A stretch of DNA of 64,000 nucleotides, from NCBI GenBank assembly GCA_044238185.1, contig JBIIDV010000004.1, positions 415 to 64,414 of the forward strand, given 5' to 3'. The notes below the pieces were generated by a model. It worked only from the letters and a program-made list of their open reading frames with translations. It was not told the DNA's origin and ran no database searches. Origin of the DNA: Prochlorococcaceae cyanobacterium (GTDB taxonomy: Bacteria > Cyanobacteriota > Cyanobacteriia > PCC-6307 > Cyanobiaceae). The position numbers were made by a program, and so were the translations under genes. This document shows positions 1 to 64,000 of the stretch, in pieces (position 1 is the first letter of the stretch; each line of letters opens with the position of its first letter).

Positions 1-1278
1 GCTCTCGGCCAGGGTGATCACCGCCGGCCCGGTGGCCTCCAGGGCCGCCTTGTTGAACTGGATCAGCGAGGTGTGGCGCAGGAAGGTCTCCACACTCAGG
101 GCACCGGCGAAGCGGGCCGTACCGCTGGTGGGCAGGGTGTGGTTGGGGCCGGCCAGGTAGTCACCCACGGCCTCCGGGGTGTGCGGCCCCATGAAGATGG
201 CCCCGGCGTGCTGGATGCCCGCGGCCAGGGCCTCGGGGTCCTCCACCAACAGCTCCAGGTGTTCGGGGGCGAAGCAGTCGCTGAGCTCGGCGGCTGTCTC
301 AAGGGTTTCGCAGTGCACGATCAGGCCCCAGTCGCGGATGGCAGCCCGGGTGATCTCCGCCCGGGGGTGCCCGGCCAGCTGTTGCTCGAGGGCGGCTGGC
401 ACCGCCGCAGCCAGCTCCTCGCTGGTGGTGAGCAGGATGGCGGCGGCCAGGGGGTCGTGCTCCGCCTGGGCCAGCAGATCGGCCGCCACCTGGTCGGCGC
501 GGGCCGTGTGGTCGGCGATCACCAGCACCTCGCTGGGGCCGGCCAGGGAATCGATCGCCACCTGGCCGTACACCGCCTTCTTGGCCAGGGTCACGTACAG
601 GTTGCCCGGACCGCTGATCACGTCCACCCGGGGGATGCTCTCGGTGCCGTAGGCCAGGGCCGCCACCGCCTGGGCTCCACCCACCCGATAGATCTCGCGC
701 ACGCCGGCCAGGTGGGCGGCGGCCAGCACGGTGGGGTTGGGGTCGCCCTTGGGCCCAGGGGGAGTGACCATCACCAGCCGCTCCACGCCAGCCACCTGCG
801 CCGGCACCGCATTCATCAGCACGGTGCTGGGATAGGAGGCCCTGCCTCCAGGCACGTACAGGCCTGCCCGTTGCACCGGCCGCCAGCGGCGTCCCAGCTG
901 TTCGCCATGGGGGCCCTCCAGCTGTAGATCGGCGGGCAGCTGGCGCTCGTGAAACGCCAGGATGCGGGTGTGGGCCAGCTCCAGGGCCTGGCGCAGCCCG
1001 GCGTCGCAGGCCTGCCAGGCGGCTTCAAGCTGGGCCGCCGGAATCCGCAGGGGATCGGGGCGCACGCCATCAAAGCGTTCGCTGAGTTCCAGCAGGGCCC
1101 GATCGCCCTCACGGCGCACCTGGTCAACGATGGCCTCCACCCGCGCCATGGCCTCGGCCATCTGGGTGCCACTGGTGCGCCCGGCGATGGTGGCCAACCG
1201 GTCGGCGGCGGCGTGACGATCGCGCAGGCAGGTGATGCTGGCGAGCGAGGCAACCACGGCGGGCAGACAGCAGGGCAT
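1..1278 (-). CDS. hisD: histidinol dehydrogenase (3' end runs off the window)
   Basis: My own reverse-strand translation from the ATG at 1278..1276 reads MPCCLPAVV...SERFDGVRPDPLRIP...GLYVPGGRASYPSTVLMNAVPAQVAGV...ISGPGNLYVTLAKKAVYG...GPSEVLVIAD...QAEHDP...MGPHTPEAVGDYLAGPNHTLPTSGTARF. The frame stays open to position 1. It is absent from the ORF track because no stop lies inside the window. Confidence 0.9.
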   Translation of the reverse strand, partial: MPCCLPAVVASLASITCLRDRHAAADRLATIAGRTSGTQMAEAMARVEAIVDQVRREGDRALLELSERFDGVRPDPLRIPAAQLEAAWQACDAGLRQALELAHTRILAFHERQLPADLQLEGPHGEQLGRRWRPVQRAGLYVPGGRASYPSTVLMNAVPAQVAGVERLVMVTPPGPKGDPNPTVLAAAHLAGVREIYRVGGAQAVAALAYGTESIPRVDVISGPGNLYVTLAKKAVYGQVAIDSLAGPSEVLVIADHTARADQVAADLLAQAEHDPLAAAILLTTSEELAAAVPAALEQQLAGHPRAEITRAAIRDWGLIVHCETLETAAELSDCFAPEHLELLVEDPEALAAGIQHAGAIFMGPHTPEAVGDYLAGPNHTLPTSGTARFAGALSVETFLRHTSLIQFNKAALEATGPAVITLAES

Positions 1279-1303
1279 GGCCACGCTAGAAGGCCACAGG
1301 TGA

Positions 1304-1654
<351 letters not shown>

Positions 1655-1762
1655 GCCACCGCTGGCCAGCACCGCGGAGGGTTGCCAGTCTGAACACCTG
1701 GCCTGCTGTCTGAACCATCAGGTTCCAGTTGTTCAGCTCAGGACAGAGCCACCGCCCTCACC

Positions 1763-2662
1763 ATGACGTCCGCACCAGCTTCAGTCCCCACAAGCTCGGC
1801 AGCAGCCATGGCCACCGCGGGCCAAGCAGACCAGCTCTCAGGGGCAACCAGCGGCGTCGATCCTTCCGTTCAGGCGCCGCTGGTTGATTCTCACTGCCAC
1901 ATCGTGTTCCGCAACTTCGATGCGGATCTCGATGCCGTGGCCCAGCGCTGGCGGGATGCCGGTGTGCGGGCCCTGGTGCATGCCTGTGTGGAGCCTGCCG
2001 AGATACCGGCGATCAGGGAGTTGGCCGAACGCTTCCCGGAGCTTCGCTATTCCGTCGGTGTCCATCCCCTGGATACCCGGCACTGGGCTGCCGATACCCT
2101 GCAGGTGCTGCGCCAGGCGGCCCAGGCTGATGCCCGGGTGGTGGCGATCGGCGAACTTGGGCTGGATCTGTTCCGCGACCAGAACCTCGAGGAGCAGCTG
2201 GCCGTGCTTCGGCCCCAGTTGGATCTGGCCTGTGAGTTGGATCTGCCTGTGATCATTCACTGCCGGGATGCGGCCGAGCCGATGCTGGCTGAACTGCGCC
2301 AGCGCGCTCAGCGGGGCGCCTGCCCCCAGGGTGTGATGCACTGCTGGGGCGGCACCCCGGAGGAGATGGCCAGCTTTCTGGAGCTCGGCCTGTTCATCAG
2401 TTTCAGCGGTGTGGTCACCTTCCCCAAGGCTGACGCCACCCATGCTTGTGCCCGCCAGGTCCCCGCCGACCGCTACCTGGTGGAGACTGACTGCCCGTTC
2501 CTGGCGCCGGTGCCCCGCAGGGGCAAGCGCAATGAGCCCGCCTACGTGGCCGCTGTGGCCGCCAGGGTGGCGGAGCTGCGCGGCGAAAGCGTTGAGCAGG
2601 TGTGCCATACCAGCACCGCCAACGCAGCACGTCTGTTCCGTCTGTCGCTTCACAATGTATGA
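1763..2662 (+). CDS. tatD: TatD-family metal-dependent hydrolase/DNase
   Basis: 299-aa ORF with LVDSHCHI, AIGELGLD, PVIIHCRDA, GVMHCWGG, ISFSG and LVETDCPFL. These are the canonical TatD metal-ligand blocks. Confidence 0.85.
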   Translation: MTSAPASVPTSSAAAMATAGQADQLSGATSGVDPSVQAPLVDSHCHIVFRNFDADLDAVAQRWRDAGVRALVHACVEPAEIPAIRELAERFPELRYSVGVHPLDTRHWAADTLQVLRQAAQADARVVAIGELGLDLFRDQNLEEQLAVLRPQLDLACELDLPVIIHCRDAAEPMLAELRQRAQRGACPQGVMHCWGGTPEEMASFLELGLFISFSGVVTFPKADATHACARQVPADRYLVETDCPFLAPVPRRGKRNEPAYVAAVAARVAELRGESVEQVCHTSTANAARLFRLSLHNV

Positions 2663-2870
2663 TTATCCATTGGCCTGGACGCGGATCCGCTCCTTGTTGT
2701 CGACGCCTGCAGCCCTGAAGCGAGTTCGTTAGGCACGCCCATGCGGCCAGCCGTTCCTCCTGAGGGGAGCGGCTGTTGGTGTGGGCCGTTGGCCAGAGCG
2801 ACACTCCGCCTCAGATTGTTGTCAGGCCGGCTGGCCAGTTATCTCCTACCCGTTCCTGCAGGTTCACCGC

Positions 2871-6161
<3,291 letters not shown>

Positions 6162-6244
6162 TCGCTGCTTGATCGCGGCACGCCCACTGGGCGTGGCCGC
6201 GTCTCCCGTGTCCTCTTCCGATCTCTGCGCGCGCCCCCACCGCC

Positions 6245-13595
<7,351 letters not shown>

Positions 13596-13676
13596 CGTTG
13601 TCTGCCCAGCCGAGCCTGCGGCAGCCCATTCACCTCCATACTGCGCCCGACGCAGTGGCCCGATGGCAGTAGCCCC

Positions 13677-15446
13677 ATGGCATTGATCGACTGGCTGATC
13701 CTGATCGGCTACCTGGTGGCCAGCCTGCTGGTTGGCCTGTGGCTCTCCAGGCGCAACCGCGACCAGGCCGATTACTTCGTGGCCGGGCGGCAGCTCAAGG
13801 GCTGGCTGGCCGGCGCCTCGATGGCGGCCACCACCTTCTCGGTGGACACGCCGCTGTATGTGGCCGGCCTGGTGGGGGTGCGCGGCCTGGCCGGCAACTG
13901 GGAGTGGTGGAGTTTCGGCGTGGCCCACGTGGCCATGGCCGTGGTGTTCGCCCCCCTCTGGCGCCGCAGTGGCGTGCTCACCGACGCCGCCTTCACCGAG
14001 CTGCGCTACGGCGGGGCCACGGCGGCCTGGCTGCGGGGCATCAAGGCCTTCCTGTTCGCCCTGCCGATCAACTGCATCGGCATCGGCTACGCCTTCCTGG
14101 CCATGGCCAAGGTGAGCGAGGCCCTGGGACTGGCCCCCACCCCCCAGGCGCGCCTCATCTTGCTCTCGGTGGTGGGGGTGCTGGTGCTCGTGTACACCGC
14201 CGCTGGCGGCCTCTGGGCTGTGGTGGTGACGGACATGCTGCAGCTGGTGCTGGCCCTGGCCGGGGCGGTGGCCGTGGCGGTGTTCGCCGTGCAGGCGGCG
14301 GGCGGGATGGACGCCATGCTGGCCAGCGTGCGCGAACTGAATCGGCCGGAGCTGCTCTCCCTGGTGCCCTGGCAGGTGCAGGGCGGCCGCCTGAACTGGA
14401 TCGATGGCGCCGGCATCTCCGTGGCCACCTTCAGCGCCTACATCGCCCTGCAGTGGTGGAGCTTCCGCCGCAGCGACGGCGGCGGCGAGTTCATCCAGCG
14501 GCTGCTGGCCACCCGGGATGAGCGCCAGGCCCGCATCGCCAGCTGGGTGTTCCTGGGGGTGAACTATCTCCTGCGCAGCTGGCCCTGGATCCTGGTGGCC
14601 CTGGCGGCGGTGGTGCTGCTGCCCGAGTCCACCGACTGGGAGCAGAGCTATCCGCTGCTGGCCGTGAAGCTGCTGCCGCCGGTGGCCCTGGGCCTGGTGG
14701 TGGTGTCACTGGTGGCGGCCTTCATGAGCACCGTGAGCACCGCTGTGAACTGGGGCGCCAGCTACCTCACCCACGACCTTTACCAGCGCTTCATGCGGCC
14801 GGCGGCCCAGGATCGCGAGTTGCTCCTGGTGGGTCAGCTGGCCTCGGTGCTGTTGGTGGCCCTGGGCGTGCTCACAGCTCTGCTCAGCACCAACATCGGC
14901 ACGGTGTTCCGCCTGGTGATCGCCATCGGCACCGGTCCAGGGGTGGTGCTGGTGCTGCGCTGGTTCTGGTGGCGGATCAATGCCGCCGCCGAGCTGGCGG
15001 CGATGCTGGGCGGCTTCCTGGTGGGCTTCTCCACGTCGGTGGTGCCGTTGCTGCGCATCGACGACTACGGCCTGCGCCTGCTGGCCACCACGGCGATCAC
15101 CGCCGTGGTGTGGATTCTGGTGATGCTGGCCACCCCCCCCGAATCGGCGGCGGTGCTGGAGCATTTCGTGCGCCAGGTGAGGCCGGCAGGGCCGGGATGG
15201 GCCGCCTGGCGCCGCCGCTGTGGCGTGGAACCCGAGGAGATCCTGCTCGATCTGGTGAGTCAGCTGGTGGCCAGCTGTGCCGTGCTGTTCGGCGCCCTGC
15301 TCGGCCTGGGGGGCTTCCTGCTCAAGCTGCCGCTCTGGGGCTGGGGCGGGCTGCTGGTGGCGGTACTGGGCGCTGTGGTGCTGCGCCAGCGCATGCGGCT
15401 TCAGGGTGGGCTGCGCCGGCTGGTGGCTCCCACCCCACAGGGGTGA
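13677..15446 (+). CDS. sodium:solute symporter (SSS) family transporter
   Basis: 589-aa polytopic membrane ORF. The N-terminus YFVAGRQLKGWLAGASMAATTFSVDTPL is typical of SSS-family permeases. The substrate is unknown. Confidence 0.75.
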   Translation: MALIDWLILIGYLVASLLVGLWLSRRNRDQADYFVAGRQLKGWLAGASMAATTFSVDTPLYVAGLVGVRGLAGNWEWWSFGVAHVAMAVVFAPLWRRSGVLTDAAFTELRYGGATAAWLRGIKAFLFALPINCIGIGYAFLAMAKVSEALGLAPTPQARLILLSVVGVLVLVYTAAGGLWAVVVTDMLQLVLALAGAVAVAVFAVQAAGGMDAMLASVRELNRPELLSLVPWQVQGGRLNWIDGAGISVATFSAYIALQWWSFRRSDGGGEFIQRLLATRDERQARIASWVFLGVNYLLRSWPWILVALAAVVLLPESTDWEQSYPLLAVKLLPPVALGLVVVSLVAAFMSTVSTAVNWGASYLTHDLYQRFMRPAAQDRELLLVGQLASVLLVALGVLTALLSTNIGTVFRLVIAIGTGPGVVLVLRWFWWRINAAAELAAMLGGFLVGFSTSVVPLLRIDDYGLRLLATTAITAVVWILVMLATPPESAAVLEHFVRQVRPAGPGWAAWRRRCGVEPEEILLDLVSQLVASCAVLFGALLGLGGFLLKLPLWGWGGLLVAVLGAVVLRQRMRLQGGLRRLVAPTPQG

Positions 15447-15615
15447 TGATGGGGCCGGCCCCTGGCCCCATGTCCGGCTCGTGCAATTCTTCCGCTCCAC
15501 CCTTCTGCCAGCGGCCATCGTGCTGCTCTTCGCCCTTGCCCTGGTGGCGGTGAGTGCCCGCATCTGGCTGCCCGGCGACATGGCCGCCCCCGCTCCCCTG
15601 GGCTGAACGGCTGCC

Positions 15616-16425
15616 GTGACGGATATCCCCATTTCAGGCCCGTTCGGCGATAGCCCCCAGGAGCTCTCCCTCGATCCGGATGTGCTGGCCCAGGAGCTCG
15701 CCGAGGAGCTGCTCGGTGACCCCCTCGACGAGCTCGACAGCATGGACCCCGCCCCGGCGGCGGTGGCGGCTGAGTGTGACCGGGGCCTTGACTTGTTGCG
15801 GCTGGGCAGCCATGAGGCCCGTATGCAGGGCCTGCGCATCTTTTGCGAGCACCGCGACCCGCGGGCGGTGCCGCTGCTGTTGCAGCTGCTGGCCTGCAGT
15901 TGCCCAATTCTGCGGATGAGCGCCGTGTACGCCCTGGGCCGCAATCCCAGCCCGATGGCGGTCGAGCCCCTGCTGGGCCTGCTCAGTGGCGATGCCAACG
16001 GCTACGTGCGCAAGGCCGTGGCCTGGAGCCTGGGCAACTATCCCGATGCACCGATCCTCAATCCCCTGATCCGCGCCCTGCAGGTGGACATCGCCGCTGT
16101 GCGGCTCTGGGCCGCCAGTTCCCTGGCTGACGCCGGCGCCACCGGGCCAGCCAAGGCGGATCCCGCGGCTGCCCAACTGCTGCTCAGCCTGCGCATCGAC
16201 AGTGAGCAGGCAGTGCGCAGCAACAGCGCCTGGGGCTTGGGCAGGCTCTACCCCGATCTGGTGGAGCCGCGCCAGCAGGATGTGGTGGAGGCGTTGTTGC
16301 AGACGATGCTGCACGACGCCGAATCGAGCGTGCGCGATGAAGCCCGGTTGGCCCTGGAGCAGCTGGAGCAGCCCGAAGTGCTGGAGCGTCTGCAGACCCT
16401 GGTGGATGAGGGCCTGCTCACCTGA
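15616..16425 (+). CDS. HEAT-repeat protein (PBS-lyase HEAT-like repeats)
   Basis: The sequence shows repeated ~30-aa units: ...RMSAVYALGRNP..AVEPLL..L.GD.NGYVRKAVAWSLGNY...L..AL.VDIAAVRLWAASSLAD... It has a GTG start. Confidence 0.65.
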   Translation: MTDIPISGPFGDSPQELSLDPDVLAQELAEELLGDPLDELDSMDPAPAAVAAECDRGLDLLRLGSHEARMQGLRIFCEHRDPRAVPLLLQLLACSCPILRMSAVYALGRNPSPMAVEPLLGLLSGDANGYVRKAVAWSLGNYPDAPILNPLIRALQVDIAAVRLWAASSLADAGATGPAKADPAAAQLLLSLRIDSEQAVRSNSAWGLGRLYPDLVEPRQQDVVEALLQTMLHDAESSVRDEARLALEQLEQPEVLERLQTLVDEGLLT

Positions 16426-16494
16426 GCACTGTTGCGATCAACCCAGTGGCCTGGTAGCGCGGTTAGCATCCGCCCAGTCCTGTTCAGGCCTGGG

Positions 16495-16713
16495 ATGGCA
16501 CAGCAATCCATCCGCTTCCGCATCCGGCCCGATGGCCGCGTGGAGGAACTGGTCGAGGGGGTTCAGGGCCAGGCCTGTGAGCTGCTCACCGAGCGGATCG
16601 AGGCGAGGCTCGGCGCCGTACAGCAGCGACGGCCCACCGCTGAGGCCTTCCAGGTCGAAGTGGTTCCCCAGACCCGGGTTCAGCCGGCGACCCAGGCCAG
16701 CCAGCGTTCCTGA
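16495..16713 (+). CDS. DUF2997-family small protein
   Basis: MAQQSIRFRIRPDGRVEELVEGVQGQACELLTERIEARLG... matches my memory of the DUF2997 N-terminus. It sits 13 nt upstream of a DUF1257/ycf35 gene, its usual partner. I trimmed the start from track position 16432 to the ATG at 16495. Confidence 0.6.
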   Translation: MAQQSIRFRIRPDGRVEELVEGVQGQACELLTERIEARLGAVQQRRPTAEAFQVEVVPQTRVQPATQASQRS

Positions 16714-16726
16714 TCCCCCGATCCCC

Positions 16727-17116
16727 ATGTCCCACTTCAGCACCGTGAAGACTGAACTGCGTGATCGCGCAGCCTTGCTGGATGCCCTGGCGGACCTGGG
16801 CCACAAGCCTCGGGAGGGCGCATTGAGCGTGCGTGGCTACCAGGGCCAGACCCAGGCCGCGGATCTGGCGATCGATCAGCCCAACGGCGCAGACATCGGC
16901 TTCCGCCTCAATCCCGACACGGGTGCCTATGAGCTGGTGGCCGACCTGGAGTTGTGGAAGCAGCCGGTGCCGGTGGAGCGCTTTCTGGCCCAGCTCACCC
17001 AGCGCTACGCCCTGCGCAGCATCCTCGCCGCCAGCGCCGAGGAGGGCTTCCAGGTGGCCGAGCAGACCAGTTCCGTGGACGGCACCATTGAGCTGGTGGT
17101 GACCCGCTGGACCTGA
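16727..17116 (+). CDS. ycf35: Ycf35 / DUF1257 family protein
   Basis: Only the last 129 aa of track ORF 16202..17116 look real: MSHFSTVKTELRDRAALLDALADLGHKP...GYQGQTQAADLAI...YELVADLELW...FLAQLTQRYALRSIL. The upstream part of that ORF overlaps the HEAT and DUF2997 genes in another frame. Confidence 0.75.
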   Translation: MSHFSTVKTELRDRAALLDALADLGHKPREGALSVRGYQGQTQAADLAIDQPNGADIGFRLNPDTGAYELVADLELWKQPVPVERFLAQLTQRYALRSILAASAEEGFQVAEQTSSVDGTIELVVTRWT

Positions 17117-17124
17117 GGCTTGTC

Positions 17125-17529
17125 GTGCAGCCCGCCGACCCAGGACTGGCCTTCTCCGCCCCGGCGGAGACGGGAATGCCACCAACCGGGCTGGAGCCCG
17201 TCCTGGGAGGAGAATTGCGCCAGAAGGCCGTTTGGGTGGACGAGGCCGTGTGCATCGGCTGTCGTTACTGCGCCCATGTGGCCACCAACACGTTTGTGGT
17301 CGAGCCGGACTGGGGTCGCTCCCGGGCCATCCGCCAGGACGGCGACAGCACCCAACGGATTCAGGAGGCGATCGACACCTGCCCGGTGGACTGCATCCAC
17401 TGGGTGGATTACGGCGAGCTGCCTGCCCTGGCCGAGCAGCTTGCCCAGCAGGACATCCAGCCCCTCGGCCTGCCCAGCCCAGCCCGCCTGAAACGTACCC
17501 TGCCTCGGCGGGCGGCCAACGCCAGCTGA
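17125..17529 (+). CDS. 4Fe-4S single-cluster ferredoxin-domain protein
   Basis: The sequence has VWVDEAVCIGCRYCAHVATNTF...IQEAIDTCPVDCIHWV, a CxxCxxC...CP cluster-binding pattern. The start is uncertain (GTG at 17125). Confidence 0.75.
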   Translation: MQPADPGLAFSAPAETGMPPTGLEPVLGGELRQKAVWVDEAVCIGCRYCAHVATNTFVVEPDWGRSRAIRQDGDSTQRIQEAIDTCPVDCIHWVDYGELPALAEQLAQQDIQPLGLPSPARLKRTLPRRAANAS

Positions 17530-18734
17530 TGGCCGCTGCCATCCCCACCCGCCGCTTCGGGCGCACATGCCTGGCCATGCCGGTGCTGTCGCTGGGGGGG
17601 ATGCGCTTCCAGCAGAGCTGGACAGATCTGCCCGCCGCAGAGATCAAGGCCGAGAGCCAGGCGAATCTGCGGGCGGTGCTCGAGCGGGCGGTGGCGGCGG
17701 GGATGCACCACATCGAAACCGCCCGTCACTACGGCAGTTCGGAGCGGCAACTGGGCTGGCTGCTGGCTGAGGTGCCCGATCCCCAGCGCATCCTTCAAAC
17801 CAAGGTGCCTCCCCAGGCCGATGCCCAGGCCTTCGAGCGGGAGCTGGCCACCAGCTTCGAGCGCCTGGGGGTGGAGCGGGTGGACCTGCTGGCGATCCAC
17901 GGCATCAACCTGAGGGAGCACCTGGAGCACACCCTGCGGCCGGGCGGCTGTCTGGCGGTGGCCCGGCGCTGGCAGGCCGAGGGCCGGGTGGGCTCCATCG
18001 GCTTTTCCACCCACGCGCCGCTGCCGCTAATCGAGGAGGCGATCGCCAGCGATGCCTTCGACTATGTGAACCTGCATTGGTACTACATCCGCCAGGACAA
18101 CCTGCCGGCGATCGAGGCTGCCGCTGCCCACGACATGGGCGTGTTCGTGATCAGCCCCACCGACAAGGGCGGTCACCTGCACACCCCCTCGGCGCGGCTG
18201 CTGGAGCTTTGTTCACCGCTGCACCCGATCGTGTTCAACGACCTGTTCTGCCTCCAGTGCCCCCAGGTGCACACCCTCAGCCTCGGGGCGGCCCGGCCCG
18301 CCGACCTCGATCTGCACCTGCAGGCGGTGGGCCTGCTGGACCAGGCAGATGGGCTGCTGCAGCCCATCCTCGAGCGACTGGAGCAGGCCCGCCGGCAGAC
18401 CTTGGGCGATGGCTGGCTGGCCAGCTGGGCCGAAGGGCTGCCCGAGTGGCAGTCCACCCCCGGCCAGCTCAACCTGCCGGTGCTGCTGTGGCTGCACAAC
18501 CTGCTGGAGGCCTGGGATCTGGAGAGCTTCGCCAGGGCCCGTTACGGGCTGCTCGGCAACGGCGGCCACTGGTTCCCTGGGGCCAACGCCGATGGCTTGG
18601 ACCATGAGGTGAGCGAAGCCCAGTTGCGGGCGGTATTGGCCGGGAGCCCCTGGGCAGAGCGGATTCCCGGGATCCTGCGCGGGTTGCGCCAGCGCCTCGG
18701 CGGCCAGGCCGTCAAGCGCCTGATGGCTGAGTAG
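17529..18734 (+). CDS. aldo/keto reductase family oxidoreductase
   Basis: I trimmed this to the ATG at 17529, which overlaps the ferredoxin stop (ATGA). The protein reads [27 protein letters not shown]...[16 protein letters not shown]...VDLLAIHG. Confidence 0.75.
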
Positions 18735-19482
18735 GGCCGTCGCCCAGGGGGTGCTTGCTGGGTACGCCCACAGCCCGCGGGTACTGGCGGGGGCAGGGAC
18801 CCTCGGGGGCCAGTACCAGGGCATGGCGCAGGCCGCGGCCGGCGGGCAGCTCCAGCCGCTCACAGCGCTCGAGTCGGGCCCGCAGCAGGTTGAGGGCTGG
18901 TTCCAGGGCGGCCTGGTCGGCATCGCTCCACTGGCCGCGGTAGAGCAGGGCCCGACCCTCTGGGGCCAGCAGGGGTACCAGGTATTCCGCTACCACCGGG
19001 GCGCTGGCCACGGCCCGGGCCAGGGCCCAGTGGAAGCGGCCGCGGCACTGCTTGCTCTGGCCGCTGCGCTCCACCCGCTCGCAGCGCACCTGCACCCGAT
19101 GCTCCAGCCCCAGGGCCTGGGCCATGGCCCGCACGGCCTCCACCTTGCGGCCCACCGAGTCCACCAGGGTGAGCCGGGCCTGGGGCAGGGCGATCGCCGC
19201 AGCCAGACCGGGGAATCCGCCGCCGGTGCCCACATCGATCAGTTCCAACGGGGCTTCAGCCTCTGGCCCCTGCAGCAGGGGCAGCAGGGGCCAGAGGCTG
19301 TCGAACACCTGGGCGATCCAGTAGTCGTTGTCCTCCACCAAGCGCGTGAGGTTGAGCTGGCTGTTCCAGTGGCGCAACTGCTGCTGCAACGCCTGCAGCA
19401 GGGTGAGCTGGTGGTCGGAGGGCTGCCAGCCCAGCTGCTTCCACAGCTCGGGCGGATGCGGACTGGCGGGGGTGAAAACCAT
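18712..19482 (-). CDS. rsmG: 16S rRNA (guanine527-N7)-methyltransferase
   Basis: I trimmed this to [19 protein letters not shown]...[10 protein letters not shown]...WIAQVFDS...[18 protein letters not shown]...[11 protein letters not shown]. The GidB/RsmG SAM-binding motif is present. Confidence 0.85.
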
Positions 19483-19539
19483 CCGGTGGGCTTGAACGGT
19501 GCTTCTCCTTAGGATCCTGCACACCGGCCCCCCCTGCCG

Positions 19540-19995
19540 TTGGCCAGCCAGCTCAGCCACTACGCCCTGCTGCAGCTTCCCGAGGAGGCCACGCCTGAGC
19601 AGTTGCGCCAGGCCTTTCGCCGCTTGAGCAAGCGCTTTCACCCCGATACCACCAGCCTGCCTGCCGTGGAGGCGGAGCAGGCCTTTCAGCGCTTGCAGCA
19701 GGCCTATGCCGTGCTCAGCGATCCGGAGGCACGCCGCCGCTACGACGCCGAGCTGCGGCTCGCCCGGCTCACGGCCGCCGCTTCCGCCCGTGCCGCTGCA
19801 GCTGCTGCCTCCAGCGCCGTAGCGCCGCTGGTGCCCAGCGTGCCTTCAGTGCGGCGGGCCCTCTCCGGCGGCGAGTGGCTGGCCCTGCTGCTGCTGGCCC
19901 TGGCGCTGGTGTTCAGCCTGGTGTTGGGGGTGGGGTTGGCCCTGGCCCGCGGGGCGGCCTTCAGCACCTGGCCCAGCTGGTTGCCCCCCACGTGA
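19540..19995 (+). CDS. J-domain (DnaJ-like) membrane-anchored protein
   Basis: [31 protein letters not shown]...[22 protein letters not shown] is a J domain with the HPD motif. The C-terminus has a hydrophobic helix, [23 protein letters not shown]. It has a TTG start. Confidence 0.75.
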
Positions 19996-20013
19996 TGCAA
20001 AGCTGCCCATGAG

Positions 20014-20292
20014 GTGTTGATCGGCATGGGCGAGCTTCCCGCAGCGCAAACCCCCCTCTACAACCACCCGCTGCCCCAGTTGGAACACTGGCTGCGTCAA
20101 CTCGGGGCCGTTCAGCAGCGCGACAACCTCTGCGTCTGGGACCTGCACCGCCCAGAGTGGAGCGCCCGAATCGCGTTGGAGGTGGAGGATCTGTCTGTGG
20201 CCTGGCATGCCGATGGCCAGACCCGGGTGCGCAGCTTCCCCTATGGCCTGTCGCGGGCCGATGCCGAGGCGGCGATCCTGGCCGGCCCCTGA
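20014..20292 (+). CDS. DUF3143-like conserved cyanobacterial protein
   Basis: 92-aa ORF ...LPAAQTPLYNHPLPQLEHWLRQLGA...WDLHRPEWSARIALEVEDLSVAW...FPYGLSRADAEAAILAGP. It resembles the DUF3143 proteins usually found next to the J-domain gene in cyanobacteria. The assignment is from memory. Confidence 0.5.
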   Translation: MLIGMGELPAAQTPLYNHPLPQLEHWLRQLGAVQQRDNLCVWDLHRPEWSARIALEVEDLSVAWHADGQTRVRSFPYGLSRADAEAAILAGP

Positions 20293-20302
20293 GGTTGGCG
20301 GG

Positions 20303-20458
20303 TCAGCGGCACACCGCGCTGCCGCGCTCGCTCGCCGGGGCCAGGACGCCGCAGTTCACCCAGCGCACCAGCCGCAGCTCCACGTCGGTGAACAGCACCA
20401 GGATGCCGCTGCAGATCAGCACCAACAGTGCGGTGACCCGCCAGTCGCTCTTGCTCAT
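20303..20458 (-). CDS. hypothetical 51-aa single-pass membrane peptide downstream of bioD
   Basis: This is an ATG-initiated tail of track ORF 20303..21109: MSKSDWRVTALLVLICSGILVLFTDVELRLVRWVNCGVLAPASERGSAVCR. It has one clear hydrophobic helix and the same orientation as the bio operon, 52 nt after the bioD stop. I recognise no homology. Confidence 0.3.
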   Translation of the reverse strand: MSKSDWRVTALLVLICSGILVLFTDVELRLVRWVNCGVLAPASERGSAVCR

Positions 20459-20510
20459 CTGGGCTCCTGGCTGCTGGAAGTAGCAGGCCCAGTCTGGCCC
20501 CCAGCCGGGA

Positions 20511-21218
20511 TCAAGGCCGGCTGGTGAGGGCAGCCAACCGCTGCTGGAGTTGCGCCCCCATCTCCTGCGCCTGCCACTGCTGGGCCAGGGCCGTCGCACT
20601 GAGCGGCCGCAGCGGCGGCAGCTCTGCCAGCACCGGCACCCCACCCAACTGCGCCAGCGTGCGGGGGTTGTCCGGGTGGGGTGGGCCGTTGAGCACCAGG
20701 CCGAGCACTGGAATTGCCCGCTGCCGCAGGGCTTCCAGCGTGAGCAGGGTGTGGTTGAGCGTGCCCAGGCCGCTGCGGGCCACCAGCAGCACGGGCAGTT
20801 GCCAGCGCTGCAGCTGCTCGATCTGCAGCCAGTCGCGGCGCAGCGGCACCAGCACCCCGCCGGCGGTCTCCACCACCAGGGAGGCCACCACGGTGGGGAG
20901 CCGCAAGCGCTCGGGCTCGATTGTGATCCCATCCAGTTCGGCGGCCCAGTGGGGGGAGAGGGGCCGGCTGAGCCGGTAGGCCTCCGGCAGCAGCCGGGGG
21001 GCGGCCTCCGGCAGCAGCCGGGCCAGGCTGCTGCGGTCTCCCCCCTCGTCCAGGCCGCTCTGCACCGGCTTCCAGTAATGGGCGCCCAGGCCCTGCACCA
21101 GCCAGGCACTCACCACCGTCTTGCCCACATCGGTGTCGGTGCCGCACACCACCAGCCGGGGCGGCAGAGGGCCTGCGTCTAGCTCCGCCGCCGGCCGATC
21201 AGCAGCTGCACCGTCCAC
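20511..21218 (-). CDS. bioD: dethiobiotin synthase
   Basis: RLVVCGTDTDVGKTVVSAWLVQGL...YWKPVQSG...LVVETAGGVLVP matches the BioD P-loop and core. There is no ATG nearby. The candidate GTG starts are at 21218 (overlapping the bioC 3' end) and 21152. Confidence 0.85.
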   Translation of the reverse strand: MDGAAADRPAAELDAGPLPPRLVVCGTDTDVGKTVVSAWLVQGLGAHYWKPVQSGLDEGGDRSSLARLLPEAAPRLLPEAYRLSRPLSPHWAAELDGITIEPERLRLPTVVASLVVETAGGVLVPLRRDWLQIEQLQRWQLPVLLVARSGLGTLNHTLLTLEALRQRAIPVLGLVLNGPPHPDNPRTLAQLGGVPVLAELPPLRPLSATALAQQWQAQEMGAQLQQRLAALTSRP

Positions 21219-21988
21219 GTGATCCCCTCGTCGCTGGGCCAATGCTGCAGCAGCCGCCGCAGTTCGGCGGTACCCAGACGGGGCTGGCGGCTGCCCACCG
21301 CCCCGATCGCCCGCAGGGAGCCGAGAAAGCGCCGACCGTCGCTGCCGGCCTGGCTGAAGCGCAGCAGCCGCTGGTGGTGCAACTCCAGGTGCCGATTGGC
21401 CACGGCCTGCAGGGGCTCGCTGGCTGGCAGGGCCAGGCCGGTAAAGGGCACACCCGCCCGGCGGGCTGCCCGGTGCCACTGGGGGAAGCTGGCGGCCGTG
21501 GGCAAGGCCAGGGCCAGCCAGCCGCCAGGGGCCAGCGCGTTGCACCAGAGCTCCAGCTGGGCCGCTGGCTCCTCCAGCCACTGCAGGGCAAAGCAGGAGC
21601 AGAGCAGGCTGGCGCCCTCCAGCTCGGCGGGCAGGCCGTGGTTCAGGTCCCAGAGGCGCCGGCCATGGCCCTGGGCCAGTGGGTTGGCCGCCAGGAGCTG
21701 GGGGCAGAGGTCGAGTTGCAAAACGGGACGCTGCAGGCCTTGCTGCTGCAGGGCCTCACCCAGCAGGCCGCTGCCAGCCCCCAGGTCGGCGGCGGGGCCT
21801 GGGGGCAAGGGCTCCTCGCCGAGTCGGTGGGCCAGCAGATGGGCCAGCCGCCAGGCCACACCCCGTTGCAGCAGGGCGTGCTGCCGATAGGCCGCGGCTC
21901 GCCGCCCGAAGCGTTCCCGCACCCGGGCCGTGAAGGCGGCCTCTGGCCCTGGCAGGGCCAGAGGGTGAATCAGAGGCTGGCGATCCAC
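21179..21988 (-). CDS. bioC: malonyl-ACP O-methyltransferase (class I SAM methyltransferase)
   Basis: FGRRAAAYRQHALLQRGVAWRL...AADLGAGSGLLGEAL...LCSCFALQWL...LAPGGWLALALP matches the BioC pattern. The GTG start at 21988 overlaps the end of the upstream hydrolase gene. Its position between that esterase gene and bioD supports the call. Confidence 0.75.
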   Translation of the reverse strand: MDRQPLIHPLALPGPEAAFTARVRERFGRRAAAYRQHALLQRGVAWRLAHLLAHRLGEEPLPPGPAADLGAGSGLLGEALQQQGLQRPVLQLDLCPQLLAANPLAQGHGRRLWDLNHGLPAELEGASLLCSCFALQWLEEPAAQLELWCNALAPGGWLALALPTAASFPQWHRAARRAGVPFTGLALPASEPLQAVANRHLELHHQRLLRFSQAGSDGRRFLGSLRAIGAVGSRQPRLGTAELRRLLQHWPSDEGITWTVQLLIGRRRS

Positions 21989-22656
21989 GCGCTGAGATCG
22001 GTGAGCAGCGGTGTGTTGAGCAGGCAGTGGCCGGCTTCCGGGTAGTGGATCACCGTGGCCCCGGGTCGTTCCCGGCGCAGCTCTGCCCGAGTCTCCGGCC
22101 CCACGATCCGGTCGGCGCACCCCTCCACGATCAGGCAGGGCAGCCCAGGGGCCAGGGCCTGCGGCAGTTGCTCGCAGCGCTCCAGCAAGGCCAGATCGGC
22201 CAGCAGGCGCTGGCGGCCAGGCACGCTCAGGGGAGCCTCCAGGATCGTGCAGGGCAGGGCAGTGATGGGCGCCGGGGCGGCCGCCTCGCCCAGGAAGGTG
22301 TGCAGCATTACCTCGGCCTGGGGGCTCTGCAGGGCTTCGGCCATGGCCGCCAGGGCCGTCTGCACACGCCGCCCCTCGCGGCCGGGTGGCACAAAACGCC
22401 CGAAACTGGCCAGCAGCACCACCGCATCGGCCTTGGCCAAGAGCTCCGGCGCCAGCAGGTGGGGGCCGAGGGAGTGGCCGATCACCACCCGCCTGCTGGC
22501 CTGGGGATCCCACGCCACAGTGCGGGCCGCCACCGGCCCGTAGCCGCGGTCGGGCAGGGACCACTGCCAGCCTCGGGCTGTGGTGGCAGCGGCAAAGGGC
22601 TGCCAGCCGCGGCTGTCCCCCGACCAGCCGTGCATGGCGATGATCTGGGTGGTCAT
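21970..22656 (-). CDS. alpha/beta-hydrolase, probable pimeloyl-ACP methyl ester esterase (cyanobacterial BioK type)
   Basis: MTTQIIAMHGWSGDSRGW...VVIGHSLGPHLL... is an alpha/beta hydrolase with a GHSLG nucleophile elbow. It is wedged between bioF and bioC, with a 4-nt ATGA overlap onto the bioF stop. The functional call comes from operon context. Confidence 0.6.
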   Translation of the reverse strand: MTTQIIAMHGWSGDSRGWQPFAAATTARGWQWSLPDRGYGPVAARTVAWDPQASRRVVIGHSLGPHLLAPELLAKADAVVLLASFGRFVPPGREGRRVQTALAAMAEALQSPQAEVMLHTFLGEAAAPAPITALPCTILEAPLSVPGRQRLLADLALLERCEQLPQALAPGLPCLIVEGCADRIVGPETRAELRRERPGATVIHYPEAGHCLLNTPLLTDLSAWIASL

Positions 22657-23831
22657 GGGGAGCCCAGGGCGGTCAGCAGCCGCTCCAATGTGCCTGGTGG
22701 TAGATCCCACCGCAGCACCAGCCGCAGCCGGGCAGTGCCTTGCGGCACGGTGGGGGGGCGGATCGCCACGGCCAGCAGGCCGGCCCGCTCCAGGCGCTGC
22801 TGCAGCTCGAGGGCCCGCTGGTCGTCGCCCACCAGCAGCGGCAGGATCGGCCCCGTACCGGGGGGGCGCCGCCAGCCGGCAGCCTCCAGGGCAGCGCGCC
22901 AGCGCCCGGCTCGCTCCAGCAGGGCCGGCCCCGGCGGCGTGCCGGCCCGCTCCAGGGCCTGCATGCGCTTCAGGGCCGCCAGGGCGCCGGCCGCCAGGGG
23001 CGGGGCCAGGGCGGTGGTGTAGCGGAATGGACCGCTGAACTGCAGCAGCCACTCCATCACCAGGGCATCGCCGGCCAGAAAGGCCCCGCCGCTGCCGAAG
23101 GCCTTGCCGAAGGTGCCGCAGAGCAGGGCGATGGCGCCTTCCCCGTGGCCCAGGCCGCGGCCGCCTGCCCCCAGCACCCCCAGGGCGTGGGCCTCATCGA
23201 GCAGCAGGGCTGCGCCATGGCCCGCGCAGAGGGCGGCCAGGGCGGCCCGATCGGGGCTGGTGCCCTCCATGGAATAAAGGCTTTCCGCCAGCACCAGCAG
23301 CCGCTGCTCGGGCTGACGCCGGCGGGCGGCGCTGAGCAGGACCTCCAGGTGATCGAGATCGTTGTGGCGGAAGCGCTGCAGTTGGGCGCCGCAGGCGCGC
23401 ACCCCGGTGAGCAGGGAGTGGTGAACCAGCCGGTCGGCCAGCACCAGGCTGTGGCGGTCGGCCAGGGCCCCCACGGCCGCCAGGTTGGCCTGGAAGCCGC
23501 TGGGGAACAGCAGCACCCGCTCCCGCCCCAGCCAGACGGCCAGGGCCTGCTCCAGCTGGGCGTGCACCGGCCGGCTGCCGCACACCAGCCGGGAGGCTCC
23601 GGCCCCCACCCCTTCCCGGGCCGCGGCAGCCTGGGCGGCAGCCACCACCGCCGGGTGGGCGCTGAGGCCGAGGTAGTCGTTGCTGGCCAGATCGAGCAGT
23701 TGGGATTTCAGGCCGCGCAGCTGGCGCCGGGAGCTGGCGGACTGGCCGGCCAGCGCCTGGGCCAGGGGCCGCTGCCAGGGGGCCAGATCGCCTACGGATT
23801 CCGGCTGGAATTGGGATGCTCTGCCGCCCAT
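22653..23831 (-). CDS. bioF: 8-amino-7-oxononanoate synthase
   Basis: I trimmed this to MGGRASQF... The sequence has LDLASNDYLGLSAHP, GAGASRLVCG, LLFPSGFQANL, LDEAHALG and GTFGKAFGSGGAF (PLP lysine). The N-terminal extension in track ORF 22653..24353 lies antisense to the BASS gene. Confidence 0.9.
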   Translation of the reverse strand: MGGRASQFQPESVGDLAPWQRPLAQALAGQSASSRRQLRGLKSQLLDLASNDYLGLSAHPAVVAAAQAAAAREGVGAGASRLVCGSRPVHAQLEQALAVWLGRERVLLFPSGFQANLAAVGALADRHSLVLADRLVHHSLLTGVRACGAQLQRFRHNDLDHLEVLLSAARRRQPEQRLLVLAESLYSMEGTSPDRAALAALCAGHGAALLLDEAHALGVLGAGGRGLGHGEGAIALLCGTFGKAFGSGGAFLAGDALVMEWLLQFSGPFRYTTALAPPLAAGALAALKRMQALERAGTPPGPALLERAGRWRAALEAAGWRRPPGTGPILPLLVGDDQRALELQQRLERAGLLAVAIRPPTVPQGTARLRLVLRWDLPPGTLERLLTALGSP

Positions 23832-23874
23832 GGGCTTGAGGCTAGGGCCCTGAACCTGCTGAGCCCCGGCCAGG

Positions 23875-24843
23875 TTGCTGCCCTTAGTTTGGGGTGTTGT
23901 CGATGGCTCCATCCCGGGCTGCGCCGCTGTGCTGGAGCGCTTCACGCTGTTGTTTCCGCTCTGGACTCTCCTGGCGGCGGCCTTGGCGCTGATTGATCCC
24001 TGGCTGTTCACTTGGCTGCAGGGGCCATTGATTGTGCTGGCCCTGGCTGTGGTGATGCTCGGCATGGGGCTGGAGCTGGAATTGGCCGACTTCCAGCGGG
24101 TGCTGCGCCGTCCTGGCCCGCCAGCCCTCGGAGTGGCTGCCCAGTATCTGGTGATGCCCGCGTTGGCCGCACTAGTGGCAGCTCTGCTGCGCATGCCGCC
24201 GCCCCTGGCCGTAGGCCTGATCTTGGTGGGCTGCTGCCCTGGTGGCACGGCCAGCAATGTGGTGACCCTGATCGCCCGCGCGGATGTGGCCCTGTCGGTG
24301 GTGATGACCACAGCCAGCACCCTGGCGGCAGTGTTGCTCACCCCACTGCTCACGGGGCTGCTGGCCGGCCGCTACGTGCCGGTTGATGGCTGGAAACTGC
24401 TGCTGGATGTGCTGCAGGTGGTGCTGCTGCCGGTAGCCCTGGGGGTGGGACTGAAGCGATGGGTGCCGAGCCTGTCCCGCCGGTTGGCTCCCGTCATGCC
24501 ACCGCTGGCGGTGTTGGCGATCGTGCTGATTGTGGCCAGCATTGTTGGCAGCCAGCGCCAGGCTTTGATGGCCGAGGGACCGCTGCTGCTGCTGGCATCC
24601 GTTCTCTTGCATGGAGGCGGATTCTTTCTGGGTTGGCTGATCCCTGCCGTGCTGGGCCAACCAAAGCCGGTGCGCCGCACCGTGAGCATCGAGGTCGGCA
24701 TGCAGAACTCAGGCCTGGCCGTGGTGCTGGCCCGCTCCGGGTTCAGCGCCTCACCGCTCACTGCCTTGCCTGGGGCGATTTCGGCGGTGGTGCATGCAGT
24801 GCTCGGAAGCGTGTTGGCCACCTGGTGGAGGAGATCCCCATAG
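23875..24843 (+). CDS. bile acid:sodium symporter (BASS) family transporter
   Basis: FTLLFPLWTLL...VVMLGMGLELELADF...GLILVGCCPGGTASNVVTLIA...VVMTTASTLAAVLLTPLL are typical BASS blocks. The start is uncertain. Confidence 0.8.
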   Translation: MLPLVWGVVDGSIPGCAAVLERFTLLFPLWTLLAAALALIDPWLFTWLQGPLIVLALAVVMLGMGLELELADFQRVLRRPGPPALGVAAQYLVMPALAALVAALLRMPPPLAVGLILVGCCPGGTASNVVTLIARADVALSVVMTTASTLAAVLLTPLLTGLLAGRYVPVDGWKLLLDVLQVVLLPVALGVGLKRWVPSLSRRLAPVMPPLAVLAIVLIVASIVGSQRQALMAEGPLLLLASVLLHGGGFFLGWLIPAVLGQPKPVRRTVSIEVGMQNSGLAVVLARSGFSASPLTALPGAISAVVHAVLGSVLATWWRRSP

Positions 24844-25207
24844 TCAATGCCAATAAAAATGCCAATTAACTTTGTCGTGTTGAATATTAACCGGCATTGT
24901 ATTGCCGCCATTTTGCGTTATCGCAAGGATTGTGCTGATTCAAGTATTGCGTTGATTGTTGAATTGTCTTCTGTGGCTGAATTTGTTGATGGGTATGCAA
25001 CGCAGACTTGATGCCTCGGAAATGGCGTTTTGGGAGTGGCGTGGCTGAATGGCTGTTGCCATGGTGTCCTCAGGACGCTGACACGCTGAGCAGTACCCGG
25101 CTCGTCGCGCCCCGCGCCCAGCCCCAGCAAGAATGTTGTGCTTTGTTACAGATGCTTGCCGGACGTTGCGCTAGGTGATATGGTCCAAACTACTAGTTAT
25201 TGTTGCG

Positions 25208-25984
25208 ATGGTCACAAATCAAGCTACAAGAGCTTCGCTTTTCGCGGGCAAGGCCAAGTCGGTTTCTGTGGCGGTGGCCTTCTCTGGCCTTGCCACTCTG
25301 GCTGTCCAGCTGCCTGCCAACAGTGCCGTCACCATCGACACCAGAGGGCCCAATACTGTTTTTGGTAACGGTCAGCTCGTTGATTCCTATTCTTTTTCTG
25401 CTGGCGGAATTGGGCTGACATTTTTAAATCCTCTCGCTAGTTCGCAGAACACATTGTCTCGGACGGTACCGGTTGGCACACCAACGCTTCCCGGTGGTGG
25501 TACCTGCTTGGGTGGCAGCCGCGAGGTGAACTTATCCCATGTTTGCGGCAATCTGCCTGAAAATTCAACGACTCCACAAATTGATTTCATCCAGCTTGTT
25601 TTTGACCAGGACGTATTCTTGAAGTCTATGAAAATAACTGCAAGGGCGCAGACATTCGATGAGACAGTCAAAAATTCTGTTGTTTCAATCTGGAATAGTG
25701 AGTCTGGCTCTGCTGCGACCTTTGATTACGTTGTTGATACAGCCGAGGCATCCACTGTGCACGATACTTTTAGGGTAACTAATTATGATTCAGTATTCAA
25801 CTCTTTCGTCGCGCTGGCCGGAAAGCCTGTAACTGTTTCTTCTGAGTTTACCAATAATATGGATTACTGGATTACTTCCATTCAGGTTCAGCGGGTTCCT
25901 GGACCTCTCCCTGTTCTCGGGGTGGCGTCTGCTTTTGCGTGGTCTCGCCGACTTCGGCGCAAAACCCAGCCGATAGCAAAGTAA
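25208..25984 (+). CDS. secreted protein with PEP-CTERM-like C-terminal sorting signal
   Basis: The N-terminal signal peptide is ...KSVSVAVAFSGLATLAVQLPANSA. The C-terminus VPGPLPVLGVASAFAWSRRLRRK has Pro-rich motif, hydrophobic helix and Arg cluster, which is the PEP-CTERM architecture with VPGP in place of VPEP. The gene is visibly AT-rich relative to its neighbours. The track start is 25175. Confidence 0.6.
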   Translation: MVTNQATRASLFAGKAKSVSVAVAFSGLATLAVQLPANSAVTIDTRGPNTVFGNGQLVDSYSFSAGGIGLTFLNPLASSQNTLSRTVPVGTPTLPGGGTCLGGSREVNLSHVCGNLPENSTTPQIDFIQLVFDQDVFLKSMKITARAQTFDETVKNSVVSIWNSESGSAATFDYVVDTAEASTVHDTFRVTNYDSVFNSFVALAGKPVTVSSEFTNNMDYWITSIQVQRVPGPLPVLGVASAFAWSRRLRRKTQPIAK

Positions 25985-25995
25985 ACTTGATCAAG

Positions 25996-26038
25996 GTGCG
26001 TGCTGAGCCTAGGCATTAATGCCTTTAGCTCAGCGCAC
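25996..26038 (+). terminator. extended imperfect stem-loop after the PEP-CTERM gene (candidate terminator)
   Basis: The sequence is gtgcg(tg)ctgagc..aggca-ttaa-tgcct..gctcag-cgcac, followed by ttt. An outer stem of 5+6 bp and an inner 5-bp stem were paired by hand. The T tract is weak. Confidence 0.3.
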
Positions 26039-26043
26039 TTTGG

Positions 26044-27741
26044 GTGGTTGAGCTGGGTAAAGTGAATAAGATTATCTGGATTCTATGGCTGCAAGGTTGG
26101 CATGAAGCCCCGCCGATTGTTAAATCCTGTTTAGCGAGTTGGCAGTCTTTTAATCCTGGATGGGTTGTTCGGCCCATTTCTTTGGACGATGTTCGTGTTT
26201 TAATAGATTTGCCGGACCTGTCGGGGAAAAGCATAACCGCGGCATCTTTTTCTGATTTGGTGAGGATATCCCTTCTTTACCAGTTTGGTGGTGTATGGGT
26301 TGACGCAACTGTTTTGTGTCGCCTGCCATTGGACGATTGGATTTTTCCGCTATTAAGTGAGGGATTTTTTGCTTTTTCCAGGCCTTGCGAGGGTCGGGAG
26401 TTGTCAAGTTGGTTTCTTGCTTCGGATCGACCAGCTCACCCATTGGTTAGTACTTGGTACGATTGTGTGAGGGCCTATTGGGGTCATCGTAGTCAGGCTT
26501 CCACTTATTTCTGGTTCCACAATCTGTTTGACGAGCTTTGTGTTGTTGATGCTGCTGTCAGGCAGTGTTGGGAGAGGGTATACAAATTTAGTGCCGTTAT
26601 TCCTCATCGAGCTCGGTCGCTCGGTCTTGACAATGATGATGAGGCTGCAATTGCTGAGTTGTTTGATGAATCCTCGCCGGTATTAAAGCTCAGTTACCGA
26701 GTTGATTCTTCGCTTCTCGAGCGTGATTGTCTTTTGTCACGACTGTTGCGGGGGTTGCCGAAGCCTTCCCTGCCAGCTCCGCTGCAGATCCAGGGTAATG
26801 CGCACGAATCTGACCATGAGATTGCAGGGCTCACTGTGAGTACTGAAAATATTGGTGATCATGTCCAGATCTTTGCTGCTAATTCTCTGCTTCGTAAACT
26901 TTGGCACTTGCCTTCTCAATTGATCGACCGTGATGATCAGATAGCGACTCTTGAGGGCTGTCAGTCGGTGGATCAAACTCGGCTGATTGTGATGAATGGA
27001 TGGTTCAAGTTTAATCACTCTGGTTGGCCTCCACACCCTTCTTTGCTGCCTGCCTATGTGGGATTTCATCTACGTCCTTTACAATGCCCTGAGCTGTTAA
27101 GTGCGGCAGCAATTAGGCATTATCGGCAGCATTCTCCCATTGGTTGTCGGGATAGTTGGACCTGTGAGCTGTTGCGAGCCCATGGTGTTGAAGCCTATGT
27201 TAGCCATTGTCTCTCCCTTGCTCTGTCAATCAGGAGTCCGTCGCTTGTGCCCGCTTCTGAGGTTTTTGTTGTGTCCAGGGACCGGCAGATCTGTGACTAT
27301 ATTCCTAAGTGCTTGGGCGCCTATACATTTGTTTCTCATTATAGTGGATCAAGAGATGCTTCCTTGAATCTTGCCAAGGTTGATCACTTGCTTGCCTTGT
27401 ATGCAAGCCGTGCCAAGTTGATCGTCACAACACTGTTGCACTGTGCTCTTCCGGCAATGGCTATGGGAATACCTGTTGTGATGGTTTGGCCGATCGGTTC
27501 TGCGGCAAGCCGTTCATCTGATCGTCAACGTTTTTCATCGCTACTCTCCTTGATCAATGTGCATGAGCCTGAGGAGCTTGAGTCTATTGATTGGAACGTG
27601 AAGACAGTGAATTGCGCGAATGAGAAGCTCGCCGCTCTGGATGGCTTTGTCACGGCTACGCGTCGCTGGAGGCTGCCCTATCGACCGCTGGCCTGGGAGC
27701 TTGAACCTGCAGCCATGTTGCCTCCGCCGGGAGGGCTCTGA
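26044..27741 (+). CDS. fusion protein: Caps_synth-type glycosyltransferase domain + polysaccharide pyruvyl-transferase-like domain
   Basis: The N-terminus KIIWILWLQGWHEAPPIVKSCLASWQSFNPGW...ASFSDLVRISLLYQFGGVWVDATV matches the capsular polysaccharide synthesis (Caps_synth) family. The C-terminal half (IGDHVQIFA...VMNGWF...IGCRDSWTCELLRAHGVEAYVSHCLSL...LLHCALPAMAMGIPVV) matches the PS_pyruv_trans pattern. The coding sequence is AT-rich. Confidence 0.65.
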   Translation: MVELGKVNKIIWILWLQGWHEAPPIVKSCLASWQSFNPGWVVRPISLDDVRVLIDLPDLSGKSITAASFSDLVRISLLYQFGGVWVDATVLCRLPLDDWIFPLLSEGFFAFSRPCEGRELSSWFLASDRPAHPLVSTWYDCVRAYWGHRSQASTYFWFHNLFDELCVVDAAVRQCWERVYKFSAVIPHRARSLGLDNDDEAAIAELFDESSPVLKLSYRVDSSLLERDCLLSRLLRGLPKPSLPAPLQIQGNAHESDHEIAGLTVSTENIGDHVQIFAANSLLRKLWHLPSQLIDRDDQIATLEGCQSVDQTRLIVMNGWFKFNHSGWPPHPSLLPAYVGFHLRPLQCPELLSAAAIRHYRQHSPIGCRDSWTCELLRAHGVEAYVSHCLSLALSIRSPSLVPASEVFVVSRDRQICDYIPKCLGAYTFVSHYSGSRDASLNLAKVDHLLALYASRAKLIVTTLLHCALPAMAMGIPVVMVWPIGSAASRSSDRQRFSSLLSLINVHEPEELESIDWNVKTVNCANEKLAALDGFVTATRRWRLPYRPLAWELEPAAMLPPPGGL

Positions 27742-27981
27742 TTCTTGACAATGGTGTGTGGGCTTATTCGGGCTGCCGCGAGTATTCCCCTTTGCGTTTG
27801 GCTTTGATTGTGAGTTTGCAGTTGATGTGAAATCCAGTGGTGACCTGATTGGGTTTGAGCTCGGCAGTGGCTCTTAAGGATGGTTAGGATTTGGGACTTC
27901 TTGATCGACTAATCAACGTCTTTCAGTGCAAACTATTGCCCAGCCGTGAGTTGAAAGCTTGCTGGCAGCAGGGCTAGCAGC

Positions 27982-30780
27982 GTGATGCGCGAGACTGGTC
28001 TTGCTGATGGTGGATCCTTGACTAGTACCTCTTCGAGCGGTCATGCAGTGGGCTTGCCCGCATCAGCGTTCTTCCCCTTCCCCCTCGACGACTTCCAGCT
28101 CCAGGCGATCGACGCCCTCAACCAGGGCCACTCGGTGGTGGTGAGTGCGCCCACCGGCAGCGGCAAGACCCTGGTGGGGGAGTACGCCATCCACCGGGCC
28201 CTGGCCCACGGCCGCAAGGTGTTCTACACAACGCCGCTCAAGGCGCTCAGCAACCAGAAGCTGCGCGATTTCCGCCAGCAATTCGGTACCGAGCGGGTGG
28301 GTCTGCTCACCGGCGACCTCAGCCTCAACCGGGAGGCCCAGGTGGTGGTGATGACCACGGAGATCTTTCGCAACATGCTCTACGCGGAGATCGACCATCC
28401 CGATAACGATCCCCTGGAGGGCGTGGAGGCGGTGGTGCTCGACGAGTGTCACTACATGAACGACTCCCAGCGCGGCACCGTGTGGGAGGAATCGATCATC
28501 CATTGCCCGCCCTCGATCCAGCTGGTGGCGCTCTCGGCCACGGTGGCCAACGCCGGCCAGCTCACCGATTGGATTGATGCGGTGCATGGCCCCACCCAGC
28601 TGGTGCACAGCGATCACCGGCCCGTACCCCTGGCTTTCAGCTTCTGCAGTGCCAAGGGCCTGCACCCGCTGCTCAACGAGGCCGGTACCGACCTGCATCC
28701 CAACTGCAAGGTGTGGCGTGCCCCCAAGGGCAACCGGCGCAAGGGGCCGAAAACGCCCAAGCCGCCCCAGCCGGAGGCCCCGCCGCTGGGGTTCGTGGTG
28801 GCCCAGATGGCGGAGCGCGACATGCTGCCGGCCATCTATTTCATCTTCAGCCGCCGCGGTTGCGACAAGGGGGTGCGCGACCTGGGCAAGCTCTGCCTGG
28901 TCACCCCCGATGAGCAGGCCCGGATTCAGGCCCGACTTGATGCTTTTGTGGCGGCCAGTCCGGAAGCGGTGCGCGAGGGCCACGACGAGCCGCTGCTGCG
29001 GGGCATCGCCTCCCACCACGCAGGGGTGCTGCCGGCCTGGAAGGAGCTGATTGAGGAGCTCTTCCAGCAGGGGTTGATCAAGGTGGTGTTTGCCACCGAA
29101 ACCCTGGCTGCCGGCATCAACATGCCGGCCCGCACCACCGTGATCTCGGCCCTCTCCAAGCGCACCGAGCGGGGCCACCGGCCGCTGATGGGCAGTGAAT
29201 TCCTGCAGATGGCCGGCCGGGCCGGGCGGCGCGGACTTGACTCCCAGGGCTACGTGGTAACTGTGCAGAGCCGCTTCGAGGGGGTGCGCGAGGCTGGCCA
29301 GCTGGCCACCGCCCCTGCCGATCCGCTGGTGAGCCAGTTCACGCCCAGCTACGGCATGGTGCTCAACCTGCTGCAGCGCTACCACCTGGCCAAGGCCCGG
29401 GAACTGGTGGAGCGCAGCTTCGGGCGCTACCTGGCCACCCTCGACCTCAAGGACGACCAGGCGCGCATCGCCGAGTTGCAGCAGCAGCTCGTCTCCCTCG
29501 AGACAGGGGCTGGGGGTGGTGAGGTGCCCTGGGATGACTTCGAGGACTACGAAAAACGGCGTGGCCGTCTGCGCGAGGAGCGCCGCCTGCTGCGCACCCT
29601 GCAGCACCAGGCCGAGGAAACCGTGGCCCACGCGCTCACCCTGGCCCTGCAATTCGCCAGCGAGGGCAGTCTGCTCAGCCTCAAGGCACCGCCGCTCAAG
29701 GGGCGGATCGCACCGGCCGTGCTGGTGGAGAAGGTGAAGGGCCCGGGGCAGTTCCCCCTGCTCAAGTGCCTCACCGACGACAACCTCTGGATCCTGGTGC
29801 CCTGCAGCGCCGTGGTGAGCCTGCATGCCGAGCTCAGTTGCCTGCAGGTGAGCCAGATCGAGGTGCCCGAGCTGCAGCGCGCCGGCGAGCACCACCACGG
29901 CAGCCAGGCCAGCGGCGGCATGGCCCTGGCGGTGGCCTCCATGGCCCGCCGCCACGACATGGCCACCCCCCAGTACGACCTGGCCGGCGAGGTGCAGGAG
30001 CAGGCGTTGCTGGTGCGGCAGCTGGAGGAGGAGCTGGAGCTGCATCCAGCTCACCGCTGGGGCGACCGCCGCCAGCTCAAGAAACACCGCCGCCGGATGG
30101 AGGAGCTCGAGCAGGAGATCGAGGAGCGCCAGCGTCTGCTGCATTTCCGCTCAAACCGCCACTGGGACACCTTCCTGGCCCTGATCGAGGTGCTGCGCCA
30201 CTTCGGTGCCCTGGCCGGTGCCGAAGGCCTGGAGCCCACCGAGGTGGGCCGCACCGTGGCGGCCCTTCGCGGCGACAACGAGCTCTGGCTGGGGCTGGCG
30301 CTGATGAGCGGCCATCTCGACGAGCTGGATCCCGCCGAGCTGGCGGCGGTGCTGGAGGCCATTTCCACCGAGGTGAACCGTCCCGATCTGTGGTGTGCCT
30401 GGTCGCCGCCGCCAGCTGTGGAGGAGGCCCTCCACGACTTGCGCTCGATCCGCCGCCAGCTCGAGCGCCAGCAGGAGCGGGCCAAGGTGGCCTTCCCGCT
30501 CTGGTGGGAGCCTGAACTCACCGGCCTGGTGCACGCCTGGGCCTGCGGTGCCAGCTGGAGTGACGTGATTGCCAACACCTCCCTGGATGAGGGCGATGTG
30601 GTGCGGGTGCTGCGCCGTACCGTGGATCTGTTGGCTCAAATCCCCTTCTGCGAGGCCGTGAGCCAGCAGCTGCGTGACAACGCCCGCCGGGCCCTGAAGG
30701 CGATCAACCGCTTTCCGGTGTGCGAGCTGGAGGACCTCCTGGCGGCCAGCCCCGCTCCCGCGGCAGATCCGGCCCCATGA
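27982..30780 (+). CDS. Ski2/HelY-like DEAD/DEAH-box superfamily-2 RNA helicase
   Basis: FPLDDFQLQAIDALNQGHSVVVSAPTGSGKT (motif I), VVLDECHYMND (DExH), ALSATV, ASHHAGVLP, FATETLAAGINMPAR and QMAGRAGRRG are present. The C-terminal DSHCT-like region is WSDVIANTSLDEGDVVRVLRRTVDLL. Confidence 0.9.
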   Translation: MMRETGLADGGSLTSTSSSGHAVGLPASAFFPFPLDDFQLQAIDALNQGHSVVVSAPTGSGKTLVGEYAIHRALAHGRKVFYTTPLKALSNQKLRDFRQQFGTERVGLLTGDLSLNREAQVVVMTTEIFRNMLYAEIDHPDNDPLEGVEAVVLDECHYMNDSQRGTVWEESIIHCPPSIQLVALSATVANAGQLTDWIDAVHGPTQLVHSDHRPVPLAFSFCSAKGLHPLLNEAGTDLHPNCKVWRAPKGNRRKGPKTPKPPQPEAPPLGFVVAQMAERDMLPAIYFIFSRRGCDKGVRDLGKLCLVTPDEQARIQARLDAFVAASPEAVREGHDEPLLRGIASHHAGVLPAWKELIEELFQQGLIKVVFATETLAAGINMPARTTVISALSKRTERGHRPLMGSEFLQMAGRAGRRGLDSQGYVVTVQSRFEGVREAGQLATAPADPLVSQFTPSYGMVLNLLQRYHLAKARELVERSFGRYLATLDLKDDQARIAELQQQLVSLETGAGGGEVPWDDFEDYEKRRGRLREERRLLRTLQHQAEETVAHALTLALQFASEGSLLSLKAPPLKGRIAPAVLVEKVKGPGQFPLLKCLTDDNLWILVPCSAVVSLHAELSCLQVSQIEVPELQRAGEHHHGSQASGGMALAVASMARRHDMATPQYDLAGEVQEQALLVRQLEEELELHPAHRWGDRRQLKKHRRRMEELEQEIEERQRLLHFRSNRHWDTFLALIEVLRHFGALAGAEGLEPTEVGRTVAALRGDNELWLGLALMSGHLDELDPAELAAVLEAISTEVNRPDLWCAWSPPPAVEEALHDLRSIRRQLERQQERAKVAFPLWWEPELTGLVHAWACGASWSDVIANTSLDEGDVVRVLRRTVDLLAQIPFCEAVSQQLRDNARRALKAINRFPVCELEDLLAASPAPAADPAP

Positions 30781-31304
30781 AGCTCGAACAGCGCAGCATC
30801 TGCCAGGTGCAGTTCAGCCCCGAGCCCACCGCGGCCGTCTTGGAGGCGTTTTTGGCCAAGCCGCTGCGGCCTCTGCGGGGATTGCTGGATCCGAAGCGCT
30901 TGCAGCGGGCCAGCGACGACACCTACACCTACATCTCCAGGCCCTATGGCGTGGCCAGCTGGACCCTGCAGCCCCATGTGTTGCTGCGGGCTCGTTTCGC
31001 TGAGGGGGAGTTGCTGATCGAACAGCTCGAATCAAGGGTGGACGGTCTGGGGGCATGGCAGGAGCGGCTCAGCTTCGGCCTGGAGGCTCGGCTGCGCGCC
31101 AGCCCTGCCGCAGCGGATTCACCCCTCCAACCGGCTGCTCTGGAAGCTGAGGCCCTGGTGTGGGCCGAGTTGCCGGCGGCTGCAGTGGCCGTGGCAGGGC
31201 CCGTGCTTCACATTGGCTTGCGGCAACTGCTCGATCGGCTGGAGCGCCGTTGTCAGCGCGGGCTGCGCCGCCGCGCTGAGGCCTGGCTGGCCCTTCAGGT
31301 CTAG
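30777..31304 (+). CDS. DUF1997-like conserved protein
   Basis: The ATG at 30777 overlaps the helicase stop (ATGA). The protein reads MKLEQRSICQVQFSPEP...LLDPKRLQRASDDTYTYISRPYGVASWTLQPHVLLRARF... It resembles cyanobacterial/plant DUF1997. The assignment is from memory. Confidence 0.5.
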   Translation: MKLEQRSICQVQFSPEPTAAVLEAFLAKPLRPLRGLLDPKRLQRASDDTYTYISRPYGVASWTLQPHVLLRARFAEGELLIEQLESRVDGLGAWQERLSFGLEARLRASPAAADSPLQPAALEAEALVWAELPAAAVAVAGPVLHIGLRQLLDRLERRCQRGLRRRAEAWLALQV

Positions 31305-31316
31305 GCTGCGGCCTCA

Positions 31317-32357
31317 GTGAATCTTGGGCATTGGGTGGCCGCACGCTCCTTGGTTCTGCATGTGGGCATCCACAAGACGGCCTCCACCTATATCCAGCAC
31401 CGTCTTAAGGGGAATCAGCCTTTCCTCCGCCAACAGCGCCTGCTCTATCCCCGCCGCCGCTGCGACCACCTCGAGCTGGTGAAAGCCCTGCGCAATGGTG
31501 ATCTGCTGCCCTGGGAGCGGCTGTTGAGGAAGGCCGAACGTGAGCAATGCCGTGCACTCGTGTCGGCTGAAATCCTCTCCTTGGTGCTTCCTCAGCGCAG
31601 CCGCATTGGATCCGGCACGGTGTTGAGCAACCTGCTTGAGCTGCTCAACCGCATGGGTGTGGCACTGGAACTGGTTGCCTTCGTACGTGATCAGCCCAAC
31701 TACCTCAATTCGCGTTACACCCAGCTGCTGAAGCGTTTCTATCTCTCGATCCCTTTCCCCCGCTACGTGCAGCAGACCCTGCGTGCAGGAGGCGAGAGCA
31801 GTTGTGACTACCTGGAGTTGTTCGGTGAGGCTCTCGACCGGCCCGAAGTGAACTGCCACTTCCTGCCGTTTCGTTCCGGTGAAGCCGACCCCTGTGAGCG
31901 GTTGTTGCAGGCGGTGGGCCTGTCTGATCTCGCGGATCTGCAACCACTTGAGCAGCAGCCCAATATGCAGCCAGGTTGGCAGGCCATCTGGATTGCCCAG
32001 CGCATCGCGGGTCAGTTGGCTGAGCACCATCCTCAGGCTTGGAGCAGCAGCTCCTGCAAGACGAGAATCCGCGAGCAATTGGAGAGGCTGGCTGTGGAGC
32101 AGGGGTGGCCGGCTGAACCCTTTCAAGGTCTGAATGAGGAGTTGCTGATCAAAATTGAGCAGCGCTATGGCGACAGCAACGACCGCTTTGCCCAGCGTGT
32201 GTGGGGCTGCAGCTGGCGTGAGCTGTTTCCCCGTCCCACGCCCCCCGCCATGCCGATGCGGCCGCGCAGTCGCGAGGAGCGCAACGCGTTGTTGGCCCTG
32301 GTCGATCAACTGATCGCCGCGGGGATGAGGGACACCTCGCCGGTTGATCAGGTCTGA
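31317..32357 (+). CDS. sulfotransferase-fold P-loop protein, paralog 1 of 4
   Basis: LVLHVGIHKTASTYIQHRL is a 5'-PSB-like P-loop. VAFVRDQPNYLNSRY is 3'-PB-like (RDxxxxxxS). The same architecture recurs at 34505, 44501(-) and 45427(-). It has a GTG start. Confidence 0.5.
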   Translation: MNLGHWVAARSLVLHVGIHKTASTYIQHRLKGNQPFLRQQRLLYPRRRCDHLELVKALRNGDLLPWERLLRKAEREQCRALVSAEILSLVLPQRSRIGSGTVLSNLLELLNRMGVALELVAFVRDQPNYLNSRYTQLLKRFYLSIPFPRYVQQTLRAGGESSCDYLELFGEALDRPEVNCHFLPFRSGEADPCERLLQAVGLSDLADLQPLEQQPNMQPGWQAIWIAQRIAGQLAEHHPQAWSSSSCKTRIREQLERLAVEQGWPAEPFQGLNEELLIKIEQRYGDSNDRFAQRVWGCSWRELFPRPTPPAMPMRPRSREERNALLALVDQLIAAGMRDTSPVDQV

Positions 32358-33562
32358 GTGAGCAGCGCAAAGGGAATCCGCTGGAAGGCGATGCCGTCGT
32401 GGCGGCGATCCCCCCTGCCATCCAGTTGCTGCCGGTTGCGTTGGCGCTCCTCGCCACGAACCTTGTGATAACTGGCACCAGATTCCACCAACAGCGCCAC
32501 ATCGCCATTGCTAAAGCGGGCTAGATCGCTGTAGCCGCTGAAACTGCCTGCCCCCTGGCCGTAGCTGAAGCCCCGGCTCCAGCTGCGGCCATTGTCGCGG
32601 CTCAAGCGCAGCCGGCCGTTGGTGCGGTGCTGCGGATCCGCTGGGTTGGCAAACAGCACCATGGCTTGACGATCGCCAGTGAAGGCATAGGTGAGCAGGC
32701 TGGCCTGACAGCCGTTGGCCGGCTCAATCAGCTGGGGGTCCGGTCCGCTGCTTGCCATCGTTTCGCCGCCGTCACGGCTGATGCTCACAACCCGCTGGCC
32801 GCCGCTGCGGCTGTTCAGCATCAAGCTGCCATCGCCAAGTTCCGTTACCGCGCACTCGCTGGTGGGACGGAAGCCGGCGATGGCGCCCACCCGCCAGCTG
32901 TCGCCTCCGTCGTCGGAGAGCAACAGGTGGGACGCACTGCCTCTGCCTGGAAGGCTGTGGCGCGCCGGCACCACAATCCGGCCTGCGGCGGGAGCCAGTT
33001 GTTTCACAATGCCGTGCCCTGGTCCGATGCCTGTCCAGGGTTTCCATCCGGGAAGCCGAACCTGATCGGTGATGTCGCGGGAGGGAGCCCAGCTCAGCCC
33101 GTCATTGTCGGAATGGGTGATCCGCAGAAAGCGCTTGCCCCGCTGGCTTTCCCGCTCCACGGAGGCATTCCACATCCACAGCAGCAGGATCCGCCCGCTT
33201 GGCAGTACAACTGGTAAGGGAATCTTGCAGGGGTTGGGCCCGTCGTTGGCGATCACCTGCAGCGGCCCCCAACTGCGGCCGCCATCGCTGGAGCGGCGCA
33301 GCAGCACGTCGATGTTGCCCTCGTCGCGGCAATTGTCCACCCGGCCACCGCAGAAGGCCAGCACCGTGCCCTGCCTGCTCACCGCCAGTCCAGGGGTGCG
33401 GTAGCAGCTGTAGCCCTCTTCCCCAGATGCAAAAGGCAGGCTGATCAGGCGCCCGTCCGTGTTGGCGGGACGGCTCTGGGCCATCTCCTCCCTGGCCAGC
33501 AGACTGACCAAGGCTGTGCAGGTGAGGCCGGTGAGCACCGGACGGCGGTGGAGCTCACGCAT
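32348..33562 (-). CDS. BNR/Asp-box repeat exo-alpha-sialidase-like (GH33-like) protein with Tat-like signal
   Basis: I trimmed this to MRELHRRPVLTGLTCTALVSLLA (RR signal). It has the YRTP motif (equivalent to F/YRIP). Five Asp-box-like repeats are present: SSDGGRSWG, SDNDGLSWA, SDDGGDSWR, SRDGGETM and SRDNGRSWS. Confidence 0.7.
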   Translation of the reverse strand: MRELHRRPVLTGLTCTALVSLLAREEMAQSRPANTDGRLISLPFASGEEGYSCYRTPGLAVSRQGTVLAFCGGRVDNCRDEGNIDVLLRRSSDGGRSWGPLQVIANDGPNPCKIPLPVVLPSGRILLLWMWNASVERESQRGKRFLRITHSDNDGLSWAPSRDITDQVRLPGWKPWTGIGPGHGIVKQLAPAAGRIVVPARHSLPGRGSASHLLLSDDGGDSWRVGAIAGFRPTSECAVTELGDGSLMLNSRSGGQRVVSISRDGGETMASSGPDPQLIEPANGCQASLLTYAFTGDRQAMVLFANPADPQHRTNGRLRLSRDNGRSWSRGFSYGQGAGSFSGYSDLARFSNGDVALLVESGASYHKVRGEERQRNRQQLDGRGDRRHDGIAFQRIPFALLTQT

Positions 33563-33632
33563 GGCTGGACCCCTGGGGATGCCACGGTAAGTTGGCCGTT
33601 GAGGTTTCGGGTTGTCAGGATTGGCCATGGTT

Positions 33633-33662
33633 CTGCGCTCAGCCCATCTGCGCTCAGCCCAT
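33633..33662. repeat. perfect tandem 15-bp direct repeat (CTGCGCTCAGCCCAT x2) in a divergent intergenic region
   Basis: I read this directly: 33633..33647 equals 33648..33662. It lies between the trimmed sialidase start (33562, -) and the KpsT-like start (33681, +). Confidence 0.8.
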
Positions 33663-33680
33663 GGGCTTTCAACCAATCCA

Positions 33681-34499
33681 ATGTCCCCCAGCCCATCGCC
33701 TCAGCCTGTGCTGGAACTGAAGGCGGCATCCAAGGATGTGGTGGAGGGGGTGAATCATCGTTACCCCGCATTTCGCAATCTTTCGCTCTCCGTGTTTCCG
33801 GGTGAGCGTCTGGCTGTTTTTGCCGTTAATGGGTCAGAGGCAAAAGCCCTGATTTCCTGTCTTAGTGGAGTCGAACCGCTTGATGGAGGAACGTTGGAGC
33901 AGATGGCTTCTGTCTCCTGGCCCGTAGGTGCGAACGAAGCATTCTCTAACAAGTTAAGCGGATATATTAATGCACGATTTGCGGCTGAAATCTACAGTTC
34001 TCCGGCTCAGATTGAGGATGATCTTGTTCTCATCAGGGAGCTTGCTGGGGTGACCGATGAGCTCTTCCATCGTCCCCTCTCTTCATGGCCTGGTCACTCT
34101 AAAGATGCCCTCAAACTAGCTGTTTCTCTGGCCTTTCAGTTTGATGTCATTATGGTCGGACGTATCAGTAATTGGGATCATCGTGGAGTGCACCCACGAG
34201 CCGTTCGCATGCGTCGGCTTTTTGAGGAGCGAATTTCGGGCCGTACATTGGTGATGTGCGGCAATGGCCAAAGCCAATTGGCACTCGACTATTGTCACGA
34301 GGGGCTTGTATTGGTGGGAGGCTCTTTGATCTACCGAGGAGATCCGGAAGTTTGCCTTGAATTGGTTAAAGAAGAATCAAAGATACAGAAGCAAAAGCGG
34401 CGTACCAGGGTCAACGCCCGAATCGCCAGTCTGTTGGAAGCCGCCCAGCAGGATGTTGATGATCAGGACGCCTCATTTGTTACAGATGAAGTTATCTGA
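33681..34499 (+). CDS. KpsT-like ABC nucleotide-binding-domain protein with degenerate ATPase motifs
   Basis: The sequence is collinear with capsule-export KpsT: ...PGERLAVFAVNGSEAKALISCLSGVEPLDGGTL...VSWPVGANEAFSNKLSG...AFQFDVIMVGRISNWD...TLVMCGNG. However, Walker A (GxxGxGKST) reads NGSEAKA. The signature reads WPGHS. Walker B-Glu (hhhhDE) reads VIMVGR. The H-loop reads CGNG. The start could be 33612 or 33681. Confidence 0.7.
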   Translation: MSPSPSPQPVLELKAASKDVVEGVNHRYPAFRNLSLSVFPGERLAVFAVNGSEAKALISCLSGVEPLDGGTLEQMASVSWPVGANEAFSNKLSGYINARFAAEIYSSPAQIEDDLVLIRELAGVTDELFHRPLSSWPGHSKDALKLAVSLAFQFDVIMVGRISNWDHRGVHPRAVRMRRLFEERISGRTLVMCGNGQSQLALDYCHEGLVLVGGSLIYRGDPEVCLELVKEESKIQKQKRRTRVNARIASLLEAAQQDVDDQDASFVTDEVI

Positions 34500-34504
34500 T
34501 CGGC

Positions 34505-35572
34505 ATGGTAATTGGGAAGTCTAACCGACGCCTGCTTGTAATTCATGCGGGCACACATAAGACAGCCAGTTCTTACATCCAGAGTTGCATGGCTGCCAAT
34601 CGGTCCCTGCTTCGTAGTTCTGGTGTCTTGGTTGAATATCCGGGTTTGCCAGCACAGAAACACAAGCCGTTGGCCGACGCACTTGCAAAGCGCCAATGGG
34701 AATACTGGCAAAAATTCCTAAGGAATCTTCCTAGAGAAGAACCGCTTGTTCTGATTAGTGCTGAGCAATTTACCCAAACTCTAGCAAGACGAAGGATTCA
34801 TCGGCAGCTGATTGCTTTGCTGGAGAGAGAGGGTTTTCAGTTGGCCGTGGCAGTATTTCTTCGAGATCAAGCTGACTATATCAATTCCCGTTTTGTCCAC
34901 TCGGTGAGACGCTTTTATCACTCTCAGGACTTTGAGGACTATGTGCAAGAACAGCTAGCCAAAAGAAAGCATATTTACAATTATAATCATTTATTTTATG
35001 ATCTGACAACTAATTCATCTATCCGAACATTTTTCCTGCCCTATGGGCGTGAGCTCGGCGATCCGTTTGAACGTCTTCTATCCGCCCTTGGTGTTCGGCC
35101 TCCCATCCAGGGATGGCAGGCAGCTGATCCCAGCAAGGCCAATGTCCAGCCTGGTTCTAGGGCCGTTTGGCTAGCGCAGCAAATCACCAAACGATTGCAT
35201 CACCTTGGCATCGACAGTCGTTCATTGGTGAATACTGGTGACGTGGTACGCCGTATTGCCATGGGTGAAGGTTGGCAGGATGATCGCTATTGTGGATTTA
35301 GTCAGGACTCGGCATCAGTAGTAGCAGCACACTACTCGCGCAGCAATCATCGTTTTGCCCGCAGAGTTTGGGGTTGTGAGTGGCGACAAGTGGTGGCTGA
35401 GGTAGGGATGCGCCGCTCTGTGTATTTTCCTCCAGGCCCTGGCCCTGAGCGAGAGCATTTGGATAATCTTGTGAATTTTGGTCTGCGTGACCTTGCCCAA
35501 GAGAATCTACGGCTGCGCTTGACCTTGTGGAGACGCAGTGCGCTTAGCATGATCCCTGTCAACAGAGAATAA
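34505..35572 (+). CDS. sulfotransferase-fold P-loop protein, paralog 2 of 4
   Basis: LLVIHAGTHKTASSYIQSCM, LISAEQF and AVFLRDQADYINSRF are present. It is inserted between the KpsT-like and KpsM genes. Confidence 0.5.
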   Translation: MVIGKSNRRLLVIHAGTHKTASSYIQSCMAANRSLLRSSGVLVEYPGLPAQKHKPLADALAKRQWEYWQKFLRNLPREEPLVLISAEQFTQTLARRRIHRQLIALLEREGFQLAVAVFLRDQADYINSRFVHSVRRFYHSQDFEDYVQEQLAKRKHIYNYNHLFYDLTTNSSIRTFFLPYGRELGDPFERLLSALGVRPPIQGWQAADPSKANVQPGSRAVWLAQQITKRLHHLGIDSRSLVNTGDVVRRIAMGEGWQDDRYCGFSQDSASVVAAHYSRSNHRFARRVWGCEWRQVVAEVGMRRSVYFPPGPGPEREHLDNLVNFGLRDLAQENLRLRLTLWRRSALSMIPVNRE

Positions 35573-35575
35573 CGT

Positions 35576-36418
35576 ATGCCCCGGAGAACTCCTCAGTCTA
35601 TTTTGGCGCAGCTCTTGCTGCAATTACGGGTTGTTTCCGCCTTAGCTAGGCGAGAGATGCATCTGCGCGCTGCCAAAGGAACTTTTGGTCTGATCGGAGT
35701 GTTCGTTGAGCCGCTTGCCCTGATTGGGACATTTCTGGCGCTGCGGATTCTCCTGCGCGGTGCTGGTGATGGTACTTATATGAACTTGGTACTTTGGTTG
35801 GCGATGGGTTTTGTGCCATTCTTTATGTTCGCTGATATTGCTATTAAGGCTATTGGCGGCGTTGAGAAGAGCAGTGAGTTGTATTTCTATAGGCGACTGA
35901 GGCCGCTGGATTCATTGATGGGCAATGCGTTATTGCTTGCCCAGATCTTTGGACTGCTGTTGTTGCTTTTTGTTTTGGTCACGGCTTTGTGGGAGTGGCG
36001 TTTCCCAATCGCCGACATTGGCCGTGCAATATTTATCTTCATTGGCATTGCAGTGCTGGGTTTTGGAATAGGTTTGGCAACCCTTGTGATTGGTCATCGC
36101 CTGCCAATTCTTGCCTGGATGATGAAAATGTTTTTGCGTCGCATTCTTCTTTGGACCTCATGCATATTCTTCCCGATAAGTATTATACCCGACGTTTTTA
36201 GGCCTTGGATTCTCTGGAATCCCATCGCTCACGGTGTTGAGCTTCTCCGCTTGGCTGCCAATCCTTACTATCCAGTTCCCGGAGTGAGTGCTGTGTACTT
36301 CTGGGTATGGGTGATCGGGTCGGTTGGCTTCGGCATGTTTGTGTATGGAAATAACGAGGAGTTGCTTTTTGCGGTTGATAAGATCTCTGGGGACAGCGAT
36401 AATGACGATGACGTGTGA
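35576..36418 (+). CDS. kpsM: capsule-type ABC-2 transporter permease
   Basis: 280-aa polytopic ORF collinear with E. coli KpsM as I recall it, including ...ARREMHLRAAKGTFGL...EPL... and the C-terminal LWNPIAHGVELLRLA (compare LWNPLVHVVELSREA). Confidence 0.8.
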   Translation: MPRRTPQSILAQLLLQLRVVSALARREMHLRAAKGTFGLIGVFVEPLALIGTFLALRILLRGAGDGTYMNLVLWLAMGFVPFFMFADIAIKAIGGVEKSSELYFYRRLRPLDSLMGNALLLAQIFGLLLLLFVLVTALWEWRFPIADIGRAIFIFIGIAVLGFGIGLATLVIGHRLPILAWMMKMFLRRILLWTSCIFFPISIIPDVFRPWILWNPIAHGVELLRLAANPYYPVPGVSAVYFWVWVIGSVGFGMFVYGNNEELLFAVDKISGDSDNDDDV

Positions 36419-36524
36419 TTTCTGGCTCTTCCGGAATTCGGGTTGCAAGCTGTTTTAGGGTGATATTGAAATTATTTTGCATAGATCCCGATGCTGCTGT
36501 TAGGATTTCAACAGTTCAGACGCC

Positions 36525-37946
36525 TTGAAGTTGGTTCAGCCGCTCTCGCCACGCTCTAGATCTCGACTGTTTCCGGGGCTGGAGACTGGTTCAAAGCGAG
36601 TAGGCCGGATCGGGGCGCGCGGGGGGTCGGGTGACTCAGGCAGAGGATTTGGAACGGTGGTGCCATTGCAGAGATGGATTGGCGGTGTGACCCGTCGAGC
36701 TGGTTCTCTGCTCAGCTCAGCGCGTGCAAGGTCGGACGAGGCCACATCCACTTTGGCCATTGAGAGCACCCTTGGAGAGGAGGATGTTTCGAGCACTCCC
36801 TATCCTGGTTCGATTACGGGCCTTGGCTTAAGGCAGAGGTTGCGAGATCCACTGAAGCCGATTGTTCGTATCCCCTTACCTCTTGTTCTGGCTGGTTTAG
36901 TCGCTCTCGGGTCAGCCATTTACTTCTTTAACATCGGCCGCAATCGTTACCAAGTCAATTCCAGCTTCATTGTGAGGCTCCCTGAGACGCCGCCGTCGAC
37001 GGGCTCCAGTCTTCTGGGAAATGTTCCGGCGGGCCCCACGATGCTTGGCTCGCTGGAGGACGGTCGCTTCCTTGCTGTCTACCTCACGTCTCCTGAGGTC
37101 ATGAAGCGCGTCTTCCTGACCCTGGAGCCTGAGAAAGCATGGGCACGATCTGGGCGAGATCCATTTGCAGGAATCAAGCCTGCTGCAAACGTTGACCAGC
37201 AACTCGAGTTCTTCAGGCGTCAAGTTTTTGTGATTCCTCAAGATCTCACGGGTGTTATTAATTTAGCAACTGTAGGCCTGGCCCCCGAGCCGGCTTATCG
37301 CTTAAATCAGTTGTTGCTGCAGGAGGCTGAATCTTTCCTGAACCGAATCAATAGCGAAATCAGTACGACCCAGCAGCAGTTTGCTGAACAGGAGGTTCAG
37401 CGAGCCCGCCAGCGGCTTGACCAGGCTTCCCAGGCTTTTAATGCCTTTAAAAACGAAATCGGAGAGCTTAATCCTGCCCAAACGGCTGCTGGTACAAGCA
37501 CTTATATCACCGCGCTGGAAAGTCGGTTGGTTGAGCTTAAGGTGGAAGAAGCAAGCCTGAAGCGACAATTCAAGGACTACGGCAGCCCTGAAGTTGCTTA
37601 TGTGACTGATCAGGTGAGAGAGCTGGAGCGGCAGATTGAAGAGGAGCGCACTGATCTTGTGAACCCTGATGGCCGCGACCTCAATCGACTTGTGGCTGAA
37701 GGTTCGAAACTGGAAACCGAAGTTGCGCTGGCTACTGAGGCCATGAAGTCTGCAATTACCGCGGCCGATAATAGTCGTCAACGCAGTCAGCAACAGGTTA
37801 AATTCCTGGTCCGTCTTGCAGAACCTCAGATCCCTGAGCTGCAATATTTTGACTGGCGCTGGAAAGGTTTTCTCGCCACCCTTGGCGTTATTGTTGTCGC
37901 CTGGGGTATTGGATCGTTTGTGCTCGGTGTTGTGGATCGCCGCTAA
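36525..37946 (+). CDS. kpsE: KpsE/CtrB-type polysaccharide export inner-membrane (PCP-3) protein
   Basis: It has an N-terminal TM (IPLPLVLAGLVALGSAIYFF). RNRYQVNSSFIV follows, then SLEDGRFLAVYLTSPEVM. The coiled-coil core is FAEQEVQRARQRLDQASQAFNAFK (compare KpsE FAETEMEKARQRLDASKAEL). It ends in a C-terminal TM (FLATLGVIVVAWGIGSFVLGVV). The TTG start at 36525 gives an unusually long N-terminal tail of about 115 aa, so the start is uncertain. Confidence 0.75.
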   Translation: MKLVQPLSPRSRSRLFPGLETGSKRVGRIGARGGSGDSGRGFGTVVPLQRWIGGVTRRAGSLLSSARARSDEATSTLAIESTLGEEDVSSTPYPGSITGLGLRQRLRDPLKPIVRIPLPLVLAGLVALGSAIYFFNIGRNRYQVNSSFIVRLPETPPSTGSSLLGNVPAGPTMLGSLEDGRFLAVYLTSPEVMKRVFLTLEPEKAWARSGRDPFAGIKPAANVDQQLEFFRRQVFVIPQDLTGVINLATVGLAPEPAYRLNQLLLQEAESFLNRINSEISTTQQQFAEQEVQRARQRLDQASQAFNAFKNEIGELNPAQTAAGTSTYITALESRLVELKVEEASLKRQFKDYGSPEVAYVTDQVRELERQIEEERTDLVNPDGRDLNRLVAEGSKLETEVALATEAMKSAITAADNSRQRSQQQVKFLVRLAEPQIPELQYFDWRWKGFLATLGVIVVAWGIGSFVLGVVDRR

Positions 37947-37968
37947 TCACAGCTGATTTTCGGTCTGG

Positions 37969-39465
37969 ATGACAGGCTCTCCCTATGGCTGGCTGAATCG
38001 TTGGCAGGTTGCTGCTGCAGCCGCCGAGTCGGCAGATCACTTGCGTTCGCGACTGGCAGATCAGAGCGCTGGCGGGGCAGGGCTGCGACGCAGTGATCGG
38101 GCCCTCTTGGGGGATCTGCACTGGCCCAGGCGGCATCACGATTTGTTGAAGGCCAAAGATCCGGGCAGCGATGTTGCTCTGCTAACAGTCGCCAATGCCC
38201 GCTTTTTTCGTGGACTTGAGGCTCTTTTGCTGAGCCTGCTTGATCATTATCCCGATCTCAGCGCGCCGATTCTGATACTCCATGATGGCAGCCTCGGGGA
38301 TTTCCTTCAGCGCCGACTGACTGACATCTATGCACGACTGTTGTTTGAGCAGCCATCCCCACCCTGGGCCGCCGTCCTGCCGCGAACGTCGCTGAATCAA
38401 CGGCGCATCGGTGTGCTGGGCTATCTCAACAGCCATGCTCTGAGCTTGCGTGGCTTTCGCCGAGTGCTGGTGCTCGATGCAGACCTGTTGATCACAGGCG
38501 CGCTCGATCCCCTCTGGGCGGATACCCAGGATTTTCAAGCCATTGCTGATTGTGGCGATCGTCCTTGGGCTGCTGTCTCCTCCCGTACTGCTCGCCCTGT
38601 GGTCAATTCTGGGGTGCTCTCTATCCCTGGTTGGGCCCTGACGGATTCCTTTGCGTGCCGGATGGAGGAATTGATTCGCCACTCCTCAGATCCGGCCTGC
38701 CCGCTGTTGGATTGTTTTGCCGATCAGAAGGTATGGAATCTGTTTCTGGCTGATCAACCTCTGCAGTTGCTGCCTCTCAACTACAACTGCAACGTGAAAT
38801 ACCTGGTGCGCTATCTGGGTGGCTGCGCAGAGGGCCTTTCGGTGGTGCATTTCGCAGGCCCCAAGCCTTGGCTGACCTGGCCATGGGTGTCACCGGACCC
38901 AGCGGATGAGAAGCCTGGGGCGGTGACAGATCATCTCTTGTGGAACCGACACTATCGACAGCTACTCCTCAGCTGGCGGATTTCACTGTTTCGGCGTCTG
39001 CAGTCTGAACCCCTGTCACTGCCACCAGGCACGGCCTATCTGGCCACGGATCCCTCAGGCTTCCCTGTCTCTGGCATTCCTTTTGGCCAGAGCAAGCATC
39101 TCCTGCTGGCTGATCCTGATGTCTTCGGCAGCGATTGGCCCGACCTTCCCCACTGGCCTGATGGCTGGTTGGCGGCCATCGCTGCCGCCACGCCACTGCT
39201 TGTCTGGGCTCCTTTCGAGTGGGAGCCTGCCCTGAGGCACCTGCCGCTACCGGATGGGGCGAGTTGGCGTTGGCTGTTGATCGAGGCACCGTTCAGCCCT
39301 GCCCTTGCGCAGGGCGACGATCTGATTGCTGCTGAGTGTCCTTGGGATGCTGGTTTTGAGCCCTGGAGCGATCCGCCACTGGTCGCGGTCGAGCGGGCGG
39401 TGCGTCGCCAGTTGCTGGCCATGGGGGCTGAGCCGCTGAAGGTGACTGGCGAATGTCCCCCCTAA
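37969..39465 (+). CDS. glycosyltransferase family 8 domain protein with uncharacterised C-terminal half
   Basis: VALLTVANARFFRGLEALLLS, VLVLDADLLITG (DxD), NSGVLSI, DQKVWN and VVHFAGPKPW are GT8 hallmarks. I could not recognise the last ~230 aa. Confidence 0.7.
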   Translation: MTGSPYGWLNRWQVAAAAAESADHLRSRLADQSAGGAGLRRSDRALLGDLHWPRRHHDLLKAKDPGSDVALLTVANARFFRGLEALLLSLLDHYPDLSAPILILHDGSLGDFLQRRLTDIYARLLFEQPSPPWAAVLPRTSLNQRRIGVLGYLNSHALSLRGFRRVLVLDADLLITGALDPLWADTQDFQAIADCGDRPWAAVSSRTARPVVNSGVLSIPGWALTDSFACRMEELIRHSSDPACPLLDCFADQKVWNLFLADQPLQLLPLNYNCNVKYLVRYLGGCAEGLSVVHFAGPKPWLTWPWVSPDPADEKPGAVTDHLLWNRHYRQLLLSWRISLFRRLQSEPLSLPPGTAYLATDPSGFPVSGIPFGQSKHLLLADPDVFGSDWPDLPHWPDGWLAAIAAATPLLVWAPFEWEPALRHLPLPDGASWRWLLIEAPFSPALAQGDDLIAAECPWDAGFEPWSDPPLVAVERAVRRQLLAMGAEPLKVTGECPP

Positions 39466-39490
39466 ACTTCCGCTGACGACAGCACAGGGC

Positions 39491-40093
39491 ATGCCGAAGG
39501 CCACACGCAAGTCCGCGCCAGTGGCAACATCTGGCTCAGCCCGTCGATGGCACCTCGCGGCAGTGCTGCTCTCCCCATTCAGGAGTTTTGATTCCTTGTG
39601 GCGCAGGGGTGGGAAGAAGGCCTCCCGCCGATCGAAACCAGTGAAGCCAGCTGTGTTGCAGGGACTGGGTCAGAAGCGAACGCTTGCACAGTGGAAGGAG
39701 AGTCGCCGCCGCATCACCGCTGAGGTGAAGGCCCACCTCGATGAGCAGCAGCCGGTGCCTGCCATCAAAAAGCTCACCCGTGCCCTGTTGGAGGATCCCC
39801 AGCACCCTGCCTATCAGGAGCTGCTTCGGAAAGCTGTGGAGCAGCGTCGTCTGCGGCGCCTCAAGGCGGGCCGCAAGGATGCCTGGGCTGAACTCCCGGT
39901 GGAGATCCGGCAGGACGCCCTGCAGCTGGAGGCCTTCACCGCCTACGTGGATGAACTGGAGCAGTTGTTCGATCGAGCGGGCATTCCACCTCTGCGTGCG
40001 CCAGCCCCGCCCGACCAGCTCCAGGCTCCGAAGCGGCGCGCCAAGCCAGGGCCTGAGTCCCAAGCGCTCAAGTCCGAAACCCCTGAGCCCTGA
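39491..40093 (+). CDS. hypothetical basic/charged protein
   Basis: 200-aa ORF, Lys/Arg-rich (…RRGGKKASRRSKPVKP…RRLRRLKAGRKD…). Codon usage looks plausible but I recognise no motif. Confidence 0.35.
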   Translation: MPKATRKSAPVATSGSARRWHLAAVLLSPFRSFDSLWRRGGKKASRRSKPVKPAVLQGLGQKRTLAQWKESRRRITAEVKAHLDEQQPVPAIKKLTRALLEDPQHPAYQELLRKAVEQRRLRRLKAGRKDAWAELPVEIRQDALQLEAFTAYVDELEQLFDRAGIPPLRAPAPPDQLQAPKRRAKPGPESQALKSETPEP

Positions 40094-40112
40094 AACCCAC
40101 CTTGATTCGGGT

Positions 40113-41024
40113 CTAACCCCTGCAGTAAGGAACCAGCTGCTCAACCAGCTGGCGGGCCCTGGCCTCGAAACTGTGATGCTCACGCACCTGCCGGGCCACG
40201 TCGCCCAGGAGGGAGCCCTGTCCGCGTATCGCCAGGGCCCTCTCCAGGCTGGAGATCGGGTTTGCGCCCACCGGGTGGCAGACCACCGCTGCTTCGAGCT
40301 CCGCTGGGCAGTCGGGTGCCACGTCGGTGATCACCGGCACGGCGCAGGCCAGCACATCAAAGACCCGGTTGTTCAGGTAGCCGTAGTCGGCCATGGCTTG
40401 ATGGTGATCGTTGAGCACCGCCAGGGCCCGGCGGTAGCGCTGGGGCAGTTCCCGGTTGGCGATGCTGGTGGCGGCAGCGTTGATGCCTAGCTGATTCCAG
40501 CCATCGCCAATCAGTTCGAGGGGAAGGCCGGCCTGGCTGAACGCCTGCACGATGGGCCGGATGGTTCCGCGGGTGTTGCCCACAAACAGCAATCCGCCCG
40601 TTGCGGTATCGGGGGGGCCGTAGTGGCAGAAGTCTGTTGCTTGGAGCAGGGTGGTGGTCGGGCGACCGCTGAGCCTGGCGATACGGGGGCGGTCCTGGCT
40701 ACTGGCCACGAACAGCAGGTTGTAGCCGGCCAGCTCGCTTGCCGATGGATCGAGGGGCCAGCTGATCAGCCAGAGGGCCTTCCACGCGTAGGGCTGCTGG
40801 GTCAGCCAGGCGTGTGGAGGGGCAAATTTTCCGCGCAGCACCAGCAGGCCACTGCCGGGGGGGGCTGGGCTGCTGTCCATCAGGTTGTCGCGGTAGAGCA
40901 GCCGTGATGCCCAGCCCACACGCTGCAGGCCGAGCTGAAGGCCCCGGGCGAAGTGCACATCCCCCCAGCCCGCGTGGGCGGCTGGGTCTGCGGGAGCGGC
41001 AATCAGCAGGTCGACATGCCGCAT
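40113..41024 (-). CDS. CgeB-like/GT1-like glycosyltransferase
   Basis: FVGNTRGTIRPIVQAFSQAGLPLELIGDGW...LNDHHQAMADYGYLNNRVFDVLACAVPVITD resembles the CgeB/DUF3880 + Glyco_trans_1_2 pattern. I placed the start at M17 (MRHVDLLIAAP); track M1 is at 41072. Confidence 0.45.
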   Translation of the reverse strand: MRHVDLLIAAPADPAAHAGWGDVHFARGLQLGLQRVGWASRLLYRDNLMDSSPAPPGSGLLVLRGKFAPPHAWLTQQPYAWKALWLISWPLDPSASELAGYNLLFVASSQDRPRIARLSGRPTTTLLQATDFCHYGPPDTATGGLLFVGNTRGTIRPIVQAFSQAGLPLELIGDGWNQLGINAAATSIANRELPQRYRRALAVLNDHHQAMADYGYLNNRVFDVLACAVPVITDVAPDCPAELEAAVVCHPVGANPISSLERALAIRGQGSLLGDVARQVREHHSFEARARQLVEQLVPYCRG

Positions 41025-41070
41025 GGATGCAATGGCTTGCCCACCTATCCTCGCGGTTGGCCCGGATGCC

Positions 41071-43524
41071 ATGCCGCCAATTCCCGCGCCCCAGTCTGAA
41101 GCCTCCCCCTCCGGTGTGATTCACCAGGCGTTGAATCGCTGTCAGGTGGTGAGACGGCTCTATGCACTTGCGGGGGTCCGTCGCTATGGGTTTGTGTCGG
41201 CCTGCGACCAGGCCTTGCTGCTGCGGGCTGATCCAGCGTTCTGGCCCCGGTGGTTCGGCTCAGCCCTGGTTGCGTTGGACGGTGACGCTGCCGATCAGGA
41301 CCTGCTGCTGGCCCTGCCATTGGCATGGAGTCGGGGACTGGTGGACCCAGAGCAGACCCCCCGGCTGCCGGCCCTGCTGGCGGATGCCACACCCGTGGTC
41401 ATCGGCCGCTGGCCCTCGCGTCCCCCACAGCAGGCTGGCCTTCTGAGTCCCTCCGCTCTGGGGGAGCAGGTCACCCGTTACTGCGCCCTGCTGGCAGAGG
41501 AAGCACCTTTGCTGCCTGCCCTTGCGGTGCAATTGCTGCAGTTGGAGCGCCAGCTGCGCCGTCAGCTGGCGCCTGGCTGCTGGCCTGCGCCAGAAGCTCT
41601 GCGTCGCCCCTTTGCCACGGCCGACTGGCTGGCAGGAATCCCCTCTGATCCTGCGGGATTGCAGCACCTGGCTGATCAGCTGGTGGCGGTGTTGCATCTC
41701 CTGCCGCCGGGGGAGCAGGCCAGCTATGTCAAGGATCTCCAGGCTGTTCTGGTGGAAGCTCTGGATCAGCCCGACCCCGGGCCTGCGCTGCGGCTGGTGG
41801 AGGCTCTGGTGGGGGGGATGAACAGCCGTAACCCCGACTTGGTCGAGGTGGCGGCTGCCCTGCGCCGGGCAGGAGTGGCGCGGGGCGCAACGCTGGCGGA
41901 TCCCGGCGAGCGGGGCCTGGTGCTGATGCGACTGCTGCAGGTGGCCTCAGACGAGGCCCCTCCCGTCGATCTGGATGCACTGGCCGGATCGATCGATGCC
42001 TTGGTCAGTGCCATTGGCGCTGCAGGTGAACCGGAGCAGAAGCGGCTCCTGCAGCGCCAGTTGGTGGCGATCGTGCAGAGCGGCAGTTGCAACCTGCCAC
42101 TGTTGCGTCTGCTGCTACCGCTGCTCGAGCCGGAGAGCGGCTATCGCCTTCCCACTCTGCTGCCCCCCTCGGCGTGCCTGGTCCTTGTCAAGGCGGTGCT
42201 CCTGCTTGGGGATGCCCTGGTCTCCCAGCTCGACCGGCCAGTCCGGCGAGCCATGCTGGCCCTGCTGGAGCGCAGCCTGCCGCGGCTGTGGTGGCAGCCG
42301 GAGCTGCTGGTGAAGCTGCTGCACGACGTGCGGCGTTTTCCCCTGCAAACCCGTTGGCTGCTGGCCGACGACGCCGACCTGCTGCCAACCCTCGTGCTGC
42401 TGCACAGCCGCGGTGTGGCCCCGCCCGCGCCGGACCATGGCCCAGAACCCCTGCAGTTGCGGCCCCTGGCGCCAGAGGAGCTGCCGGGGGAGCCAGAGGA
42501 TCCACGCCGGTTGCTGCGGCTGCAGCTCACCCTGTTGCTGCGGGTGGTGACCGGCAAGGAGGAGCGGGCGGCGCTGCTGCGCCTGGTGAGCGGTTCCGGC
42601 AAGTCGCCGGTGCTGCGGCTGCTCGATGGCGACGATGAGGAGGCCTTGGTGTTGGCGGTGGCTGCCGGCCTGCCCAGTCGGGCCATGGGTCTGGTGCGGT
42701 TGGTTGCGGATCGGCTAGCTGTGCCGGATCTGTTGCCTGTGCTGCCCCCCAGCAGTGGCGGCGTGGAGGCTGTGTTTGCTGACTGCCTGGCCCAGTGGTG
42801 CCAGCTGCTGGAGCCGCCTCCGGCGCGCCCCAGGTTGCCGATCACCGTGCTGATCACCTGTCACCGGCCGCGTTTGGATCTGCTTCACCAGGTGTTGCAC
42901 TCTCTCGCCCTGCAGAGCGTGGCGGTGCAGGAAGTGCTGGTGGTGGACGACGGCTCGCCCGTTGCTGAGACCGCCGGCCTAGCCGAGCTGCTGGAGTCCG
43001 CCGCTGAGGTGCTGGCGCTGCCCCTGCGGCTGCTGCGCCAGGAGCACAATCAGGGCCAGTACGCCTGCCGCAACCTGGCAATCTCCCAGATGAGCGGCGA
43101 GGTGCTGGCCATCCACGATGACGACGATCTCTCCCACCCCCTGCGCCTGGAGCGGCAGTGGCAGGCGCTCCAGCAAGGGGCTGCGGCGGTGTACGCCAGG
43201 CACGTGCGTCTCGATGAGGCCACCGGTACCCCTCAGGCCGATGGCGATGGGGGCGCGTTCTTCGGGGATGGCATCACCACCCTGATGCTGCGCCGCCAGA
43301 CGGCGCTGGAGCTGGGTGGGTTCTACCCCGTTCGCTCCCGTGGGGACGTGGACTTCCGCCGTCGGCTGGAGGAGCGTTATGGGGCGGCCAGGGTGGTGCG
43401 GCTGTCCGCGCCGCTCTATCTGATGCGCGGCTCCGCCACGACCGTGTCGTCCGCCTTCGAGTACAGCTGCAGCCTGGGGCTGCCCAGTTGGCGACGGCTG
43501 ATGCGCCAGGGGGTGCTCCCTTGA
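41071..43524 (+). CDS. large protein: ~600-aa Leu/Ala-rich N-terminal region of unknown function + C-terminal GT2 glycosyltransferase domain
   Basis: The C-terminus has ITVLITCHRPRLDLLHQVLHSLALQSVAVQEVLVVDDGSP and AIHDDDDLSHPLRLERQ, the GT2 DxD region. The start is either 41023 or 41071. Confidence 0.65.
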   Translation: MPPIPAPQSEASPSGVIHQALNRCQVVRRLYALAGVRRYGFVSACDQALLLRADPAFWPRWFGSALVALDGDAADQDLLLALPLAWSRGLVDPEQTPRLPALLADATPVVIGRWPSRPPQQAGLLSPSALGEQVTRYCALLAEEAPLLPALAVQLLQLERQLRRQLAPGCWPAPEALRRPFATADWLAGIPSDPAGLQHLADQLVAVLHLLPPGEQASYVKDLQAVLVEALDQPDPGPALRLVEALVGGMNSRNPDLVEVAAALRRAGVARGATLADPGERGLVLMRLLQVASDEAPPVDLDALAGSIDALVSAIGAAGEPEQKRLLQRQLVAIVQSGSCNLPLLRLLLPLLEPESGYRLPTLLPPSACLVLVKAVLLLGDALVSQLDRPVRRAMLALLERSLPRLWWQPELLVKLLHDVRRFPLQTRWLLADDADLLPTLVLLHSRGVAPPAPDHGPEPLQLRPLAPEELPGEPEDPRRLLRLQLTLLLRVVTGKEERAALLRLVSGSGKSPVLRLLDGDDEEALVLAVAAGLPSRAMGLVRLVADRLAVPDLLPVLPPSSGGVEAVFADCLAQWCQLLEPPPARPRLPITVLITCHRPRLDLLHQVLHSLALQSVAVQEVLVVDDGSPVAETAGLAELLESAAEVLALPLRLLRQEHNQGQYACRNLAISQMSGEVLAIHDDDDLSHPLRLERQWQALQQGAAAVYARHVRLDEATGTPQADGDGGAFFGDGITTLMLRRQTALELGGFYPVRSRGDVDFRRRLEERYGAARVVRLSAPLYLMRGSATTVSSAFEYSCSLGLPSWRRLMRQGVLP

Positions 43525-44396
43525 GCGGGGCATCCGCCCGGCTGGCTCCGGTGTTCATCGGCCTCACCACGATCCGCGGTCGTGAAGGGGCCTTGAAGCG
43601 CACTGTGGATTCCCTGCTGGCTCAACAGTTACCCACCGACGGCAGGCGCGTGGAACTGCATCTGTTTCTTTCCCGGGAGCCCTACCTCCTCGACCGGGGT
43701 TTTGCGTCAATCCCGGGCTTTTTGAGGCATCGGATCTGGCGTTCCCGTCTGCGGCCGGGCCTGCGCCTGCAGGTGCACTGGACGGCCAACTGGGGTCCCT
43801 ACCGCAAGCTTTTGCCCCTGCTGGAGCGGCTGACGCCTGAGCAGGAGGCGCTCAATCCCCTGCTGATCACTGCCGATGACGACACCCTCTATCCCCGCGA
43901 CTGGCTCCGGCGGCTGGTGGCCGCCCAGGTGCGCTGGGGCTGCGTCGTGGCCTTCCGCGGTCGCCAGATGCTGCTCGACCAGGGGGAGGTGGTGCCCTAT
44001 CGCGATTGGCGGGTGAATGATGAGCGGCTGCTACAGCCCAGCCTGCTCACGGTGCCGACTGGCAAGGACGGGATCTGTTACAGGCTCAGCCAGCTCGACT
44101 GGCGTGTGCGCGATGTGCAACAGGCCTTGGCCATCGCCGGTCACGCCGACGACCTCTGGTTTAAGACCCACACGTTACTGACATCCACACCATCGGTTTT
44201 GTTGCACCACAGCATGGCTCAGCAGTTTGTTGAGCTCAGCAGTCAGGGTATGGCTCTTAAGCGCGGTGTTCCTGGCCAGCCGATCGGGCAAACGTTGTTT
44301 CTCTCGATCAATAAGCGGGGAGGAAATGATATGGTTCTTCGGGAATGCCTTGGCTATTTGCAGAAGAATACTCGATACCCTTGGTTGATGCGGTGA
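43488..44396 (+). CDS. putative glycosyltransferase (DxD-containing GT-A-like)
   Basis: VFIGLTTIRGREGALKRTVDSLLAQQ..., LITADDDTLYPRDWLRRL and ADDLWFKTH are present. Possible TTG starts are at 43488 or 43521, and the latter overlaps the upstream stop (TTGA). The family was not identified. Confidence 0.4.
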   Translation: MATADAPGGAPLSGASARLAPVFIGLTTIRGREGALKRTVDSLLAQQLPTDGRRVELHLFLSREPYLLDRGFASIPGFLRHRIWRSRLRPGLRLQVHWTANWGPYRKLLPLLERLTPEQEALNPLLITADDDTLYPRDWLRRLVAAQVRWGCVVAFRGRQMLLDQGEVVPYRDWRVNDERLLQPSLLTVPTGKDGICYRLSQLDWRVRDVQQALAIAGHADDLWFKTHTLLTSTPSVLLHHSMAQQFVELSSQGMALKRGVPGQPIGQTLFLSINKRGGNDMVLRECLGYLQKNTRYPWLMR

Positions 44397-44500
44397 AGAA
44401 ATGTCTGACCTCTTCGGTGGCTGTCGATTGCCAAGCGTGGATTTATAAAGCTTGTCTTTTTGAGCTTGTCTGACCAGTGGGGTTGGCCGACCGGATTGGA

Positions 44501-45424
44501 CTATCTCTGTGATCTTGGCGTTTCAAATAGGCAAGGCGAAGATGGAAAGTAGTGATGGCGAACCCATTCGTTTGATGCGGCATAGGCATTGTCATAGGCT
44601 CGTTTCTGCAATGCACTTGCGGTAGGTGATGGCAGGTGATCAAACGACTCGCGTATGGCTCTCACCAAGTCTCGCGAGGGTTGTCCTTCCTGATTGAGCC
44701 GTGCAATGAGCGAGAGAGAGAGCCAGGACAAGGATGTATTGGCGCGCTGGGTAGATGTTTGGTAGTCAGAGGGAAGATCAATGCCGGTCGCGATGGAAAA
44801 GTCCCTGATGACATCTCCATCGATCCAACTCTCTGGTGTAAATAGTCTGGGCTGAAAGTGACCTGGAAACCACTTCTCGAGCTGGTCAGTTGTCGAGCGG
44901 TGGCAGCAGAGTCGATGCCAGTATTCGTTATCAGGAAGAGGTAAATCAGCTAGGGCTGCACCATTAAGGACTGCTGTAGACCAGAGCGAGAGAGCGGCAT
45001 TAAGAGGTTCACGTAGGTAGACAATGACCAATACATCGTCGAAGCGATTTTTTATAAAGGCCGACATTACTTCCATGCAATCCTCGCTATGGAGAATTCG
45101 CGAGTGAATATGCTCACTTGAGATGATCCAGGATTGATCCTGTGTCCGAGAGATCTCTTCGTCGAGCTGATGTTGCCAAAGGTTTATTGCTGCCTCCCTT
45201 TCCTCATGGGATAGGTGATCTAGGCCCTCAGTATAGGTAAGGTCGTCCTTTTGGCCTGGCTGGTAGAAGAATAAGGAGAATCGACGATGTTCAACAGCTC
45301 CGAGAGAATGCGGTACTCGATAGCCCTGGAGTGCTAGCCAGTCACGCTGGCTAGACAGAAAGCGTTGAATAGCTGTACTGCCAGTTTTCTCGGTGCCGAT
45401 GTGCAGAATTAGTCGGGCTGCCAT
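44501..45424 (-). CDS. sulfotransferase-fold P-loop protein, paralog 3 of 4
   Basis: MAARLILHIGTEKTGSTAIQRFL, IISSEHI and VIVYLREPLNAALSLW are present. The coding sequence is AT-rich, and the start lies 2 nt after the stop of paralog 4. Confidence 0.5.
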   Translation of the reverse strand: MAARLILHIGTEKTGSTAIQRFLSSQRDWLALQGYRVPHSLGAVEHRRFSLFFYQPGQKDDLTYTEGLDHLSHEEREAAINLWQHQLDEEISRTQDQSWIISSEHIHSRILHSEDCMEVMSAFIKNRFDDVLVIVYLREPLNAALSLWSTAVLNGAALADLPLPDNEYWHRLCCHRSTTDQLEKWFPGHFQPRLFTPESWIDGDVIRDFSIATGIDLPSDYQTSTQRANTSLSWLSLSLIARLNQEGQPSRDLVRAIRESFDHLPSPTASALQKRAYDNAYAASNEWVRHHYFPSSPCLFETPRSQR

Positions 45425-45426
45425 GA

Positions 45427-46539
45427 TCAGTTGAGATCACGCTTCTTGTTGGAATGGCTTGTGGTTTTCCTGGCAAAGTGCGTGCTTTGAAGAAGCCGGC
45501 TGGTGAGGTTTATCAGCCGATTCGTTTGATGAACCCATTCCTTGGCATAGTGATGAGTAGTTGTTACTGCCTTTGGGTGCGCACTTGTCAGAATGTCATT
45601 TTGAATGGCACTGCCAAGAATCTGCCGGCCAAGTTGCAACTGGTCTCCTGATAAATTACAGTGAAAATCGCCATTAAAGCCTGGCTTGGTATTGAAGGAA
45701 AGATGGCTATCTGAGGGGAGTCTTCCATTGATTATATCAACCGAGGCTTGATTCGTTCGCACTACTTCCTGCCATGAGTCCTGCCGCATCGCTAAAGAGA
45801 TGGCTGATACATTTGGAAGTTCATTAACAAGTGAGTCTGCAAGCTGGCGACCCACGGTGCCGCCATACATGGCATTGACAAACAAAAGCAACTGGAGTTC
45901 GGCCGCACTCATTGACCTGTTGACTGGTGCAGTGAGCGAGCAATCAATAACTCCATCGCGAATGCCAATGGCACGCACGAGGGCTTCAATGACCGAGCTT
46001 TTTAATATCGAGTAGTTAAACAGGGAGTAGTCAATGTCATTGTTTTCAAGGGCTTCAACAGCTGCTGCTGCTTTATTTGTTGCATTGCAGCGATAACCGT
46101 GCTCGCAGAGGAAATCTTCATATCCTTTGGTGTAGCCGTGGCGTTTTACAAGTTGTTGATAAACAGAGCCTAGCTGCTCAATTGGATCGCGGACGACAAG
46201 CAGAACATGGAACTCAAAGTGGTCGCGCAGGTTGTCTAGATTGTGCGTAAAGTCTGCGAGCCTGTGAATTAGATTTTCATTGGAGAAAATAAATGTATGG
46301 TAGTCGGGATTCGCATTGATAATTGGCAGCACCCCCGTGGTCATCCAGTTTTCATTCTCGGGACCTATTGATAGGTTGCCGGAACTGATGTGATTGCGGG
46401 AGGCGAGCGCAAAGCTGCGGTGATAAGGATAAAGGATGCCTTCATCTGCTAGTTCATTGTGAGAGCGAGCAAGGCAAGTCTGAAATGCTGAGGATCCTGT
46501 TTTGGGGTGTCCGATATGTAGAAATACGCGGGTTTTCAT
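45427..46539 (-). CDS. sulfotransferase-fold P-loop protein, paralog 4 of 4
   Basis: I trimmed this to MKTRVFLHIGHPKTGSSAFQTCL. An AGGA lies upstream. IFSNENL and LLVVRDPIEQLGSVY are present. Confidence 0.5.
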   Translation of the reverse strand: MKTRVFLHIGHPKTGSSAFQTCLARSHNELADEGILYPYHRSFALASRNHISSGNLSIGPENENWMTTGVLPIINANPDYHTFIFSNENLIHRLADFTHNLDNLRDHFEFHVLLVVRDPIEQLGSVYQQLVKRHGYTKGYEDFLCEHGYRCNATNKAAAAVEALENNDIDYSLFNYSILKSSVIEALVRAIGIRDGVIDCSLTAPVNRSMSAAELQLLLFVNAMYGGTVGRQLADSLVNELPNVSAISLAMRQDSWQEVVRTNQASVDIINGRLPSDSHLSFNTKPGFNGDFHCNLSGDQLQLGRQILGSAIQNDILTSAHPKAVTTTHHYAKEWVHQTNRLINLTSRLLQSTHFARKTTSHSNKKRDLN

Positions 46540-46567
46540 GTCCTGCTTTTTTGCCACTGATGGGTCC

Positions 46568-48913
46568 TCAAAACGAGACTGGACTGCGATCATTTCGCCA
46601 GCGCAGGGTTTCGGTGATTTGAAAGCGTTCGGCCCACAGCTGTTCTAGGCGGCACCTGTAACGATTGCCAACGACCCCAGTAGAAAACTGATCCCGGTAC
46701 AGAGATGGAGACAATGTGGCCGCATGATCGGAGCTTTTTCCTTGAGCCAAGATCTGTTGGGCAACCTCGCGGATTAACAGGACGGCATGGTTGACATCAG
46801 GCTCGGCCCACTGATGCCCATCGGCGCAAGGATAGGCTCCCCGGGGAATCGGGACCCTCTTGAAACGCACAGGATGGGCCAAGGGACCGGTGCAAAAATC
46901 GGTATTACCTCCGAATTCGGTGGCAATCACGTGTAGCCCTAGTTGGAGAGCTTCGGCAAGTCCTCGTCCAAAGCCTTCAGATCGATGAAGGGATACAAAA
47001 ACATCGCAGCAGCCGTAGAGCTGAAGTAATGCATCCCGTTCAAGATGACCAACCACAAGATGGATGCGGGGATCTTCCGCAACGCGGGCTTGCAGCCAAT
47101 CATAGTCAGGGTTAAATCGACGGGGAGGGAAGGTCTTGATCATCAGCGCTACCCGACCTGCTACTGGATCGCCCTGATCAAGGGGGAATGCTTGCTGAAA
47201 GGCCTCCAGTACGCCCATAGGGTTTTTCCGTGATGCTGTGGAATTGAAGTCAAATCCAAAAGCAAAGATCACGTCTTGATCAGGCAAACCATGAGATCTG
47301 CGGGTTGCATTGCGTGTCTGTGATGAAATGATCTGTGCAAGGTTGGCAATCTCTACGGCCATCGGCATCTGGTGAAGTGGGCGATCATCTCCGCTGTAGG
47401 GCAGCAGCGCTCGAGCCGTGAATGCACTGGAGGGCCAGATCTCATCGGCGACTTGCAGCAGAGGGGTCCAGACATCCGGCCAGGTTTCTGTTTCCCATGG
47501 CCAGCTCACCAAGGTGTAACGCTCACGGAGGCCAGTGAAGCCCTGTTCGAGCAACCATCTGGCCTGAATCGGTGCAGCCATACAGATCAGGTTGAAGGCG
47601 TAGGGGCCGCCTTTAACGTCCGTGTGTAGCAAGCCTGCCAGGCTTCGATCAGTACGAGCGGCTCCATTACCCGCTGGGTGATCGATCACACAGCACGGCA
47701 CATCAGCTGCCAGCAATGCTCTGGCCGCCATACGGATATCCTCCCCGATCCCAAACACATCAAAGGCGTGACCGATGAGATTGACACCGAAGGGACGCTG
47801 CTCAAATCTCTGCTCTATCTGTGCTGGCCTAGGTTCTGCCGCTGTCAGTGTTTGGAGCAGAGGGAATGCTTGCGCTTCTTCCTTGATGGCATCCACAAGT
47901 CGACGATGGGGACCTGCAGGGGGCCCAGGCGCCTTGATTTGCAGCTGGGGGCGAAAGGCTTGCAGGAGCTGCCCCGGTAGGGAGCGATGCCAGCCAGTGG
48001 CAGCAGCTTCGGCTTCGGCGGCAACCAGAGCTGGAGTGCTTTCAGGTTCAAGCAGCCAGTCACGACGCAACTGTGCATAGGCTGATGGCTCAAGGTGGAG
48101 TGCGGCTTGGCGAAAGATTGAATCCAGATGCTCCTGCAACGACAGGTCCAACGGCAGGGAGGCGATGCCGAGTGTTAGTTCAAGAGCGTAGTTCTGAAGT
48201 CGGGTTATCGGAGCAACACCGAGATAACGAGCCAATAGGCTGGTGGCTTCAAGTGCAACTTGGCTGCGTTGTGAACTCGTGATGGTGTGTTGATGGATGC
48301 GCGTTGTAGCTTGCTGGTAAGGGATATAACCAATGCGATCAGGGAATGCATTAAATGCCCTCAGCCAGTACTCAAAATCAAAGGCTGTTCGAAACGATGC
48401 GTCGAATGGCCCCAGCATGATTGCCATTGAGCGGCGCAAAACCACGGTTGGCTGACAGATGAAGCAGTGGCTCCGAAATGCCTTTAGGCCGGCCTTGGGG
48501 GGCAGCGTGGGATAGCGAAGGCGACTCCCTGAATCGCTGTGGAATTCGTTCCCCTCTCCGTATACCATCAACCAATCGGGATGTATTTGAAGGGCTTGAA
48601 CAGCGCGGTTTAGTGCACCGTCTGTATAGATGTCATCGGCATTCAACCACCCGATCAACGTTCCCCTTGCTGCCTTGAACGCCTTGTTCAGGGCGTCTGC
48701 AGGACCTTCATCTGGCCCGCATAGCAGGCGTATCCGAGATTCTCGTGCAGCTTGATCTTTGAGGATTGATAGGCTTCCATCTGTTGAACCTCCATCGACA
48801 ACCACCAGCTCTAGGCATTCAGGCTGTTTCAATACGGACGCAATTGCTTCTTCCAGAAATGGACCTGGATTCAGGCATGGCATTAATACCGAAACAGGAG
48901 AGCTTCTTCTCAT
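46568..48913 (-). CDS. bifunctional glycosyltransferase (N-terminal GT2 + C-terminal GT4/GT1-fold)
   Basis: The N-terminus has VSVLMPCLNPGPFLEEAIASVL...LVVVDGGSTDGS...GWLNADDIY (GT2). The C-terminus has VFVSLHRSEGFGRGLAEALQLGLHVIATEFGGNTDF (GT4 EX7E region). Confidence 0.75.
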   Translation of the reverse strand: MRRSSPVSVLMPCLNPGPFLEEAIASVLKQPECLELVVVDGGSTDGSLSILKDQAARESRIRLLCGPDEGPADALNKAFKAARGTLIGWLNADDIYTDGALNRAVQALQIHPDWLMVYGEGNEFHSDSGSRLRYPTLPPKAGLKAFRSHCFICQPTVVLRRSMAIMLGPFDASFRTAFDFEYWLRAFNAFPDRIGYIPYQQATTRIHQHTITSSQRSQVALEATSLLARYLGVAPITRLQNYALELTLGIASLPLDLSLQEHLDSIFRQAALHLEPSAYAQLRRDWLLEPESTPALVAAEAEAAATGWHRSLPGQLLQAFRPQLQIKAPGPPAGPHRRLVDAIKEEAQAFPLLQTLTAAEPRPAQIEQRFEQRPFGVNLIGHAFDVFGIGEDIRMAARALLAADVPCCVIDHPAGNGAARTDRSLAGLLHTDVKGGPYAFNLICMAAPIQARWLLEQGFTGLRERYTLVSWPWETETWPDVWTPLLQVADEIWPSSAFTARALLPYSGDDRPLHQMPMAVEIANLAQIISSQTRNATRRSHGLPDQDVIFAFGFDFNSTASRKNPMGVLEAFQQAFPLDQGDPVAGRVALMIKTFPPRRFNPDYDWLQARVAEDPRIHLVVGHLERDALLQLYGCCDVFVSLHRSEGFGRGLAEALQLGLHVIATEFGGNTDFCTGPLAHPVRFKRVPIPRGAYPCADGHQWAEPDVNHAVLLIREVAQQILAQGKSSDHAATLSPSLYRDQFSTGVVGNRYRCRLEQLWAERFQITETLRWRNDRSPVSF

Positions 48914-49451
48914 TGATGTCTTGATCTCAACTTAAATTGACCACGAATTAGCTTGAAAAAATCATGTCTTGGACTTCTTCTTTCTGAGTGTTCAGCCATG
49001 GAGAGCATGTTGGGTGGCATGGGTTGAAGGCCCGTCGAAGTATTAACTCTAGGAGCAAAACGTCTAATCAGCTGCTGAATGGTTTCATGATGGCTGCGAA
49101 GATCTCCGCAAAAATATTTATTGTTTGTGCCTGGTGTCGAGGCCAATACTCTTCTTCTCCAGTTCGTTTTCTGAGCCATTGAAATGCCGTACCATCGAGC
49201 AGCGATTTTTCATTGATGCAACCACAACACTTAAGTGCGAGCACTTCTCCCTGTTCTGCCTGGCTGAATTGAATGCTCGGAAGCTCTAGATTACTAGTCA
49301 ACGTGTGCAGTTTGATCCCGATCAAGCTGGCTGCCTGATTTAGTTCTGTATCCGATTTAATCTGCAAGGGCACAGCTTGAAGAGAAACAGTAGATAGGGA
49401 TGGAACTACAGCATCAATAGCTGCAACCAGTTTGGCCTTGTCTTGATCCAA
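48910..49451 (-). pseudogene. two overlapping ORFs in different frames (49068..49451 and 48910..49179): possible frameshifted gene, product unknown
   Basis: ORF A is 127 aa and ORF B is 89 aa. They overlap by 112 nt. The ORF B stop overlaps the ATG of the downstream GT gene (ATGA), which argues that at least its 3' part is translated. I recognise no family. Confidence 0.25.
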
Positions 49452-49563
49452 TTATGACGAGCAATAAGCAATCATTAATCTTTAAAATTCAGAGCCTTAG
49501 TGCTGAGTGTTATCCTACCCTGTTGTGACATGCAAGTCTGAGTGGAGCGGTTTATGATTTGGG

Positions 49564-50466
49564 CTAGACCCTTAGATAGCCATCTTTGCTGAGATCGTCC
49601 CTAAAGTTTTTCCAAATTAGTTCTTCGACAAGGTCTTCACCAGGAATCTGATCGTTCGCCTGTCTTACATGGCCAGGGTGAAGAAAACTTGTTTTGTCAT
49701 GCAAGTAATTTTCTTGTTTGACCTTGCTCGCCCGATCCAGCATGGCTTCGAAGCCAAGCGTTTCCTTTAATCCAGCCCATGAGTTTGGAGCAAGTTTCAG
49801 TCCTAAGAACCGCGCTATCTTTGAAGTGGCAGCTTTGGTGTCAGAGCGAATCACATCTTCGCGAACGAAAAGAACGTTTGATAAGCGCCTCTTTTTCTTC
49901 TCGACACCGATTTCTCTTCGAATGATCCGAATGGCATCCTCTGGCTCTCGATCAGGCTTATAAAACGTACTTGCCTGGCTATTATTGACCATACGCCACC
50001 ACGACTTGGCAACACTGGGATAGTCTCTGACAGTGACAATAGCTTTGGCTTTCCCGTCCGAAAGTAGGCCGGGGATATCATTTTCGAATCTGTGAATCTT
50101 AATGATGCCAACAGTTTCTCGACCACTTGCTTCGACAAGATTAAGAATTGAACGAGGAGAGGCTAGTTCTCTCTCCCACGCGCAAATAACGTTTTGAGCA
50201 ACTGCTCCGGCCAATAATCTCAAAGTATTATATCCGAACGTCGAAGCTGTTCTAATGCCGCCGTAGCTGACCCAAATAGGTGTTTCAGAGAGCTGGCTTA
50301 CGGCTTCGCTGTAATTGGTAATCAGGCAAAGAGATCTATCTAGCCTCAGGCCGTAATCCTGAATTGATGAAACAATCGATTTAAACTCTCTACTCGGGCG
50401 AAGATCTTCGAGCCTTCGATTAATTGCCTGAGATAGTCCCAAATTCCTAGGCCGGCTTCCTCCCAT
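49564..50466 (-). CDS. sulfotransferase-like protein
   Basis: AIVTVRDYPSVAKSWW is 3'-PB-like. LFVREDVIRSDTKAATSKIARFLGL matches the common sulfotransferase C-terminal block (…YEDL…FLG). The 5'-PSB (GGIRTAST) is weak and the start is uncertain. Confidence 0.45.
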   Translation of the reverse strand: MGGSRPRNLGLSQAINRRLEDLRPSREFKSIVSSIQDYGLRLDRSLCLITNYSEAVSQLSETPIWVSYGGIRTASTFGYNTLRLLAGAVAQNVICAWERELASPRSILNLVEASGRETVGIIKIHRFENDIPGLLSDGKAKAIVTVRDYPSVAKSWWRMVNNSQASTFYKPDREPEDAIRIIRREIGVEKKKRRLSNVLFVREDVIRSDTKAATSKIARFLGLKLAPNSWAGLKETLGFEAMLDRASKVKQENYLHDKTSFLHPGHVRQANDQIPGEDLVEELIWKNFRDDLSKDGYLRV

Positions 50467-52177
50467 GCTAACCTATGAGGGCCCAAGTCTTAGCGAATAC
50501 ACGGTGCCTAAGAGATTTTGGTTCCAAAATTCGTTGGACGCTATTACTAATATTCTTAATAACGAGAGAGAGTATCTAGAGGCCAAGTCAGAGAAGCAGA
50601 TACGCCTTGAGAGTCAGCATGATTCCGCTGGCTATGTAACTCGAAAAGCGCGTCAGTTAAGACGCTTCGTTTCTCAAACTCTTGCCGCAAAGCGAGCTCT
50701 TGGCGGCCTTGTTAGGCCGCTTTCCATACCTATTAAGGATCCCAAAACATGTTGGATTGTATGTGGCCCTGAAAGCAGCGGAAGCGTGCTTATTGCGAAG
50801 ACAATTTCCCATGCGGTTGGCGCATCAAATCAATTTTCAGATTATAGCGGATATGGCTATAACGGTGAAATGGGCATTGATAATCTTGTTTTGCATCGAT
50901 CTATTCCTTTTCTCAGGCCCAAGAAGACTCACCTCGACCTCTTAGAGGAGATCAGCGTGCTGAAGGAGCACTACCACATTATCAACTACATTCTGACCAC
51001 TAGAGATCCGTTGATTTCTATTATTAGCAAAGCCAACCGTTTTGGCGGAACTCTTGACGAAGGCAGAGAAGATATTGAGCTTGCCCGCGATTTCTTCGTT
51101 TCGGTCTGCAATGAGCCAACTTGCTTTGTCTGGAGCTATGAAACCATGCAGTTGCTCGGCAATGCTTACTTTAAGCGGCTTTATGATTTCTTTGATGTTA
51201 ATTCCGACTTTGTTCCCAGCATTAAAGATGCCAACTCTAAGTATGTGTTGCCAAGCTCTGATATCTCGCTTGACCAGTCGCTTGTCGATTTAGTACCTAT
51301 TGTGTACTTTGTAAATCTCTTTCTTAAGGACGGCGTGCTGCCTGATTACGAAGTTAAAACAATAAATGCATTGCTTAATGCCGTTAATCATTCGGGTTCT
51401 CTCAATGTTAAAGTTGCTGTTATGGTGGACGATTGTGACTATAAATACTTTAAGAGGTTATTTAAGGGCCATGGGGCAGTCTTTTGCGTTTACAAGTTGG
51501 GAACAGATTCCCAGGGTTCAAAACTTCCAAAGCTTCGTGACATACTCCGCCACGAAGTGGTGTCGGACCTACTAGGTGTAGACAAGGTCAATTCTGCTTA
51601 CTGCATATATGCTAATGCTGATATATGCATCCCAACCTACTTTTTTCATTATATTCATCAGCAGATTATTCACGCTAAATGCTGTAGCTATCCAACGAAT
51701 ACTGCAAGGGGTTCAAGTCTTGCAAGTGATTTTATTCCGCCTGATTCATTCGTTATCAATCGACGCGACGTATTAGAAGACTCTTCAGCCCAATTCAGCC
51801 AGCTCGCTTGGCATCCGGGTAGTGATTTATTCGTATTCCCTGCTCGTTTTCTGGTTAATATGAGCTTTGGAGATGTTACGATCGGTCTGCCTCCAGTGGC
51901 TCCCATAATTTGGCTGAATCTTCTGCTGCAATCGCAGAGAACTATTCATATCTCAGATTCTTTTATTACCTGGCATTATGGTAATGACCAGAAGTGGCGA
52001 TCTGACGAAGTCCAAGCTGAAATTGACGCCAACACGCATGCTGCAGCATGCGCATTCTGGCAGCTAATTGGTGGTGACAAAAATAAAATCGACTCGATAA
52101 GATTTGATGATTCAATTAATTCTCGAAACCTTCGAGCAAAAGCGCTCCTCTTTGCCTCCTTAGCAGAACCTAAATAA
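50465..52177 (+). CDS. two-part protein: N-terminal sulfotransferase-like P-loop region + C-terminal uncharacterised (GT-A-like?) region
   Basis: The N-terminus has CWIVCGPESSGSVLIAKTIS (P-loop) and YILTTRDPLISIISKANRFG (RDPxxxxxS). The C-terminal ~300 aa include VKVAVMVDDCDY and IYANADICIP but are otherwise unrecognised. The coding sequence is very AT-rich. Confidence 0.4.
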   Translation: MLTYEGPSLSEYTVPKRFWFQNSLDAITNILNNEREYLEAKSEKQIRLESQHDSAGYVTRKARQLRRFVSQTLAAKRALGGLVRPLSIPIKDPKTCWIVCGPESSGSVLIAKTISHAVGASNQFSDYSGYGYNGEMGIDNLVLHRSIPFLRPKKTHLDLLEEISVLKEHYHIINYILTTRDPLISIISKANRFGGTLDEGREDIELARDFFVSVCNEPTCFVWSYETMQLLGNAYFKRLYDFFDVNSDFVPSIKDANSKYVLPSSDISLDQSLVDLVPIVYFVNLFLKDGVLPDYEVKTINALLNAVNHSGSLNVKVAVMVDDCDYKYFKRLFKGHGAVFCVYKLGTDSQGSKLPKLRDILRHEVVSDLLGVDKVNSAYCIYANADICIPTYFFHYIHQQIIHAKCCSYPTNTARGSSLASDFIPPDSFVINRRDVLEDSSAQFSQLAWHPGSDLFVFPARFLVNMSFGDVTIGLPPVAPIIWLNLLLQSQRTIHISDSFITWHYGNDQKWRSDEVQAEIDANTHAAACAFWQLIGGDKNKIDSIRFDDSINSRNLRAKALLFASLAEPK

Positions 52178-52180
52178 CTA

Positions 52181-53095
52181 CTAGCTTGACATTATTCTGT
52201 CATTGAGATCCTCGTAGCCAATCATGTTAAGTTGCTCGCTGTACTTGTTGCAAAAACGCCTCAACATCTTTGGCTCAAAATATCGTTCAAAATAATTCGA
52301 CTGGGCAATTGGGAAAAATAAATCGTTGGCATTCTTGGCCTGTTGACAGGCTTCATTTTGGTGACCAAAGGCAGCTGCTAGAATGCCAGGATCACAATCA
52401 AGAAAAAGAGATAGCTTGGAAGAGATTTCTCGATATTTATCAGCTGAATCCACGATGTCTTCAAAACGGATGCGTAGTAGCGGCTGGTCGGCTTGGCTGA
52501 ATGATGTATAAAACTCAAGCCATGTGCCAGATCGCGCTAAAAACTGAGGAATGCATGTATCTGATGCTGAAAAAATCTCGAGAGCTTTGTCTAAAGCGCC
52601 CTCTTCTCGAAGCTTGTTTAGGTTGAAAATCTCTGGATTGAGTACATCAGACTCGGAATAGTCTGGATAGAAATGCTTCAGTGTTGCAATCTGATTTGCT
52701 GTGAGCCGCTTATTTAGACTGGCGGAATACCGAAGGTAGTTGGTTGAGCTTAAGAGAGTATCAAAGGGATTCCGAATGATTACAACGATGGAACTGATTG
52801 CTGAGTTCCTGCTGTTCCAGTTGTAGTTATTGGTTGAATAGGCTAAATGGGTTTTGATGTGACACCTGCAGCTGTCAAGAAAAGGGTTGGCTGCGAATGC
52901 ATTGATCTCCAACCTGTTGATATCTTCTTGATTCTGATACTCATATTTGGGCGGCATCCAGGCTGGATCGACGATCTTTCCAGCATAATTAAGAGTTTCA
53001 TTGATAAGAGTATTTCCGCTTTTGGGAAATCCCGCCAAAAAAACTAGGCCATTGCCGTTTGTCGGAATCTTGGTGGTTGACTCTGTCATGGCCAA
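52181..53095 (-). CDS. sulfotransferase (Sulfotransfer_1-type)
   Basis: LVFLAGFPKSGNTLINETL is the 5'-PSB (PKSGNT), followed by HIKTH. VVIIRNPFDTLLSSTNY is the 3'-PB. LRIRFEDIV is also present. This is the clearest sulfotransferase in the window. Confidence 0.75.
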   Translation of the reverse strand: MAMTESTTKIPTNGNGLVFLAGFPKSGNTLINETLNYAGKIVDPAWMPPKYEYQNQEDINRLEINAFAANPFLDSCRCHIKTHLAYSTNNYNWNSRNSAISSIVVIIRNPFDTLLSSTNYLRYSASLNKRLTANQIATLKHFYPDYSESDVLNPEIFNLNKLREEGALDKALEIFSASDTCIPQFLARSGTWLEFYTSFSQADQPLLRIRFEDIVDSADKYREISSKLSLFLDCDPGILAAAFGHQNEACQQAKNANDLFFPIAQSNYFERYFEPKMLRRFCNKYSEQLNMIGYEDLNDRIMSS

Positions 53096-53213
53096 AGTTT
53101 AGCAGGCGCTGCCGTGGGTATTATCTAACTGCTTCTTGGTTGTCATTCCAAAAGCAAATGAAAGACATATTCAAGTGGTCGTGATGACTCTGGCTAAGGC
53201 TCTTGGCAGACAA

Positions 53214-53245
53214 CACAGGGGGGCCGATGGGCTCCGCCCCCTGTG
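53214..53245 (-). terminator. GC-rich stem-loop downstream of the HU-like gene
   Basis: cacaggggg (53214..53222) and ccccctgtg (53237..53245) form a perfect 9-bp stem with a 14-nt loop. It lies in an otherwise AT-rich spacer. Only a weak T-run (TTGT) follows on the minus strand. Confidence 0.35.
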
Positions 53246-53282
53246 GACTGGCGCTGCTCTCTTGTGCGCGCGGCTCTGTGCG

Positions 53283-53513
53283 CTATTTAATCACAATTTT
53301 GCCGATGGTCTTTGGCTTGCGCTCTTTGCCATCGGGAGACGGCTTTGGTGTTGTTCTGCGTGTCTTGAGAGTCATTGTTGGAGTGAAGATATCCTCCTCT
53401 TCTTTGATGGCGTCTGTAAGGATCTGAATAAATGCAGTGACTGCCGAAGCAGAATCGGCCTGACTCCGGCCGCTTAGTTGTGAATACTTGGTGACCATCT
53501 GCTCAAAATTCAT
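53283..53513 (-). CDS. small divergent HU/IHF-fold DNA-binding-like protein
   Basis: The 76-aa sequence is MNFEQMVTKYSQLSGRSQADSASAVTAFIQILTDAIKEEEDIFTPTMTLKTRRTTPKPSPDGKERKPKTIGKIVIK. Its first ~40 aa are collinear with HU helices 1-2 (MNKxELIxxIAxxxGLSKKDAxxAVDAFxxxIxxAL). The rest is basic with a shortened Pro-containing arm. Confidence 0.5.
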   Translation of the reverse strand: MNFEQMVTKYSQLSGRSQADSASAVTAFIQILTDAIKEEEDIFTPTMTLKTRRTTPKPSPDGKERKPKTIGKIVIK

Positions 53514-53794
53514 GATTAATAAGGCCGAAGAGTGACGGAGGGGGTGGATGTGCGCAATTGGTGCAATTGGAGTGAATTGCCGATTGCTGCTCCTACCTTA
53601 TCATGTCCGGACCGCAGCTCAAGTCAATCCATCACGACCCTACAGTCTAACTCTGCAGGAGTATCTGTGAATAGATTAGGGCTGCCGATTGATTCTGGCC
53701 CTGTTCCAGATGGTAATGAGAGCGATTGTCTTGCTGATGCGCTATCTGCCCCATTGCCCGTGTTGTTGCGCATCATGCAAGTTCTTTGCTCGAA

Positions 53795-55564
53795 TCAGAC
53801 TGGCTTTGGTCTTGGCATTGTCATGAAAACTGCTCGGCCGGCGCCGATGCCTTCGCGCTCGCGCTCGGGTTTGTCGGGCTTGAATGTGTCAATCACCACA
53901 TCATCATCATTGTAGATGGATTGATCATCGGCTGAAATTCGCCTGGCCCAGCGACGCACAAACTGATGTCGGCTCCAAGCGCTGTGACCATATCGTCCAG
54001 GAGCTCGCCCTTCGCTGTGAACCACTTCACTGACATGGGAGCTCAGGCAATAGTGTCTCCCCTCAATTTTTAGGAGGCGCAGGCAAAGATCAATATCTTC
54101 CTGGCTATTGATGTAGCGGCAGTCCAGTCCTTGCACATTGGCGAAGTCGTGAGCACGCATCGCCAGGCACGCGCCTGTGAGTGCTTGCAGGCGATGGGGT
54201 CTTTGCACACAGGGGAGGTTCACTGGTAAGCCCGCATACAGTGGATAACCCAGTGTCTGCCCCTCGTGGAACACCACGCCCAGGCTTTGCACGGTGCCAT
54301 TGGGCTTCACCAGTCTGGGTTGGGTGGCTGCAACAGCATCATCCTGGAGTGGCTTGATCAGCCCGTCCAGCCATCCGGAGCTAACGCGGCAGTCGTTGTT
54401 GAGAAGCACAAGCCAGTGTCCTCGAGTCGCGGCAAAGCCGAGGTTGCAGCCCAGGGCAAATTGCAAATTTTCTCCGGGCCACACGGCCCGAATCCGCGCA
54501 TCACAATCGCGGTGCTTGATGAGCACGTTCTTGCTTCCTTCAGTTGCATCATTCATTACTGCTATTGCCTCCCATTCCCATCCGTTGTTGGCTTCCCTCA
54601 AGCTCTGCAAGCATGCATCCAATTCCTGGGGGTCTCCATACACGGGAATCACAATGCTCACTAGATCTGGATTCCGTTTTGTCTTCTTTTGTTCAGCCCA
54701 ATTGATCCGCTCTTCATTCCAACGCCAGAACCGTGCCGCCATTAATGGGCTCGCTAGGTCGGGAGCCAGCGCCTCCAGGCAGTTGAGCTGGGCTCCGTCC
54801 ACCGATCGCCGTGGTTGGCGCAGAGCTTTCTGCCATTGTTCCCAGTTTTCAGCTTGAAGCGTGCCATCAAATCGTGTGATCAGATCGTTGGCCAGCTGTT
54901 CCCACTCTTCATGTTGAAGCTGTTGAGGGTCTGGAAGGCCATTCACCTTCAGTTTTAGCTGATCGATTGTGATCGCTTTCAGTGCCCGTGTTGTTGGCTC
55001 TTTCCCAGAAGATTCTTTCTTTGTTGCGCCTTCTTCTGCACACCCTTCTGCTAGTACGACTGAGCCCCATATTAATTTATAGAACAAGCCTGTGATCACG
55101 AGTGGCATGGAGGTGCCCAGCAGTACGACGCCGTCGGCCGGTTTCGAAGCCACCTGCTGCCAGGCCCAATCTGCTAAACCGCCATCGCTGCTGGGCAAGA
55201 CCAGTGTGGTTGATTGCTGCTTCTGATCGCGGCTGCAAAGGCTCGGCTTCATTTGCCCTTTCCCTGGGTCAATGACTGCCACCAGCCTTGCGGCATCAGG
55301 TTGCTTCCGCAGCACCATCGAACGCTCCCTCAAATACCCATTCCGGGACACTTCTAGGAGGCGGCCCACCGGTAGGCCGAGCAGGGGATTGGCCCGCAGG
55401 GCAGCCGCGTAAGCTTTGATTGCGGCTTGCCATCGCTCTTCTTGCTGCCAACGATTGCCTAAGATCAGTTGAGAAACTACGGAGTCGTCTGATTTTGGTT
55501 GGCCGGTTCTTTCTTGGAGCGCCTGGGTCCTGTTGATGTTTTGCATAAATCCAGGGGCTTTCAC
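53795..55564 (-). CDS. GT2 glycosyltransferase with ~290-aa N-terminal extension
   Basis: VSIVIPVYGDPQELDACLQSL, LVLLNNDCRV and NSQEDIDLCLRL are GT2 (rhamnosyltransferase-like) blocks. I did not recognise the N-terminal part. Confidence 0.75.
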   Translation of the reverse strand: MKAPGFMQNINRTQALQERTGQPKSDDSVVSQLILGNRWQQEERWQAAIKAYAAALRANPLLGLPVGRLLEVSRNGYLRERSMVLRKQPDAARLVAVIDPGKGQMKPSLCSRDQKQQSTTLVLPSSDGGLADWAWQQVASKPADGVVLLGTSMPLVITGLFYKLIWGSVVLAEGCAEEGATKKESSGKEPTTRALKAITIDQLKLKVNGLPDPQQLQHEEWEQLANDLITRFDGTLQAENWEQWQKALRQPRRSVDGAQLNCLEALAPDLASPLMAARFWRWNEERINWAEQKKTKRNPDLVSIVIPVYGDPQELDACLQSLREANNGWEWEAIAVMNDATEGSKNVLIKHRDCDARIRAVWPGENLQFALGCNLGFAATRGHWLVLLNNDCRVSSGWLDGLIKPLQDDAVAATQPRLVKPNGTVQSLGVVFHEGQTLGYPLYAGLPVNLPCVQRPHRLQALTGACLAMRAHDFANVQGLDCRYINSQEDIDLCLRLLKIEGRHYCLSSHVSEVVHSEGRAPGRYGHSAWSRHQFVRRWARRISADDQSIYNDDDVVIDTFKPDKPEREREGIGAGRAVFMTMPRPKPV

Positions 55565-55618
55565 TGACTGCGCCCGGGCTCCGTTTACATTAATCCTGCA
55601 CCTGGAGACGTGTAAGGA

Positions 55619-56359
55619 GTGACGTTCTGGTTCACCCCATTCCCGCTCTCATCCTCCTTGGATGCCAAGCTGCACTCCGCTGGTTTTCAACAGCACGTTG
55701 GCTTGCTGTCGACCCTGCCCCCCGGGAGTGTGCTGCTGTATTCAGCTCCCCATGAGGCTTTGGAAGCCCTGCGGGGGCGTGATCCCCTTGTTCCTGGGCC
55801 GGAGCAGCTGAGGGAGCATTACGAAGCAGTGCTTCAGGTTGCATCGGGCCATCGTCTGGTGTCCAGCTGGCGTTTGCAGCAGCTCTGCCCCCAAGAGATG
55901 GCCGCCTGGGTTGCGGGGCATTTGCAACCGTCCATCGCGTCCCATCCATCAGACAGCCACTCGTCGCAGCCGATCCAGGCTGAGGCCTGGCCGAGGGTCA
56001 CTCCCCTCACAGCGCTGGTCACCACAGCGCTGTTGCAGCAGGAACCGGCATGCCTGGACGCCTACCTGATGCTGGAAGCACAGTCCGAGCGCTTCAGTAC
56101 CCCGGCCGATGCGGGCTATGGCCCCCGCCTTGCAGGCGCTGTTGAGCTGGATCCGCTTCTCGACCAATGGTGGCTGGCAGAGCCCAACAGTGACCTCACC
56201 GTGCTTCAGCTCCAGCAGGTTGAAGAAGAGCTGTTAACGGTGTTTCTTGCCAATCGCCAACACCTGGAGATGCTGGCTCAGGCGCGTCGCCAGATCCGCC
56301 ATCTGCTGGGCTTGGTCCAGCGCCAGTTTGTGTTGCTCAGCAGGTGTGTGCTCCCATGA
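55619..56359 (+). CDS. hypothetical protein, paralog A (unknown N-domain + C-terminal coiled coil)
   Basis: 246-aa ORF in a GC-rich region. It shares LVTTALLQQEPACLDAYLMLEAQS with ALLALELLRREPRLAAHYMALEQH in the next ORF. The C-terminus is heptad-like (LQLQQVEEELLTVFLANRQHLEMLAQARRQI). Confidence 0.45.
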   Translation: MTFWFTPFPLSSSLDAKLHSAGFQQHVGLLSTLPPGSVLLYSAPHEALEALRGRDPLVPGPEQLREHYEAVLQVASGHRLVSSWRLQQLCPQEMAAWVAGHLQPSIASHPSDSHSSQPIQAEAWPRVTPLTALVTTALLQQEPACLDAYLMLEAQSERFSTPADAGYGPRLAGAVELDPLLDQWWLAEPNSDLTVLQLQQVEEELLTVFLANRQHLEMLAQARRQIRHLLGLVQRQFVLLSRCVLP

Positions 56360-57204
56360 CCCCGACCCCTCCCCCGGTGAGTGTGCAGCTCTGGGCCCCT
56401 GGTGTTGATGCCTCGCTGTTGGTGGCTGGCCTGCGCCAGGCGGGTCTCACGGTGCGGGAAGCCCCCCCTGAGTCGGATGTACCGCCTGAGTTGCCCCTCT
56501 TGGTGGGCTATGTCGATCCTCTTGGTTGCTGCCAGCAGCAGGATGTGGAGCAGGCCGTTGCCGCCACCGCTGCGCTGGTGGAGGGCTTGCCCCGTTTGCT
56601 GGCCCCCTCGCGACCCTGTCGCTTGCTGAACCTGGGATGTCTCTGCATACCAGCTGTCGTGGCTTGGTGTGTGCAGTCCACGCTGTCCCCTGAGCACGTG
56701 TTTCCCCATTGTTTTCCCGAGCCGGGGCCCCTGGATGCCCTGCTTGCCCTGGAGCTCTTGCGCCGCGAACCGCGTTTGGCGGCTCATTACATGGCACTGG
56801 AGCAGCACCCCTTGGCCGCTCGCCAGGATCAGCGCGCCATCGATGCCCACCATGTGGAGCGTTATCAGTGGGCCTGCCGCTGGGAGTCGCTCGTGCAGGC
56901 CCGTGAGCAACACAACCTGCTGCAGCGCGACATCTGTCAGCTGGCAGAGCAGCTTGAGCCCCTGCACGCCAATCGCCTCACCTGTCTGGACCTCCAGGCA
57001 GAGATCCAGCGGCTTTCATCTCGGTTGCTGCAGGCTGAGCACCTGAAGGAGCGCTGCGGAGATCTTGAACTCAGCCTGCAGGCCCAACAGCTGGATCTGG
57101 AGGTCTTGGGCCGGCGGCTCAGCCTGTTGGAGGGCTTGTTGACTGCGGCCAGCGGTGCAAGTCAAAGCCTGCAGGTTCGCCTGGCTCAGGTGCTTGCTGC
57201 TTGA
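56356..57204 (+). CDS. hypothetical protein, paralog B (unknown N-domain + long C-terminal coiled coil)
   Basis: The ATG at 56356 overlaps the upstream stop (ATGA). The C-terminal ~110 aa are Leu/Gln/Glu-rich heptads (…LQAEIQRLSSRLLQAEHLKERCGDLELSLQAQQLDLEVLGRRLSLLEGLL…). Confidence 0.45.
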   Translation: MTPTPPPVSVQLWAPGVDASLLVAGLRQAGLTVREAPPESDVPPELPLLVGYVDPLGCCQQQDVEQAVAATAALVEGLPRLLAPSRPCRLLNLGCLCIPAVVAWCVQSTLSPEHVFPHCFPEPGPLDALLALELLRREPRLAAHYMALEQHPLAARQDQRAIDAHHVERYQWACRWESLVQAREQHNLLQRDICQLAEQLEPLHANRLTCLDLQAEIQRLSSRLLQAEHLKERCGDLELSLQAQQLDLEVLGRRLSLLEGLLTAASGASQSLQVRLAQVLAA

Positions 57205-57240
57205 ACTCGGACTTGCAAGGGCACGGTTGATCCTTTGAAA

Positions 57241-57260
57241 GTGCAAGCGGTTGCTTGCAC
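57241..57260 (+). terminator. perfect 8-bp hairpin GTGCAAGC-GGTT-GCTTGCAC between paralog B and rfbF
   Basis: I read this directly. It lies 37 nt after the stop at 57204 and is followed by aaGTTGTGTT. It could be a terminator or an RNA/protein-binding element. Confidence 0.35.
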
Positions 57261-57301
57261 AAGTTGTGTTAAAGTGAAATGGATAGTTGTTTAGTTCTTT
57301 C

Positions 57302-58075
57302 GTGAAAGCCGTAGTTCTTGCGGGCGGCCGGGGCACTCGCCTTGCGGAAGAAACAGTGGTGCGCCCTAAGCCTCTGGTTGAGATTGGGGGCATGCCGATT
57401 CTCTGGCATATCTTCAAGATCTACAGCTCATTTGGCATTAACGACTTTATCGTTTGCTGCGGCTACAAGGGCTATATGATTAAGGAGTATTTTGCCAACT
57501 ATTTCTTGCATACCAGTGATGTCACGTTCCATATGGATGTGGGTAATCACATGGAGGTCCACCAGCGCACCACGGAACCCTGGAAGGTGACATTGATTGA
57601 TACCGGTGACTCAACCGAGACCGGGGGGCGCCTTGGTCGCGTGCGCTCGTACCTCGGCGACGAGCCTTTTTGCTTCACCTATGGCGACGGCGTGGCCGAT
57701 GTGGACATGACGGCCCTGATTGCCCACCATCGTGAGCAGGGTCTGCAGGCCACCCTCACCGCCGTTCAGCCGCCTGGGCGCTATGGCGCTCTTCACCTCG
57801 ATGGCGATCGGGTTGGCAACTTCCAGGAGAAGGCTGATGGCGAACAGTCCTGGATCAACGGTGGTTTTCTGGTGCTCGAGCCATCGGTGTGTGATCTGAT
57901 CCACTCCGATACCTGTCTGTTTGAGGCGGATGTGTTGTCGGAGCTGGCCCGTCGTGGTCAGCTGGCGGCCTACCGGCACCAGGGCTTCTGGCAGTCGATG
58001 GATACCTTGCGCGAGCGAACGCGCCTGGAAGCTCTTTGGGAGAGTGGTCAGGCGCCCTGGAAGCTCTGGAGTTGA
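57302..58075 (+). CDS. rfbF: glucose-1-phosphate cytidylyltransferase
   Basis: The GTG at 57302 gives (M)[66 protein letters not shown]... at 257 aa. This is highly characteristic of RfbF/DdhA. Confidence 0.9.
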
Positions 58076-59187
58076 TGCCCCCCGCCGTCAATCGTCCGGA
58101 TCCGGCCTTCTGGAACGGTCGGCGCGTGTTGGTCACCGGCCACACCGGTTTCAAGGGCACTTGGCTCACCCTCTGGCTGTTGCGGATGGGCGCCCGGGTC
58201 ACCGGGGTGGCACTCGATCCGGAAACCAGCCCCAGCTTCCACGCTTCCCTCGATCTCACCGGTTCCGACCAGCCTGGCGAGCTCAGGGATCATCGCCTCG
58301 ACATCCGCGATGCCATGGCCCTGGCAGAGCTGGTGGCCTCGGCTGATCCCGAGGTGGTGTTTCATCTGGCGGCCCAGCCCCTGGTGCGCCGCAGCTACCG
58401 CGATCCGCTCGGCACCTGGGCGATCAACGTGCAGGGCAGCCTGCACCTGCTCGAGGCCCTCCGGCCCCTGGCTCATCCCTGTGCCGTGGTGATGGTGACC
58501 ACCGACAAGGTGTACGAGAACCGCGAGTGGTGTTACGGCTACCGGGAGACCGATCGCCTGGGCGGCCACGACCCCTACAGCGCCAGCAAGGCTGCGGCCG
58601 AGCTGGCGGTGGCCTCCTGGCAGGCCAGTTTCTGTGGTTCGTCTCCTCACCAGACCCCCCATCTGGCCATTGCCACGGCCCGGGCCGGCAACGTGATCGG
58701 TGGCGGCGACTGGGCCGCTGATCGGATCGTGCCCGATGCCATGCGCTCCTGCGCTGACGGGGCGTCACTCCCCTTGCGCAACCCCCGCGCCACCAGACCC
58801 TGGCAGCACGTGCTGGAGCCTCTGGCGGGCTACCTGCAACTGGCTGAGGCCCTCAGGTCTGAACCGTCTGCGTTCTCCCAGTCCTGGAATTTCGGGCCCC
58901 ATCCGGAGGCCAATCGATCTGTGCAGGACCTGGTGGAGACCCTCCACCAGCACTGGCCAGGTGTATGGCATGACCTCAGCGATTCCAATGCTCCCCATGA
59001 AGCAGGCCTGCTCCATCTGGTGATCGACAAGGCCCGCCACACCCTGGGTTGGCAGCCCCGCTGGGATTTCGCCACCACGGTGGAGAGAACCGCCTGCTGG
59101 TATCGCCGGGTGGCGGAGGGTGCCCCGGCTCTCGATTGCTGCCTGGCCGACCTGGATCTCTATACCGCCAGTACTGGGGAGCGCTGA
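58075..59187 (+). CDS. rfbG: CDP-glucose 4,6-dehydratase
   Basis: The ATG at 58075 shares 1 nt with the rfbF stop. FWNGRRVLVTGHTGFKGTWLTLWL, VFHLAAQPLVRRSY, TTDKVYEN and YSASKAAAEL (YxxxK) are present. Confidence 0.9.
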   Translation: MPPAVNRPDPAFWNGRRVLVTGHTGFKGTWLTLWLLRMGARVTGVALDPETSPSFHASLDLTGSDQPGELRDHRLDIRDAMALAELVASADPEVVFHLAAQPLVRRSYRDPLGTWAINVQGSLHLLEALRPLAHPCAVVMVTTDKVYENREWCYGYRETDRLGGHDPYSASKAAAELAVASWQASFCGSSPHQTPHLAIATARAGNVIGGGDWAADRIVPDAMRSCADGASLPLRNPRATRPWQHVLEPLAGYLQLAEALRSEPSAFSQSWNFGPHPEANRSVQDLVETLHQHWPGVWHDLSDSNAPHEAGLLHLVIDKARHTLGWQPRWDFATTVERTACWYRRVAEGAPALDCCLADLDLYTASTGER

Positions 59188-59720
59188 GCCTGGCCATGAT
59201 CGAGCACTTGTTCAGGCCTGGGCTCTGATCGAGCTCAGCAATGAGGTTCATCGCTACAACCCTGCATTTCACCGTGCTTGCGAGAAAGCCCGAGCTCGCT
59301 GGCGCCGTCGACTTTGTTCAGCGCTGTCTGGCGCTGAACAGGGCTCTCCTTCTGTGCCGCTCCCTGATCTCCAGCACCCCTGCGATCAGCTCATTGCTCG
59401 CTGTGAAGATGCTGTGATCCCGCTTGGACCCCCAGGCCATTCGTTACTGGGGCTGTGTGGTGTTTCCGGGCATGTCTCGGGGGCGCTTCCAGGGGCTGCG
59501 TCAGCGGCGCTTCTGCAATGCCGTGGTTGAGGAACGTTATCTTTTTCGTGGCTTGGCCTTGGCCGACGATCCCCACGTGCGGATTCTGAGGCGACGTTTC
59601 GAGCAGGGCCTGTCACTTTCTGAAGCAGCTGCCTCCACCGTTCAGCCCGCAGCTGGCCCAACAGCAGCTGCAGGCCGGGGTTCCCTCGCCCAGGTCGCCA
59701 GAACGCCTGCCGCCGCGCTC

Positions 59721-61013
59721 TCAGGGCGCTGAAAACAGGGCCTGCTGCTCGGCGTAGAGCCGGTGGGCCAGCTCCTGGCTGGGGGCGTCCACATCGCTCC
59801 AGTGGATCGGCAGGTCCTTGGCGATGGGGCGCTTGAGCCGGCAGCCCTCCGCCAGGCCCTCGGGCAGCAATCCCTCCGCACGCACCACGCTGGCCTGTTC
59901 AGCCTGGCCATAGGTCATGTAGCGGCCGAAGGAATCGAGGGTTTCGCCGGCCAGCAGGTCGCGCTTGGCGATCGCCACCACCTCCACCACCGGTGCCCCG
60001 ATGGGCTGGCCCACGGCATCGCCGAACAGCACCGCCCGGGCCACGCTCATCGGTGCTTCGAGGTAACACAAGTGATAAGGCTGGTAGAAGCTGTAGAGCG
60101 GCCCGGTGCCCAGCTTGTAGAGCTCCAGGTAGGGCACGTGCCGCGCGTCGGGCATCTCCGCCAGGCAGAACACCCCCGGGGAGGGGCGCGCCCCGATCAC
60201 GAAATCCACCACCCCGCCCAGCCCCCGCAGCTCCTCCAGGTCATAGGTGCCCGTGAGCTCATCCACGTGCCCCCGGTGTTCGCGCCGGCTCATCCCCCGC
60301 TGCGTCACGCTGAAGCCGGTGGCGTTGGCCACGATCGCCTGCTCGAAGTTCACCTTGGAACCGTCGGCAAACGAGGTCACCATGGTCACGTCCTGGTTCC
60401 ACTGCTCGGCAAAACCCTGCTGGGTGGCGGGGGTGCGGCTTTCGTCCTGCAGGCCCTTGATGTTGCCCAGCACCCTGGGCACGAGGCCCAGCCCCTCCAC
60501 AAACCGCTTGAGGTTCATCTGCACGCCCGGCTGGTCGCCGTCGCTGCAGGTCAGCAAGGTTCCTGCCGCCCGGGCCTTGGCCTGCAGGATCGGGCCGATC
60601 GTGGCGTCCACCTCGGCATTCATCAGCACCAGCGGTTTGCCCTGCTCGATCGCCGCCAGGGCCACCAGGGCGCCGTGGTTCACCGCGCCTGTCATGTCCA
60701 CCAGGCAGTCGATGCCTGCTGATTGGGCCAGCAGGGTCGGATCGTCGGTGATCGCCGGCCGATTGGCCGCGATGGCTTGATCGAGGGCTGTCAAGTTCTC
60801 GACCACAACAGCCCCATCGCGCTGGGCAAAGTCGTAGGCGTCAGCAGCGCGCTGCAGGGTGCGGTTGGCGATCGCCGCCACCTCCATGCCGGGCACCAGG
60901 GCTGACACCTGGGCCACGAAGCCCCTGGCTATGGCTCCTGCCCCGATCAGGCCCACACGCACCGGGCGACCTTCGCTCTCGCGTCGGCGCAGGGCCGTGT
61001 CGAGCAGGATCAT
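59721..61013 (-). CDS. NAD(P)-binding dehydrogenase with C-terminal SAF domain (COG4091-like), tandem copy 2
   Basis: VRVGLIGAGAIARG is a Rossmann motif. The body resembles homoserine dehydrogenase. The C-terminal VVAIAKRDLLAGETLD is SAF-like. Its start overlaps the stop of copy 1 (ATGA). Confidence 0.6.
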   Translation of the reverse strand: MILLDTALRRRESEGRPVRVGLIGAGAIARGFVAQVSALVPGMEVAAIANRTLQRAADAYDFAQRDGAVVVENLTALDQAIAANRPAITDDPTLLAQSAGIDCLVDMTGAVNHGALVALAAIEQGKPLVLMNAEVDATIGPILQAKARAAGTLLTCSDGDQPGVQMNLKRFVEGLGLVPRVLGNIKGLQDESRTPATQQGFAEQWNQDVTMVTSFADGSKVNFEQAIVANATGFSVTQRGMSRREHRGHVDELTGTYDLEELRGLGGVVDFVIGARPSPGVFCLAEMPDARHVPYLELYKLGTGPLYSFYQPYHLCYLEAPMSVARAVLFGDAVGQPIGAPVVEVVAIAKRDLLAGETLDSFGRYMTYGQAEQASVVRAEGLLPEGLAEGCRLKRPIAKDLPIHWSDVDAPSQELAHRLYAEQQALFSAP

Positions 61014-62323
61014 CCAAAGCCTTTCAGTGGCGAAACGCTACCCCACATGCTCTGCTGCTGGGTGTAGAGCTGATGGGCCAGCTCATGGCTTGGGGCTTCC
61101 ACATCGCTCCAGCGGATAGGGGTGTCCTTGGCGATGGCCCGCCGCAGCAGACAACCCTCCACCAGACCCTCGGGTATGAGCCCCTCGGCCCGCACCACAG
61201 CGGCCTTTTCCGCCTGCCCGTAGGTCATGTAGCGGCCGAAGGAATCGAGGGTTTCGCCGGCCTGCAGATCGCGCTTGGCAATCGCCACCACCTCCACCAC
61301 CGGTGGTCCGATCGCCTGGCCCACCGCATCGCCGAACAACAGGGCCCGGGCCAGGCTCATGGGCGCATCGAGGTGACAGAGGTGATACGGCTCGTAGAAG
61401 CAGTAGAGCGGGCCATCACCCAGGCCCTTGGCCGCCAGCATGGCCGCATGACGGGTGTCAGCCAATTCGGCCAGGCAGTACACACCTGGAGCCGGATTAG
61501 CCCCCACCACGAAGTCCACCACGCCGCCCAGCTGCCGAAGTTCGGCCAGGTTGTAGTGGCTGGTGAGGTCTTCCACGGGGCCCCGGAACTCCATCCGTGA
61601 GGTGCCGCGGCGCAGCACCGTGAAGCCGGTGGCGTTGGCCACGATGCACTGCTCGAAGTTCACCTTGGAGCCGTCGGCAAACGAGGTCACCATGGTCACG
61701 TCCTGGTTCCAGCGCTCGGCGAAGCCTTGCTGCGTGGTGGGGGTGCGGTACTCGTCCTGCAGGCCCTTGATGTTGCCCAACACCCGTGGAATCAAGCCCA
61801 TGCCCTTCACCTTGCGCCAGAGGTTGAGCTGCACCCCGGGCTGATCCCCGTCGCAGCAGGTGAGCAGCACCCCCGCCTGGCGGGCTTTCTCATGCAGGAT
61901 CGGCCCGATCGTGGCATCCACCTCCGCATTCATCAGCACCAGGGGCTTGCCGTGCTCAATCGCGGACAGCACGATGCCGGCACCATGGTTCACCGAGCCC
62001 GTGATGTCGATCAGGGCATCGATGCCTGCCGAGCGGGCCAGCAGGCTGGGGTCGGTGGTGATGGCGGCTCGCCCCTCAGCCATCGCCTGGTCGAGGCCAG
62101 CCAGGCTGTCGGCGGCCAAGGCCCCGCAGCGGCCGGCGAAGCTGTAGGCATCGGCGGCGCGCTGGAGGGTGCGATTGGCGATCGCCACCACGTCCATGCC
62201 GGGCACCTGGTTGGTGATCAGGGCCACCAGGCCGCGCGCCATGGCCCCTGCGCCGATCACGCCGATCCGCAGTGGGTGACCCGCCTGTTCGCGCTGCCGA
62301 AGGGCCGTGTCAACCAGGATCAT
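61010..62323 (-). CDS. NAD(P)-binding dehydrogenase with C-terminal SAF domain (COG4091-like), tandem copy 1
   Basis: I trimmed this to MILVDTALRQREQAGHPLRIGVIGAGAMARG. It is collinear with the neighbouring copy, for example the identical VTMVTSFADGSKVNFEQ. Nucleotides 61621..61645 and 61671..61711 are identical to 60311..60335 and 60361..60401. Confidence 0.6.
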   Translation of the reverse strand: MILVDTALRQREQAGHPLRIGVIGAGAMARGLVALITNQVPGMDVVAIANRTLQRAADAYSFAGRCGALAADSLAGLDQAMAEGRAAITTDPSLLARSAGIDALIDITGSVNHGAGIVLSAIEHGKPLVLMNAEVDATIGPILHEKARQAGVLLTCCDGDQPGVQLNLWRKVKGMGLIPRVLGNIKGLQDEYRTPTTQQGFAERWNQDVTMVTSFADGSKVNFEQCIVANATGFTVLRRGTSRMEFRGPVEDLTSHYNLAELRQLGGVVDFVVGANPAPGVYCLAELADTRHAAMLAAKGLGDGPLYCFYEPYHLCHLDAPMSLARALLFGDAVGQAIGPPVVEVVAIAKRDLQAGETLDSFGRYMTYGQAEKAAVVRAEGLIPEGLVEGCLLRRAIAKDTPIRWSDVEAPSHELAHQLYTQQQSMWGSVSPLKGFG

Positions 62324-62901
62324 CTCGGTTGCCCATCCGCTGGGGCCATGCGGCTGCGGATCGTCGCCAAATTTTCGTTGAGCAGTGGCCAGCTGGCATC
62401 CTTGGCTGAGATTGCGCTCACAGGCCTGGGCCATTGGATGGCGAGTTGCGGGTCATCCCAGCGCAGGCCGAATTCGGCATCCGGGGCGTAGAAGGCGCTC
62501 ACCAGGTAAAGGATTTCGGTGGCATCGCTCTGGGTCTGCAGCGCGTGGCAGCAGCGTTCGGGAATCAGCAGGCTTTGCTGGTTGGTGGCACTGAGCTCCA
62601 CCATCTGCCAGTGCAGGAATGTGGGCGACTCAGGGCGGAGGTCAACCACCACGTCCACCAGGGATCCCTGCACGCAGCGCAGCAGCTTCTGCTCCCCATG
62701 GGGTGGGTACTGGCCGTGGAAGCCCCGCAGGGTACCGGCTTGGGCATTGAACGAGCGGTTGGCTTGCACCACCTGAAAATCAATGCCATGGTTGGCAAAT
62801 TCCCGCTGGCAAAACCCCCTGGCAAACCAACCACGCTCATCGCTCATTGGTTCAACGCCGACCAGGAAAGATCCCGCGATCTTTAGGGGTTCGAAGAGCA
62901 T
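62320..62901 (-). CDS. dTDP/CDP-4-dehydro-6-deoxyhexose 3,5-epimerase family (RmlC-like cupin)
   Basis: I trimmed this to MLFEPLKIAGSFLVGVEPMSDERGWFARGF...NRSFNAQAGTLRGFHGQ...EQKLLRCVQGSLVDVVVDLR...SLLIPERCCHALQTQSD...YLVSAFYAPDAEFGLRWDDP. These are RmlC signature blocks. Confidence 0.8.
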   Translation of the reverse strand: MLFEPLKIAGSFLVGVEPMSDERGWFARGFCQREFANHGIDFQVVQANRSFNAQAGTLRGFHGQYPPHGEQKLLRCVQGSLVDVVVDLRPESPTFLHWQMVELSATNQQSLLIPERCCHALQTQSDATEILYLVSAFYAPDAEFGLRWDDPQLAIQWPRPVSAISAKDASWPLLNENLATIRSRMAPADGQPR

Positions 62902-63266
62902 ATGAAGCCTTCCGCTGCGATCAGGACAGTCTGAAGTGGCCTGGCGGCAGAGGTCTGGCCGATCCAACGCCAACCAATTGTAAACCAGTTTGCGCGGGGT
63001 GTTTCGCGGGGCTCTGGGGTGCTCGGATGTGACCGATCAGCGGATTGCGGTACGCAAAATGAGTGTGCCGGTGACTGTGTTTGGCAAGGCCGTAGCCCGT
63101 GGCGTTGTCTTGGTGGGATGGAGTTGCAACGTTGTCTTGATTGTCAGGTGGATTGAGCCGGTGCACACCAGCCACCTGAGCCCCAGCCAGGTCATTAGCA
63201 CTGAAGGCATGCTTGTCAGTGCACGGTTTCAGCCCTTGCCTGGGGCTTGTGGGGGTGTTGCTGGTT

Positions 63267-64000
63267 TCACAGCATGGAGGGCAGGCGCAGTTCTGCTCGC
63301 AGGCCGCCTCCGGGAGCCTGCAGCAGGCTGAGCCGGCCCTGGTGGTCGAGGCAGAAGCGCTCCACAATCGCCAGCCCCAGGCCGCTGTGACGTTGCCGCT
63401 GGCGGTCATTGCTGCGGCTGGGGCCTGGCATGGCCAATAACGTTTCCGATGGGATGCCGCGCCCATGGTCATCCACCCGCAGCAGCACCGTGTCCCCCCG
63501 GCGCACGGCACTGATGTCCACCGGCGGCGCTCCATATTCCAGGGCGTTGTCGATCAGGTTGTTGAGAGCCCGCTCCAGTCCATCCGGGTCGAGCTCCACC
63601 AGCAGGCGGGGCACCCGCAGACGAATCAGCCTGGAGGGATGGCTGGCGGCAATGCGGCCGCAGAGGTCGTCGAGGGCGCAGGCCTGGCGGCGATCAGGGG
63701 GAAGCTCCTGCTCCCCCAGCAAGGCCAGTTGATCGGTGAGAGCACTCAGCCGTTCCAGATCGAGAGCCATCGCTTGGGCGATCTCAGCCGGTTCGTCGCT
63801 GAGGCGCTCGCACAGGATTTCGGTGCGCAGCATCAGGCGGGCATGGGGGCCCCCCAGGTCGTGGGTGAGGCCGTGCAGCAACTGCCGCCGGGCCCGGGCC
63901 GTGTTGTTGATCCGTTCCAGCAACCGGTTGATGCGCAGGCTGAGCAGGCGGATCGGGGTGATGCCCTCCTCCGGCAGCAGCGCCAGGGGGCCAGTGGAGT
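63267..64000 (-). CDS. sensor histidine kinase, C-terminal part (5' end outside the window)
   Basis: The frame stays open to position 64000. The sequence has …LHGLTHDLGGPHARL (H-box), LNNLIDNALEYG (N-box), DDHGRGIP (G1) and GLGLAIV (G2). Confidence 0.8.
   Translation of the reverse strand, partial: STGPLALLPEEGITPIRLLSLRINRLLERINNTARARRQLLHGLTHDLGGPHARLMLRTEILCERLSDEPAEIAQAMALDLERLSALTDQLALLGEQELPPDRRQACALDDLCGRIAASHPSRLIRLRVPRLLVELDPDGLERALNNLIDNALEYGAPPVDISAVRRGDTVLLRVDDHGRGIPSETLLAMPGPSRSNDRQRQRHSGLGLAIVERFCLDHQGRLSLLQAPGGGLRAELRLPSML

Follow-up and report, generated by a model that had tools for sequence, protein, structure and literature searches.

A conserved picocyanobacterial glycan locus with a putative Kps-derived exporter, a predicted KpsT pseudo-ATPase and a strain-variable cassette

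Gene content of the locus

Within the window, by which we mean the whole 64-kb stretch of DNA analysed, the interval between a DUF1997 gene and a sensor kinase gene is, judged by its gene content, a conserved surface-polysaccharide assembly and export cluster of freshwater picocyanobacteria, the product of which is probably a sulfated glycan. Its features are listed below, and genes are referred to by their first coordinate.

30720..31304, plus strand: DUF1997 protein, left anchor (Pfam PF09366, 38.6 bits)
31317..32357, plus: sulfotransferase-like protein A, core, family A2, no Pfam family (34% identical to 34505, E=2e-49)
32348..33676, minus: BNR/GH33-like sialidase-fold protein, probably exported, core (Pfam BNR_2 98.7 bits, BNR_3 53 bits)
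33612..34499, plus: KpsT*, a KpsT-homologous predicted pseudo-ATPase with a conserved C-terminal extension (KpsT of PDB 8TSH/8TSI, E=3e-13)
34505..35572, plus: sulfotransferase-like protein B, core, family A2, between KpsT* and KpsM (AF2 fold, motifs)
35576..36418, plus: KpsM-type ABC-2 permease, altered glycolipid canyon (NCBIfam KpsM, E=4e-28)
36525..37946, plus: KpsE-type PCP-3 co-polymerase, start codon uncertain (TIGR01010, E=1e-45)
37969..39465, plus: GT8-like glycosyltransferase, core (Pfam Glyco_transf_8, 23.6 bits, cut-off 24.3)
39491..40093, plus: small basic conserved protein without a family, core (orthologues in nearly all loci)
40113..41072, minus: Glyco_trans_1_2 (CgeB-like) glycosyltransferase, core (Pfam PF13524, 51 bits)
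41023..43524, plus: 833-aa protein, N-terminal region of ~600 aa without assignment and C-terminal GT2, core (Glycos_transf_2, 64 bits, residues 609-738)
43488..44396, plus: GT-A-like protein (DDD motif), no firm family, core (weak GT2 match, E=0.007)
44501..45424, minus: sulfotransferase-like protein, accessory cassette (hhalign 99.1% to the 45427 family, 98.2% to A2)
45427..46593, minus: sulfotransferase-like protein, accessory cassette, family A3 (AF2 pLDDT 82.5, Foldseek)
46568..48913, minus: bifunctional GT2 and GT4 protein, cassette (Pfam, 87 and 33 bits)
49564..50466, minus: sulfotransferase, cassette (Pfam Sulfotransfer_1, 30.8 bits, cut-off 22)
50465..52177, plus: 570-aa protein without a family (no Pfam, NCBIfam or PDB match)
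52181..53095, minus: sulfotransferase, cassette (Pfam Sulfotransfer_1, 28.1 bits, cut-off 22)
53795..55564, minus: GT2 glycosyltransferase, cassette edge (Pfam, 57.9 bits)
56344..57204, plus: conserved protein without a family (synteny in loci L015, L019, L020, L024 and L026)
57287..59187, plus: CDP-glucose module, RfbF glucose-1-phosphate cytidylyltransferase and RfbG CDP-glucose 4,6-dehydratase (TIGR02623, TIGR02622)
59721..62973, minus: two tandem DRL_cat+SAF oxidoreductase paralogues and an RmlC-like 3,5-epimerase (Pfam, NCBIfam)
~63.27-64.0 kb, minus: histidine-kinase C-terminus (HisKA/HATPase-type), right boundary, extending past the window end

Both boundaries named in a preliminary description of this DNA were borne out by domain and sequence content, and the DUF1997 gene, syntenic with the cluster in the majority of related genomes, adjoins it in eight related loci (L006, L008, L011, L013, L018, L022, L023, L025). 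The GC mosaic described there was recovered when measured along the window (0.48-0.53 at 34-38 kb, 0.42-0.57 at 44-55 kb and 0.64-0.69 in the rest), as was the lack of integrase or transposase domains among the ORFs scanned and of tRNAs in the window. KpsC/S, KpsD and PAPS-synthesis genes, likewise reported missing, are absent from the 64-kb window, which also contains neither an OPX protein nor an initiating transferase, so that the pathway is incomplete as seen; Wzx/Wzy-type domains were not found among the ORFs scanned. The general description of a Kps-type (ABC-2 permease plus PCP-3) glycan assembly and export locus, unusually dense in sulfotransferase-type genes, is supported.

The claimed glycosyltransferases were largely recovered, with Pfam recognising the GT2 domains of 41023, 46568 and 53795, the GT4 domain (Glycos_transf_1, the C-terminus of 46568) and the CgeB-like protein, while GT8 fell just below its cut-off and the fourth GT2, 43488, matched weakly. 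The CgeB-like protein was found in 20 of 20 loci, the GT8-like protein is 61-80% identical in most, and within the core conservation is highest in 43488 (80-91% identity in seven of eight compared loci, omega ~0.09 in most). None of the locus glycosyltransferases is polytopic, as would be expected if the glycan were assembled in the cytoplasm on a lipid acceptor and then exported, rather than made by a synthase. The proposed GH33-like sialidase holds at the family level: besides its BNR matches, 32348 has a weak NCBIfam neuraminidase match, and a YRTP motif, Asp-boxes and a hydrophobic N-terminus with RR can be read in its sequence. The proposed CDP-hexose module also stands. RfbF (442 bits) and RfbG (482 bits) exceed the NCBIfam equivalog cut-offs, and the RmlC-like protein lies just under its own (142 bits against 155.75); the DRL_cat+SAF paralogues are 73% identical. 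By these assignments, a CDP-glucose 4,6-dehydratase pathway is encoded beside the cluster.

A syntenic core and an inserted cassette

The interval had been described as a single mosaic island of 31 kb, acquired stepwise as its AT-rich blocks suggested. Alignment to related genomes, with the 833-aa GT2 protein (41023) as anchor for the retrieval of 18 species loci, gives another picture. About 16 of the 20 picocyanobacterial species loci contain the segment 31317-44396, which is, as gene order indicates, a syntenic and vertically inherited core. The export block at 33.7-37.9 kb belongs to it, and its orthologues are low in GC too (for instance 0.52-0.57 against 0.72-0.75 in neighbouring genes on the Cyanobium sp. 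M30B3 chromosome); this block is ancestral rather than recently acquired.

Acquisition fits the second AT-rich block, which varies in position or is absent in relatives. In two cassette-free loci (L015, L026) the 56344 orthologue lies within ~110 bp after the 43488 orthologue, and in a third (L024) directly after GT2. In L019 and L020 it again follows the 43488 orthologue, and the cassette genes, adjoined by a 53795 orthologue (45-46%), occupy the opposite side of the glycosyltransferase genes. Thus only ~44.4-55.6 kb behaves as an insertion, a patchily distributed, strain-variable decoration cassette. Deeper lineages keep the export core without sulfotransferase-like genes, which suggests that sulfation is not intrinsic to the system.

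Sulfotransferase-like proteins

Seven ORFs had been put forward as sulfotransferases, and at the sequence level six of them bear the defining positions. Only 49564 and 52181 pass the Pfam cut-off for Sulfotransfer_1. The other four (31317, 34505, 44501 and 45427) group by profile comparison into one previously unassigned sulfotransferase-like superfamily, the A2 family (31317) being homologous to the 45427 family (hhalign 98.4%). The seventh, the N-terminus of 50465, is not supported, as its loop GPESSGS lacks the PSB Lys/Arg and no profile links it to any sulfotransferase group. The strict PSB...PB motif pair occurs in five of the 134 long ORF segments of the window, all five among the candidates proposed earlier.

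The PSB Lys, a candidate base Glu and the PB Arg are invariant in both families (K19, E87 and R120 in A2; K31, E106 and R135, with S143, in A3), and in the models they fall on strand-loop-helix and strand-turn-helix elements. The PB Ser is present in 21 of 38 A2 members and replaced by Ala in 17. The motifs read KTAST and RDQPNYLNS in 31317, and KTGST...REPLNAALS in 44501, which also matches Sulfotransfer_3 at E=0.043. Weak matches to Sulfotransfer_3 were obtained for 14 of 32 A3 members and two of 38 A2 members.

On the other hand, the four proteins could be P-loop-fold kinases or other phosphotransferases modifying the glycan or a lipid, in which case the core product would be unsulfated and sulfation confined to the two Sulfotransfer_1 cassette genes. 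No A2 or A3 member reaches a Pfam gathering score, and A2 has no significant sequence or structural match to a solved sulfotransferase. The confident 34505 model (pLDDT 92.9) has a P-loop kinase/sulfotransferase-type fold, and its best Foldseek matches are GPN-loop GTPases, zeta toxins, PPK2 and PFKFB kinase domains, none in the PDB at E<=1e-3; PFKFB kinases are also interleaved with sulfotransferases among the matches of 45427. However, the top matches of 45427, one of the two superfamily members modelled, are the PAPS-dependent human TPST2 and TPST1 (E=3e-4, prob 1.0), and the three commonest weak Pfam matches of A3 are three sulfotransferase families. The loop HxGxxKT(G/A)S(S/T) fits the PAPS PSB loop (PKSGTT) and not Walker A (GxxxxGK[ST]), and the R-x3-[DE]-x3-S PB motif, as defined in PMC11625862, lies on a strand-turn-helix. 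We regard a kinase assignment as improbable and prefer a sulfotransferase-like one.

KpsM and KpsE

The claimed KpsM and KpsE were confirmed by both NCBIfam and PDB matches. KpsM has six predicted TM segments and a sole PDB match, 8TSH chain C (E=2e-16); KpsE matches 8TSH chain E (E=1e-37) and has TM segments at its N- and C-terminus. With chain A for KpsT*, the best or only PDB matches of the trio are chains of one complex, and the export module is, by homology, a subunit-for-subunit counterpart of the structurally solved KpsT-KpsM-KpsE capsule exporter. Of the four residues that export of the Kdo-phosphatidylglycerol glycolipid requires, however, KpsM has kept only one: Arg35 is retained, and Trp45 is replaced by Gly (18 of 18), Arg89 by Ala (Ala or Ser in 16 of 18) and Arg94 by Lys (16 of 18).

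The altered canyon and the absence of KpsC/S and KpsD from the locus would also suit a pathway without capsule or exopolysaccharide, in which KpsM/KpsT* work like a flippase and export a lipid-linked oligosaccharide that is destined for a different polymer of the envelope, for instance a surface-protein glycan or an O-antigen-like side chain of LPS. O-antigen and teichoic acid are likewise exported by type-V ABC folds (PMC11041684), and KpsT* matches Wzt/TagH-type NBDs in the PDB at ~1e-7. We consider this very improbable, given that KpsE (PCP-3), a hallmark of capsule-type trans-envelope export, is strongly conserved here, that each of the three subunits has its best homologues among Kps and not Wzm/Wzt proteins, and that the ORFs scanned contained no WaaL-type ligase domain.

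A KpsT homologue without ATP-site motifs

The ORF previously called KpsT-like is indeed homologous to KpsT (8TSH chain A, E=3e-13), but all of its ATP-site motifs are gone. Residue alignment to KpsT reveals the loss of Walker A (GRNGAGKST to AVNGSEAKA), the signature motif (YSSGM to WPGHS), Walker B with the catalytic Glu (LIDE to MVGR) and the H-loop. Sixteen family members and every degenerate subgroup share these losses, whereas the four canonical KpsTs aligned with them retain all motifs. Pfam ABC_tran matches neither KpsT* nor any of 100 homologues; in a set of 1.84 billion representatives, Walker A is missing from the top ~15 clusters at 50% identity, and canonical proteins begin at ~131 bits. 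The degeneracy is common to the whole clade and, with omega=0.08, held under strong purifying selection. In the capsule exporter, E151Q alone abolishes KpsMT-dependent secretion (PMC11041684). KpsT* is accordingly predicted to be unable to bind or hydrolyse ATP through the canonical motifs.

The Q-loop region of KpsT*, SVSWPxG, is invariant in the 16 family members. The Q-loop of ABC transporters faces the permease, and the invariant motif suggests to us that docking of KpsT* on KpsM is preserved. KpsT* is also the NBD homologue linked to KpsM in nearly every locus, and directly adjacent to it in four (L018, L022, L023, L025).

ABC exporters that form heterodimers with a single degenerate site are a familiar class, and the exporter may be a normal ATP-driven one whose canonical KpsT/Wzt, encoded elsewhere, acts as heterodimer partner or alternative NBD, with KpsT* as a regulatory or assembly subunit. 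A classical Kps cluster with kpsT, kpsD2, kpsC and kpsS can indeed occur separately in picocyanobacteria (supplement of Dore et al., 2020), and a separate classical kpsT/M/E/D/C/S cluster exists in marine Synechococcus. Against this, a subunit without both Walker A and signature would leave both composite sites of a heterodimer defective, not one; KpsT* is the KpsM-linked homologue nearly everywhere, and its Q-loop region points to docking on KpsM. No Walker A NBD was found in the window, and no canonical NBD in the fetched loci (L001-L027), including within 10 kb in any of them. We therefore hold a partner encoded elsewhere to be possible but unlikely, and interpret KpsT* as a structural, non-catalytic partner of KpsM, because its ATP motifs are lost, three of four KpsM canyon residues are altered, and KpsC/S/D are absent from the locus.

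Proposed mechanism

With moderate confidence, we favour a Kps-derived, non-classical glycan exporter of the Cyanobium/Synechococcus (GTDB "Prochlorococcaceae") lineage, with a pseudo-ATPase KpsT* and an inserted strain-variable cassette. The core transferases (GT8-like, CgeB-like, 833-aa GT2 and 43488) would build the glycan, which would be O-sulfated, with PAPS synthesised by genes elsewhere in the genome, and may be further decorated by cassette enzymes. It would then cross the inner membrane via a KpsM dimer within the KpsE cage, be trimmed or processed by the exported BNR/GH33-like protein, and be released by an unlinked outer-membrane channel. With KpsT* as a non-catalytic partner, the substrate anchor would not be a Kdo-lipid, and translocation would be either not ATP-driven at the KpsT* NBD or powered by an unlinked component.

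Comparison with known systems

The group 2/3 capsule system of Schlegelella thermodepolymerans (KpsMT-KpsE, PDB 8TSH; PMC11041684) shares a KpsT-fold, a six-TM KpsM and a PCP-3 KpsE encoded together, with soluble glycosyltransferases and sugar-nucleotide genes clustered with the exporter. The present locus differs in a KpsT without Walker A, signature, Walker B Glu and H-loop, a KpsM without equivalents of Trp45, Arg89 and Arg94, the absence of KpsC/KpsS/KpsD/KpsF/KpsU, and a sulfotransferase-like gene inserted between kpsT* and kpsM. The "Kps cluster" of marine Synechococcus clades III/WPC1/5.3 (Cyanorak; Dore et al., 2020, PMC7522525), a prediction based solely on comparative genomics, is likewise picocyanobacterial with kpsT/kpsM/kpsE; it has the classical architecture with kpsD2, kpsC and kpsS, all lacking here, and occurs in few marine clades only, whereas the conserved site of our locus is another one (helicase-DUF1997) and its KpsT is degenerate.

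The xss/synechan locus of Synechocystis PCC 6803 (Maeda et al., 2021, PMC8205485) is also cyanobacterial, with dedicated sulfotransferases, many glycosyltransferases and an unlinked OPX gene. It is Wzx/Wzy-dependent and plasmid-borne, with two Pfam-recognisable sulfotransferases, whereas the locus here is Kps-type and chromosomal, most of its sulfotransferase-like genes lying outside Pfam. The sulfated, ABC-dependent capsule of Vibrio sp. KMM 8419 (PMC11641403) similarly combines kps-type export with polysaccharide sulfotransferases, but its kpsT is described as the ATP-hydrolysing subunit and its locus includes kpsD, kpsS and cysNDC for PAPS, none of which applies here. A KpsS sulfotransferase of Mesorhizobium loti is mentioned in PMC11625862 (citing Townsend and Keating, 2008). 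The novelty earlier claimed for an ABC-type, sulfotransferase-dense locus is weaker than stated, since Maeda et al. noted ABC-type clusters with sulfotransferases in other cyanobacteria (PMC8205485) and Vibrio has such sulfated capsules.

The dead KpsT, overlooked in the preliminary description, is the most unusual feature of the locus and matters directly for the proposed Kps-type ABC export. ABC exporters with a degenerate site likewise retain an NBD despite lost consensus residues. In heterodimeric type I ABC exporters, one composite site is catalytic and the degenerate NBD still binds ATP, whereas KpsT*, presumably a homodimeric NBD, has lost every motif.

Genomic setting and gene content of the locus

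Outside its low-GC blocks the window has a GC content of 0.64–0.75. Upstream of the locus lie ORFs the size of rpoB/C1/C2, together with genes for biotin synthesis and other housekeeping functions. The left boundary is a DUF1997 gene and the right one the minus-strand C-terminus of a histidine kinase, in line with the boundaries given in a preliminary description. An identical KpsM protein with the same neighbours was found in at least 24 freshwater-lake metagenome contigs, and at species level its nearest relatives are Cyanobium genomes and 'Prochlorococcaceae' MAGs from Lake Mendota. This recurrence, together with the lake and Cyanobium relatives, indicates a freshwater picocyanobacterium and a locus that is real and recurrent.

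Most of the gene content given in the preliminary description was borne out. GT2 domains are present in 41023, 46568 and 53795 (ORFs are named by start coordinate), whereas the match in 43488 is only sub-threshold; 46568 also carries a GT4-type domain and 40113 a CgeB-like Glyco_trans_1_2 domain, and the GT8 assignment of 37969 rests near threshold. The proposed sialidase was recovered as a BNR_2 sialidase-fold protein, and the CDP-hexose module as RfbF and RfbG, both above equivalog cut-offs, plus an RmlC-like epimerase. Domain searches also returned two DRL_cat + SAF oxidoreductases, and no RfbH-type 3-dehydrase domain in the ORFs scanned. Three features deserve separate mention:

41023-42850, the ~600-residue N-terminal part of an 833-aa GT2 protein, matching no family
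43488-44396, a 302-aa protein, the most conserved of the whole cluster (80–91% identical in seven of eight loci compared; omega ~0.09 in most)
59721-62434, two tandem DRL_cat + SAF-domain oxidoreductase paralogues, 73% identical, adjoining the CDP-glucose dehydratase and the RmlC-like epimerase genes

The 43488 protein, with its sub-threshold GT2 match and no NCBIfam family, may be the key, possibly initiating, transferase. The N-terminal part of the 833-aa GT2 protein is conserved in an alignment of three genomes, where the other two versions of the protein are 70% and 68% identical to that of the window over the whole length; a scaffold or chain-length role for this part is only a guess. The idea that it acts as a membrane synthase in synthase-dependent export was ruled out because none of the glycosyltransferases is polytopic.

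An export module with a degenerate ATPase

The export module consists of the following genes:

33612-34499, plus strand, KpsT*, a KpsT-homologous pseudo-ATPase
35576-36418, KpsM, an ABC-2 type polytopic permease with six TM segments
36525-37946, KpsE, a PCP-3 co-polymerase with two terminal TM segments

For each of the three proteins, the best or only PDB match is one subunit of a single solved complex, the KpsT-KpsM-KpsE capsule exporter 8TSH. KpsM matches its PDB counterpart at E=2e-16 and the NCBIfam KpsM model at E=4e-28 (below the equivalog cut-off), and KpsE matches at E=1e-37 in the PDB and E=1e-45 to TIGR01010 (below cut-off). KpsT* has the KpsT-homologous fold (E=3e-13 to 8TSH KpsT) and no Pfam ABC_tran match, because its ATP-site motifs are replaced, as alignment to KpsT by residue makes clear.

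ATP-site motifs in canonical KpsT and in ORF 33612 (KpsT*)
Walker A: GRNGAGKST in canonical KpsT; AVNGSEAKA in ORF 33612
Signature: YSSGM in canonical KpsT; WPGHS in ORF 33612
Walker B and catalytic Glu: LIDE in canonical KpsT; MVGR in ORF 33612
H-loop: His present in canonical KpsT; His absent in ORF 33612

Thus the Kps-type trio of the preliminary description stands for KpsM and KpsE, and a catalytically competent KpsT does not, all four ATP-site motifs being replaced; this degeneracy is a feature that had gone unnoticed. One hundred KpsT* homologues (39–90% identity; picocyanobacterial wherever named) have the same motif losses and lack ABC_tran, and conservation extends to the Q-loop region (SVSWPxG) and to an extension at the C-terminus. 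When 1.84 billion representatives were searched exhaustively with a profile, Walker A was lacking from all of the top ~15 clusters (E 1e-122 to 3e-33), and canonical G(R/P)NGAGK(S/T) proteins appeared only below ~131 bits. A joint alignment shows the four motifs gone from every degenerate subgroup (24–34% identical to KpsT*) and kept in canonical KpsTs. A decaying pseudogene was ruled out by an omega of 0.08 against the nearest orthologue and by conservation across more than 100 clusters. The main rival explanation is that a canonical nucleotide-binding domain (NBD) encoded elsewhere in the genome serves the exporter; speaking against it, no canonical Walker A NBD was found in the 64-kb window or in the related loci L001–L027.

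No Poly_export (KpsD, OPX) or Capsule_synth (KpsC/KpsS, beta-Kdo linker transferases) domain was detected in the ORFs scanned or in the called genes of related loci with gene tables, in agreement with the earlier remark that KpsC/KpsS and KpsD are missing from the window. Likewise, the ORFs scanned contain no Polysacc_synt, Wzy_C or AAA_31-type domain of a Wzx flippase, Wzy polymerase or Wzc-type PCP-2a. According to Kuklewicz and Zimmer, Arg35, Trp45, Arg89 and Arg94 of the KpsM canyon are essential for export of the Kdo-phosphatidylglycerol glycolipid, and none can be substituted without export loss (PMC11041684). Only Arg35 is kept here: among 18 picocyanobacterial KpsM sequences, Trp45 is Gly in all, Arg89 is Ala or Ser in 16, and Arg94 is Lys in 16. 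The altered canyon, together with the lack of KpsC/KpsS/KpsD domains in the locus, argues at the sequence level for a substrate other than the Kdo-phosphatidylglycerol glycolipid of group 2 capsules.

A sulfotransferase-like superfamily

Seven ORFs had been proposed as sulfotransferases by eye. A strict motif pair ([KR][ST][GA][ST][ST], then R[DNE]x6S 50–160 residues later) was found in exactly five of the window's 134 long ORF segments, each of them one of these candidates, so the by-eye motifs are specific. Two, 49564 and 52181, were confirmed by passing Pfam Sulfotransfer_1, the only candidates to do so. Four more (31317, 34505, 44501 and 45427) have sub-threshold matches to curated families only and are well supported, by the evidence below, as members of a new sulfotransferase-like superfamily. 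The N-terminus of 50465 failed every test, having no loop Lys/Arg and no detectable relation to any candidate group, and its assignment was dropped.

31317 and 34505 are paralogues (E=2e-49) and define family A2 (alignment of 38 sequences), 45427 defines family A3 (32 sequences), and 44501 represents a related third group. The three are mutually homologous in hhalign profile-profile comparison (98–99% probability, E 1e-14 to 1e-18). Defining positions were taken from Mistry et al. (2024; PMC11625862), namely a Lys/Arg in the PSB loop of a strand-loop-helix, a Ser in the PB motif of a strand-turn-helix, and either His or Glu as the base. Both PSB lysines, K19 of A2 and K31 of A3, lie where strand 1 leads into helix 1 in the models, and a PSB Lys/Arg is present by motif in 44501, 49564 and 52181. 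The PB motif R-x3-D/E-x3-S coincides with the predicted strand-turn-helix in both A2 and A3 models. K31, E106, R135 and S143 are invariant in A3, with E/D at position 139; in A2, K19, E87 and R120 are invariant, D124 is found in 35 of 38 sequences and S128 in only 21.

The 45427 model (pLDDT 82.5) has human tyrosylprotein sulfotransferases (TPST) as its best Foldseek matches (E=3e-4, probability 1.0), followed by retinol dehydratase, SULT2A1 and the curacin sulfotransferase domain. The 34505 AF2 model (pLDDT 92.9) gave no match at E<=1e-3 and a generic placement among P-loop kinase/sulfotransferase-type folds. Sub-threshold Sulfotransfer_3 matches were obtained for 14 of 32 A3 and 2 of 38 A2 sequences, and Sulfotransfer_1 and Sulfotransfer_2 matches for three A3 sequences each. 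Single-sequence and profile searches with 34505, 44501, 45427 and 50465 returned nothing significant in the PDB, and hhalign, with shallow alignments from locus orthologues, did not link 49564 or 52181 to the superfamily. It is thus through motifs, fold and sub-threshold Pfam matches that the superfamily connects to the Pfam sulfotransferases. Taken together, a new sulfotransferase-like superfamily, putatively PAPS-dependent, is well supported; it comprises three families (A2, A3 and the 44501 group), none captured by Pfam or NCBIfam.

A conserved core and an inserted cassette

Eighteen loci from distinct GTDB species were collected with the 833-aa GT2 protein as anchor and two more by exact-protein look-ups, and comparison of these 20 loci distinguished a core from a cassette. 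Most of the loci, among them the one on the complete chromosome of Cyanobium sp. M30B3, share the block from 31317 to 43488 in conserved, syntenic form, and deeper lineages retain DUF1997-KpsT*-KpsM-KpsE(-GT8) and 39491-GT1-GT2-43488 without the sulfotransferase-like and BNR genes. Cassette genes 44501 to 52181 occur in four of the 20 loci, at two different positions. Where the cassette is lacking, the 56344 orthologue follows the 43488 orthologue within ~110 bp (L015, L026) or stands directly after the GT2 gene (L024); in L019 and L020 the cassette lies on the opposite side of the GT genes. Patchy presence, empty sites and displaced arrangements identify ~44.4–55.6 kb as an inserted, mobile decoration cassette, around which no mobility gene, tRNA or integrase was found and repeats are at chance level only.

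The GC mosaic was described correctly, as was the lack of mobility genes (no tRNA in the window; integrase and transposase domains absent from all ORFs scanned). The 'mosaic island' reading holds for 44.4–55.6 kb, patchy and of atypical GC (0.42–0.57), but not for 31.3–44.4 kb, where synteny is conserved and the low GC recurs in the orthologues. Export-gene GC in M30B3 is 0.52–0.57 versus 0.72–0.75 for neighbours, and since low GC is common to orthologues, the low-GC export block is ancestral rather than a recent acquisition.

In the four export-block genes (33612-37946; orthologues from L006–L026) GC3 is 0.46–0.54, and synonymous divergence is saturated for almost every pair compared; for flanking core genes of similar protein identity, dS is ~0.6–1.8 and GC3 0.62–0.80. 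Allelic exchange, codon-usage constraint and an old foreign origin are candidate explanations. In a marine relative, represented by a metagenome contig (L028, 60% GC), DUF1997-KpsM-KpsE occupies the same chromosomal site together with two sulfotransferase-like genes; KpsT* is not visible in the available 17 kb, being perhaps beyond the contig end or absent. The full cyanobacterial core, at 61–86% protein identity, is also present on a 149-kb contig (CALRKN020000008.1) that is assigned to a Bradyrhizobium ivorense MAG and was most likely misbinned or mislabelled in the public record.

A second low-GC block (0.48–0.51), at 24000-28000, lies outside the main locus and contains:

25175-25984, a secreted-looking protein with no Pfam match and with a C-terminus, VPGPLPVLGVASAFAWSRRLRRK, similar to a PEP-CTERM sorting signal
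26044-27741, a Caps_synth + PS_pyruv_trans fusion

In other genomes the glycan genes of the same SBF-to-helicase interval differ: GT2s and a DDE transposase fragment in L006, GT2/GT1 and an ORF with the sulfotransferase motif in L008, and a pair of sulfotransferase-like genes in the marine contig L028. The interval has the look of a second variable hotspot for glycan genes.

Proposed function and significance

As the most likely reading, we infer that the product would be a Kps-derived surface glycan assembled in the cytoplasm, in this lineage probably sulfated and carrying a CDP-6-deoxyhexose-derived sugar. It would be exported through KpsM inside the KpsE cage, with KpsT* as a putative non-catalytic partner; a lipid anchor would also be needed, and both the energy source and the outer-membrane channel would be unlinked to the locus. 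A more far-reaching joint reading, which we regard as rather unlikely, is that KpsM-KpsT*-KpsE form a type-V ABC-fold polysaccharide/glycolipid exporter that has wholly given up ATP hydrolysis for a non-canonical drive, in which the degenerate NBD serves as a structural clamp, possibly docking the sulfotransferase-like protein 34505, whose gene lies between kpsT* and kpsM, and so coupling modification to export, and that this arrangement is ancestral and widespread in globally abundant picocyanobacteria.

Picocyanobacteria are the dominant primary producers of many lakes and oceans. A conserved, Pfam-invisible surface-glycan system would alter the picture of picocyanobacterial EPS-gene loss, and would matter for resistance to grazers and phages as well as for aggregation, binding of metals and sinking. 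For enzyme discovery, the locus offers a sulfotransferase-like superfamily outside Pfam and NCBIfam. Furthermore, an NBD that is fully degenerate yet strongly conserved, while the rest of the KpsMTE operon is intact, provides a natural experiment: as the Walker B mutation KpsT E151Q alone abolishes secretion in the classical system (PMC11041684), the question becomes what an NBD does beyond hydrolysis.

Comparison with known systems

No paper describing a degenerate KpsT, and none on sulfotransferase clusters in picocyanobacteria, was found in our literature search. In a Pfam-domain survey, picocyanobacteria were found to have lost most EPS genes (Pereira et al., 2015; PMC4594306); KpsT*, KpsM, KpsE and most sulfotransferase-like proteins of the locus have no Pfam match, and such a survey would therefore miss it. 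The characterised xss/synechan cluster is Wzx/Wzy-dependent (Maeda et al., 2021; PMC8205485), unlike the present locus, whose scanned ORFs hold no Wzx/Wzy/Wzc-type domain. The Kps cluster noted in marine Synechococcus contains the classical kpsC, kpsS and kpsD2 (Doré et al., 2020; PMC7522525), which are lacking here, and identity with it is thereby ruled out. Sulfated ABC-dependent capsules are known in Vibrio, from a locus with cysNDC and kpsD/S (PMC11641403); the sulfated-capsule hypothesis of the preliminary description is plausible but less novel than claimed. Classical Kps systems (group 2/3 capsules) share the ABC-2 permease KpsM and the PCP-3 protein KpsE with the locus, whereas their competent KpsT is replaced here by the degenerate KpsT*, and no KpsD or KpsC/KpsS domain was found in its scanned ORFs. 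What sets the locus apart from known Kps systems is the combination of a pseudo-ATPase, a KpsM with an altered canyon and a new superfamily of sulfotransferase-like proteins.
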